A DNA stretch of 64,000 nucleotides from Lobosporangium transversale (taxonomy: Eukaryota), in NCBI RefSeq assembly GCF_002105155.1, contig NW_019029021.1:186001-250000 (forward strand), written 5' to 3'. Shown one piece after another: positions 1 through 64,000 of the stretch; within the stretch, counting starts at the first letter, position 1; every line of letters begins with the position of its first letter. A program made the translations under genes and the position numbers. The notes below the pieces were generated by a model. That model worked only from the letters and a program-made list of their open reading frames with translations, had not been told where the DNA came from and searched no databases.

Positions 1-919
1 CCATGTCATCGTCACTATCCAAAGTCCGACGTGCAGGCTTCTCCATCATCTTCTTTTCCAGCTGCTGGATATCTCTAGTCAACTTGACTAAACCATCCAC
101 ATGTGAAGGCGTAGTTGCTGAGGGTGAACTCTGTTTTGAAGGTTGATTAGGAATAACTGCGGCGGTCGTCGTCGTCGGAGCAATAGAGGCAGATGATACA
201 GAGGCGCCTTCATGACGCACTGACTGCGGCTGCGGCCGATTGGGATCATATAATCTATGGTTCTGTTGCTGTCTCTGCTGTTGCTGCTGCTTCTGCTGCT
301 TCTGCTGCTTCTGCGAACCATGACTCGATCGCCTGTGAGCACCTAAATCATGATTATAGGTGTCACCTGGATTAGAGCGTGTGAATGACTGTTGCTGTTG
401 TTGTGTTGTCGAGGTAGAAGGCACAACCGGGATAGGGTCTCTTTTAGGATCAAAAAGTCGGCCAGTTGATCCCGTGGGCCTACTAGAGCTGGTGTCGGAG
501 GCCGCGCCAGTGTTGTTCTCCCTTCGAGAGAGATATCCCCGTGAACGCTCGACAGGTGCACTTGATACACAAGCCGCTGTGGACTCTGAATCATTTTCGG
601 AGGCAGTTGTGCTATTACGGCGGGCTTTATTGCTACTGCTGCCCTTGCCGCCACTACCGCCTTTACCGTTATTACTGTAGGTAGTTCTGTTAGAGGCATT
701 GTTGTTATTGGCGCCAGTGCCGGTGGAGGAGGAGCTGGTACCAGCGTTGGCTGAGTTTAGTCCATTGTGTAAATCTGAATTAAAGGAGGGACTCTTTTCA
801 AGTTTCTTTGGATGATTGCTGCTGGAGCGTTGTTTTCGCGAGCGGGCAGGTTTTGCAGAAGTGGAAGCTGAGTCTGGAGGTACGTATGGAACTGTCAAAC
901 CAGGCTTTGCTGTGCTCAT
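1..919 (-). CDS. N-terminal low-complexity part of a probable EST1/SMG6-like protein, running off the left edge of the window
   Basis: Reading frame from ATG at 919 (MSTAKPGLTVPY...) to position 2; start and end are in the same frame, and it is absent from the ORF track because no stop is reached. Ser/Gln/Gly-rich, with GRLFDPKRDPI and LVKLTRDIQQLEKKMME, which resemble motifs preceding the EST1/TPR region of fungal Est1/SMG-like proteins (recalled, not searched). Confidence 0.55.
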   Translation of the reverse strand, partial: MSTAKPGLTVPYVPPDSASTSAKPARSRKQRSSSNHPKKLEKSPSFNSDLHNGLNSANAGTSSSSTGTGANNNNASNRTTYSNNGKGGSGGKGSSSNKARRNSTTASENDSESTAACVSSAPVERSRGYLSRRENNTGAASDTSSSRPTGSTGRLFDPKRDPIPVVPSTSTTQQQQQSFTRSNPGDTYNHDLGAHRRSSHGSQKQQKQQKQQQQQRQQQNHRLYDPNRPQPQSVRHEGASVSSASIAPTTTTAAVIPNQPSKQSSPSATTPSHVDGLVKLTRDIQQLEKKMMEKPARRTLDSDDDM

Positions 920-1436
920 CACTCGCGGGTATCTGGGAACGGTAGGATAGAGAGAATGGGGTGCAAAAGGCGAATAACGTAACTATCAATATTAGGAAAA
1001 TGCGGGAGGTGTGGTCCAATAGACAATAGAGAAGGGTTATTAAAAGGCGAGCTGAGGCTGCAAAAGTTTGTTATAATGGAGTGATGAGAATAAAGAAGAA
1101 ATTGATGAATGTTGGAAATGGAAGAAAAGAGAACATTAAATCAAAGAAAAAAATAATAATGATAATAATAAAAACAATAAAGATTTGAAATCCATGAGAA
1201 GCAACACAATGCTTTTTCTGGGAAGTTGTCACACTGTCATGAGCCTTCAGTGTTTATATTTCATGGATAGCACCATCTAAAAAATATAAACATGTGGTGG
1301 GGCGCCGCAGTTGATTACAACCCCTGCGTAGTGTCATGGAAGCTGGTGGCAGGTGACACAAAAAAAGTTGACTACGTAAGGAGAGTTGGATATTAAAGGC
1401 AAAACGTTGTTTATCTTTAAAATGTGGTTTGATAGG

Positions 1437-4187
1437 CTACTTTGAGCAAGTATTCATTGAAGCAACATAGAATAGTGCCCATGTCAGGGTCAAACCATCA
1501 TCAAGTGGTATTCGTCCACCATCTCGGACTGAAAAGTATTGCCATGCCGCCTCCTTGTCCAATGTGGCATAATTCATCATCAAGATCGACTTCCAACCAT
1601 CTTCAATATATCCGACTCGGGACTTCAACAAACTCTCCCATTCTTCTTGTACAAACTTGCGTCGGCGCACGAGTGGTAACGCCGGTGTAGCCGGAATCAT
1701 TTGGATACCTTGAATGCACTCTGCAAAACATAAACATGTTTTAAATAAATAGAAAAGTTAATAAACCTTAGCCATGAGCAATCTTGAGAAACTGATTCAT
1801 ATTTAGCAATCCCGACAGCAAGAAGGAATATTAAAAACCATGAGTGGGTTAAATAATTTACCAATGCGTGATGAGAAGTAGGTTGTGTGGTCAACCTTGT
1901 TTTCAAAAAGGATACCAGTCACTTTGTTGCCGATAAAGGCTCTTGGGTGGTTCATATTGTCATTCTCCAACAAAAAGTAAGCTTGGATAGACCTGCGCGC
2001 AATCGTCAACATCAACTGACCAAGTCGTTCCAGCTCGGGCTGATTATCCATTCTACCCCAAAGTGACATGGCATAGTAAAAGTTGATGTCTTCAGACGTC
2101 GATTCTTCGTCTTTGCCATCCAATGAAACGAAAATTCCTTGGGACCACGAGTGGCCCATAAACCAGTCAAAGGAGCGGAAGACAGGGAAGTAAGGATCGT
2201 CTTTGGAAGGATTTGCCACGTCGCGTACGAGGCTGTTAACGAATGCTGAGACATCGCTGGTTCTCCATTTAGGGTCTAAGTGACGGATAATCGCAGCAGT
2301 ATGGATAAAGTAGCCATAATGATAGTGGTGATCACTAATAAAAACGAGGATAACCATCGTCAATGGTCAATCTTTAGACCTCAAAGTTCAATAAAACAGA
2401 TCTGAGTTACTTACTTGTACCAACTGTTCCCAAAGTCAGCCAAGGCGCCCTTCTCCAATCCCTGTATACTAATTAGTCCTCGCCAGGTTTTGTCGTAAAC
2501 CAAGCGATACTGTTGCTTATTGTCCAAAAACCGCTCAAAAGCCCTCTTGAGTTTCCAAAGACATTTCTCATACAAGGGTCCATTCCGGTCCCCGATTACA
2601 TCAATTACGACCAAACTTAGGAGCGCAAATTTGGCAAGTCTCTTGCCCGAAAAATACATTGAGTCCAGATCCGCATCAAGATCGAAATCCAGCTCAGCGT
2701 CTCTCTCTGCTTGCTGTCGAATCTCGATTAATCGCTCTGACGTAACAACCTCTGACCAACTCTCAGGAAGGAGCCCAACTTTGAGCCGTTCAGGCTCATA
2801 TAGAAACCAGATAGGTCCTTCGTATGCCACCATCTTACCTTTGGTCGTGGATGGAAGCGTCACTGATGTAGGAACTGCGATATCTGTGAGGATCTCTCGA
2901 TGATGTGGCAGCGTGAAGTGGATAAACTTTTTACTAATGTCCCCAGCCAACTTCCAATCGATCCTATAGCCGCCTGCATCACTATATTGTTGAAATATGG
3001 TGAAAAAAAAAAAAAAAAAAAAAAAAAAGTTAAGACAAAACCGATATAGGATGCGCATGTCTATGAGCTATATATGTTATATGCTCTAGAGTTGTTTTTT
3101 ACTTTTTCAGATTTTTCTGGAGGACAGAGAGGTGTCCTCCGGTGGTATAAACACCAACAGCTTGATCATAGAGACGCTCCGTTTCCACTTCGTTTCCAAT
3201 TGGTAATTTAGCAATCTGGATCAATCCTGTAAACTTCCCTGAGGTGGACACAACGCGTCTTTGCTCCTTTTTTTCAAGCTGCAATGGACCATCTTTCACC
3301 CTTAGTGGTCTCGCATATAACAACCAGGTGACTCCATTTTCGATCAAGAATCTATACTTAACCCAGCCTTCATTTACTCTATCAGAACTCAGGTTTAAAT
3401 CGCGCTCCAAGGTTCGTACTAAGGTTTCGGAATAGACCTGTGGAGTCAAATCACGATATATTCCTGTAATGAAGGCCATGCCCCTGACAATAGGGACCCG
3501 GATAAAAGACCTTGGGTTCTCTTGACGCCCCTGTGCTCCCTCGCTGTCAGGGAATAAGAGCATGGTGCATCCAAATTCTTCAAAGTCTCCGACACTCATC
3601 TGGTGATTTGTATCAAACTCTGCTGCAGAAAGCCCCATGCTGACTAGGAAAGGGTTGAGGTAATACTTGGAGCTCCCTGGAGATGTATCATCTCCCCAAT
3701 TGTTCCCTCCTTCCTCGGTCGGGTTGGAAAAATCCTGTGAGGGCCCAAATACTTTCATATCATCATCGATATGTGAGATACCAAGACCTTGCTGCCCAAG
3801 GCTAGCGCCATCCCATCGTAAGCCATACGGGTGTGTCCAGACCGGGGCGTGCGAGTCATCAAGCATCAGGTTTCCATAAAACTTGTTTGTAGGAAGCGAT
3901 CTGGCTCTATCCTTTGCTTGGATTCGCATCGGCTCTACCACATGATCATGGTGATCAAACATTGGTAATGGCGGCTCTTTACTGATAGGCTTTAAGATTG
4001 AGTCGTCGTGATTTAATGTCATCTGTGACAGAGACCGCTCTTTGTGGCCAACATCCGCAGGTTCAAACATTTTTACAATTGTTCTCTTTCGAGGCCGACT
4101 TTGATGGTTAATGATAATACTAATGGCTGCTGACCTAGCTATAAGAGTTATTGCCAGAATAAGTGGAATAAGTGTTAGGCTTCGCAT
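1437..4187 (-). CDS. Endo-1,3(4)-beta-glucanase, glycoside hydrolase family 81 (about 4 exons)
   Basis: ORF pieces 3099-4199, 2411-3058, 1803-2363 and 1437-1700 carry GH81 motifs: LPTNKFYGNL, DFGNSWY/DHHYHYGYFI, FRSFDWFMGHSWSQG, GKDEESTSED, KVTGILFENKVDHTTYF, LDDGLTLTWAL. Hydrophobic N-terminus MRSLTLIPLILAITLIA. Introns near 3100-2990, 2415-2337 and 1860-1713. Confidence 0.93.
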
Positions 4188-4503
4188 TGTTGGAGACAAT
4201 GGTCATTAATGCCCCTTCCTTTTCTTGAAGCAAAGCGAGAGACATGAAAGAAGGAGAAAGAAGAGATGGCTGGAGGGATGGTTGTGTAGTTTAACCAATG
4301 CTTTTACTTTGGGTACTTTGGTGTATTTCCTTGTGCAAAAGGAGTGAAGAAGAGGCTTTTGCCTAAAATAATGCAATGGGAGTGCTTTGTTCAGAAAGAG
4401 TGCAGTTGTCTTAATGCGTCAATATATATCTTTTCGGTATGAGGAAAAAGGGAAAAAGAAAAAACGCAAAATTTCTTTTTATTCTTTTTTAGTGTTTTAA
4501 AGT

Positions 4504-5302
4504 CTAAAATCCCTCTGTTGCCGATGATGTAGTTGGCCGTTTATTATAAGGTACTGCTGACTCTTCTGCAACAGCCCTAGGAGGTCTGAATGTTGATGGT
4601 TTCTTCCTCTTTATTTTACCTCCTGCAGTCTTCCCTGCCTGAAAATTCCTCCAACCCTGTACACGATCATCTCTAGAATCTTCCCACACCTTTTGTGCTT
4701 CTTGCTTTCGTTTCCGTTCCGAAATAACTTCATCCTGTTTCCTTGCCTCAGCTCCCTCTGCTTCCATTTCCTTCTTAATCAGCTTGCGCTTGCGTAATTC
4801 TGCCTCAATCAATAAATCCTTCGTCTTTTGTTTGACCAGGGACTTGTAAACGGGCGATGTAAAAAAAGGATCTGTCGGTGCAATGTTCAATGGTTGTGCT
4901 TTCTTGACTTCGTATTTGGCTTCCTCAATAATACTGTTTAAAAATGAACGTTTGCCTGGATCCATGAGATCCATTTCTGCCTTCTTGAGTAGATCAAAAG
5001 CATCCTGTGCTTTCGGATGTTTGACCTTGTCAGGATGAATCATCAGTCTATATCCCAAAAAAATAAATAAATAAACCTAGCTTTACTTTACATTTCTCCC
5101 AAAGATTCTTTTTCTTCCCTTTCATGACTTACGATTTCCTGCGGTATGCCATCTTGATGTCTTTTTCAACACAATTCATGTCCAGTTCGAGGATGTCATA
5201 TGGGTCTAGCTTGAAGCATGCCATAATACGCTCTACTTCTGCATCTTTTTGCACAGCTGATGCTTCCACTTCCAGCATCCGTTCAATGTCAAAGTCGGCC
5301 AT
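4504..5302 (-). CDS. J-domain (DnaJ) protein, DNAJC8/Spf31-like (2 exons)
   Basis: Exon 1 from ATG 5302 reads MADFDIERMLEVEASAVQKDAEVERIMACFKLDPYDILEL...AYRRKS. After an intron (~5132-5048) it continues LMIHPDK (HPD motif). The C-terminal WEDSRDDRVQGWRNF and FRPP motifs are typical of DNAJC8. Confidence 0.9.
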
Positions 5303-5491
5303 GCTTCCTCGCGTTTCTTCTTGTCACAATGGCAATAGTTTAAATATATTACAATGTCGTTCAGGGTAGAAAGTGTAGTAATGGATTGATGTTGACAAAG
5401 TTTAATTGCATCGTATTGCCTGCAAGTCACGTTTCGGCTCTCAGGCAAGCAGTCTCATGGGTATGAATTTTTTTTAAAAAAAAAAATAGTT

Positions 5492-8400
5492 TTACAAAGC
5501 AATTGGTTCACTAGCGCTACCTAAATGTCTAAGTTTTGAAGGACCACCGGCACTTAGATCTGATGTATGTCTTGACATTGTTGACATCCTTCTTGCGGCG
5601 CCCTCGCCTTGCCGTTGTCCATACATCTGTGAAGACGAAGGTGTCATTGGTATCGGCCGTAATACTGTGATTGCTGAAGGGTTGATTGAGATCGATTTTG
5701 TCTTATTATTGGTTTTATAGATACCCACAAGGCGATCCGCAAGCTCAAACATGTTGTTACGAAGTGAAATGATCACGAATTGTGCATTCTTTGTCCGCTC
5801 TTTGATATAGTTGGCCACAATCGAGACATTCCTAAAGTCAAGGGCTGCATCAATCTCATCCATCACATACAATGGTGTGGGCTTGTAGTGGTGCAATGCA
5901 AAAACAAGAGCAAGAGAACTCAATGTCTAAGTCATACATACGAGGATATTCAGCTTCAAGTTAGCATAGTAATTAAAGATTATAAAACAGCACCATCCCA
6001 TGCACCATGCATACTGAAAAGCTTACCTTTTCACCTCCAGACAAGTTGGAGATGTTTTTCCAACTCTTTTTAGGAGGCATGACACTAAAGATAATACCTT
6101 CTGAAAAAGGATCCAGACTGTCAACCAGCTCCAGTTCTGCATTGCCTCCTAGCGTAATCATTTGGTACATCTCCTTCAGTCGTTGCGAGATGATCTGGAA
6201 CCCTGCCATGAATTCATCCAGCCGTCGTTTTCGAAGCTCGTCATATGCTTTTTTAGCCTCCTCTCTCCGGACAGTAATCTCTTCTAGGTCTTTTGCTCTG
6301 GCCAAGTACTCTTCTTCACGCTTCTTGTACTCCTCCAAGACCGAGAGGTTTGGCTTGGCGGATGAAAGCTGCACCTCTAATTGCTGAATCTGTTGCTCTA
6401 ATTCGTGCTTGTCAATCATACCCAAATCTGTTTCTGGAATCTCTTGAAGTTCAGCCACAACCTCATCCTCATCATAATCAACCTCCTGGAGAGTAAGCCC
6501 CTTCAATTGGTCACTCCAATGTTTGGTGCGACGTCCCACATCTGCTAGTGATTGCTTTAAATCATCCAACTGGTTCTTCATTTCAACTTCAGCAGTCCGA
6601 ATCTTATTAATAACTTTGAGCTTTTCATCTAGCTCCTGCTTCATCTCCTCCATCTCCTCTTTCTTCTCTTCCATGGTTTGTTTGGCTTCTTCGGCCTTTT
6701 TACGGATGATGACAGCTTCTTGCGTCTTTTCCTTGATTTGCTTCTCTAATTCCTGCAGATCCTCAGATACCTCTGCTAACTCCTTCTCATGCTTTGCAAC
6801 CTGAGTTCCAAGCTTAACCACGTCCTTCTCGGCCTTGTTCTTGGCTACTCTAGTTTTGGTTGATTTGTCTCCTAATGCTTCAATTTGTTCTCTCAGTCCA
6901 ACAACTTTAGACTTTTGAGCCCTAAGTTTGACACCTCCTGCATCTAGAATCTTGTTCTGGAGATCCTTGATCTTTTCTTCAATCGATTGAGCATTCTGTT
7001 TGATAGCATCCATTTCAGCTCTAAGTTCTGTTGCCTTTTTAGACAGTTGTTTCATCTTGGTTAAATCCGCGGGCTTCGGCTCTGCTTCCTTCTTTAACAT
7101 CTCGACACGCTTCTCGCTTTCTGAGATGCGTTTTTGATTTGAATCCACATCCATCTTGAACATCGACAAGCGCATCTCCATCTTTGGAACATTAGCCACA
7201 GTCGAGCTAAGTTCTCGTTCTATCGAAAGTTTCTCTTGCTGGAAAAATCTATACGCCGTTTCTGCCTGGTCGCGTTCGTGTTCAAGCTTCTCTACTGCCT
7301 CAGCTGTATACTCGCCTGTAGACAATGTTGAGCTCATTGCCCCGCGCATCACACGTGTGCCACCTCCTGTCATAGTTCCAGACTTGTCAATTAGCTGTCC
7401 ATCTAATGTTACCACTCTCCACCGCTGTTTTCCATATGCGATCCTATTAGCCTGCCTTAAATCGTCCGCAACAAGTGTATCCTGCATCACACTATAAAAC
7501 GCGGGCGCAAACTTGGGATCTGCGGGTCGAACAAGATCGAAAAGACGAGGAACATTTTCAGGGGTCTGGATGGGTCTCAAGTCCTTTTTGGGAAGTTGAT
7601 TTAAAAGAATAAGTGAAACACGGCCTAGATTACTCTTGCGAACAAATTCGATACACTGTTGTCCCACTTCAACATCATCTACGACAATATTCTCCAGAGC
7701 TGGACAAGCAGTCGAAATTGCTACGTCATACTTGTCATCAATAGCGCCTAAATTGCCGAGACGGCCATGAATGCCATTGATCCGCCCAAGATCTCGTTGC
7801 CGCATGAGATTGTTCAGTACGGCAGAGCGAGACTGCGTCTTTTGTTGAGACGCGCGGGCCTCCTCCGCACGGGCTCTAGCATGGTTAGCCCTATCTCTCA
7901 GCAGTACTTCTCTTTGAGCCATTTCCTATAATGAGATCAGTGCATAAAAACAGAAAAAAGCGTGAGCTGATTCACGCCTCTTTACTGCGCATATGGATAG
8001 CTAAGGGCGAGAGCTGCAAGTACGTCCATTCCTACCTTAATATTTCGTTCCATATTTGCAATCTGTCCTGCAGACGCCTGGATATTCTCCTTTAATTCGA
8101 GAATCTCAGTCTCTTTTACTTCTTGTGCGTTCTTGAGTGTCTTCAAACTCTCAAGAGCATTCTCATAATTGAGTCGCTGGTTCTTAGCCTTTTCCTCAAG
8201 TAGATCATATTCAGACTGAGCCATGTCAATTTCACTTTGCTTGCCTACAATCTTGGCTGTCCACGGCGCGAGCTGTTTTTGATGTTCCTCAATCTGCTGA
8301 GTAAACTCTTCTGTTTTGCCCTTGAGACTTTCACGAATGTTTTCCAGTTCCACTTCTGCAGCCTCTAAATTTTTTTCAAGCTTTTCGAGTTCTGCTTGAT

Positions 8401-10361
8401 GTTTGACAAGATCTGCTTCATGGTTGCGGACCCAGGATTGGTTGTCAGCGAGTGAGTGTTTGTCCTAAATTGTAAGATATATAGCGTATTGTAAGCGAGA
8501 GGTTTTCGTTCTTAATGGCGACGACAAGGAGTTAGTGGTAGTGATAACCAAAGTGATGATGGATGAACATACAGCGGCAAGCGATTTTGTGATTTTTTTC
8601 TCTTTGCTTTTCAAATGCTTCCTGTTTTCCTGCATCTGGACGTCTTCACGATCGATTTTAGCTAACTGTTTGAGAACTTCACTTGTCTCTTTGTCTATTT
8701 TCTATTGATTCAGGGTGGAGAAACATTGTGTTAGTTCCAAATTTATCAAAAATACACACTTGATATTTGCAATGGGCAAAACTTTCAGAAGTGGTTACCT
8801 CATATTCCTTGACTCTAGCATTGTGCTCTGTCTCCAAAGCCTGAATCTCATCTCGAAGCCCTTTATGTTTGTTCTGATCCTCCTCAAGCTTAGCTGATAG
8901 TTGAGCCTAATGTGTTATCGGATCCAGACTGATGAGTACTAGTTTGTAATAGAATCGAAGAAGCACACAGCTCTGTCAAGTATATACTTACAACTTGTTT
9001 CTCCTCTTTTTCTGCCTTTTTTTTGCATTCCCAAAGGTAAATCTGATAAAGTGCAGACTGCTTTAAAGCCAGGTTGTTCCCGTCCTTCAAAAATGACTCT
9101 GCTTCCCTTTTTCTTTCCTAGTGTGTGGGGCACAGTTAGAATATTATGCTTAGATTAGCAAAAAGATAAATAACATACTATATTAGCATGCCTTAATACT
9201 ATAGCAAGAAAAGAATCTTACCTCCAAACTGTCTTTCTCTTTTTCGACGTACTTGACCCTTGTCAATCTCTCTGAGCGCTCATCATTCAATGCCTCTAGC
9301 TCCACTGCAGAACTTTCAATAGTCTCTTTGTATGCTGATGTGCCGATAATATCTTCTAGATATTCCAGTAGACCATCTTCATGGTCATTCTGCGCCTTAG
9401 CCTTCATCTGAGCAATCGATTCAACTTCACCCTGTAGAATTAGGAATCTTTTATGATCAAGGTCAATGCCTCGGCCCTTCAAGAGTGTTGTTACAGCAGT
9501 ATAAGAACTCAAAAAGTTGTTCACAAAGTATTTGCTAGAGTTGTTCTGGTAGGCCACACGAGACACCACCAAAGTTGAACCTTGAATTCGCTCAAAATTA
9601 TCAGGCCCTGGCTACGAGAAACAGAATGTATGAGGTATTGAAATGACTGGTAAATATTTACCATAGTGGTCGATCGATTTCACTGCAAATGGGGCACATT
9701 TCAATAAGAGATGAAAAAGCAGAAAATAATGTATTACCAGGTCCATGATCTCGCAGAAATGAATCTCCACAGCACAGCTGTCAATATTTTCAGCACCTGA
9801 TGAATTGTGAATAAGCTCTGAGAGCTTCCCTTGACGCATCTTACTGGCTCTGTATCCGAAAACGAAAAGCAATGCATCAATGACATTACTCTTGCCGCTG
9901 CCATTAGGTCCTACAATGGATGTGAATGACTTATGAAAGGGCCCAATTTCCTGACGACCAGCATAGGATTTGAAGTTAATGAGGACCATCTTCTCAATCA
10001 CAAGGCGTGGTGCGATCTCCACAGTAGACTCATTGATAGCTTCTACTGTGACAGCTGAGTTACGTTTTGAAAAGGCGAGAGTTTGACGTGAAGAAGATCC
10101 GTTTGGGGTCTGAGTTTGCGGTAGGGGCGTAGCCGGTTGGTTATTGGTGATGGCTGATTGCTGAGACGAGGAGGAAATAGTTTGAGATGTCGGTGCAATG
10201 TTAATTGCTTCGGCCATCTCCTCCACGGTGTCCATCTCCTCCACGGTGTCCATCTCCTCCACAGTGCCCATCTCCTCCACACTCTCCACGTTGTCCACGT
10301 TATCCACGCTGTCCATGTTGTCCACCTTGTCTTCCTTGTCCACGTTTTCCATGCTGTCCAT
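5492..10361 (-). CDS. SMC4: Condensin subunit SMC4 (multi-exon)
   Basis: NFKSYAG...[28 protein letters not shown] (Walker A), [10 protein letters not shown] (Q-loop), hinge [30 protein letters not shown] signature, [21 protein letters not shown] (Walker B) and long coiled coils. Probable start is ATG 10361 (MDSMENVDK). Confidence 0.97.
10213..10361 (-). repeat. 18-nt (and 9-nt degenerate) coding tandem repeat at the SMC4 N-terminus
   Basis: Plus strand shows catctcctccacggtgtc and degenerate tccacgttg units. These encode [49 protein letters not shown]. Confidence 0.85.
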
Positions 10362-12169
10362 GTGTAAAAAAGGAGAGGCTGGAACTGAAGAAAAACAAGA
10401 AAGGAAGGCGAAAATGCGAGTCCCTGGGAGGAAATAAGAAACCACTAATATCATGTGACTATTACTGGAATTAAGAGATCTTATTGCATCTTCTTGATAG
10501 TGAGCCACACGAAGAAAGAAAAGCAAGAATGAGAGAAAAGAAGGGGGGAGCAAAGGACGGGACATATATGGTCCCGGCTCTCGGATAATAAGCTTAAGTC
10601 GTCATACTATTCAACTTGGTCAGCTAAAAAGGATTGAGCAAAAAAGTCAGGGTCCAAAAACAGGAATGTTCAGGGCCCCGCTCTTTCCGCTCTCTTTGTG
10701 GGGGGCCGTATGGAGTCCCAGGTTGTAATGAGCCTATTCTTCATTAGACAGTGATACTGTCGAGTTTGTAAATCGAATTGTCATCTCCATATTTTCTTCT
10801 ATGATCATCTACTGTGAAAACTACAAGACTTCATAATTATTGACAGAAGAATAGAGGACGAGAACGAACAAAGACTAGCGCCTGCGAGACAAAACTTCAG
10901 ATGGAGAAGCAGGTCTGCCAAGTAGACATCCTTGAAAAAATGATATCTTCTTTGAAAAACTTTGAGAGACTGTACTCGTAGTTACTTTGATACTTGTGAT
11001 GTATACGCTCAATTCAGGGCCTGGTGGAATGAATATAAACAGTGTATCGTACTGATATACAAAACATACCAACATGGGTTTTCTTTTTTTTCTGAAATAG
11101 AGAAATGAAAATGTTGACATGATAGCAAAAAACTATATCAGCCCCATGTATATCACTGCAAGGAATATCTTGCCTCAAACGAAGACGCTCACCATACAAT
11201 GGAGTACTTCATTTCGTAGGACTACTTGTAAGAGAAAAATACAGCTTTGGTTGTTTCCGTGTTTCACATGTTTTATTGTCGTTCACACTTTTTGAACATG
11301 GATGTTAAGTATTTTAACGTTGTTATGTGGGATACTTCACAAAGCATAACGATTGTCATCCCTTCCAATACCACAAGAGTGTTTACATCTCGAACATTTC
11401 CTGTTGAACAAGAGGAGATCCAAGTCAAAAGATTCGTGTTATGGGCATGACAACTTGATGATCTTAGAGCCATAAAGGCCCCTTTTCAAAAACAATTAGC
11501 GCCGAGAATTTAGAACTATTGAAAAAGCATTTGCCAACAATCTTCTATTGAAGAACTGCATGAAGATCGTACCCATTATGGCCAATAAAAGATCTAAAAT
11601 AATAAATTTTACTTTTTCTCATGACACCACCCTGGGCGGAAAGTCATTTTAGCAGAAGAGGGATTGGTAATGTGTGACTCCGTCGTAGGTGAAGGTTTGC
11701 CTTTCTTGTATGTCCTCTCATCAAAGACACCTCTCTTCGGGTATAATAATATTCATCTAAGAGATGCCTCGTTCACAAGATAAAAGATTACTATTATCTT
11801 TATAACAATGAGGATGTAAACACGACCTGCCGCTACCATATAAGCGCTGTGTTATCAAATCACAGGTGTAGTAAAGTATCCAAATATTTAGTCGCGGTGC
11901 GCTACGAGGACCTATACGTATATGACGCGATAGATAGCAAGTTCTTTATTTCCTCCGTCATTGGGTTTGGTGTACCGGTTCACTTTTGTATTAGGGTACA
12001 CCATACCATCACTGACTCACCAGCATTACATTGTTCAGCAGTGTCAAAAAAGAATAAAAGAAAATATAAAAGAAAAGACTAGACTGTTGTAAAAAGTAAG
12101 TGTATCTCCGCTAAGGGAAAGAGGGGTAAGGAAAAATAAAGAAGGAAATAAAGGTAAATTTACAAGGGA

Positions 12170-12870
12170 CACCATCGGATGCCACAAAGTAAGAGAAGCG
12201 TGTTATGGGCAAGAACAAGGACCGAATCGCTGAAAGTCTAGAGCTTGAAAGTAGAAGGGGAACTAACATGTGTAAAGGTAAGCTAGAGAAGGACTGCAGG
12301 ATGAAAGACTAAGGGCTTGCTTGAGCCAGACTCTTTCTTTATATTATCTGTTTGTAGGCATGGCCGTGAAAGTTCCTGACAAGGCCAAGGGAGGGGGATT
12401 CACCAATAGCTAATGAAAGGCCTTTGCACAAAGAAACTTTCCTTCCTGTGGATTCACAAAACATCCCGATTGGTAAATAATAAATGAGTTAATAGAATAA
12501 AAATTAGATAAAGCGTTAAAATGCCCAGCAACAACATAGCTCCGGCGCGCCAGCGAACTTTAGTTTACCGGAGGAGCACTGGCTCCTCATGTATAGATTT
12601 CCATGACTGCATGGCAAGATCTCTTGGACTTTATGAAATATGTTTGGATAAGAGACGAACAGCTCATTTGCAGCATACATAAAGGCTCTAGCAGTCAGCA
12701 AGAAAGTTTGCATTGTTAAAGAGGTTCATGCGGCTATTTATTGAGATGCTCAGAGTGGATTATGTGAGAGGAAATGGGAAAAGTGAGGGAGTGAAGATCG
12801 TTGCTCTTTCGCGCAGCTGCAATATCTTTTTTCAGTTGACCGCACATGTCTGAAGAAATAAGAAAATACT
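12170..12870. repeat. ~0.65-kb dispersed non-coding repeat, copy 1 of 4 (others ~32515-33160, ~37075-37775, ~44975-45690)
   Basis: Shared blocks such as ttaactcatttattatttaccaatcgggatgttttgtgaatccacaggaaggaaag, and the hairpin gaggagc-N4-gctcctc, occur in all four places. Confidence 0.9.
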
Positions 12871-13486
12871 TCCGTATAAACACCATCGTACAAGTGCAGA
12901 CACGGTTACAAACTCCTTTTGAGCAGGATGGCCATCTAGCATTCTATCGAACACTCAGTAATGTTTTACCGGTACAATTTAAACATTCAGAGCGTAGAAA
13001 AGAAAGGAGTATGTCTGATGTGTTCAAACACGAGATGTATAGTTGTAAAAGTAAAAGTTTGATACTATATCTGGCAAGAGAATTCTGGCGGTGAGACAAT
13101 GGTGATAGGAGCGTTCCAAGAACAACTGCGTACTCTCTATATCGACGCTATGAAAAGTCTTGTTTAAGAAAAAGAAGCCATAGTAGAGAAAGAAGAAAGG
13201 GGATTCAAACGAAGACGAGATTCGGCTTTCTCTTCAGCTAAATCACAACTCGTTGGGCAGCCATAAAAGAAAAAGCACTTTCATATTGACACAAACATTG
13301 GTTGTAAAGGTTACTTTTGCAATGTGTAATTCTTGTAAATGTTTTTATTACTACAATGGTCCTTATCATCACCATCATATAGATTGTATTGCAATTTTCA
13401 GGAAGTGGATATGCACTAAAAGGCTCATGTGTAAGGTCCCTGTCTCTGTGTTAGGATAGGATGTGACAATGCTCTTCGTTTCTTCT

Positions 13487-15022
13487 TTAATATTGGTTAG
13501 TGGATATGTTATGCTTTTTCAGCAAAGTAGCTACACTGCTCTCGTTCAGATCACCAAGCACGCATTCAAGGTTTGGCCAATTGTTCACCATCCATTCCGC
13601 ATCCTCAAGCTGTATTCTCTGGTGTTTATCCCTTTCAAAACTCAGCGAACGTAGTCTCTTCAGATTGGCTAGTTCATCCAGACCTGATTTTAATCTCAAG
13701 TCTAGCGACCGCCTATATACACCCCTTGAGGCCCACTCTACTTCAAAATATGAGTTCCAATCTGCTAGATCAATATGTTCTAGCTGTGTCAACTTGCCAA
13801 GTCGTCTAAAGGCAATGCGTGTCTTTGTCATGCCTTCTTCAGTCTCTTGATCAACATCTACCTTAAGATCGATAGCCAGTTGAGTCAACCCAGTACAAAC
13901 CCATTCTGCTCCTTCGATAATCTCTGTCACCGTAATACTAACCCCAACCAGGCTTTTCAATCGCGGACAGTTTGATAGAATAGTCTGAGCAAAACCGGAG
14001 CGTCTATTCAACTTCAATGTCTCGACGGTCTCACAGAGCCTCCAGAGTCTAGTCTTTTGTACTAGTTGTCCACTATCCATCACCTCTTGCTTGTCAGCTA
14101 GCAATTCCTGTAAAGTGAGCTTATCAATTAGACCATAAGGGGCGCATAACCGTTTTAATTTAGTCATCCGCCTGAGAAGTGTTGCCATATCCTTGTCATA
14201 GATTAGCATATTGATAGATAGATCTGATAGATTACTCAGAGTCCAAGGACGCTGGTGATGTACTACCCTGTAGAATTTTGCTTGAGCAGCTGGGTCTCCC
14301 TCGGAGTAGTTGCAAATATTCAGTGAACACAATGCTGGACAATTCTTAACCAACATCCCGAGACAATACCAGCCAGTGGACGAGAATCGATTGTTGACTA
14401 TCGAGACATTATGAATACGCAACGTGTGTATATTTGGGAGAAGATATTCGCTGTCGCCACTACTCATGAAGTTAATAGGTGGCTGAAAGGCTGCATTATC
14501 CAATTCCAAGTGCCTAACTTTTTTGCAGACTTGAAGGAATAAGTCGGTTGCAACTTCGATATCTACGTGATAAACCTCCAAATGGTTGAGGTTGGTGCAT
14601 TCCAATAAAGCTTTCCACAGCTCTAGTGAAGCTTCTATTGCGGTCAAGTGAAAGCTAGTGATGATGGAGCTGCGAACCTTGATCTGGTTGACAAGGTGGA
14701 TCGGTTTAGGCCATTTACATCTCTTTCCATATGTAATGGACTTGAGGCCCTGTAACTGCCCATACATCTTTGGGAAGGAGGCTCTGAATGTGTAATCATT
14801 AAATATAATCTCTTTGATGTATCCCTTATGCTTATATATTGTTCTACCAGTAGGATTTCTGCTCGATGTGATAGTGATCTCTCTCCATACGAGGCCGATA
14901 AAAATCCTATGAAAATTCTTGGAGACGCGGATACAGCTTAGAAGATCGCTTCGGTCGAGCGACTCGCCAATGAGTAAGAGGATTTCCGGAATCTCCAAAG
15001 GATTTAACTTAAGACTGTCCAT
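13487..15022 (-). CDS. F-box / LRR (RNI-like) protein, copy A, intronless, 511 aa (an upstream in-frame ATG at 15055 gives 522 aa)
   Basis: N-terminal NPLEIPEILLLIGESLDRSDLLSCIRVSKNFHRIF...VW is F-box-like. It is followed by LxxLxL/I repeats (LNHLEV, VRHLEL, IHTLRI, LCSLNI, LSDLSI, CPRLKSL, WVCTGLTQL, LGKLTQLEHIDL, GLDELANLKRLRSL, WMVNNWPNL) typical of the expanded Mortierellaceae F-box/LRR family. Confidence 0.88.
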   Translation of the reverse strand: MDSLKLNPLEIPEILLLIGESLDRSDLLSCIRVSKNFHRIFIGLVWREITITSSRNPTGRTIYKHKGYIKEIIFNDYTFRASFPKMYGQLQGLKSITYGKRCKWPKPIHLVNQIKVRSSIITSFHLTAIEASLELWKALLECTNLNHLEVYHVDIEVATDLFLQVCKKVRHLELDNAAFQPPINFMSSGDSEYLLPNIHTLRIHNVSIVNNRFSSTGWYCLGMLVKNCPALCSLNICNYSEGDPAAQAKFYRVVHHQRPWTLSNLSDLSINMLIYDKDMATLLRRMTKLKRLCAPYGLIDKLTLQELLADKQEVMDSGQLVQKTRLWRLCETVETLKLNRRSGFAQTILSNCPRLKSLVGVSITVTEIIEGAEWVCTGLTQLAIDLKVDVDQETEEGMTKTRIAFRRLGKLTQLEHIDLADWNSYFEVEWASRGVYRRSLDLRLKSGLDELANLKRLRSLSFERDKHQRIQLEDAEWMVNNWPNLECVLGDLNESSVATLLKKHNISTNQY

Positions 15023-15159
15023 GTTGCTGTTGATGGAATGTGGGAATGGAGGCATGGAAGTGAAAAAAAAGGCGTGACTGGATTTTGCTTAGCACTGAGC
15101 AGTAGTAACTGTTAAACACCATTGTATGTGACACAAACTTTGAGCAGGATGCATTCTAT

Positions 15160-15738
15160 CAACTACCCATCTTTCGCATCATTGATGATTACAACAAATA
15201 TATGGGTGAGGTTAATATCGCAGACCAACTTCGTCAATACTACACTGCTCAGATGAGTGCAGAGTTGTACTTGGGTGCCGCTCTTCTTGTGGCTATTAGA
15301 CACAGGTATCGTCAATTCATACATAGTATAGCGTACCAATAACAAATCGACGAGGAAAGACGGACATCGTCGGTTTCGCTTGAATCTTGTAAACCAACAC
15401 CTATCACTCTCCAGCCCCAAGTTGTCATCAAGTAAAGGCACTCAAAAAGGGAATTTGAAGCTGAGGAATACCCTGAAATTACTATCAAGATATCAAAAAA
15501 GCAAATACATTACTAAAAACAACTCTACTCCAAATCCTCACCGACATCTATTGGGACTTCATTACCTAGTAAGAGCTGAAAGAAGCGAAGACAGGGGTAC
15601 TAAAGGCAGGATGACATGCGTCAACTGTAGGCTCAAGAGTCTAAATGAAGGCAAGGAAACTACTTCTCGGACAGAACGGAGCTTACGTTACATGCAAAGT
15701 CTTTCTTAGGACAGAATTGCTTTAAGGAGCATCATACC

Positions 15739-15740
<2 letters not shown>
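15160..15740 (+). mobile_element. Degenerate piggyBac transposase fragment (C-terminal DDE region and Cys-rich tail)
   Basis: Translates as LPIFRIIDDYNKYMGEVNIADQLRQYY, then after a frameshift TWVPLFLWLLDTGIVNSYIV*...HRRFRLNLVNQ...CVNCR...VTCKVFL...NCFKEHH. This matches the piggyBac DYNxxMGGVDxxDQxxxYY...LLDxxxVNSYI motif and C-terminal zinc finger, with frameshifts and a stop. Confidence 0.85.
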
Positions 15741-15771
<31 letters not shown>

Positions 15772-15784
15772 TTCAGGATATGGA

Positions 15785-16120
15785 TTCTTGGCATGAGAAT
15801 TCTGGCAGTGACACAATGCCAATAGTAGCATTCAAGGAACCATTGCGTGCTTTTTATTTCAACGCTACGAAAGAAATTGCTTAAGGAAAAGAAGTAATAG
15901 TAAGGAAAAGAAGAAAAAGGAATTGAGCGAAGGTGAGATTTGGTTTTCTCTTTAGCTATACCACATTCTGCATAGCGCAACTAGCAACCACAGAAATATA
16001 TTTTTTCACGCAATGGTTTGTAAATAGTATTGTAGCAACTTTAATCACCTTCACTAAGACCCTATCATGATCATTCTTAAGCGGATGGATGACACATGTC
16101 CAAGGATCCTTGTCCCCCGT
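15785..16120 (+). repeat. Diverged direct copy of the F-box gene 3' flank (13070-13450)
   Basis: tcttggcatgagaattctggcagtgacacaatgccaatagtagcattcaaggaaccattgcgt aligns with tctggcaagagaattctggcggtgagacaatggtgataggagcgttccaagaacaactgcgt. Similarity continues through agaagaaa..gga, ttggttttctctttagcta and aaggatccttgtc. Confidence 0.75.
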
Positions 16121-16747
16121 CCATTCTTTTTCTCGGACAACGAATATACTGTGTAACTTTAGGAACTCATATTTCGCATGGCACCCTGTAGCTCTTGAGT
16201 ACTGGCATAAACAGATTCTGTAGGTTGGCTAGTTGATCTTAGTCTCCAGTACGATGTCATTGTTATTTTTCTGGCTAGACAGTATTTACTTCATCTCGCT
16301 CTCTCTTTTTTTCTTTTCTTTTTTTCCTCTTCAGCTCTCACTGCTTGCACTTGCTGCAACAAAGGCAACAAGAGGGCGTCTTCGAGATGCTGTCCGAAAT
16401 GAACACTGACGTATTGATATCGATCGTGTTTTAGGGCCTGCTCGGACTGAGCGTAAGCGAAATCAGCATTGCCTTGACATCGAATCTGCTTTCAACGCAT
16501 CCTATGCTTGTCATGGTTATCTATGCCCCTCAGTCCTAGTGCAGAAGGCGTATTCCACTTCAACACAATAGAGGTGCCTTCGAGTGACTGCTTTCGTTTT
16601 AGAATCTATTTCCTCTAGCATTTTCAGCTCTTCAGCTTCTAGCCACTCCTTTTTTTTACACAGCATACTTCTCATAACTTCTTGTTGCAAGGCTTAAAAA
16701 AATAAAACGAACTTCTACGACCACTCACAATTGTTCACATTTCAGTC

Positions 16748-19471
16748 ATGGTTGAAAACTTGCTTCATGTTGTTGGTGCATGGGGTGTATTTGGCATCAT
16801 GGTCGCTGTAAGAGAAACAAAGCTGCCACCACTATAAAAGCAAAATAAAAAAAAACTTCTTTGTCGCAAGGCTTTAGATACCCCAGTGGGAGAAGACATG
16901 GTTGTGGAAGCCTTTAGTCTAATAATGACACATTATCCAATGTAATTCACCACCCCCAACGCCTTCTTTAGATTCTACTCGGTTTCTCCATATTTTTCAC
17001 AGTATACTATTCCAGCGCAAGAGACAGAGAGCCATTCGCTATGATCATCACCATCCTTGCTCTTACACTCTGTCTCTCAACTGTTACCCTCTTTCCAATT
17101 GACATCTTCTTGGTCTCGCGGACTTTGGACCCTGCAACAGGGCTTAGACGTCCCTGGGCTACGGACGAAGTTATAGCCAGCATGCAACTTGTCGTAAGCG
17201 TCGTCTACTATGGTAAAGACACAAACGTGCAGTTTTTTACTTAATCATGTCGCAACAAGTCGCCTTCATGCAGTGAGAATGGAATGGATAGACAGATCGG
17301 TTCTGCTCCTGCTCCTCGTGAAAGCGCAGTTGAATGTTTTGTAAATGAAACTCAGCTCTTTCAATGGTTTCTTTACTTTAAACATTGATAAACAATATTA
17401 ACAAAATACTTGCACTTGATTATCGTGCACCAATTTTTTTTTTTTTTTTTTTTTTTTTGTTCAACGACTTTATGCCAAAAATAATGATTATGATCGTGCG
17501 ACCTTGGAATAATTCTGATGGTCATGATGACGGCTTTGTATATACTTTCTTGGCGCGCTATAGTCGCATATGGCCTGATTGCAAGCTTCTGCTTTTTTTG
17601 GATCCCACTTGCATATTTCTACTTTGAGGAATTCGAAGAGGACCAAACAGTGCAGCGACGACTGATGGCCTCTCTCAAGTACACAGCCTTTTTTATCGTC
17701 ATTGCCTGTATTTTATTGGTGACAGGTCTATTCATCAAGCCCAATGATCATGATAACAGAGATCTTGAATGGCTTCGGAAAATACTAGCTGCTTTGGGTA
17801 AGCTGTTTATGGTTTGCATAATAGTTAGTGGAAAGATGCTCAACCTCATTCTCACGTCACTTCGTCATCTGAAATCACTCCAATGATAGCCCACATTACT
17901 AACCATCATCTCTTTTCTTTCTCTTTGTCGGCTGGGCTGCATTAGATGGACCTGGTGCGCTCGCGTTTGTCGCAGGAGTGTTGTCCATTATCGGGATGTT
18001 AGTTCTTGTCTTTTACACGGTATGCAATGCAGAACCATCATCCACTAGAGTGTTTCAAATCAGTCAATTCATAGCATCTTGGTCGCACAAATTAATTCAT
18101 TTCTTTTATACTCTAGGCACCAGGACTTTCCTTGCTACCTATGCATCTATTAGCTGGCTACCAATCCATCTCAGCAAAGGTCAATGAAACTAATGCAGAA
18201 TTAATTGCGAATAGAGAACGACTCAACGCCATCAGGAACCGTTATCCCCCTACAAGCAACTGTGAGATTTCAGAACGTGATCGTCTTGCGATCAATGAAC
18301 TTGAAAGAGAGGAGCTGATCCTGGAGAGCCGGTCGAGAATGGTGCAGAGGACTAGAGATAGTTGGGCAAACAAGTGTCATTGGATTGTCCGGCCATTTGA
18401 GATTGTATTGGGACTTGCAGCGACAACCCTTACTATACTGCTGATCACGTCTATCGCCATCACAACGCTTGATAACCTGAAAGAGGAGGGCTGCGGAGCT
18501 CCATGTGGATATATTCTGACACATCCAAACCTCCCTAATCCTCTCAACTTACTTTTCTTGGAACTGTCTCCAGTGAGTAACCGATAGACACTCAAGGTCG
18601 ATTACATATGTGTTACTCAGCTCAGCTCAACATATACTAACACTAACCTTTTATGCAACACTAGTTCTTTCCTGTTGACTACATCTTAATGTTAATGATC
18701 ATTCTCTACATGTTCTGGGCCACTACCAAGGGCATCATATCCATCGGTATTCGATTTCTATGGGTTAATTTGTACAAGTTCCGAAGAGCCGCAACACAGC
18801 CACAAGGCTTGTTAGCAGCCACCATGCTCCTGATGCTTAGTCTTACAGGAATGTACTATTCACTTACTATGACTGTTGCCCCTGATTACTCAATGTTTGG
18901 TAGTCAAAAATATGTAAGTCTATCGTAAAGTGTTTCAGAAATAGCGAAAGACATAGGCCAGATGAATCCTTGAAACTAACATTAGTCTTTGATATAGTGC
19001 AACCACACTATCACTAATTCAACTAGAGACTGCAGCGACTATCCTACATTGATCATTCCATGCCATATTGGTGCTCCTATTGAACTCTGCACTCCAACTG
19101 TCACTTCATCAATTGTTTTGAAGATTATTCTGGGAACACCAGGACTTGGCATTGCATTCTATTACACTCAATGGCTACTCTTACTCGTATTCGTAGGAGC
19201 TCTAGTATTTAATCTAGTACAAGGTTGCAGACATGGATTTGGAGTAGATCCTGCTCTGGAAGACGGGGAAGATATGGATGATATCGAATCTAGGGGCCTA
19301 TTGAGCGCCATTGGAGCAATGAATGCAGATGGAGGAAGGAGAAGAGCAGGACGACGAGGATTGTTAATCCCAGGAGAAGGCTATGGATCTATCCAAACGA
19401 CAAGACAGGGATCAGATCCTACTATCCCTACTTATCCATCTTCACCGGGAACTGCGACGAATATTCCTTAA
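16748..19471 (+). CDS. LMBR1-family membrane protein, LMBD1-like lysosomal cobalamin transporter (multi-exon)
   Basis: From ATG 16748 (MVENLLHVVGAWGVFGIMVA), exons give LFPIDIFLVS, FFWIPLAYFYFEE, SLKYT, FYTAPGLSLLPMHL, CGAPCGYIL..P.LPNPLN, VFPVDY, GIRFLWVNLYKFRRAATQPQGLL, APDYSMFGSQKY and CHIGAPIELCTPT, all characteristic of LMBRD1 homologues. Confidence 0.88.
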
Positions 19472-19637
19472 GAATGGCAATCGCTTGAATAACCTGGAAG
19501 CCCCAGCATGCACTTAAAAAATGGGCATTTTAACAACTTGACTTCAGACCTCTTTAATCCATGTTGCGGATAAACAGAAGTATTTTCATATATAGTGCTC
19601 CCATTCATTAGTGATAATAATAAAAAAATGTAAATAG

Positions 19638-21075
19638 TTATCTTTGCTTTGCATTCAGTAGTTTGCTCAAGATTCGATCCTCTAATTCTTGTAACCGGTG
19701 ATCAATTGTGGTCATAATTCGAGCCTCCATCTGAGCAAGGTCCGCCTTTGTTGCGTAGACAATTTGCTCTTTGGCGGTTTTGTTTGTAGCAGGCTCTGAT
19801 GGCATAGTATCTGAAGATGAGATATCATGAGCAGATATCGATAAAGGTTGAGAGGCCGGACCAGATGTTATTGCTGTGCTTGTCAAGTGTCCCTGGTTTT
19901 GGATAGTTGATGACAGTTGATGGTGCTCCATTACTCTCATTAAATCTTTAGCCCCTTGTGGTAAACTATCAATCTGCATCTGGCCCATCAAGGCTTTGAC
20001 TTTTTCAAGATCGATTCCGGAGGCGTTGTGGTCATTCCTTGATACTAAAGAAACTCTAGAGTTTTCTAGTAGGAAAGGAAGAGGAGGAAACACGTTTGAT
20101 ACTAATCCTGACGTTGCTGCCATTGTTGTTTCTGAAGAAGGTGTTGGTAAAGAATCTGCAGTTGATGCTGTTGAAGCCGCAACGGCTGATGATTCATCTT
20201 GTTGGAGTAGTTTTCCCTGAATCACCAGCCAATGCAAGTTAAGACTTGAACCTTGCGATTTGGGGACAAAAAACTGAAGAATGTAATATCTTTGAGTTGA
20301 CTGCTAGTATGTTCCCTAACGTTTTTTTCTTTTTCTTCTTTTTCTTTTCAGTCACCTTGAACAACAGATCACGACATTTTCGCGGGTAGTCTTCATTAAC
20401 TTTTATCCTGAATAACTGAGGCTTCATTCGATTATTAAAAGTTGAAGAAGCTAGGCTATCGGGGTTACCAGGTAATGGGTCTCCTCGGAAAGTACCCACA
20501 TAGTCTCCAGAAGAGTACAACTCCACCGTTCTAGCACTGGACAGAATTGTTATCGCACTGTATGTAAACGCTAAAGCGTGTCGTACGTTTTTTTGAAAAC
20601 GGTGTCTGAAGGCGATGGCTAGAGTCTTTGAGGGCTCGACAAACTTGCAGACAGACTCTTGAACACTCAAATGTTCTTCCACAATCTGATCGTGATCTTC
20701 AGAGCCAATTAGCGGCAAATCGGTCTCCTGAATAGAAGAGACTCTTAATAAGCGCTCTACAGGCGACAGCTGCCGTATTTCTTTGTCTTTGTCATTTTTT
20801 AAGTACATTGTCTGACTTATTGAGCTCCAGTCCAAGGACCCTGAATTTTGCAAGGCCCAATCCGGGCTCGGTTCATTTTCCTAAAAGGAGAAAGAGGATG
20901 AGCGATATTAATGCAATAAACACGATAAACGTTGCGCAACGTTCGATTGCCTAGATATGTATTCATTCAGTACACACATTGGACTGTATGAGCCTCTTAC
21001 CTCTGAAAAATGACACACATTTCGAATGCTTCCATCACCATTGTAGATTTGGTTGGCATAAAAGTGAAATGCCAT
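19638..21075 (-). CDS. PAAT / C10orf88-like protein (3 exons)
   Basis: Exon 1 from ATG 21075 (MAFHFYANQ...CHFSE|gtaag), then ORFs 20239-20853 and 19638-20237. ITILSSARTVELYSSGDYVGTFRG, IDLEKVKALM...LPQGAKDLMRVM and a C-terminal IDHRLQELEDRI coiled coil parallel the PAAT motifs as recalled (ILSSARNMEVY...YCGTSRG; IDLDKVQ...GAQQLM). Confidence 0.7.
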
Positions 21076-21752
21076 TCTTTTTCTCTTCTGTTTTTTTTTT
21101 TTTTCTTTTTTTTTCTTGATGGTACTGAAGTACTGAAGCATATTGAACGTGGAATGGAACTTGAAAGGGTATGGTTTTAGAAGCATTGGCATCCAAGCCA
21201 CCAAGATGAACAGAAACAGACAACAGTGCAGATTGGATTGGTTTCTTTTCACTCCCACGGTGCACTGTTTCACAAACTAATGTGCCGCCTCTACAGATAG
21301 CCGCTAAGGTGGAGACACATCAGTAAACCATGGGGCACTTAATCAAGAGATCGAAAGGGGAAGAATATAGACTGACAGGGCAAAGATGTTTGTAAGTGTA
21401 TATTGATGGTAAATCGAATAAACACTCCATGTATGAGCAGCTAATCTTATGAAGAGAGCAGACGGAAATCCTAAACCCCCCTGGCATTTGTATAAATGAG
21501 TAAATGAGTTCAGATCTGCTTATCAGTCTATAGGCTGGTAATGTAAAAATAGACTTCTGAATAGCATGGTTCCCAGCCTATTCCTGTTCCTGTTTCTCTT
21601 ATCCTTGCTCTTTATTCATCCATCCTTGTCTCTCTCATCCACCATCCTCTTCTCATCTCCTGATTGGTCTGTGTTGTGTGTTGTCCTTTTCTACTCTCAA
21701 TAAGACCACTTCTCCCTACTCTTACTTATCAACTATAGCCATCCTTTTAAGA

Positions 21753-24269
21753 ATGGTCACTGCTACTGCTGCCACAAGTGTGCCACCCCTTTGCCAGCCT
21801 CACTTGTACCAACCAGCAAAACCAAAGGATCAATCTGCATCAGCTGCATCAGCTGCAGCAACACCTGTCCACAGAAACCAAGCTCATCAAGCTTCACAAA
21901 TGCAACATCAGCAGCAACAACAACAGATCTCTACCGCTGATGTTCTTTTCGAGACCCCAGGTCAACAAAATAATGACAGTATACCATTCTTCAATGATCA
22001 TAGTATCAGTAATGGGACTAGTATAGAGAATCCATTGATGGTGCATGTCCAGCAGCTTCCAACGCCAAGGACCTCCTTCTCTTCTGGCGGTGCTTCCCCA
22101 CCAGAGAACCTTTCGCCTAGCTCTCATCCTAACGTATACCACACTCTGCAGCAAACGCAGCAATCTCGCCTCACACCAACCTCTTTGGCCTCTACTGCTT
22201 CTTCACCTTTTTCAAGTCCTGTACCCACATTACCGAGCACAATTGCTTCAACTCCTGTCTACGATGACAGCCATATCAATGGCTTGAGCCTTTCAGGCAA
22301 TACACCAATATCCTCTTTACCAAAGTCGCCATTGTCGACTAGCCATTTGTATCAACCACAGTCTTATCCAGCTTTGCGTTCGACCTCGCCTGCCTTGAGC
22401 TCAACACTGGGTCCCTCCTTGCATGATCCCTCGACGTCTAGCAGCATCACACATGGCCTCAATGCCTCTTATCCTACTGGATCAAACATCTATCACATGG
22501 GGGGTACCTCCAATACGCTTGGTAGTCGTCCACCAAATCAAACACAATATCTTAACGATCAGCACCAATTCCGGATGCAGCAACAGGAGCAGCTTTACCT
22601 GGATGACGAAAAAGAGCAACTAAAGAAGAATACTCGATCTGCGCTCAATGGTGTAGCAACGTTTTTACCTCCAGCGTTGAATCAAGGTCTCAGCAAGGTG
22701 GTCTATTCTGCTCAGGAAGCCATTTCATCAACCAACAGTAAGCTGTCCTTGCCTTCAAGTCGCTCTTCCATAAATGGTTCGTCATCATCGACCGCAACAG
22801 GATTGAGTATGAATGCTAGCTCAGTTCGAGGCGTTTTGCTCAGACTTTACAGAAGCAGCAAATTGCCTTTGCTTTGCCTATTATGGTATCTGTCCTCGGC
22901 AGTGACCAACAATATTGGCAAGCAGATCATGAACCAATTCAGATACCCCGTTACCCTTACATTTGTACAGTTTGTGTTTGTGTCACTGTTCTGCTTTATC
23001 CTTGGATCTGTGTTCAAGATGACAACGATCCGTAAGCCCACGATGGGCATTTTGCAAATGACCGCACCTTTAGTTGGATTTCAGGTTGTGGGACATATGT
23101 TCTCCAGTGTGGCCATTAGCCGAGTCCCACTGAGCTTTGTGCACACAATTAAGGTGAGCAAAGCAACAACAACAACAACAACAAAAAAAAAATACACCCC
23201 TTGTGCATTATCAAGAATAATTATCAAGGGGTGCCTGATAATGATGAAATGAAGACGCAACATTGCATGGTTCGCAGGCTTGAGCAAGGGGGTTTGGACT
23301 AGAAAAGGCTATCGCTTCCATCGGCAGCAATCAAACCATAATCGGGGACTGTCCATTATGGGTTGAATGCATGACCCTCCTTTATTATTTTTTTTATTCC
23401 TCAATAATTACACAATCCACTGACAAAAAAAAAAATTGTCTTTTACAATGATTTAGGCGCTTTCACCATTATTCACGGTTATATTCTACCGTGTTATTCT
23501 TGGAACGACCTATAATAGAGATGTTTATATCTCACTTATTCCATTGACTGCAGGAGTAATGCTCGCTTGTCGTCTTTCACTGGAGTTTAACAATCTCGTT
23601 GGTTTGGTGTGTGCTCTTGCATCTACACTCGTTTTTGTGACACAGAACGTGTTTACGAAAAAGATCTTATTCAGCAATAAGGCGAAACAAGAGAAGCTTG
23701 GAGGACTTGGAAACAAGGAGGTTACCAAAGAGGATGATCCTGTGGAGGACATTGGAACGAACGCTCAGAAGCTCGATAAGATCAACATTCTATTCTACTC
23801 ATCCACCATGGCAGCCATTTGTATGATCCCTATATGGCTCTATGCCGAAGGCGTGGGACTTTTGTTCCCAGAGGAGACTGGTGTTAATCATGCTGTATAC
23901 TCATCTAACTTTTGGGGTATTGCCTGGTTGTTGTTCCTGAACGGTACCTCACACTTTTTCCAAAACATCTTTGCATTCTCGGTCCTGGCCATAACCTCGC
24001 CCGTGACATATTCGATTGCATCATTGGTCAAACGTATTGTGGTGATTGTGGCAAGTATCATCTATTTCCATCAAACACTTGGGGCGACGCAATGGACGGG
24101 AGTGTGTCTAACATTCTGGGGTCTGTGGCTATACAATTCGGCCAAAAATTCAGCCAAAGTCCGTCCTGTAGGAGGTATTCTGGCCAGTGCCAACGTTGGT
24201 CGGGGAGGCAGCCGTAGCTTTGGACGAGGTCTGCTGGATACTGACAGGAAAGCAGGCTTTTTGGCTTGA
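21753..24269 (+). CDS. Triose-phosphate transporter family (SLC35E1/Sly41-like) with long S/P/Q-rich N-terminus (2 exons)
   Basis: CLLWYLSSAVTNNIGKQI..FRYPVTLTFVQF, FQVVGHMFSSVAISRVPLSFVHTIK | ALSPLFTV, QNVFTKKI, KLDKINILFYSS, NGTSHFFQNIFAF..SPVTYSIASLVKRIVVI. Intron ~23154-23456. Confidence 0.92.
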
Positions 24270-24625
24270 ACGTCGACAAGTTTAACAACAGTATTTAATA
24301 TTTAAGTAATGTTTTTAATATAATTTGCTTCATAAGCGCATTCATACCATTGGCATTATTATTATTATTATTATTATTATTTTTATTTTTATCTTGTCTC
24401 AGTAAAGCAAGTAGATTTTAAAAAATAAACCCCGGCATAGAACCTTTTTTTAATTGGCAGGAAAGAATAGAGCTCAGTTGGCCTCCAATGGGGTGTGTGC
24501 GATTGGATGTGGCCAGGGACAGAAAGGAGGGCAATGATTGGGCGGGAAGTGAAGGAAGAGGCAGTGAGGCACAGCAATTGGATAAAAGGGCGATAAAGTG
24601 AAATATATACATGTTAGGTATAAGA

Positions 24626-24775
24626 TAAATATATAGATAAATAGATAAATAAATAGATAAATAAATAGATAAATAAATAGATAAAATAACGGTTGACATG
24701 GCGATAAGGGTTGACATTGACATGGGGCTCTAAAGTGGAAAGAGAGAGAGAGAGAGAGGGAGAGAGGGAGAGAGA
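24626..24775. repeat. Simple repeats: (ATAAATAG)n-like and (AG)n
   Basis: atagataaatagataaataaatagataaataaatag at ~24630-24685 and an AG run at ~24740-24775. Confidence 0.85.
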
Positions 24776-25002
24776 AGATGGTCTCCATAATTCATCTAAA
24801 AATGTCGCAAAGGTAACATCAGACACACAGAATGTTGAGAAAGGACTGTGAGAAACTTTGTAAACATCACAGGGCTGTTGGTCAATTTCTTTAATCTTAT
24901 TTTGGAACCTTGATTTTTGATTTGCAGTCATCTCTCTTTTCTTTTGCTTTCCTTCTTCCTATTCTTCCACTTTCTTTTTCTTTTTCTTTTTCTCTTTCTT
25001 TT

Positions 25003-25042
25003 TCTTCTTCTTCTTCTTCTTTTTCTTCACCTTCTTCTTCTT

Positions 25043-25071
<29 letters not shown>
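25003..25071. repeat. (TTC)n microsatellite upstream of the M28 peptidase gene
   Basis: Directly visible tcttcttcttc runs. Confidence 0.9.
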
Positions 25072-25074
<3 letters not shown>

Positions 25075-25182
25075 CTTTTTTTTTTTTTTTTACGACTATC
25101 TCTACCTGCCTCTTTTATATATTTATATATATATACTATTGAGCCTGCCTTTCCCCATCAGCTGCAAGAAAAGAAAGATTGA

Positions 25183-25807
25183 ATGGCGGCATATCAAGCG
25201 CTGAAGCAGCGTCAGTTCAGGGTAGAACCTTCCGATCAAGATGACCATCATCAGCAGCATCATCTAAAATATGCTACTTCATCATTACCCATCAAGACTA
25301 GCAAATATGATCAATATGGAGCTCCACCGACGAAAATCCATTCGTCATTTTCATCCAACAGGATCATCTTCCGTGCCTGGGCTATCTTCCTGAGCTTTCT
25401 TGCTGCTATAGTCTTGATCATGTATCAGATTCATTACGCTCTTCCCACACCTGTTCATGAGTCCGTAAACCCGATAACGGGCCAAGTGCAGTTCTCAGAG
25501 ACCAATGTCCGGAAAGTAGTAAGACATCTTTCAGAAGACATTGGTTATCGTGTGGTCGGAACAGAACAAGAGTTGGACACAAAGAATTATTTGATCAAAG
25601 AGCTCTTGCAGTTGAAAGAGGACGCCCATATCGCAAATCTGAAAAGACAACAACAACCATTACAGCCAAAGGGAGTTGGTACGAATGGAGCATCTCAGGA
25701 CCTGGAGCAACCTTGGCCTAAATTTGATATGTGGGTCCAAGTCGGAGATGGTTCTCATCGGTTTGACTTTATGTCCAAAGGCAAGTTTCCTCCCTTTCTT
25801 TCATTAT

Positions 25808-25838
<31 letters not shown>

Positions 25839-28800
25839 TTTTTTTTTTTTGATGTCCAGGACAGTATTACTGAAATGACATTGGAGAAAAGAGCAGTGTC
25901 AACTACATCACTCTTTGACCAAAGAAAGCTTTTTTTGCACAGCAACAGTCATTTTGCTGGAATATTTGGAAGGATCTTTGGCCTTCATTATCAACAATGG
26001 TCATACATTTTTTTTTTTTTTTACTAAATACTTTCGCCCAATGAAAAAACAAGGCACGGGTGGCATCACATCAAAAGCCAAAAGTCAAAAGTCAAATGCA
26101 AACGAGGTCTTTGTTGACACATATTAGCCGAATAAGGGGACAAATACAATCATATTGCCTTTAACTAACAGTCTTTCTTTCTTTCTTTCTTTTTTTTTTC
26201 CTCCTTTTCTCGTTTCCTGTTATTTTTTCAATTGATCATTGGTCTCGTCCTTGTGATCCGGGGGGGATGTGAATGATGATCTTTCACCCACTTGATGCTC
26301 ACTGACCCTGTCCACGCCTTTTAATTCTGGCCAATCCCAAATCAACTTTGTATTACAATGACTCTCCCCTACAAATTTAAATTTGGGTCCATTTTTTTTT
26401 TTTTTTTTTTTTTTTTACATCATGCCTCGGTGTGTGTAACGAATGCATGCAATACCAATACTTTTTCCATCGGAACATTTGGGATAACGGGATTCTTCAA
26501 TTCCTAATTTCTCTAAACATGAACATCAACAATATTTGCAAACAATAGTTGTCATGAAGATGTATACCAACATGACCAACATCATCGTCAGACTCTCATG
26601 TGGACCTGAATGTGATCAGAATTCAATCTTGCTCAACTCGCACTACGACACTACGTTGGGATCACCAGGTGCTGTTGATGATGCCCTTGGTGTTGGTGTC
26701 ATGATGGAAATCATCCGTGTGATGTCCCAGCGACCCGCTCCAAAGAAGAACAGTATTGTTTTTTGTAAGTATTCTTTTTTTTTTTTTTTTCTCTTATACC
26801 TTGCTTATGTAAGATAGACTATGCTTTCTGCTAACAAATAATTCCTTATCAAATTTGAAAAAAAAAAAAAAAAAAAAAAAAGTGTTCAACGGAGGTGAAG
26901 AGTCATTACAGGATGCATCCCACTCGTTCATCACTGCACATGAACTTAAGGATCAAGTGAGAGCTGTAGTTAATCTGGAGGCCTGCGGAACTTCCGGGCC
27001 TGAAATCCTCTTCCAAGCCAATTCACGCACAATGATCGATGCCTACAGAACTGTCCCATATCCCCATGGCACCGTCCTTGCCAATGATCTATTTGCGACT
27101 GGGCTCATTCTCTCTGACACAGACTTCCGTCAGTTCGTGGATCATGGAAACTTAACAGGACTTGATATGGCAGTCTATAAGAACAGCTACCTTTACCATA
27201 CTCACTTGGATCTGGACTCGTACATGGAAACAGGTCTACCCCAGCACATGGGTGAGAATACCCTGGCATTGGCTACTTATTTGACTGAGGAGGCAGAGCT
27301 CATCAATTTGGAAAAGACCAGCAGTGTGGTCTTCTTTGACTTCTTCGGCCAGTTCTTTGTCTCATATTCTTGGTCGACTGCATTACAGATTCATATTGTC
27401 GTTGGAGGACTCGCATTATTGGCCATGGCCACTCAAGCCTCGCGCCCAACCCTGCGTGCGACTGTCTCTATCCTCTTCTCGTTTATGGCGGCTCTGATCC
27501 TTCCTAACCTGTCAGTGATCTTCCTGTTGTCACTGGGCAAACCCATGCAATGGTTCTCGCACGAGTGGCTATCCTGTCTTTTGTTTGGACCTATTGCTCT
27601 TGTTGGCATGTTCTCGGTCCAGTACCTCTTCCATGATAAAAAAGCGAGCACAGGTGCGAACGAACTGAGCACGTTCTCTGCGGTGCATGCGTTCTACACC
27701 ATTTGCTTGGGCCTTGCTTCGTATACAGGACTCGCCTCCAGCTACGTCTTTGCGCTCTATTCGATCAGCTCAACTCTAGGCCTATTCTTCAACAAGTTCC
27801 GCATTGCTGAAGCCAAGAAGGATGGTGTAGAGTCTGCACGCGTGGATTATATGACCTACTTTGTTGCCTCGTTGTTGCCTACAGCCTATTTTTCGTTTGT
27901 CTGCTTCAGCTTGTTGGATATTTTCATCCCTCTGACTGGTCGCATTGGTGTAGATGCCCCCGTGGATAATATTGTTGCAGTCCTGACTGGCTTTATTATA
28001 TTTGTGTTCTGTCCTCCCATCATGGCATTCACCCATCGGTTCGGAGCCTCAATGTTGCGCAAGATGATTGTCCTGTTGCTTGTGGCCCATTTGGCGATCT
28101 TGTTGATCACATCCATGTTCATCTCACCCTATAATGAACTTCATCCAAAACGTGTCTTTGCTCAGCACCTGAAGAACTTGACTTCTGGAGAATCGATGAT
28201 GTATATTGCGCACGCAGATCCAGGTCCCTTTTATGATCCCTATGTGACTGAGCTCGAGGAAATGTTTTCAACCAAGGCTGTCTTCCGCAGCCCCAACAAC
28301 AACCCTGGAGACTGGAATGCCATCTATCCATTCAACCAATTCTTGGAATCTTATGTGATCGACACGACACCCTATATCAAGACCCAGACTCAAAACAAGA
28401 CGATTGCCAACACAGATAGACCATTGACCGACTTTGTCCATCAGGCGCCTCAGCTCATTGCCGAGAAGGTTTCGTATGATCCCAAGACGGGTCATCGTAG
28501 GTTGACGGTGTTATGTACCCATCCAAATTATATCTGGACTGTGGCCAGCTTTGATACACATTTGGTATCATGGTCATTATCGTCGTCGGATCCATTTCCC
28601 TATCATTCTCATTATGTGATTCGACATGTGGGTGGTCATGTTAGTGACGGATGGAAGTTGGACCTGGAATACAAAGCCAAAGGACCGGATGACAAGTTGA
28701 TGATTGAGTTGACAGCAATGGAGACTGAGGGATTTGGAAGAGACCAGGAAAGAGAACTGATTGGAAGCGGCGATATTGGTGTTATGCGCAAGGTCTTGAA

Positions 28801-28864
28801 GACGCGACCAGCATGGTTGGCGCTGACGTATTTTGGCACAACCGTGAGTCGGTTCCATCTGTAG
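25183..28864 (+). CDS. Membrane metallopeptidase, M28 family (ERMP1/Fxna-like), 3 exons
   Basis: IGYRVVGT, YTNMTNIIVRLS, ILLNSHYDTTLGSPGAVDDALGVGVMMEIIR, FNGGEESLQDASHSF, VNLEACG..GPEILFQ, GLILSDTDFRQF, YLYHTHLD, multiple TM helices and HPKRVFAQH. Introns 25781-26548 (GC-AG) and ~26765-26882. Confidence 0.95.
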
Positions 28865-29269
28865 AGGAAGAGAAAAAAAAAAAAAAAAAAAAAAAATAGA
28901 GAAAGGAGGGAATGAAAGGAAAGAAAGGGAAAAAAGGGAAAGAAAAAAAGAAACTGTCTCCCTACTTTCTTTCCACATATCCATGCTACCCATACGCTCT
29001 TGTATTTTTAAATTACCAATAAAGGTCGATCAATTCTTCTTTAAGTGTCAACATGCATGCAATGTACATGTACACGCACGTACAAACTTTAAAACGAAGT
29101 TGATACCTGGGCCGAGTACGTGTCCTGGATATAAACCTTATTGTGGGATCGTGGGAAGTTTAGGCTACTCATCCTTATTCCTTTTCTCCCACACTCCATT
29201 CTCTTTCTCTCTCTCTCTCTCCACTCATTCAACACCCAATTTTCATTGCCATTACCGGTGCTCTTAACC

Positions 29270-29661
29270 ATGTTTGCCAGATCATTCCTTCAGAGAGCTA
29301 GCACTCGTTTGCCGAGCTTGGCTTCAACTGCTGTATGACATTATTACATGCTTTTTTTTTTTTTTTTTTTTTTGCATTGACATTTTCATCAGTATACAAT
29401 TTATGCAAGATCCATTCTTTGAAAAAATAAAAAATAAAAAAAAAAATTTACTAATAACAATTCCTTCTTATCACCCTTTTCACAGCGCACAGCAGGCGTG
29501 CGTGCTGGCTCTGTCCGCTTCATTTCATCTTACAATGCCCATGTGGCCGGTTTGACGGATGAACAAAACGAGTTCCGTTTGGCTGTCCACCGGTTTGCTA
29601 ACGAGGAGCTTGCTCCTCGTGCCCATGATATTGACAAGAAGAACGAATTTCCTATGGTAAA

Positions 29662-29701
<40 letters not shown>

Positions 29702-30955
29702 TAATTGCTTCATTGGAGTTTTTGCGCAGCTTTGTAATTTATGAAAACTTTATCATCCCTTCTTATTTATTTTTATTTTTATTTTTGTTTTTATAATAAA
29801 TTATAGGACATGTGGAGGAAGTTCGGTGATATGGGTCTCCTTGGTATCACTGTCCCCACTGAATATGGTGGTCTTGGACTTGGATATTTGGAACACACTG
29901 TTGCCATGGAGGAGATTTCTCGTGCTTCCGGATCGGTTGCTTTGTCATATGGTGCTCATTCTAATCTTTGCGTCAATCAGATCAACCGCAACGGAACCGA
30001 TGCCCAAAAGAGGAAGTTCTTGCCCAAGGTAAACAACAAAAATGAGTTTTTGTTTTGCGGGTTACTTTTATCGTCATTATTATTAATCGTATTAAGTGTA
30101 CTAATTGTTTTTTTTTTTTTTTCTTTTTTTCTTTTTTTATAGCTGATTTCTGGCGAACATGTTGGTGGTTTGGCCATGTCTGAGCATACCTCTGGATCAG
30201 ATGTCGTTTCCATGAAGCTTCAGGCAGAAAAGAAGGGTGACAAATATATCCTCAATGGTACTAAGATGTGGATCACCAATGGTCCTGATGCTGATACACT
30301 TGTTGTATACGCCAAGACTGACATCAAGGCCGGACCCAAGGGTGTCACAGCCTTCCTCATTGAGAAGGGCATGAAGGGATTCTCTCGTGGCCAGAAGCTC
30401 GATAAACTGGGTATGCGTGGCTCCAACACGTCTGAGCTCATCTTCGAGGACTGTGAAGTGCCTGAGGAGAACGTCTTGGGAGAGATTGGAAAGGGAGTGT
30501 ACGTGCTCATGTCTGGTTTGGACTATGAACGTTTGGTATTGTCAGGAGGACCTCTTGGTTTGATGCAGGCTGCTTTGGACATCACCCTTGACTATGTCCA
30601 TCAGCGCAAGCAGTTCAACCAGCCCATCGGAGAATTCCAGTTGATCCAGGGCAAGATTGCAGACATGTACACCAAACTGAATGCCTCCAGATCCTATGTC
30701 TATGCCACAGCCCGTGCCTGCGATAATGGACATGCCTCCAACCGAGACTGTGCCGGCGTGATCTTGTACTCTGCCGAACGTGCAACAGAGGTTGCATTGG
30801 ATGCCATCCAGTGCCTTGGAGGAAATGGATACATCAACGACTTCCCTACTGGCAGGATCTTGAGGGATGCTAAGCTCTATGAGATTGGTGCTGGTACCTC
30901 AGAAATCAGGAGGATGTTGATCGGACGTGAGTTCAACAAGGAGTACAAAAATTAG
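29270..30955 (+). CDS. IVD: Mitochondrial isovaleryl-CoA dehydrogenase (4 exons)
   Basis: Presequence-like [14 protein letters not shown], then [76 protein letters not shown] and [36 protein letters not shown]. Confidence 0.96.
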
Positions 30956-31101
30956 AAGAAAAAAAAAAAAATAGTAAATAAATAAATTTATAATAAGAAA
31001 AATAGAATGAAGAGTTTTACGATTTACATTATCCGGGATATTTATTTTAATTATTTTGTTCTGTTCTAATTTCAAACTAAACTGAGAAAAGTCCACCCCT
31101 T

Positions 31102-32118
31102 TCATTGCGAGATAATGATGGGCGGTCTATTGGCCTTGTTTCTTTGAACGCGCAAGAATAACCAGTCGACAGCTTCCTTCACTCCTGTGCCCTCTAATGC
31201 TGAAATGGGCAACACTCTTGAATCACGAGCCCCGAGTCGCTCTGCAATCTGATTAAAAATCTCTTTGATTTGTTCAAGCCTTAAAGCTGTAGGCATATCT
31301 TGTTTATTTGCCAACATAAGCACAGGGACTCCCTCCACTGTGTCATCCATAATTACTTTTTCTAATTAAATGAAAAAGAGATAAAAATAGATAAATATAT
31401 AAATAAATAAAAATTAAATCCTAATAATGTGTAATATAATAGCAAAGTAGAATAGTATGATCATCGTAAATGTTGTTTTCGTTTTCGTCTTTTTTAATTA
31501 CCAAGAGCATTTTTACACTCCTCGATACGCTCTGGATCAGATGAGTCTACAACAAAGACAATGGCATGACATTCCCGATAATAACGTTCCCAAATGGATT
31601 GTAAATCAGTCTGTCCTCCAAGATCCTGAAAATTGATTCTAGCGCCTCCAATGTCAATTCTTCCGACTATATAAAAATAAAAATAAAAATAAAAAAAGAT
31701 ATGTTAAGAATAATAGTATTAATGGAAGATCAATATGATGTTGCAAATATCGAATAATCCCAGTTTTGAAGACATACTGTTCAATCCAACTGTTGGGGCG
31801 ATTCTTTCTGGTGGTAATCCTGGTACTCCAAGGAATATAGATTTAATCCTTTCTAGTAATGTCTTTTTTTTTTTTTTTTTTTTGTAATAAAATAAAATAA
31901 AATTAGTCCTTCACATATTGATAAAAGTAAAAAAAAAAAAAAAAAAAAAAGCCGCAAGTATTCCATAATGATCAAGAATAAAGAAAAAAAAAAAAAAAAA
32001 GATACATAAATGAAAATGGCGTTACAGTCTTTCCAGCATTATCGAGCCCAATAATAACAATATAATATGCCTCTCGTCGTGTAAGGTGCTTGTAGAGTCC
32101 ACTTAGAAACGTATACAT
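31102..32118 (-). CDS. ARFRP1: ARF-related small GTPase ARFRP1/Arl3 (4 exons)
   Basis: MYTFLSGLYKHLTRREAYYIVIIGLDNAGKT | TLLERIKSIFLGVPGLPPERIAPTVGLN | ...QDLGGQTDLQSIWERYYRECHAIVFVVDSSD | VPVLMLANKQD...ISALEGTGVKEAVDWL. Confidence 0.92.
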
Positions 32119-32514
32119 CGTAAACGAATAAAAATAATATAAAACAAAAAAAAAAAAAAGTAAAGGTAATTGCCACTACTTTCTCCTGTTGACACCTCGT
32201 TTTTTTTTTTTTTTTTTTTTTTTTCTTTCTCCTTTTCGCAGATGGTCCTATTGTTCCTGACAATGAATGAGAACAGATGGACCCGAAAAAAAAATAAGAA
32301 ATGGAGTTACAATGAATCTATTTAAATCACGTGAATATCACACAAAATTATTTTCACAGTTTGGTGAGCTTGGCAATGTTTCATCCAAGGCCAACTTTTT
32401 GAAACGGTATTATGATACTCCACACGAACATAATGTGCTCCGAAGAGACAACGACTAGAGTGAAGTCAACTAAAAAAAAAAAAAAAAAAAAAAAAGTAAT
32501 AATGATTGCTCTTA

Positions 32515-33160
32515 CATTTCCCATTTTCCTTCACATAATACACTCTGGGAATCCCAATAAATAGCCGCATCAACCTCTTTAACAACGCAAACTTTCTCAT
32601 TGATCGCTAGAGTCTTTATGTTCGTTGCAATTGAGCTGTATGTCTAGGTTTCTAGGTTATCCAACCTTTTTTCAGGTGACTGTACTCTTCTATCGTGAAA
32701 TCCAAGAGGTTCTTGCCCCCGCAATCTCGGAAATCTATACATGAGGAGCCAGTGCTCCTCCGGTAAACTAAAGTTCTCCGGCGCGCTGGAGCGATGTTGT
32801 TGCTGGGCATTTTAACGCCTTATCTAATTTTTATTCTATTAACTCATTTATTATTTACCAATCGGGATGTTTTGTGAATCCACAGGAAGGAAAGTTTCTT
32901 TGTGCAAAGGCCTTTCATTAGCTATTGGCGAATCCCCCTTGGCATCACCAAAAACTACCACAGTCATGCCTGTAAAAAGACAGTATAAAGACTAAAGAAT
33001 CTGGCTCCAAGAAAGCCCTTAGTCTTTCGCAGTGCAGTCTTTTTCTAGCTTATCTTTTCACATGCTAGTTCCCTTCTACTTTCAAGCCCTAGACTCTCGG
33101 TGATTCAGTCTTTGAGCTTACTTATAAAGCTCTCTTCAGTCTTTTGGACATCCTATGGTA
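32515..33160. repeat. Diverged copy of the ~0.65-kb dispersed repeat (same orientation as the 37075-37775 copy)
   Basis: Shares ggaaatctatacatgaggagccagtgctcctccggtaaactaaagttc and the ttaactcatttattatttaccaatcggg block. Its 32567-32728 part is the reverse complement of 45407-45568. Confidence 0.9.
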
Positions 33161-34915
33161 TTCTTTGTCATTAAGATCATTTGCTTTTTATTCTCCTTGT
33201 CACGTCTGACAACAATCCAGTTTTTTTATTTTTTATTTTTTTTTTTTCCTTCACTGGGCGAACAATACACCAGTGGTGATATGGTGCACTATATCCTCGT
33301 CTCTTTTCATCTGCCCTGGGCACTAAAACGAGCAAACTTGACTATTTAGTTTCCTTCAACGCATGGAAAGTGTTGAAAACAACTGACTATTGGCTTGTCA
33401 CTCGAACGAGACCACAGCTATAAAAAACAAAGCACCAAGTACCTGCTTCTATTTCCTGCCTCCTTCCATTTCTACCTCCTCGCTGGCCTCTTTTTGCTCG
33501 AGGTGTGCTACCAAGCCTTTATACTAGTCTAAAGATCCATGTCATTCGAGTTACTCCTTTTTTCTTTTCTTTTTAATCGACTGATAGCAGACCCCTGGTC
33601 CTTGTCTCTAACAGCAACGGTACTAGTTCGAATCACTAGAATGTGGAACTAATGGCAGCCATAGTTATCCCGCTTGTACGCGTCACTCCCGCTCCAACCA
33701 CACAACTCCCTGGGATCGCCAAGGCCAAACTACCGTCCTAGACGCGTGGGATATGCCTTGCGCATAATGTTATCTCAAATACGATTTGATATACCCAAAC
33801 CTATCAAGGCAGCAACAGGGCTGCGAGAGGTTTCCTCTGACTGCGAGGCCGATCCTCGCCTCGCAAAAGTGCGAGTGAAACAGCCATAGATTTTGTATTC
33901 TCGAGATAACAATACCTGTTGCTGTTCACATGAATATTTGAGCTATTTCCGTCTTGTTACAGACCAATATACAATTATTATCTTAATACTCAACTCTTTT
34001 TAGCCAGCGAATATATATATTTTTTATCTCTTTTAAAGACATCTTTACCTTGGTCTGATCTACTGGTTACAGGGTACGTAGTTTATCTGCCAGTGAGGCA
34101 AGACGTCCCTATCCTTCACATTCAGCATTGGCAGGCTCCACTCCTTAATCGATGAATACAACTACACCGCAAGCGAATTTCAGACCATGAATCGCAGATC
34201 AAGTGATACACTGGCCTTGACACGCTCTCCGATGAAAACACTTACATGTCATCTTGGATCACATTAGATTCATGGGCTCATGCCACAGGCTTCATAGGGG
34301 AGAATCTTCTTATACCGTCAGTTTGGTGCCGCGCCCTCGCCAGCGAGAAGAGATCTGCCAAAAGTTGGTGTAATAACCAAGCGACAACGCACTAAGTATG
34401 GTAACAAAAAGACTTCTTTGAAGGAGAAACCCCATTCAGACAAGTTCCTCTTGACCTCCCTAATAACTTTACTGAAGCGGTTTTGAGTTCCAAGTTTAAC
34501 TTGTTACTAAAGCGTTGATTATTTTGTAGGGATTAAAAATTATATAATCGATATCCAATGTCAAGCAACAAGAAAGCTTTCTTTCCATAGATGAGGAGTG
34601 GACTGAGGCCAAGCACTAGAGTTAATTCGTGTTGTCTCTGCCTCCAAAAACTACTCTTGGGCATCTGCTGAAGGGTAGATAAGCAAACTATTAGTCGACA
34701 GCCGGTTGTAGGTATGCTTGCCATCGGAAGTCCAAGGTCCCTGTAACTAATTCTGAGGGTCTTTCGGGCAGTGACCACTGCTTTCGGGTATGGTTAGGCG
34801 CAGTGGCTTTTATTATGGAGTGAAATTAACAAATTGGATTTGTTGAATGTGCCGCAAAGTCCCGTCGCCATTTGTGCATCCACGTCTCATTACCCTCCAT
34901 CGACTCCATTTCTTC

Positions 34916-37900
34916 GCAACATGGACAGTCTTAAGTTAAATCCTTTGGAGTTTCCGGAAATCCTCTTACTCATTGGCGAGTCGCTCGACCGAAGCGATCT
35001 TCTAAGCTGTATCCGCGTCTCCAAGTATTTTCATAGGATTTTTATCCGTCTCGTATGGAGAGAGATCACTATCACATCGAGCAGAAATCCTACTGGTAGA
35101 ACAATATATAAGCATAAGGGATACATCAAAGAGATTATATTTAATGATTACACATTCAGAGCCTCCTTCCCAAAGATGTATGGGCAGTTACAGGGCCTCA
35201 AGTCCATTACATATGGAAAGAGATGTAGATGGCCTACACCGATCCACCTTGTCAACCAGATCAAGGTTCGCAGCTCCATCATCACTAGCTTTCGCTTGAC
35301 CGCAAAAGAAGCTTCACTAGAGCTGTGGAAAGCTTTATTGGAATGCACCAACCTCAACCATTTGGAGGTTTATCACGTATATACCGAAGTTGCAGCCGAC
35401 TTATTCCTTCAAGTCTGCAAAAAAGTTAGGCACTTGGAATTGGATAATGCAGCCTTTCAGCTACCTATTAACTTCATGAGTAGTGGCGACAGCGAATATC
35501 TTCTCCCAAATATACGCACGTTGCGTATTCATAATGTCTCGATAGTCAACAATCGATTCTCGTCCACTGGCTGGTATTGTCTCGGGATGTTGGTTAAGAA
35601 TTGTCCAGCATTGTGTTCACTGAATATTGGCAACTACTCCAAGGGAGACCCAACTGCTCATGCAAAATTCTACAGGGTAGTACATCACCAGCGTCCTTGG
35701 ACTCTGAGTAATCTATCAGATCTATCTATCAATATGCGAATCAATGACAAGGATTTGGCAACACTTCTCAGACGGATGACTAAATTAAAACGGTTATGCG
35801 CCCCTTATGGTCTAATTGATGAACTCACTTTACAGGAATTGCTAGCTGACAAGCAAGAGGTGATGGATAGTGGACAACTAGTACAAAAGACTAGACTCTG
35901 GAGGCTCTGTGAGACCGTCGAGACATTGAAGTTGAATGGACGCTCCGGTTTTGCTCATACTATTCTATCAAACTGTCCGCGATTGAAAAGCCTGGCTGGG
36001 GTTAATATTACGGTGACAGAGATTATCGAAGGAGCAGAATGGGTTTGTACTGGGTTGACTCAACTGGCTATCGATCTTGAGGTAGATGTTGATCAAGAGA
36101 CTGAAGAAGGCATGACAAAGACACGCATTGCCTTTAGACGACTTGGCAAGTTGACACAGCTAGAACATATTGATCTAGCAGATTGGAACTCATATTTTGA
36201 AGTAGAGTGGGCCTCAAGGGGTGTATATAGGCGGTCGCTAGACTTGAGATTAAAATCAGGTCTGGATGAACTAGCCAATCTGAAGAGACTACGTTCGCTG
36301 AGTTTTGAAAGGGATAAACACCAGAGAATACAGCTTGAGGATGCGGAATGGATGGTGAACAATTGGCCAAACCTTGAATGCGTGCTTGGTGATCTGAACG
36401 AGAGCAGTGTAGCTACTTTGCTGAAAAAGCATAACATATCCACTAACCAATATTAAAGAAGAAACGAAGAGCATTGTCACATCCTATCCTAACACAGAGA
36501 CAGGGACCTTACACATGAGCCTTTTAGTGCATATCCACTTCCTGAAAATTGCAATACAATCTATATGATGGTGATGATAAGGACCATTGTAGTAATAAAA
36601 ACATTTACAAGAATTACACATTGCAAAAGTAACCTTTACAACCAATGTTTGTGTCAATATGAAAGTGCTTTTTCTTTTATGGCTGCCCAACGAGTTGTGA
36701 TTTAGCTGAAGAGAAAGCCGAATCTCGTCTTCGTTTGAATCCCCTTTCTTCTTTCTCTACTATGGCTTCTTTTTCTTAAACAAGACTTTTCATAGCGTCG
36801 ATATAGAGAGTACGCAGTTGTTCTTGGAACGCTCCTATCACCATTGTCTCACCGCCAGAATTCTCTTGCCAGATATAGTATCAAACTTTTACTTTTACAA
36901 CTATACATCTCGTGTTTGAACACATCAGACATACTCCTTTCTTTTCTACGCTCTGAATGTTTAAATTGTACCGGTAAAACATTACTGAGTGTTCGATAGA
37001 ATGCTAGATGGCCATCCTGCTCAAAAGGAGTTTGTAACCGTGTCTGCACTTGTACGATGGTGTTTATACGGAAGTATTTTCTTATTTCTTCAGACATGTG
37101 CGGTCAACTGAAAAAAGATATTGCAGCTGCGCGAAAGAGCAACGATCTTCACTCCCTCACTTTTCCCATTTCCTCTCACATAATCCACTCTGAGCATCTC
37201 AATAAATAGCCGCATGAACCTCTTTAACAATGCAAACTTTCTTGCTGACTGCTAGAGCCTTTATGTATGCTGCAAATGAGCTGTTCGTCTCTTATCCAAA
37301 CATATTTCATAAAGTCCAAGAGATCTTGCCATGCAGTCATGGAAATCTATACATGAGGAGCCAGTGCTCCTCCGGTAAACTAAAGTTCGCTGGCGCGCCG
37401 GAGCTATGTTGTTGCTGGGCATTTTAACGCTTTATCTAATTTTTATTCTATTAACTCATTTATTATTTACCAATCGGGATGTTTTGTGAATCCACAGGAA
37501 GGAAAGTTTCTTTGTGCAAAGGCCTTTCATTAGCTATTGGTGAATCCCCCTCCCTTGGCCTTGTCAGGAACTTTCACGGCCATGCCTACAAACAGATAAT
37601 ATAAAGAAAGAGTCTGGCTCAAGCAAGCCCTTAGTCTTTCATCCTGCAGTCCTTCTCTAGCTTACCTTTACACATGTTAGTTCCCCTTCTACTTTCAAGC
37701 TCTAGACTTTCAGCGATTCGGTCCTTGTTCTTGCCCATAACACGCTTCTCTTACTTTGTGGCATCCGATGGTGTCCCTTGTAAATTTACCTTTATTTCCT
37801 TCTTTATTTTTCCTTACCCCTCTTTCCCTTAGCGGAGATACACTTACTTTTTACAACAGTCTAGTCTTTTCTTTTATATTTTCTTTTATTCTTTTTTGAC

Positions 37901-38154
37901 ACTGCTGAACAATGTAATGCTGGTGAGTCAGTGATGGTATGGTGTACCCTAATACAAAAGTGAACCGGTACACCAAACCCAATGACGGAGGAAATAAAGA
38001 ACTTGCTATCTATCGCGTCATATACGTATAGGTCCTCGTAGCGCACCGCGACTAAATATTTGGATACTTTACTACACCTGTGATTTGATAACACAGCGCT
38101 TATATGGTAGCGGCAGGTCGTGTTTACATCCTCATTGTTATAAAGATAATAGTA
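34916..38154. repeat. Segmental inverted duplication, copy B (partner 11789-15027)
   Basis: Reverse complement of 11789-15027. The segment 36080-38154 appears identical to 11789-13863. Confidence 0.97.
34921..36456 (+). CDS. F-box / LRR (RNI-like) protein, copy B, intronless, 511 aa
   Basis: Same architecture as copy A, about 95% identical protein (25 differences by manual count). The ORF-track start at 34834 is a TTG; the first ATG is at 34921. Confidence 0.88.
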   Translation: MDSLKLNPLEFPEILLLIGESLDRSDLLSCIRVSKYFHRIFIRLVWREITITSSRNPTGRTIYKHKGYIKEIIFNDYTFRASFPKMYGQLQGLKSITYGKRCRWPTPIHLVNQIKVRSSIITSFRLTAKEASLELWKALLECTNLNHLEVYHVYTEVAADLFLQVCKKVRHLELDNAAFQLPINFMSSGDSEYLLPNIRTLRIHNVSIVNNRFSSTGWYCLGMLVKNCPALCSLNIGNYSKGDPTAHAKFYRVVHHQRPWTLSNLSDLSINMRINDKDLATLLRRMTKLKRLCAPYGLIDELTLQELLADKQEVMDSGQLVQKTRLWRLCETVETLKLNGRSGFAHTILSNCPRLKSLAGVNITVTEIIEGAEWVCTGLTQLAIDLEVDVDQETEEGMTKTRIAFRRLGKLTQLEHIDLADWNSYFEVEWASRGVYRRSLDLRLKSGLDELANLKRLRSLSFERDKHQRIQLEDAEWMVNNWPNLECVLGDLNESSVATLLKKHNISTNQY

Positions 38155-38639
38155 GTAAAAAGATATGAAAGAATAATTAGTGCAAGTGCTGGATTGCTCC
38201 CACGAAGCAACATGTAAATCAGGTATCAATCAAATATTAATAGCACATTCACAGATATAATTATACTCTTGCCTTTTTTTCATGAGTGTTCGAAAGCGAG
38301 AGTGTCCAAATGTTCTGGAGACGTGCCTTTGATACAGGGTCGGATATCTAATGGTGTAGTCTTTCTTGCTTCCTTGTCCTGTTCCTCACTTTTATTAACC
38401 TTTTCTGCTACTTCTCTTCTTCGTTAGTACTTTCGTTTACTTTTTTTTTTTTTTTTTTTTTTGCGTTCTGTTGTTTGGTGTTTTCTTTTCTTACTTTTAC
38501 TTTCATTGACTTCTTGGTACTTACCTTGTTTACTTGAGACTGTCCACCCTACCACCCTATACAGTCCCTTACCCTTGAAGAAGAAGAAAAATATAAAAAA
38601 AAAACTTTCCTGTATTCGCTTTCTTTCCTGTACTTTCAT

Positions 38640-39800
38640 TTGCTTTCACTTTCTTGCTATGCTTCCGTTTGTTTCTCTTTTCTATTTCCTTGCCATGCTT
38701 TCGTTTATATTTCTTTAACGCTTGTTATCTTTTGACTCAACCTCCTTTGCTGGTTCTCTTTCTTGTTACTCTATGATGATTTACTTTCTTGCTATCCTTT
38801 GTTAGTTCATATCCTTTGTTAGTTCATATCCTTGCTACCTTTTGATGGTTCACGTTCTTACTATCCTTTGCTAGTTCATTTCCTTGTTATTCTTTACTGG
38901 TTCACTTTCTTACTATCCTTTGGTGGTTCACTTTCTTACTATCCTTTGGTGGTTCACTTTCTTACTATCCTTTGATGGTCTGCTTTCTTACTATCCTTTG
39001 ATACTTCCTTTCTTATTATTCTTTGCTGCCTGTTTCACTTTCTTGCTATCCTCTGATGGTTCACTTTCTTGTTATCCTCTGATGGTTCACTTTCTTGCTA
39101 TCCTCTGATGGTTCACTTTCTTGCTATCCTCTGATGATTCATTTCCTTGTTATCCTATGATGGTACATTTTCTTGTTATCTTTTGATGGTTCACTTCTTT
39201 AATGCTTCATTTCCTTGTTATCCTTTGGTGCTTCGCTTTCTTGCTATCCTTTGGTACTTCACTTTCTTGCTACCCTTTGGTGCTTCGCTTGTTATTCTCT
39301 GCTAGTTCGATTCCCTGTTATCCTTTGGTGTTTCACTTTCTTGTTAGTCTTTGATGGTTCACTTCCTTGCTACGCTTCCATATTTTATCCTTCAATGCCT
39401 CGCTTGGTTGCTACGCTTTCATTTCTTTCCTCCATGCTTGACTTTCCTGTTATGCTTTCATCTCTTTTTCGGTACTTCACTTTTGTTATCCTTTCTTATG
39501 TTTTTCTAGGCGCATCTCTTTCGTGTCATGTTCTATTACGCTTTCCTTCCCTCTTTCTTTTTTCTCCTCTCATTGCTTCGCTTTCTTGTTATTTTTTTCA
39601 TTTGCTTTTCTCGACACTTCAACTTGTTACTATGCTATCCTTTGTTTTCCTTCGCTGCTTCACTTCCTTGTTATGCTTTCTTTCTTTCTCGCTGCTTCAC
39701 TTCCTTGTTATGCTTTCTTCCTTTCTCGCTGCTTCACTTCCTCATTTGTTTTCCTTAGCGCTTCACTTTTTTTAATATACTTTCATGTACTTCTCTTCGA
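38640..39800. repeat. Pyrimidine-rich minisatellite: 26-bp units (ttcactttcttgctatcctctgatgg) grading into 37-bp units (cgctgcttcacttccttgttatgctttctttctttct)
   Basis: Near-perfect 26-bp period at ~38895-39190. 37-bp units start at 39653, 39690 and 39727. A degenerate core ttcactt(t/c)cttg(c/t)tat extends further on both sides. Confidence 0.9.
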
Positions 39801-39928
39801 CGCTTCACTTCCGAGTTATCTTTTCCTTTGTTTCCCTTTGATGCTTCGCTTTCTTATGTTGTTTTCATTTGTTTTCTACCTTTGCTTATTATAACTCCCT
39901 TTGTTTCCCTTTGTGTGTGCGTGTATGT

Positions 39929-39971
<43 letters not shown>

Positions 39972-40708
39972 CCTTGTTATACTTTCGTTTGTTTTCCTTT
40001 TGCGCTTCTCTTCCTTACTATGCTTTCATTATGTGTTTCCATTTCTTATTTTGTTTTCTTTTTTTTCTTTCCTTCTCTTCAATGCTTCTCTTTCTTACCA
40101 TATCTTACATTTGTTTCTCTTTTGCTTTCTTTCTTATCATATTTTCATTTATAGGTGCCAGCATTTCTTACATATCTTTTTGTTTGTTCTTTTCCCTCGC
40201 TTTACTTCTTTGCTACGCTTCCGTTTGTTCTTTCTCGACTTTTCCTTCCCCTTTCTCTCTCTCTCTCTTTTTTTTTTTTTTTTTTTTTTTTTTCTTCTTG
40301 CTTTCACTTACTCTTCCTATGTGCTTCTCTTCCTCAGTTTATTTTCATTCTCTCTTTCTCGGCGTTCCTTTCTCTTTCTTATTTCTCTTTCTTTTGTTGG
40401 TTACTTGCCGCTTCCCCTCCTTACCTTGCTTTCTCTTACCTCGTTTCCTTGCTGCTTACCGCTCTTGGGGGTTATTTTGCCTTTGATATAGTACGGAGAC
40501 AAAAAGTATGTAGTTTAGTATAAAGTAGTGACGGTAGGAGAAGGCAACGATCGTAGCTGAGCGAGAGTGTGTGGATGACATTAAGAGGCACAGGGAGAGA
40601 CGGAAGAAGTGTGTGCGTGTGTGCTTGTGTGTGAATGTATTTGACAAAGGACTGCGATCGAGACTTACTTTTCAAGAGGTGGAGAGGTGGAGATAAAGAA
40701 GTGGAGAA

Positions 40709-40788
40709 GTGAAGAGGTGAAGAGGTGAAGAGGTGAAGAGGTGAAGAGGTGAAGAGGTGAAGAGATGAAGAGGTGAAGAGGTGAAGAG
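40709..40788. repeat. (GTGAAGAG)x~10 octamer array near the inner end of the left arm (mirror at ~41958-42037)
   Basis: gtgaagaggtgaagaggtgaagag... is directly visible, with one ATGAAGAG variant. Confidence 0.92.
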
Positions 40789-40922
40789 AAAAGGAAGAGA
40801 AAAGAAGAGATATGAAAAAAAAAAAAAAGGAAAGAAAGAAAGAGCGAGCTTAAAAATGAGAGAAAAAGCGTCATTCTCCCAATCTCACTCGTTGCCACCA
40901 TTTCTTCTTATCTTTGTTGAAA

Positions 40923-41823
40923 GCGGACAAAATTATCCGAATATGGGAATGGTCAGTCGCTTTAAAAGCAAAAAGCATCTTCCGTCCACACGGAGAGTTG
41001 ATGTCATTGGATTGTCACATGAAGCAAAAGGAAAAATGTATGTGAAGGTGGGGAAAGCATTGAAAGAGGGATAAATAAGTTAAATGCGGAGAATTAAATA
41101 CAATAGTAATGAAAGTGTTGAATCAAAAGTATTAAAGGCCCGGAAGGCCCTGCAGACCTTGGATATAAACAAACGTTAATATTTTCTTCGACACATGCGT
41201 TACATACTTTTTACGTGTTGCTTGTTGTTGCTCTCTCAATCCGGCAGGCTTGTGACTTCAACAAGATGGTCGTTAAAAAAATAAGACAGCCTTGCTTTTA
41301 GGATATGGGCCAGAAAGGTGATGGGCTCCGTGAACAGCATCTACCAGATACTGTAGCAGACCTGAACACACTGTGTTACTTTCAATCAGAAACTAGAAGG
41401 TGCTAGAGTCTATGACAAGCCTTGATCCTTGTCTATTATACTTTTAGAAGTGATAAAAGAGAGAGAAGAGCGAGATGTAATGAAAAGCGTGGCTACTCCT
41501 AAAGATGCATAAAAAATGAATTCTTTTTTTTTTTTGTTTCTTTAAAAAATGCGATCGCAAAAAAAGCATACGATATATAAGTCTAGGGGCCAGAAGTCGT
41601 GGTGTGAGTAGTGTCTACTCATGGTCATTAAGTTTAATACTCTCGATGCTTTTTGGTTCGTTCTTCTCAGAGTCGTATCACTTTCGCTTATTACGTCAAC
41701 AAATGCGAAAGATGTCGCAACGAAAGGCAACGGGATCGCTTCCGGGCTATCCAAGCCGACAGTTTTCCGTCCACCCTTTCTTTGAATTTCATGCTGTTTC
41801 AAAATGGCGCCCAGTCACTTTCA
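40923..41823. other. 901-bp unique spacer (loop) between the palindrome arms
   Basis: Unique within the window; no convincing ORF. Confidence 0.85.
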
Positions 41824-42775
41824 TTTCAACAAAGATAAGAAGAAATGGTGGCAACGAGTGAGATTGGGAGAATGACGCTTTTTCTCTCATTTTTAAGCTC
41901 GCTCTTTCTTTCTTTCCTTTTTTTTTTTTTTCATATCTCTTCTTTTCTCTTCCTTTTCTCTTCACCTCTTCACCTCTTCATCTCTTCACCTCTTCACCTC
42001 TTCACCTCTTCACCTCTTCACCTCTTCACCTCTTCACTTCTCCACTTCTTTATCTCCACCTCTCCACCTCTTGAAAAGTAAGTCTCGATCGCAGTCCTTT
42101 GTCAAATACATTCACACACAAGCACACACGCACACACTTCTTCCGTCTCTCCCTGTGCCTCTTAATGTCATCCACACACTCTCGCTCAGCTACGATCGTT
42201 GCCTTCTCCTACCGTCACTACTTTATACTAAACTACATACTTTTTGTCTCCGTACTATATCAAAGGCAAAATAACCCCCAAGAGCGGTAAGCAGCAAGGA
42301 AACGAGGTAAGAGAAAGCAAGGTAAGGAGGGGAAGCGGCAAGTAACCAACAAAAGAAAGAGAAATAAGAAAGAGAAAGGAACGCCGAGAAAGAGAGAATG
42401 AAAATAAACTGAGGAAGAGAAGCACATAGGAAGAGTAAGTGAAAGCAAGAAGAAAAAAAAAAAAAAAAAAAAAAAAAAAGAGAGAGAGAGAGAAAGGGGA
42501 AGGAAAAGTCGAGAAAGAACAAACGGAAGCGTAGCAAAGAAGTAAAGCGAGGGAAAAGAACAAACAAAAAGATATGTAAGAAATGCTGGCACCTATAAAT
42601 GAAAATATGATAAGAAAGAAAGCAAAAGAGAAACAAATGTAAGATATGGTAAGAAAGAGAAGCATTGAAGAGAAGGAAAGAAAAAAAAGAAAACAAAATA
42701 AGAAATGGAAACACATAATGAAAGCATAGTAAGGAAGAGAAGCGCAAAAGGAAAACAAACGAAAGTATAACAAGG

Positions 42776-42819
<44 letters not shown>

Positions 42820-45406
42820 ACATACACGCACACACAAAGGGAAACAAAGGGAGTTATAATAAGCAAAGGTAGAAAACAAATGAAAACAACATAAGAAAGC
42901 GAAGCATCAAAGGGAAACAAAGGAAAAGATAACTCGGAAGTGAAGCGTCGAAGAGAAGTACATGAAAGTATATTAAAAAAAGTGAAGCGCTAAGGAAAAC
43001 AAATGAGGAAGTGAAGCAGCGAGAAAGGAAGAAAGCATAACAAGGAAGTGAAGCAGCGAGAAAGAAAGAAAGCATAACAAGGAAGTGAAGCAGCGAAGGA
43101 AAACAAAGGATAGCATAGTAACAAGTTGAAGTGTCGAGAAAAGCAAATGAAAAAAATAACAAGAAAGCGAAGCAATGAGAGGAGAAAAAAGAAAGAGGGA
43201 AGGAAAGCGTAATAGAACATGACACGAAAGAGATGCGCCTAGAAAAACATAAGAAAGGATAACAAAAGTGAAGTACCGAAAAAGAGATGAAAGCATAACA
43301 GGAAAGTCAAGCATGGAGGAAAGAAATGAAAGCGTAGCAACCAAGCGAGGCATTGAAGGATAAAATATGGAAGCGTAGCAAGGAAGTGAACCATCAAAGA
43401 CTAACAAGAAAGTGAAACACCAAAGGATAACAGGGAATCGAACTAGCAGAGAATAACAAGCGAAGCACCAAAGGGTAGCAAGAAAGTGAAGTACCAAAGG
43501 ATAGCAAGAAAGCGAAGCACCAAAGGATAACAAGGAAATGAAGCATTAAAGAAGTGAACCATCAAAAGATAACAAGAAAATGTACCATCATAGGATAACA
43601 AGGAAATGAATCATCAGAGGATAGCAAGAAAGTGAACCATCAGAGGATAGCAAGAAAGTGAACCATCAGAGGATAACAAGAAAGTGAACCATCAGAGGAT
43701 AGCAAGAAAGTGAAACAGGCAGCAAAGAATAATAAGAAAGGAAGTATCAAAGGATAGTAAGAAAGCAGACCATCAAAGGATAGTAAGAAAGTGAACCACC
43801 AAAGGATAGTAAGAAAGTGAACCACCAAAGGATAGTAAGAAAGTGAACCAGTAAAGAATAACAAGGAAATGAACTAGCAAAGGATAGTAAGAACGTGAAC
43901 CATCAAAAGGTAGCAAGGATATGAACTAACAAAGGATATGAACTAACAAAGGATAGCAAGAAAGTAAATCATCATAGAGTAACAAGAAAGAGAACCAGCA
44001 AAGGAGGTTGAGTCAAAAGATAACAAGCGTTAAAGAAATATAAACGAAAGCATGGCAAGGAAATAGAAAAGAGAAACAAACGGAAGCATAGCAAGAAAGT
44101 GAAAGCAAATGAAAGTACAGGAAAGAAAGCGAATACAGGAAAGTTTTTTTTTTATATTTTTCTTCTTCTTCAAGGGTAAGGGACTGTATAGGGTGGTAGG
44201 GTGGACAGTCTCAAGTAAACAAGGTAAGTACCAAGAAGTCAATGAAAGTAAAAGTAAGAAAAGAAAACACCAAACAACAGAACGCAAAAAAAAAAAAAAA
44301 AAAAAAGTAAACGAAAGTACTAACGAAGAAGAGAAGTAGCAGAAAAGGTTAATAAAAGTGAGGAACAGGACAAGGAAGCAAGAAAGACTACACCATTAGA
44401 TATCCGACCCTGTATCAAAGGCACGTCTCCAGAACATTTGGACACTCTCGCTTTCGAACACTCATGAAAAAAAGGCAAGAGTATAATTATATCTGTGAAT
44501 GTGCTATTAATATTTGATTGATACCTGATTTACATGTTGCTTCGTGGGAGCAATCCAGCACTTGCACTAATTATTCTTTCATATCTTTTTACTACTATTA
44601 TCTTTATAACAATGAGGATGTAAACACGACCTGCCGCTACCATATAAGCGCTGTGTTATCAAATCACAGGTGTAGTAAAGTATCCAAATATTTAGTCGCG
44701 GTGCGCTACGAGGACCTATACGTATATGACGCGATAGATAGCAAGTTCTTTATTTCCTCCGTCATTGGGTTTGGTGTACCGGTTCACTTTTGTATTAGGG
44801 TACACCATACCATCACTGACTCACCAGCATTACATTGTTCAGCAGTGTCAAAAAAGAATAAAAGAAAATATAAAAGAAAAGACTAGACTGTTGTAAAAAG
44901 TAAGTGTATCTCCGCTAAGGGAAAGAGGGGTAAGGAAAAATAAAGAAGGAAATAAAGGTAAATTTACAAGGGACACCATCGGATGCCACAAAGTAAGAGA
45001 AGCGTGTTATGGGCAAGAACAAGGACCGAATCGCTGAAAGTCTAGAGCTTGAAAGTAGAAGGGGAACTAACATGTGTAAAGGTAAGCTAGAGAAGGACTG
45101 CAGGATGAAAGACTAAGGGCTTGCTTGAGCCAGACTCTTTCTTTATATTATCTGTTTGTAGGCATGGCCGTGAAAGTTCCTGACAAGGCCAAGGGAGGGG
45201 GATTCACCAATAGCTAATGAAAGGCCTTTGCACAAAGAAACTTTCCTTCCTGTGGATTCACAAAACATCCCGATTGGTAAATAATAAATGAGTTAATAGA
45301 ATAAAAATTAGATAAAGCGTTAAAATGCCCAGCAACAACATAGCTCCGGCGCGCCAGCGAACTTTAGTTTACCGGAGGAGCACTGGCTCCTCATGTATAG
45401 ATTTCC
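41824..45406. repeat. Right arm (3.58 kb) of the large inverted repeat; 44593-45406 is also a direct copy of 11789-12602
   Basis: Reverse complement of 37341-40922. The visible differences are homopolymer-length changes. Confidence 0.96.
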
Positions 45407-47477
45407 GAGATTGCGGGGGCAAGAACCTCTTGGATTTCACGATAGAAGAGTACAGTCACCTGAAAAAAGGTTGGATAACCTAGAAACCTAGACATACAGC
45501 TCAATTGCAACGAACATAAAGACTCTAGCGATCAATGAGAAAGTTTGCGTTGTTAAAGAGGTTGATGCAGCTATTTATTGAGATGCTCAGAGTGGATTCT
45601 GTGAGAGGGCATAGGAAAAGTGAGGGAATGAAGATCATTGCTCTTTCACGCAGCTGCAATACCTTTTTTCATACATGTCTGAAGAAATAATAATACGCTT
45701 CTGTATGATATTAAGAGATTAATACCTGACAACAATGCTTCAAAAAAAAAAAAAAAAAACTTGTTTTAGGTCACTGTACGTACATGTACATCTTAACGGA
45801 GAGGCGATGGAACTTTTCCAGTTTTCTCTTTCCCAGCAAATTCCTCGTTAAAGATTAGGTGGATCTTGCTTTCCCCAAACCAGGATGAGCCATTTCGTTT
45901 CACGTAAATGGAAAATGATAATATATAATAAAAATATAGAAATATCGAGTACAGATTCCCCCAAGTTGATTAAGAGTTACGGGGATGACAAGCGTGGTTT
46001 TATCATTCTTGCTATGTCTTTACCAGTCCTATACATTCATTTTGGGAGGGTATGGCCAATTCTGACCTTTGCCATGAGGAAGGGGAGAAGGCTGATACCC
46101 TTCTCACACATAAGTTTATTTAACCAATTTATTGTATTCAGATGCGAAATAACTCTTCCACTTCATGCTGCTCTATAGCAGAGAGACGCTTGATACATTT
46201 TATTACTCCCACTAAAGGTCGCTGATCCTGTTCCTCGCATCTTCAGCCCCTTGCGACAAACAGGAGCGATTGGACGTGCGGGAACGCGATGGCTTTTGTC
46301 TTTCCAAAAAAAAAAAAAAAAAAAAAAAATCGAATAGAGATTAGGCTCCTGAATCATACTATACAGGTAATCATATAGGACAGGAAGAGCTACTTGGCGC
46401 TAATCTGGAATATTGAAAGAAACAAAGGTATCAAAGGCAACTTCAATTGAATGGATACTGTCCTGTTACTAATCAACTGGGGGTAGCATTAATTTTTTTA
46501 AAAAAGGCGGAAAGGGATGCTTTTTGAGATTTTCTCACCGATGGAGGGCGGGCTTTTATTGAACGCCTGGCTTTTTAGATACCACTTAGTTGCCTTGACG
46601 TTTTATCTAGTACTTGGTATCCTTTAGGATATACAGCTTGGTTGTCGAGAATGTTATAGGATAGCACATCTCATTCCACAGGTTGGTAGCACGGCCTAGT
46701 AAGCGATTATAGAAGCCAGCAGTGGTATTGGCCTGATTGCTCTTCAAGCCCAAGGACATGAATGAACGTACGCTACTCATTTGGCTGGCAGTGATTATTA
46801 CCGCTAAGTGTAATCCCTGACTGGCGTCTGCATTCAAATGGTCACAGACACTCCTCTGTCATGTTTGCAGAAATGGGGCAGAGAGCTGCTACATTTAGGT
46901 TTGGGCTTTTATACTTATCCTTGGTGTTTACTTTGTTGGTCAAGGAGTCAAGGGTATTTTGTTAAAAACTGGTTTGATGGAAACAAGCGAATTGACTGTC
47001 TTTGAGGCTCCTTTTTTTTTTGTAATGTCTTAATTGACTACCCTTGGTAGCTTTGGTTAGGGCAGCTGCTGTTATTTTAGTTTAGTTATACCCGTTGTTG
47101 GTTGAGTTGATTGCAACTGTGTCGTTTATTTTGGATGGTGTTTTTTGTGTTTTGGTGTTTTTTATTGGGCCCTTTGTTGAATTTGCTTACTAAATCTGCT
47201 TGCATAGTATGCTTCTTGGATCTTTTTTTGCGTCTACTACAGGATCTGTTTGTTGTCTTTTTTTTTTTATTTCTTTTCATTTATCCGTCCTTTGTTTCTG
47301 TCTTCGAGATGGCTCTTTGGTCCTTCGATCCTTCGTGGCGATTCCTCAATCCCTTGAGGCGGTTCTTCGGAGCAGTTATTGGTTCAGCTCTTCGTGGCGG
47401 CTGTTTGAGGTGGTTGTTCAAGGCAGTTTTTAATTTTTATTTTTTTTGGATGAGTTTTTTTAGGTTGACGGGAGTTT

Positions 47478-47509
<32 letters not shown>

Positions 47510-48183
47510 CGTTGATCCTCTTATTTTTTCGGATATTAGTTTTTTGAGGCTATTGTTTGTTCCTTTGTGTTTGGAATGAGATTTTTTCCTGGCACCTTTC
47601 TGCTGCGCCTGTTGTTGCTGTTATAGCTAACATCACTGTTAAAAATGAAATGCAGGTTAGTAACGCTGTTTCATATTATTCGCCGGACCTAATTAAACAA
47701 TCTTTCCGTATAGCATTGCACAGAAACTACTTATTGCATTGGCATTTGTAGGCAGCCGGAACTCATAATAGGTCGTTGCTACCCAGCGCTGCCTATGTTC
47801 CCGTCTGCTTTGGAGCATCTTTAGGCATGTCCTCCACTCAGGAACATCCACGCTGTGACCTTCCACCCCCGAATCCCTTGACAAGCCTTCGCTTCGGCTC
47901 AGTGGCTTCTTCCTTCTGGGACTATGGCCTGTGCTGGTTTCCATCCTAAGCTAGAATCAAGCCAAAACCGAACTGTTTCATAAAAGCTCTTATGTTTGGC
48001 TTGCATCTGCTCAGGAGAATCCAACCCAGATACCTGCCGGCAGTCCTGATACTTTGTTTCGACTCTAGCCTTCCGTGCGGTAGCCGATCCGAGGCTCTGG
48101 TTCAGACAGAGGTAGAACATAAGGCCTTAAAACATGGTGTAGAGATGCCATGCGCTAAGCTGTGTTAGGCATCCCTGTCCTAG

Positions 48184-48554
48184 CTTAGCTCCTAGGAGCA
48201 CCTAAGGATGATAAGTTAGTGTTAATAGGCATCCGCTAGAACCATACCCCCGAGCTGCCTAAAGATCTCATCTAAGTAGAGAACAAAAAACAAAAAAAAT
48301 CAAGTTAGTATGCTCTTTAAAAAAAAAAAAAAAAAATCTATTTTACCTGAGGCGTTATAAAGTTGTAGTTCCTCTTTTCCACCCAAAGAGAGGCTTTGGC
48401 AACACCTTACGCCTATCCTACCCCTGTCCTGGCCCTGGCCCTGGTCCTGCTGAGGGGGGGATCTTTCTTGGAGGTCAACCCTCAGGGCATATGGTTCTAG
48501 CGAATGCCTATTAACACTAACTTACCATCCTTAGGCGAGCCTGAGGTATGTCCT
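48184..48554. mobile_element. MITE-like element with ~55-bp imperfect inverted repeats and a possible 9-bp target-site duplication
   Basis: 48201-48254 (cctaaggatgataagttagtgttaataggcatccgctagaaccata...) is the near reverse complement of 48481-48535. ctgtcctag occurs at 48175-48183 and 48555-48563. Confidence 0.55.
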
Positions 48555-50979
48555 CTGTCCTAGATAAACCATAACTCCGGACGCGCCCCGAGCAAAGCCA
48601 ACGCAGCCAGCAAAGCGAAATCTAGAAATAGTACTATTAAAATCACCTCCGTTTCCGCCGACGACGATGTCGATGCCTCCGGTGCATATGCATATATACA
48701 GACTAGTTTCAAATGTATGGATATCAGAAGATCAAATGCTTTTGCCGCCGCCTTGGTCTTGGTGTGTGAGTACTCAGTGGCGCCATTTTTTACTGGGGCA
48801 CCCTGATGATTTCTAGGGCACAGTCTGTGAAGCGGTCTCCTTGTCTAACGAAACCATGGCAGTCTCAACGTCGTTGATGGACGCAGCGTCAAATGACAGC
48901 ATGATAATGAGAAGCAAAGATAGCTTCAAAAGGATTTCAAGGTGTATTTCATGGCAAAATGAGGAAAGTAAAACACCGTTGATTCTAAGCGACCAGGGTG
49001 GGCATTACTAAGAATAAAGCTATGACGACTAACAACAGCCGCACGAAGGAAGAATGGGGCCTTTGACAAGGTAGAAGATGAAGTGTGCTTTTGTGAAAGG
49101 GAGGGTGCGGTTCACATTTATACTTGGGAGAGAGTGAGATGATCCTTAACCTAGGCTCCTTTACCACGTTTGGAAGCTCGTGTGGCTTATGGCAGGCGTG
49201 GTATAATTATTGCATGCGTAGATGTAAAGGAATGTTTAAAAAATAGGACGTCAAAAAAACAATGCGTAAAGGACACGAAGAATAAGAGCCCGGATACAGA
49301 ACAGAGGAATAAAGGCTGAGCGAAATTAAAGTTATGACGCAACATTCTACACGTGTTGGCTACATGCAGCCTTAATCTCATAAACATACAGGTTTGTTTG
49401 TGTTACACCCTTGCATAGTTGTTGCCCATACTTGAACACATATACATTAAGAACAGGCTGATTGGTCCAGAAACAAACATGAACACAACGCTCCCGTATT
49501 TACAGGAAATATAGATTAATATCGACGTACTATATCGAACGGGATTAGTAAAACAACAGGCTGTTGTCCGATTCATTTGTTATGCTTTAGGATAATTTCT
49601 TATGAACATGTTACTTTTAAAGATACAGCCAAATAAAGATATATCTCTACATGCTATTAAAATTTGCATCGTGGCGATGAACTACATCCTTATATCGCAG
49701 CCTCGACATCAAGGACGCAATTGAATCTATTCAGGAGCCTGACAGCATAGTTTATCTATTATATTATTTGCTTTTGCATTTAAAAGTAAGCTGCGAAGCC
49801 TAGTATTAATTTGTCAAGGCTAGGCGGGCATTATTCCGAGGGATGCGTAAGGTAAATCAGACTATGAGGATAAGCTGCTTTTTTCTTCTTTTAGCTCCGT
49901 TGGATCTGAAGTAATAATTGAGAATTTAAAAGCAGTGAAAAAAAAGCCTGTCAATTTGGCGATCACATTTAAGAAGAATGTTGTCTGAGTGAATATCACC
50001 ATGTGCAACACCTAATCTGTAAATCACTAGAGTTGGCGCCGTACTGTTAAATCGGGTTATGGGAGGAATCAAAGCATCGTCTGCGCCCTCTAGGGCTCAT
50101 TTAGCAAACCAAGTTCGCGTGAAAGTCGATAGAGAGCCATATTTCGGTCCATGTAGCCTTATATGACCATGGAGTTGCTTGAGCGAACTAGCTGGATCTT
50201 GAGGTGGCATGCCTCATGCGCGATATGCAGCTGGATAGCTGCTGCCTTAGTTCAAGTGGAGGGAAGCCGGTTGTTTCATTTCTATTCGGAGCAGGATCGA
50301 GTTGAAGTCATTTTGCCAAATCTGAGTCTCTAAATTCCCTGCCGCCAGCTTTAAAGCTTTGTGCGGACGAAAGCAAGGATTGAACAGACCCAGTGTCCTC
50401 ACGAAGATATCCTAAAGCGAACTCTCCACAAAATAATGCCTTTGTTTCGGTTCGGAATAGTCCGGTGTGGTATCAAGCGGCATCTGGAGCACGGTTTAAG
50501 ACAGACCTGTAGATGATACTGAAGCCGCAGCAAGCAAAAAAAAAAAAAAAAAAAAAAAGTATGAAGTGACAATTAATTGTTAGATTAGTATGGAGACCAA
50601 CTCGGTAACATATTTCTAACAAAAAGAACGTAGAGAATAATAAAGGTAGGCATTTGGTGTTTTGTCTACCTTTGGGCTGTGGGTGGAAGGTGTGGAAACT
50701 GGTGAAAGTTGATAAATGTGCAGAGAAGTGGAGGCGAGTGAAAGATGAACGTAATGGATCAACATGATACAGTTCGGTATATAGTTTTTTGCTGATTTTT
50801 TTTACTGATTTTTATTACTTCCTTGGCATGCACTAGTGCTTGCATCCCAGTTCTTGTCATATCAAGTACTACTATACGCCGTAAATGTGGCTTCGTATGG
50901 ACGCCAATATGTCAATAGCCGGTTGTTTTATACACCCGTAGTGCAGAGAACTGCCTGTTATTAATGAAAGCTAAATAGG

Positions 50980-51593
50980 CAAATTTGCCCGCTTTACGGT
51001 CCAATGTTTCTTTTGCTTTAAGTCACGAAGGGGAAGCTGATTTTCTACGTCTACGGACCATTCCATCTCGGTTTGATTTCCTAGTGTTGGCAATAGCACC
51101 TCAAACCATCATTTTAGATCGCTCAATTCTAAGAAGAGACTTGGATACAATTTTCTCATCCTCTTTAGAGCGAAGCTTTAGCCTAATTCAAAGCAAGATC
51201 CACAAGGCTAAACAATACTTTCTCATTCCATACATGTCCATTCATTTCCTCTTCAGTGAAAGCAAGTCAAGCTGTGACATGCCTCTCTTCATATCTTTGC
51301 TTCTTAATTACAACATAACTGAAGAAGAACTTGTTTCTATGTAGCACAAAACGGATATTCTTTTGACTGAAAAGCTTGCGGATGCCATCAGTAATCTATA
51401 GAGTTGCACCGCTATTCTTGTTAACACTGACGACAAGAGCCTTGAAGTTCAGACGGTCGCATATCCATTCCAAATTTTTCTCGCTGTCCTATCTTTTAAT
51501 CAGGTCTCGAGCTTTTCGAATGTGGGATACTATGATCTTGGCGATTGTAATCTCATAGAATCCAACGATCCTGTCTTTCTGTTCGAAAGGCAT
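50980..51593 (-). pseudogene. Highly degenerate Tc1/mariner-like transposase remnant
   Basis: Minus strand reads MPFEQKDRIVGFYE (HTH-like start) ... LAFTEEE...WNEKVLFS (cf. Tc1 WxxVLFSDES) ... KMMV*GAIANTRKS (cf. VMVWGAIS..GK). It has multiple stops and frameshifts. Confidence 0.5.
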
Positions 51594-53511
51594 ACTGCAA
51601 TTGAAAAAAGGAAAAAATAAATAAATAGATACTGATAATAATGAATGAAAGTGGTGGCATTATCTTGAGGATCGGGAGACAGTGTTTATTCATTTTTCGT
51701 CGATTTGAAGACAAAACATTTCTTCATGCCTGACTTTAGAAGACAAACAAACAAACATGTCGTAAAAATGGATGAAAAAGCTATCTGTATTAAATATATA
51801 CATGCTAAACATGTGCAAATAACATTTGCCAATATATCTTTACTTTAGTGGTCAACGACAGCGTTGTCAGCTACTCTGATATCGAGAGCTAACGGCTTAA
51901 AACTGCTCTTAAGCTTCGTAAACCAACAGGATACAACAAATAAAGCATCGGGGCTAGTGGACTGCAAATTGGCGATAAAAGAATATGACAGCTCAATACC
52001 ATGGAGGAAATGGACCACGACTCGATGAGCCCCTGCCAACAGGGTATAGGAGGGACAATTAACGAGCTGAATTGAGTTCAACCATCACATTCTTTTAAAA
52101 AAAAAAAGTGTGTCCCATGTAACATGGTCCGCATTAGTGTTTGTCCAATCCTTCGCGGAATGCAATACAACAAGCGTTGCATCAAGGCACTGTTGAAGAT
52201 CCTGCTAGGGGTAAGTTGTGTAAGGAAGCATCGCGAGGGTAATGAAGACAGTGCACACACTTCAGTAAGGCGATTAGTGCGATTCCACAACCAACAATGA
52301 ATATAGAAAGTAGAATCTTTACCTTGTCATGGTGAAGAAGCCAGCAAGTGTCTTTGGGTGCCCGCTCCCGTATATATGACGTCACTGGATTTCGATCCCT
52401 GTAGCGGCTGTGTTGTTGAGGCTCTCTTTTGTGCCACCTCCTGAGAACGGGAAAGAGAAAGAGAATCTGGTGAGTTTACTGTAACGAAGAAAAGCAATAG
52501 ATCAAAATTGACTCTCCTTCCATGTCTATTCCCAGAGGAGAAGAGGGAGAGGGAAAGAGAAAGAGAGTGTGTCTGCAGAGTCCTCTGCCATGAGCAAAAC
52601 CACGGATCAGGGGGTGAGTAAAAGGATGGATGGTCGGCTCGAGGCCGTGCAAGTATTCGTGATGGGGGAACAAAGTGATCCCATCTTCATATGACAAAGA
52701 CTAAAGAGGGCTATGAATCCCAGTCGATTTCAAATGACAGATCAGATATTTCCAAAAATAAAAATAAAAGTAATTATGCCATATCTGTAATACAAAATAA
52801 AAAGCAGCTCAAGCCATCCTGTTCACATTCACTGCAAACGAATCTTCAGTCAAGTTGCCCAAACTCTTTATCCCATCTCATTCATCATCGGAAGACGTGG
52901 TCAAAATTTCCCATGTGTATACCCAGGTTGCAATGTCGTATTGTATCGATAGTATAGTGACAAAGAAGAATGCACAGACAATTTTGGTCCTTGTAACATT
53001 CATTGAAAAAAAAGGTTCTTCTATGTTTGTCTTGTTTATAACAAGGAGATCCGTTTTATTTTCTTTCACAAGCACATGTTACGGACAAAATAGCTCCTTT
53101 AGCCCATTCATCAGATCCGCGTGTGTATGCATGCGTATCTTTGATATTGAGAGCGAAAAAAAAAATACGACATTACATGATCATGAACTTATTCGCTTTT
53201 ATCTCTTTTTTTACTTTGGGTTTGTAATGACTTCTACACCTCTTTTATTCTTCTTGGATTTTTGCTTTTCTTTCTTCTTGTCTTCACCTACTTACTGTAT
53301 CGCCTCTTTTGTTTAAGAACTATCTATCTTTTCATCTTCATACTAATGCCCCTCAAAAATTCTCGCACAATCTACATCAGTAATTTGTCAAATACATCCT
53401 TCGTTTGTTAAAATCGCTAGATCGGCTCCCTACAACTTTATTGTTAGCATCCATTTGTTTTTAGGGTCAGATTAGACTCCACACTTGACATAAAGAGCTT
53501 CGGATGAAATC

Positions 53512-55438
53512 ATGCAGCATCCTCCACAGAGAAACCCCCCTCTACAGCAACTGCACACGCAAGCCCATCATAACTTGGGACAACAGCAGCAGCAGCAGCA
53601 ACAGCAACGCGATCAGCTAAGTGGGGCTGAGCATACCCATTCCAGAAATACGACTGGATCGGTACCACTAGAGGACTTTTCTGCCCCTCGTAATAATCAT
53701 CCTCCTTCTTTCCAACAGCTCACACAGAGCAACGCGATCTCGGGCTTTGGTGGTGGATTAAGCCTCACGATACCCTCGTCACCAAATAATAGTGGCGGTA
53801 GCCCTATGCTTTCAGGCCTTGCGTCTGGCGCTGGCGCAGATACCATAGGGAACCATGGCTTTGGGAATAACAGCCATAACAATACCAGTAGCAGCCGCAA
53901 TGATAATAATGACAATACTATCACTGGCTTCGAGTCCTTAGAATCATTAGCTTCGCTATCTGTACTATCTCCCACACTATCGACACCTGGGGGTAGCGGA
54001 AGAAGGAACTCTAGTTCGAGCACATCCACTGGATATTTTTCATCTTCGTTTCACCCGCCACAGAGCTTGCCAATGATATACCAAAATCAGCCAATAGGAC
54101 CCCTATCCAATAACAGTAATGATGGGAGTGGTGGCGGTGGTGGAGAACATGTTGTTGATAACAATGATAGCAACATGAATGGATCGTATTACAATCAAAC
54201 AACACCGTCATCATCGTTCCAGAATACATATTACCAAAACTCTACTCAAGATCTGCTTACGTCTCAACAAGGACAGAGGAAGCGGCAACAGGGAGCTTAT
54301 TACCAACATCAGCAACAGCATCAGTATCAGCAGTATCAGCAACAGCAACCATCGTCGTCTGCTCGTTCGTTACCCTTGCCAGCATACTCTACTTCTTCAT
54401 TATCTTCATCACTTCCCGTATATTCAACTAGCCTACAACAGTATAGCCAACAGCAGCGGTATCGCCAGCCAACAGTTCTATCGCAGCAACAGCAGCAGGA
54501 TCAATTTTATCGTTCTTTAGCACAGTCATCAACTCAACAACAACGCTATCATCAGGAAAGCATACCTTTACCCCATCCGACATCTCAAAGCGTCCTGTCC
54601 ACATCTTCCTTTCCGCACGAGGGACCACCTCGAGCCAGAAGCAAGAGTTTGACTGTAGTCACAAGCACAGCTATGAAGACAAATACGAATGCGGACACCG
54701 CAGCTGTTCCTCCTTCAAATTCAGGCTCACAATCAGCATCGTTAGAAACAGCCTCCAGTCATGAAGGCGGTACCAAAAAAGTTTATATTCCAGCACGACC
54801 ACGGATGATCCCTCCACGTCCGCCACAAACGTCTGCTCCCAGAAAATATCATGGCCGTCAAATACGTAAGTTGTCAGCTCCATCGATTAATCATTATCAA
54901 GTGTCCGGGATGCAGGAGCTTGTGCCGCCAGCAAGACGAATGGCCCATATCCAATCAGAGCAAAAGCGACGCGAAAAGATTAATGCAGGATTTGAAGAAC
55001 TCAAAAGCGTGATACCAGAGTAAGAGATTTTTTTGTGATGGAATATCAAACAGTCTCCTTTGCGTGTCTGTCTTTATGAACATTCTGCATCAAAAATCAA
55101 TAACCAAACTAAAATTTTAATTCTGGGTTGATCTTCAAACCTTGTGCTGGCAATAAAACTTTCAGGTGTGCACAAAACACAGACTCAAAAGCCACTATCC
55201 TTAGGAAAGGTATGTTTATGCTGTCATATGCCTCTTTCTTCCCTACCCCCGAAAAAAAAAAAAAAAAAAAAAAGACGCGTTTTATTTTATTTTTATCCTG
55301 CCGCGCATTGACTTTTTTTTTTTTTTTTTTTTTTTTTTAACAGCTGTGGACCGGATATTAGAACTTGAAGATGAATTACGGAAGTATACAGGCGAGTTTC
55401 ATTATGTGCCCGAGGATTCTAAAGAACGTGAGGAGTAG
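53512..55438 (+). CDS. bHLH transcription factor with long Q/S/N-rich N-terminus (3 exons)
   Basis: RRMAHIQSEQKRREKINAGFEELKSVIPE|CAQNTDSKATILRK|AVDRILELE. Exons 53512-55019, 55166-55209 and 55344-55438 splice in frame with GT-AG boundaries. Confidence 0.93.
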
Positions 55439-56578
55439 ACGTGTAATAGCCATTGAAATGTATAATTTGTAAATATTTAATAAACCCTACATTTATTTCA
55501 CATCGTTTGGTTGCACTTGTCGCTGGTTGGCTGATTTTTTTTGACGTACATGTACATGGATAGAGGATTTCTACGACTCTTTGCCGAAATTGGGATCAGT
55601 TCGTTGGTCATTGGTCAGTTCTTCATTCACAAAGCGTTGAGAGTCCGGAAAAAATTATATTTGGGCTAACAGTTGCAGGGAGAAAAGAGAAAAAAGAGAT
55701 TGAGATAAACCTCCTTCGTTACTCAAACTTCATTCTTTCCACACACAGCATCAGTTTTGTGCGTCCATGCTTAAAAAAAAAAAGGGATAAATGCATGTAA
55801 AGTTGTCGCTCAACCGCAAAATGTTCGTGGCATTAGCTGATTCCATGCTGCATCTTTGTGTCACAAGGCGCTACTGACTTTGGCTTTGGCTGCACTGCAT
55901 GGGCCAAGCAAAAATAGATGGTCATTTTGTACAAGTCTGGCTGCTGTACGCGCGTAGTGAAAACACTTTCACTTCATTTCAGCACACAGAGCCCTGTCTC
56001 AGTCTTCGCATTCTGTCTCCTCACACTTTGCTCAGCCCGCATAGACCAAGCTGTGCTTTCATATCCAATGCTCTTCTTGACTTGGCTGTATTTTGGCAGC
56101 TCAAAGTTTGCTTTGATACTGTGTAAATGAAGAGGTTGGAATTTTCTTTTATGTCTTCCTTTTTCTCCCCAACCCCCTTCTTTTTCTCTTCCCAAATTTG
56201 GGGAAACCTCTTTGTTTGGGAACAGCTTGCAACAAGGATTGAAAAGAAGCAACTTAGCCTGTGGATAATTTACAATGTGATGTTGTTCAACAACAACTAC
56301 CTCTTTTCTTACTGCCTTGCTTCATGTAAACACTTCTTTCGTCAACTTTCTTTCCGACACAAAAAAAAAAAAAAAAAAAAAAAAAAAGCACCTCTTCCTG
56401 CATCCTGCACACTTCTGCACTCTGCACTCTGCACTCTGCAAGCAACACTGGCAATTTTATTGTTTTTCTTTTTTTCTGCATCTCTTCTTCTCTCTGCCTT
56501 TTCTTTTCCCACTCTCACTAACCTCCTGCTCTAGATCTCCTTTTACAGAACTTCTTGTTTCACATCATTCAGAGTTTT

Positions 56579-56580
<2 letters not shown>

Positions 56581-56614
<34 letters not shown>

Positions 56615-56750
56615 TATACTTTTTAAACTTCCCTTCTTTTCATCCTAACCTTGATACTCAGACAGAAGCTTCAATTCTTTATTTTGTTTCTTTAACCAAC
56701 AGCAGCAACCAACAGCAGCAACCAACAGCAGCAACCAACAGCAGCAACAA
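56581..56750. repeat. (AT)n and 13-bp (accaacagcagca) repeats upstream of the PAS gene
   Basis: About 15 AT units at 56581-56610, and accaacagcagca x3 at ~56695-56745. Confidence 0.85.
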
Positions 56751-56792
56751 ACAGCAATACTAACAACAGTAAGAACAAGAACAACTAATCGC

Positions 56793-59072
56793 ATGTTTGT
56801 AGTCGACAATTTCATTTCCTTCCATGATCTCACACCATCCGGCAACTTCCTATGGGCATCGTCTTCAATTGAGGCATGTCTAGGCTATGACCCTGAAGAG
56901 GTTGTAGGCTGGAATGCATACGATGTGATTCACCCAGAGGACTTTTCCCATGTCAAAGTCGTACATGGGGAGAGTATGATGAATGAAATGGTTGGAACTC
57001 AAGTTTTGTTGCGAATAAGGCATAAGAATGGAGAATATGTCCAGTGTATGGTTTTATTCAGTATATGCTACGACTACATCGTCTCATGCTTCACTCTAGT
57101 TGATCAGTCAGCAGGAAGCAGTAAGTGAGAAAATTAAAAAAAAAAAAAAAGTCAAATATTTACCCACATTCATATAAACATCGTGCAAGCATGGTAAACC
57201 TTATCCAATTGGACCCCTTCCAAAAAAAAAAAAAAAAAAAAAAAAAATAAGAGAAAAGTATTAAATAGTCTGAACGCGTCGAAAGCTCATCTTTGTGCAT
57301 TTCTGTCGATTGGATACTCCGAGTGGGTCTCACTCCAATGCAAAATGATGGAGAGCTTTTCTTCTTTTCTTTATAAACGGTGCTTGGCCATATTAATATT
57401 GGTTTTGCTGATGAATGGTATCTCTAACCTTGATTTTTTTGTTTTTGTTTTTGTTTTTTCTATAGTTCGAAAAGTTGGCACCTATTCTGCTGCAATGACC
57501 AGTCTCGTAGGGTCTAAAGAAGAGGTACATCATGGACGACCTTGATTGTTCATTACGATATTCAATAAGTTTGGTCGTGAAGTGTTTTTTGCTAACGGAT
57601 TGGGATATACGTCAGAGGTCATCGAAAGGTTACATTTCACATTCCACGTTGACTCTGAACAACTGTATTGGAAGTAGGCCTCACGATGTGTCAAAAAAAA
57701 AAAAAAAAAAAAAAAAAGTTAACACCATAGGATGGCATCTTGAGATGTGATTGGTCCCTCTTCGGACCCATGAACACTAATCCAATCAGCCAATAAATGC
57801 CCCTGGTTCCCCGCTATCATATTCAGTCCCTATCCTTATTTGGAAAAGACCTTTTTCCAGCTTTAATTTCTTGCTTGTATTAAACCATGTCTTTTTCCCC
57901 CTGTGACATTCATAATGTAGGAATTTGCACGTATTCGACGCCATCATCAAGCTTTCCGTGCAAACACATGGAACCCTGATAGTCTTGAGTTAGAACCTCG
58001 TGTCTGCATGTTACTCAATCGTTTCTCTCGAAGTCTTTGTATCATGTACGCATCTCCATCATGTGAGATGATCTTAAAGATCGATTCTGACTTGGTAGTT
58101 GGCAAACCTTTCCTTTTGTATGTACGGTCAGACGATTTGGGTAGATTTGTAGAACAGGTTGATATTGCAAAATCTTCTAGTGCTGTCACTCATATGAAGC
58201 TCTGGTTCCAATCACCTGATTCTCGACAAGAAATTCCATGCGAGATCATGTTGTTTGGTGCTGCAGACGGCATGATTGCAATCCTTAGACGGTGCAAACC
58301 ATTTGTACGGAAATATTTGATCACCGAAGCCCCTCCCTCGGAATACTTTGCAAGCGCGTCATCAGCCAATTCATCATTCACTTACCATACAGACATCAGT
58401 AGCGGTTATAACCGCTGTAGCAACAACAACGATAGTTACACCTTCAACGTCGATTCCAATTTCAACGTCAGCAGTAGTTGCAGTAATAGCCAAAGTAACA
58501 GCGATTGCAACATCAACAATAGAGGAGATCCTCGTTTAAAATACATGTATAGCATCGATGACAGGAGTGCCCGATATAGGACCAGTAACTCTTCAGTCGA
58601 GTCGGCTGCTTCCTCCTATTCCTCATCTACATCTGGGTCATCATTCAATCACTTAGGCCACAGAGCATATGGAGCTCCCTTACGCAATCTGCCTATTGGA
58701 TCAATTAACAGCATTCGAAACTTGGATAATGGGCAGAATGAACTAAGGCCTCTAACGTCAATAAAGGGCGATGAGGTACAGATTGTGGATTCTGATACAG
58801 CATTACCAGAAGGCTACCGGTTACGGAGGCATCATGTCGTCGAGCCTGATGTGGAGGAGACAGGACTGGAGGAATATATCGATTCCCTCGCTCTACACGA
58901 GGAGCTTCAAGGAAAGCACTGCAAAGATACTTTCAAAGTACCTCGAGATATTTATACAGGGAGCATTGATGTATTTGATACGGTGGATGATGATGGTTGT
59001 AATAGCAAGTATCCGTATTTTGAGGAGGAGTATGAGGAACTGCAGATGCCATCATCACGTGTGGTCAGGTAG
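56793..59072 (+). CDS. PAS-domain protein (two PAS-like domains, no recognisable output domain), 3 exons
   Basis: Exon 1: FLWASSSIEACLGYDPEEVVGWNAYDVIHPEDF...LRIRHKNGEYV (PAS). Exon 2 is ~57466-57524. Exon 3, from 57921: EPRVCMLLNRFSRSLCIMYASPSCEMIL...VGKPFLLYVRSDDL (second PAS-like domain), then an S/N-rich tail. Confidence 0.85.
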
Positions 59073-59348
59073 TAATCATTGTTAATATCCTATTCCTCCC
59101 ACCAACATGTACATTGCTTAGAAATATATCGCTATGATGTTAGCAGAGTAAGCTTGAAGAATAAAAAGTACAAACGCATGTTTAAAAAACAAAAGCGCTC
59201 AGCCTCTTTTGCAACCTTTTTTTATTTTTCCTTTGAAACTTTATATTAAGCTTGCTGTGTAAAAACAAAAAATGTCCCTCATTGAATAATCTTTTATTTA
59301 CAGTTATAATACGTCCTAATATTTAATATAAACGAGAAAGCGTTTTTT

Positions 59349-62447
<3,099 letters not shown>

Positions 62448-64000
62448 TTAAATCGTTACAAGGATAACTGTGTGATGAAGGGAAACAATCCTTTGTTTTT
62501 TATCTTTCTTTTCTTTCTTTCTTTCTTTTTTTTTTCCCTTGGAGTAAGAAGAAAAGAAAAATACAAGGCAAATGTGATAAGGAAGAGGATAGGGTGGAGA
62601 AGAAAGTGAGCGTTTGCGAGGATAAGAAAAATAAAAACTCAATTAGGTCGCAAGCATATCTCTGATAAAAAGAGAAAAAAAAAATCAGTGGCTTGGTGTT
62701 TATTCATTAGGATATCCATTGACTGATAACCTTAGATCCGCTGATCATTTTCTTTCCTTTTCTTTTTTTTGTTACTATTACATTTTACGGACGTAATGAA
62801 TATGACTGAAGGCCTACAGATCTATAGAACAGCACGTATTCTTATTCATCTCTTTAAAAACAAAAAGTTGAAAAACAATTGAAGGATAAAAGATGGTTGG
62901 GGAAGAATATCTGACTTCAAAGATACTATTCGTTGTACGTTACGCTTTTATTTTCAAAACCAGTCATTACACTACACTTTTATATTTTGTCTTCACAAGG
63001 TAAAGCACTATATTTCCTAGCGAGGCAAGAGCTCACCGTGGTGAAGCCACGGTCTCCGGTTCACAATGTCTATGTCTAGAAAATCGTACTAAAGTCCATT
63101 GAATGGACACGTGAGAAAAGACACAACTTTATGACTTTTTGTGACTGTTAACATGTTACATTACAACAGTGGTAAGTCAACTTTCCTCCTCCATTGGGCA
63201 GTTTAGTTTTAATAATGAAATCAGAGAATGATGAAAAACAAAACAAAGCCCTGACAAAGGTTATTTGTTACACGAACCAGATCCAGACTAGAAACCATTG
63301 TCGTAGCTAAGTCCATTATTATTTAGCTTTGTCGTAGGGTATGGGTATTAAAGCTCCAGATTGCCGTAAAATACATTCGTAGAGCTTATTCAAAGATAGG
63401 TTACGAAGCCTCTCTTAATCGGGTGGAAACTTCCCTCATTTAATTGACACTGTCATTTTCACCCAATTCATTCCGCTACTTCACCCTTGCTGCTGCGTCT
63501 TTGGACGTTTTTAAGGAGGCTCAAGTCTCTGATGATCCTGCATTCGACACCCAAGGGATTGAGGAATGACTATCCACAACTATTCACCGTGTTCCAACTC
63601 GAGTTACCAAAGAGGATATGGAAGTAGATGGTTACTATCATATCCCAGCATACTATTCCAATCAGCCCTCGGAATAAAACGCTAGCCACTCTAATATATG
63701 AAGGGCGGGTTTATAAAATTTTGTCACCAAGCCCAGTTATAGGGGCCTGAGACAGGTTCCCTTGCAACTTCTTTTTTGTAATGATGAGAGTCGTGCCACT
63801 AATCTTCTCTTCCCTGGAGTCTGTTCGAACATTTGAAATATGTGATTCCTACATATAAAAATAGATAAATGTATAAACCGTCAAGATCCATCATTTCCAT
63901 TGTTTATCCAATTGAGGGCGTTAACAGTGTAGACTCTTACCTTTTCCTTCACTTCCAAGTCATTTTCTGAGCACTCAGCTGTTCCTTGCTGCAAAACAGT

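Follow-up and report, generated by a model that had tools for sequence, protein, structure and literature searches.

Young F-box/LRR paralogs of Lobosporangium transversale in a fungal family with likely diversifying substrate recognition

The window analysed here (the whole stretch of 64,000 nucleotides from Lobosporangium transversale) contains two predicted F-box/LRR genes, referred to as A and B; their coordinates are given in Table 1. They belong to a 3.24-kb inverted duplication with an edge 5 nt upstream of the start codon. The first-pass annotation of this DNA overlooked the duplication, as well as the identity of the last 2,075 nt of both arms, 1.7 kb of which is non-coding. Comparison of the regions upstream of A and B found no homology beyond the block edge. 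Copy A has a further in-frame ATG at 15055, beyond the limits of the shared block. The neighbours are housekeeping genes; multi-copy repeats flank the locus, and long perfect inverted repeats lie close by. No partner gene moving with the duplication was found in the block, and no further family fragment or template repeat was found elsewhere within the window.

Table 1. Features of the A/B locus (positions within the window)
Feature	Position	Strand	Remarks
Copy A ORF	13487..15022	-	intronless, 511 aa, predicted F-box/LRR
Copy B ORF	34921..36456	+	intronless, 511 aa, predicted F-box/LRR, transcribed
Block arm with copy A	11789..15027	-	3,239 nt, orientation opposite to arm B
Block arm with copy B	34916..38154	+	3,239 nt
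Divergent head of A, nt 1-1159	13864..15022	-	all 28 substitutions
Divergent head of B, nt 1-1159	34921..36079	+	all 28 substitutions
Identical tail, arm A	11789..13863	-	377 nt coding + 1,698 nt non-coding; putative gene-conversion tract
Identical tail, arm B	36080..38154	+	2,075 nt
F-box-like domain, A (residues 12-51)	14989-14870	-	PF12937
F-box-like domain, B (residues 12-51)	34954..35073	+	PF12937
Predicted LRR solenoid, A (residues 46-495)	14887-13538	-	~16 repeats; AlphaFold2, Foldseek
Predicted LRR solenoid, B (residues 46-495)	35056..36405	+	~16 repeats; AlphaFold2, Foldseek
RNA contigs over copy B	34879..36519	+	run X5; short 5' and 3' flanks included

The divergence of the copies drops abruptly at nt 1159 from 2.4% to zero, and at the missense rate of the 5' part the final 124 codons would be free of such changes with a probability of 3e-4. 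The identical tail points to recent gene conversion. The inverted duplication produced A and B, both of which stayed intact and B of which is transcribed; we presume that the distal 2,075 nt of the arms were later homogenised by gene conversion, with the 28 differences retained in the first 1,159 nt. A retrocopy origin of the block is ruled out, since the duplication extends 1.6 kb beyond the RNA 3' end. Hypermutation or template-driven diversification is ruled out as well: the 28 changes (16 transitions and 12 transversions) cover all base types, and the window holds no template repeat.

Run X5 was identified as RNA by three spliced joints missing from the DNA runs. Its contigs agree with B over 34879-36286 with no other letters, and all 28 B letters are found on one RNA contig; the expression of at least one copy is thus established. 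An A-specific contig was sought in this run and none was seen, which is not evidence of a silent A, since contigs merge near-identical copies.

The F-box and LRR architecture proposed in the first-pass annotation is supported by the agreement of a Pfam F-box match, an AlphaFold2 solenoid, and Foldseek and sequence-profile matches. PF12937 scores 27.5 and 27.1 bits in the two copies (cut-off 24.3), the F-box motif residues are conserved in 39 paralogs, and the profile matches include the KDM2A/2B F-boxes. The model of copy A (pLDDT 86.8, about 16 strand-helix repeats) has COI1, TIR1, Dia2, FBXL2 and D3 as its top Foldseek matches. A profile search gave no match to a Pfam LRR domain in A or B. 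NB-ARC and NACHT domains are absent from A and B, where F-box families alone matched, and from 19 longer relatives; no fused defence-type domain above the cut-off was found in the latter, which resemble merged tandem copies.

Recomparison of A and B reproduced exactly the earlier count of 28 substitutions with 25 amino-acid changes; the substitutions lie in 26 codons, the last of them at nt 1159. One codon (284, AGG/AGA) differs only silently, and codons 43 and 301 hold a further silent step each, again as noted before; all the residue pairs quoted before and the integrity of both 511-codon frames (no stop or frameshift) also agree. The proposed non-synonymous excess is supported: the maximum likelihood dN/dS, which rests on three silent events, is 3.3-3.5 (kappa about 3.2; likelihood ratio test against 1, p about 0.020-0.027). 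The p of 0.02 overstates the significance because the pair was picked for looking like this. The counting test gives p 0.085, 0.040 and 0.025 at kappa 1, 2 and 3, respectively, with an exact interval at kappa 3 of 1.0 to 16.9; values of 0.5 and below are rejected (p<0.002). Three pairs of non-coding repeats within the window give a neutral kappa of 3.3-4.8. According to our own reading against the five closest paralogs, the changes map to both lineages. The pair by itself is weak evidence, and the family results carry the case.

At this point relaxed constraint after duplication has to be considered: dN/dS would be near 1 outside the core, and the pair would have been noticed for a silent count low by chance. 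The counting test without transition bias and the interval reaching down to about 1 agree with this explanation, as do the truncated relatives in which the family is rich and the missing A-specific RNA contig. The lack of stops and frameshifts in both copies speaks against it. The positions of the changes bear on both sides of the question. The description of the changes as radical or charge-changing was not borne out: charge is altered in 11 of 25 compared with 32% expected for random missense changes (p 0.14), and the mean BLOSUM score is -0.64 against -0.41 for random missense changes. Such random-like scores are again compatible with relaxed constraint. The statement that many changes fall in or just after a strand survives for motif positions 5-13 (15 of 22 against 7.3 expected, p 0.001, in a range chosen post hoc) and fails for the strict xxLxLxx surface (6 of 22 against 4.3 expected, p 0.25); the strict concave test gives 5/64 versus 12/298 (p 0.16). 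The core leucine positions take none of the 22 changes, and residues 11-43 take 3 of the 25.

The entropy of alignment columns was computed from 38 other paralogs. Its top quarter takes 13 of the 25 changes (6.5 expected, p 0.005), with dN/dS there of 5-7 (p 0.004-0.0006). Plain neutrality of this quarter predicts about 18 silent changes for the head, where 3 are observed (p about 0.001-0.004), which argues against relaxed constraint; fully neutral placement is likewise rejected (p 0.0005; mean entropy 2.36 at the changes versus 1.66). On the other hand, dN/dS in the conserved half of the columns is still 1.5-2, and four changes (I11F, I155T, L181P and Q346H) hit strongly conserved columns, pointing to relaxed constraint or to a silent count that is low by luck.

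The family data extend the comparison. The site rates, computed without A and B, are 1.95 at the concave positions x3/x5/x7/x8, 0.84 on the exposed convex helix, 0.67 in the F-box and 0.43 in the core (p about 1e-12), where surface classes were assigned by motif position and DSSP, not by model coordinates. The predicted concave face is thus 2.3 times faster than the exposed convex helices, and a conserved F-box is combined with a fast substrate domain; these are protein rates rather than dN/dS, and a release of constraint on the concave face cannot be told from positive selection by them alone. Of the Lobosporangium sister pairs, 11 of 11 show the concave excess (median 3.0), compared with 5 of 8 pairs (median 1.5) in the sister clade (p 0.0003). 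For the cross-species pair P0063/P0045 the concave ratio is 0.99, so the fold alone does not account for the excess; relaxed constraint leaves its absence in this comparison unexplained. We regard relaxed constraint as a lesser possibility. The rapid diversification suggested earlier is evident across paralogs, in protein site rates and sister pairs, as a hypervariable predicted concave face, and diversifying substrate recognition in the family is likely.

The family forms a bloom of about 40 sampled Lobosporangium genes. In the midpoint-rooted tree, where most tips outside the clade concerned are unlabelled, 39 of 39 labelled Lobosporangium sequences fall into a single clade of 40 tips (support 0.99). 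Relatives at E<=1e-30 make up 849 clusters (50% identity); 10 were looked up and 9 are named, all nine being Mortierellaceae. The look-alike clusters in the Atlas are mostly from Mucoromycota, with one from Basidiomycota. The young duplicates are A/B and P0028/P0054; after A/B themselves, the closest paralog is 58% identical. A tandem pair with one broken copy was found at another locus (L001). The one-clade bloom, the young duplicates and the broken tandem copy indicate a lineage-specific expansion with birth and death. The family lists contain many truncated relatives. Seven cluster pairs were compared: six represent the same gene in two public assemblies, identical save for gene-model ends and one residue, and the seventh consists of identical paralogs. 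The near-identity of the six pairs between assemblies leaves no strain variation to test. A metagenome scan for paralog DNA started from 70 candidate stretches and yielded a single locus, which is 25% identical and unusable.

We believe, with a probability of about one half, that A and B are young members of this bloom, predicted SCF adaptors with a predicted binding face likely diversifying to catch foreign or selfish proteins. The differences between the copies appear, with modest statistical support, to be mostly missense, to spare the repeat core and to prefer the family-variable columns. The fold, together with what is established for SCF ligases, predicts that the F-box at the N-terminus docks to Skp1-Cul1 and that the concave LRR face binds the substrate. 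By analogy, the substrates may be non-self, e.g., endobacterial effectors or viral or transposon proteins; such fast-changing proteins, once captured, would go to degradation through SCF ubiquitin ligases.

The same diversifying adaptors could instead act on targets that belong to the fungus itself: regulators of development or metabolism, partners in vegetative incompatibility, or the toxins encoded by selfish toxin-antidote elements. Every sequence result is fitted equally well by this proposal, and B is expressed in run X5 (conditions not on record); nevertheless, slowly evolving host substrates would hardly drive a species-level bloom and sustained hypervariability of one face, and the duplicated block brings no partner gene along. 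We regard such targets as a lesser possibility.

One head could also be an imported patch, with an older third paralog or allele elsewhere as its donor, in which case the differences were not selected here. The sharp switch to identity, the double changes in two codons, the weak clustering of changes along the sequence (p 0.07) and the multi-copy repeats around the locus would suit such an origin. We find it very unlikely, considering that the nearest other paralog is so distant and that an older donor should add silent changes, not reduce them; moreover, a third allele was sought in the DNA runs X1, X3 and X4 and was not found, their contigs being pure A/B mosaics (1+22, 14+9 and 16+7 of 23 sites). 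An assembly or polishing artefact, conceivable given the long perfect inverted repeats nearby, is scarcely credible considering the RNA contig with all the B letters, the recovery of both 5' flanks and both allele sets in 3 of 3 DNA runs (three studies, one possibly the source of the window), and the contigs of the shared tail 12573-13681, which have about twice the single-copy depth and no other letters in all three.

The preferred reading, adaptors directed at foreign or selfish proteins, can be placed among known systems. TIR1, COI1, D3/MAX2, Skp2, FBXL2 and Dia2 occur in one or a few gene copies and have fixed ligands. A and B share with them an N-terminal F-box followed by an LRR solenoid, and they provide the best fold (E about 1e-8) and profile matches; against solved FBXL-class structures, the model has 13-14% identity and TM about 0.4. 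Unlike the adaptors of solved structure, the Lobosporangium family is multi-copy and has a hypervariable face. In plant NLRs and immune LRRs, the exposed residues of the beta-strand face are hypervariable and the leucine core is conserved. The measured site rates show the same for the predicted strand face and core of the Lobosporangium family; unlike plant NLRs, A and B have no nucleotide-binding or signalling domain, and the output would be ubiquitination.

Unstable, positively selected F-box families are described in Caenorhabditis (F-box A1/FTH) and plants (Thomas 2006 as cited in PMC12062965, PMC8665587); in the accessible text of these sources, foreign-protein recognition by the nematode families is still a proposal. 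These families and ours have in common a conserved F-box next to a rapidly changing substrate domain, birth and death of genes within single species, surroundings rich in repeats, and a proposed role in recognising foreign proteins (PMC12062965, PMC8665587). Unlike the Caenorhabditis F-box A1/FTH families, ours is fungal and has an LRR solenoid in place of FTH as its substrate domain; the comparison is one of likeness rather than descent. Whole-gene dN/dS is below 1 in 94 of 95 C. elegans paralog pairs according to the accessible text (PMC12062965, PMC8665587), whereas that of A/B is above 1. Other fungi carry large fast-evolving F-box sets (PMC10282164, PMC10234402), which are likened here by description; the accessible text contains no selection analysis or immune reading. 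The general kind is thus already known from nematode and plant blooms. The earlier remark that such a system is undescribed in this lineage is supported: no description of this F-box/LRR family in Mortierellaceae was found in titles and abstract openings, subscription papers being mostly outside the search.

Mortierellaceae are known as hosts of endobacteria. We tentatively suggest, as a possibility rather than an expectation, that they run an LRR-based intracellular immune repertoire, in which hundreds of F-box/LRR SCF adaptors with NLR-like hypervariable faces would destroy invader proteins and supply the LRR function missing from fungal NLRs, which are presented as devoid of LRRs in the accessible text of PMC5658179. 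The A/B pair would then show selection keeping new specificities distinct in the face of gene conversion. With 25 residue differences on an otherwise identical scaffold, A and B are a clean pair for substrate-switch tests. Should the targets turn out to be endogenous, or relaxed constraint suffice as an explanation, the genes would make up an ordinary expanded F-box family. A hypervariable F-box/LRR repertoire is a concrete candidate for the means by which fungi sense microbes within hyphae; if the proposal is true, the idea of F-box immunity in nematodes and plants would reach a third kingdom.

The observation on A and B, two near-identical F-box/LRR gene copies, is real; its signal is modest for the pair itself, strong across the family. 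Direct comparison finds 28 substitutions across 26 codons and 25 amino-acid changes, with silent steps at codons 43, 284 and 301 and the final difference at nt 1159; the substitution counts and residue pairs of the first-pass annotation are correct. The duplication exceeds the ORF: the block starts 5 nt upstream of the ATG, with no A/B homology upstream of it, and its last 2,075 nt (the tail, 1,698 nt of it non-coding) are identical between the arms. No third family member was found in the window.

Coordinates of the copies, the duplicated block and nearby features
Feature	Position	Strand or orientation	Remarks
Copy A	15022-13487	minus	intact ORF, 511 codons (direct comparison)
Copy B	34921-36456	plus	intact ORF, 511 codons (direct comparison)
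Duplicated block	11789-15027 = 34916-38154	inverted	ungapped match
Second duplication	37341-40922, ~41824-45405	inverted	near-perfect, 3.6 kb, 0.9-kb spacer, overlaps B tail
Older dispersed repeats	11300-11788, 13072-13247, 15789-15965, 32511-33192	some direct	76-88% alike, flank A and B
Spliced RNA	33443-34730	minus	low level, two introns, without long ORF
Small gene	31132-31663	minus	spliced exons

Four of the seven sequencing runs were examined: X1 (possibly the source of the window), X3 and X4, all DNA, and X5, which has three spliced joints missing in the DNA runs and is therefore RNA. The 5' flanks of A and of B were found in all three DNA runs, as was a 1.1-kb contig over the shared tail with no other letters and about twice the single-copy depth. 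Contigs over the divergent head (nt 1-1159) mix A and B letters (1+22, 14+9 and 16+7 at 23 sites), and no third allele was present in them. As regards expression, B is transcribed, since X5 contigs are identical to it over 34879-36286, its own 5' flank included; no A-specific X5 contig was seen, which at the contig level is no evidence for silence of A.

At the head missense rate, the probability of zero changes in the last 124 codons is 3e-4; that of all three silent steps falling in the head is 0.003 (0.14 counting the pure silent change alone). The change-free tail suggests later homogenisation; gene conversion from one inverted arm to the other is the most likely route. A retrocopy origin is rejected, as the block continues far beyond the RNA end. 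The second duplication has three single-base gaps, zero substitutions and divergence confined to its outer 275 nt; it contains a 26-bp tandem array, and its strand skew is extreme. According to the sequencing runs it has further copies elsewhere, and it may represent a non-autonomous mobile element or else a hotspot of conversion. The dispersed repeats, with several genomic copies by DNA depth, may be seeds of this family's duplications. The genes nearby are housekeeping (GH81, TPT transporter, M28 peptidase, acyl-CoA dehydrogenase, bHLH, GARS-AIRS). The spliced RNA, directed away from the start of B, may be a non-coding transcript of a promoter that works both ways; the small gene, presumably an Arf-like GTPase by its motifs, converges on the acyl-CoA dehydrogenase gene.

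Pairwise dN/dS is above 1 by the codon model (3.3-3.5, p 0.020-0.027); counting gives 2.5-3.3, with one-sided p from 0.085 at kappa 1 to 0.025 at kappa 3 (local non-coding repeats give kappa 3.3-4.8). This signal is modest: it rests on three silent events in a pair picked for its look. The position of the changes relative to family entropy (38 other paralogs; five partial Lobosporangium matches omitted) has power beyond the pair-wide ratio. Changed sites average 2.36 bits vs 1.66 under neutral placement (p 0.0005), and 13 of 25 changes lie in the top entropy quarter, against 6.5 expected; dN/dS within that quarter is 5-7 (p 0.004-0.0006). Eleven site classes were tested on the pair, one picked post hoc. 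None of 22 changes hits a core leucine. The proposed concentration at LRR strands is not borne out at strict xxLxLxx positions (6 of 22 vs 4.3 expected).

Relaxed constraint plus chance would explain dN/dS of 1.5-2 in the conserved half of columns and changes at four conserved columns (I11F, I155T and Q346H in B, L181P in A). It also fits BLOSUM scores and a share of charge changes (11 of 25) that do not depart from random, on which the description of the changes as radical or charge-changing fails. Against it, changed sites favour variable columns; we rank this explanation third and consider it unlikely. On our reading against the closest paralogs both copies carry derived residues, and the pattern is therefore not decay of a single copy.

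In the family, the rapid diversification proposed earlier is borne out. Site rates over 38 paralogs, without A and B, are 1.95 at the concave positions (LRR motif positions 3, 5, 7 and 8), 0.84 on the exposed convex helix, 0.73 in polar loops, 0.67 in the F-box and 0.43 in the core (p ~1e-12); the rates describe protein change in classes set by motif position, and are distinct from dN/dS and from model coordinates. A second alignment shows a weaker concave excess for the sister clade of 23 sequences (1.42 vs 1.16) and a clear one for a sample of 35 distant relatives (1.77 vs 1.11). When all 43 sister pairs in the tree are taken, divergence is higher at concave positions than elsewhere in 11/11 Lobosporangium pairs (median ratio 3.0; A/B 2.1, p 0.16), 5/8 sister-clade pairs (1.5) and 24/24 distant pairs (2.0). 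The excess is not imposed by the fold, since the ratio is 0.99 for P0063/P0045, a labelled pair from different species, and 1.1 for the near-identical P0186/P0194. The latter two bear the names of two genera and show just 11 differences over 403 aligned positions; they represent a conserved member or else close isolates that have been named differently.

Of the 49 matches obtained by scoring 7,998 candidates, one is the cluster of the window itself, 43 carry the name Lobosporangium transversale (33-59% identity) and five are distant. A profile search gave 849 clusters (50% identity) at E<=1e-30 and 2,784 at 1e-10; nine of ten sampled clusters were named, all nine Mortierellaceae. In a midpoint-rooted tree built from 137 of 194 proteins, limited to 430-640 aa and cleared of duplicates and gappy rows, all 39 labelled Lobosporangium sequences fall within a single 40-tip clade (support 0.99). 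The expansion appears to be a species-level bloom, in a tree where most non-Lobosporangium tips carry no label and which samples no close sister species. P0028 and P0054, on separate contigs and identical across 456 aligned residues, are a further very young duplicate. A metagenome contig (L001, 784-4035) carries two related intronless F-box/LRR genes in tandem, the first split into several frames.

In SCF biology the F-box docks Skp1 and the concave LRR face is the substrate site; the same roles are predicted for A and B. Both match Pfam F-box-like above cut-off (residues 12-51) and no Pfam LRR family. The AlphaFold2 model of A (43-sequence alignment, pLDDT 86.8) has about 16 strand-helix repeats; its top fold matches are COI1, TIR1, Dia2, FBXL2 and D3, which are SCF-type complexes, and a profile search against solved structures ranks TIR1, the KDM2B/2A F-boxes and COI1 first.

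A species-level bloom varying its concave face suggests a chase after fast-changing targets, which that face would catch while the F-box docks Skp1. We rank non-self or selfish proteins first as the putative targets (probability about 0.5); the host's own or incompatibility proteins come second and seem rather improbable. Our literature search, subscription papers and supplements aside, found no published description of this family. It adds a fungal case to an established type of diversifying F-box family, and an immune role is plausible for it.
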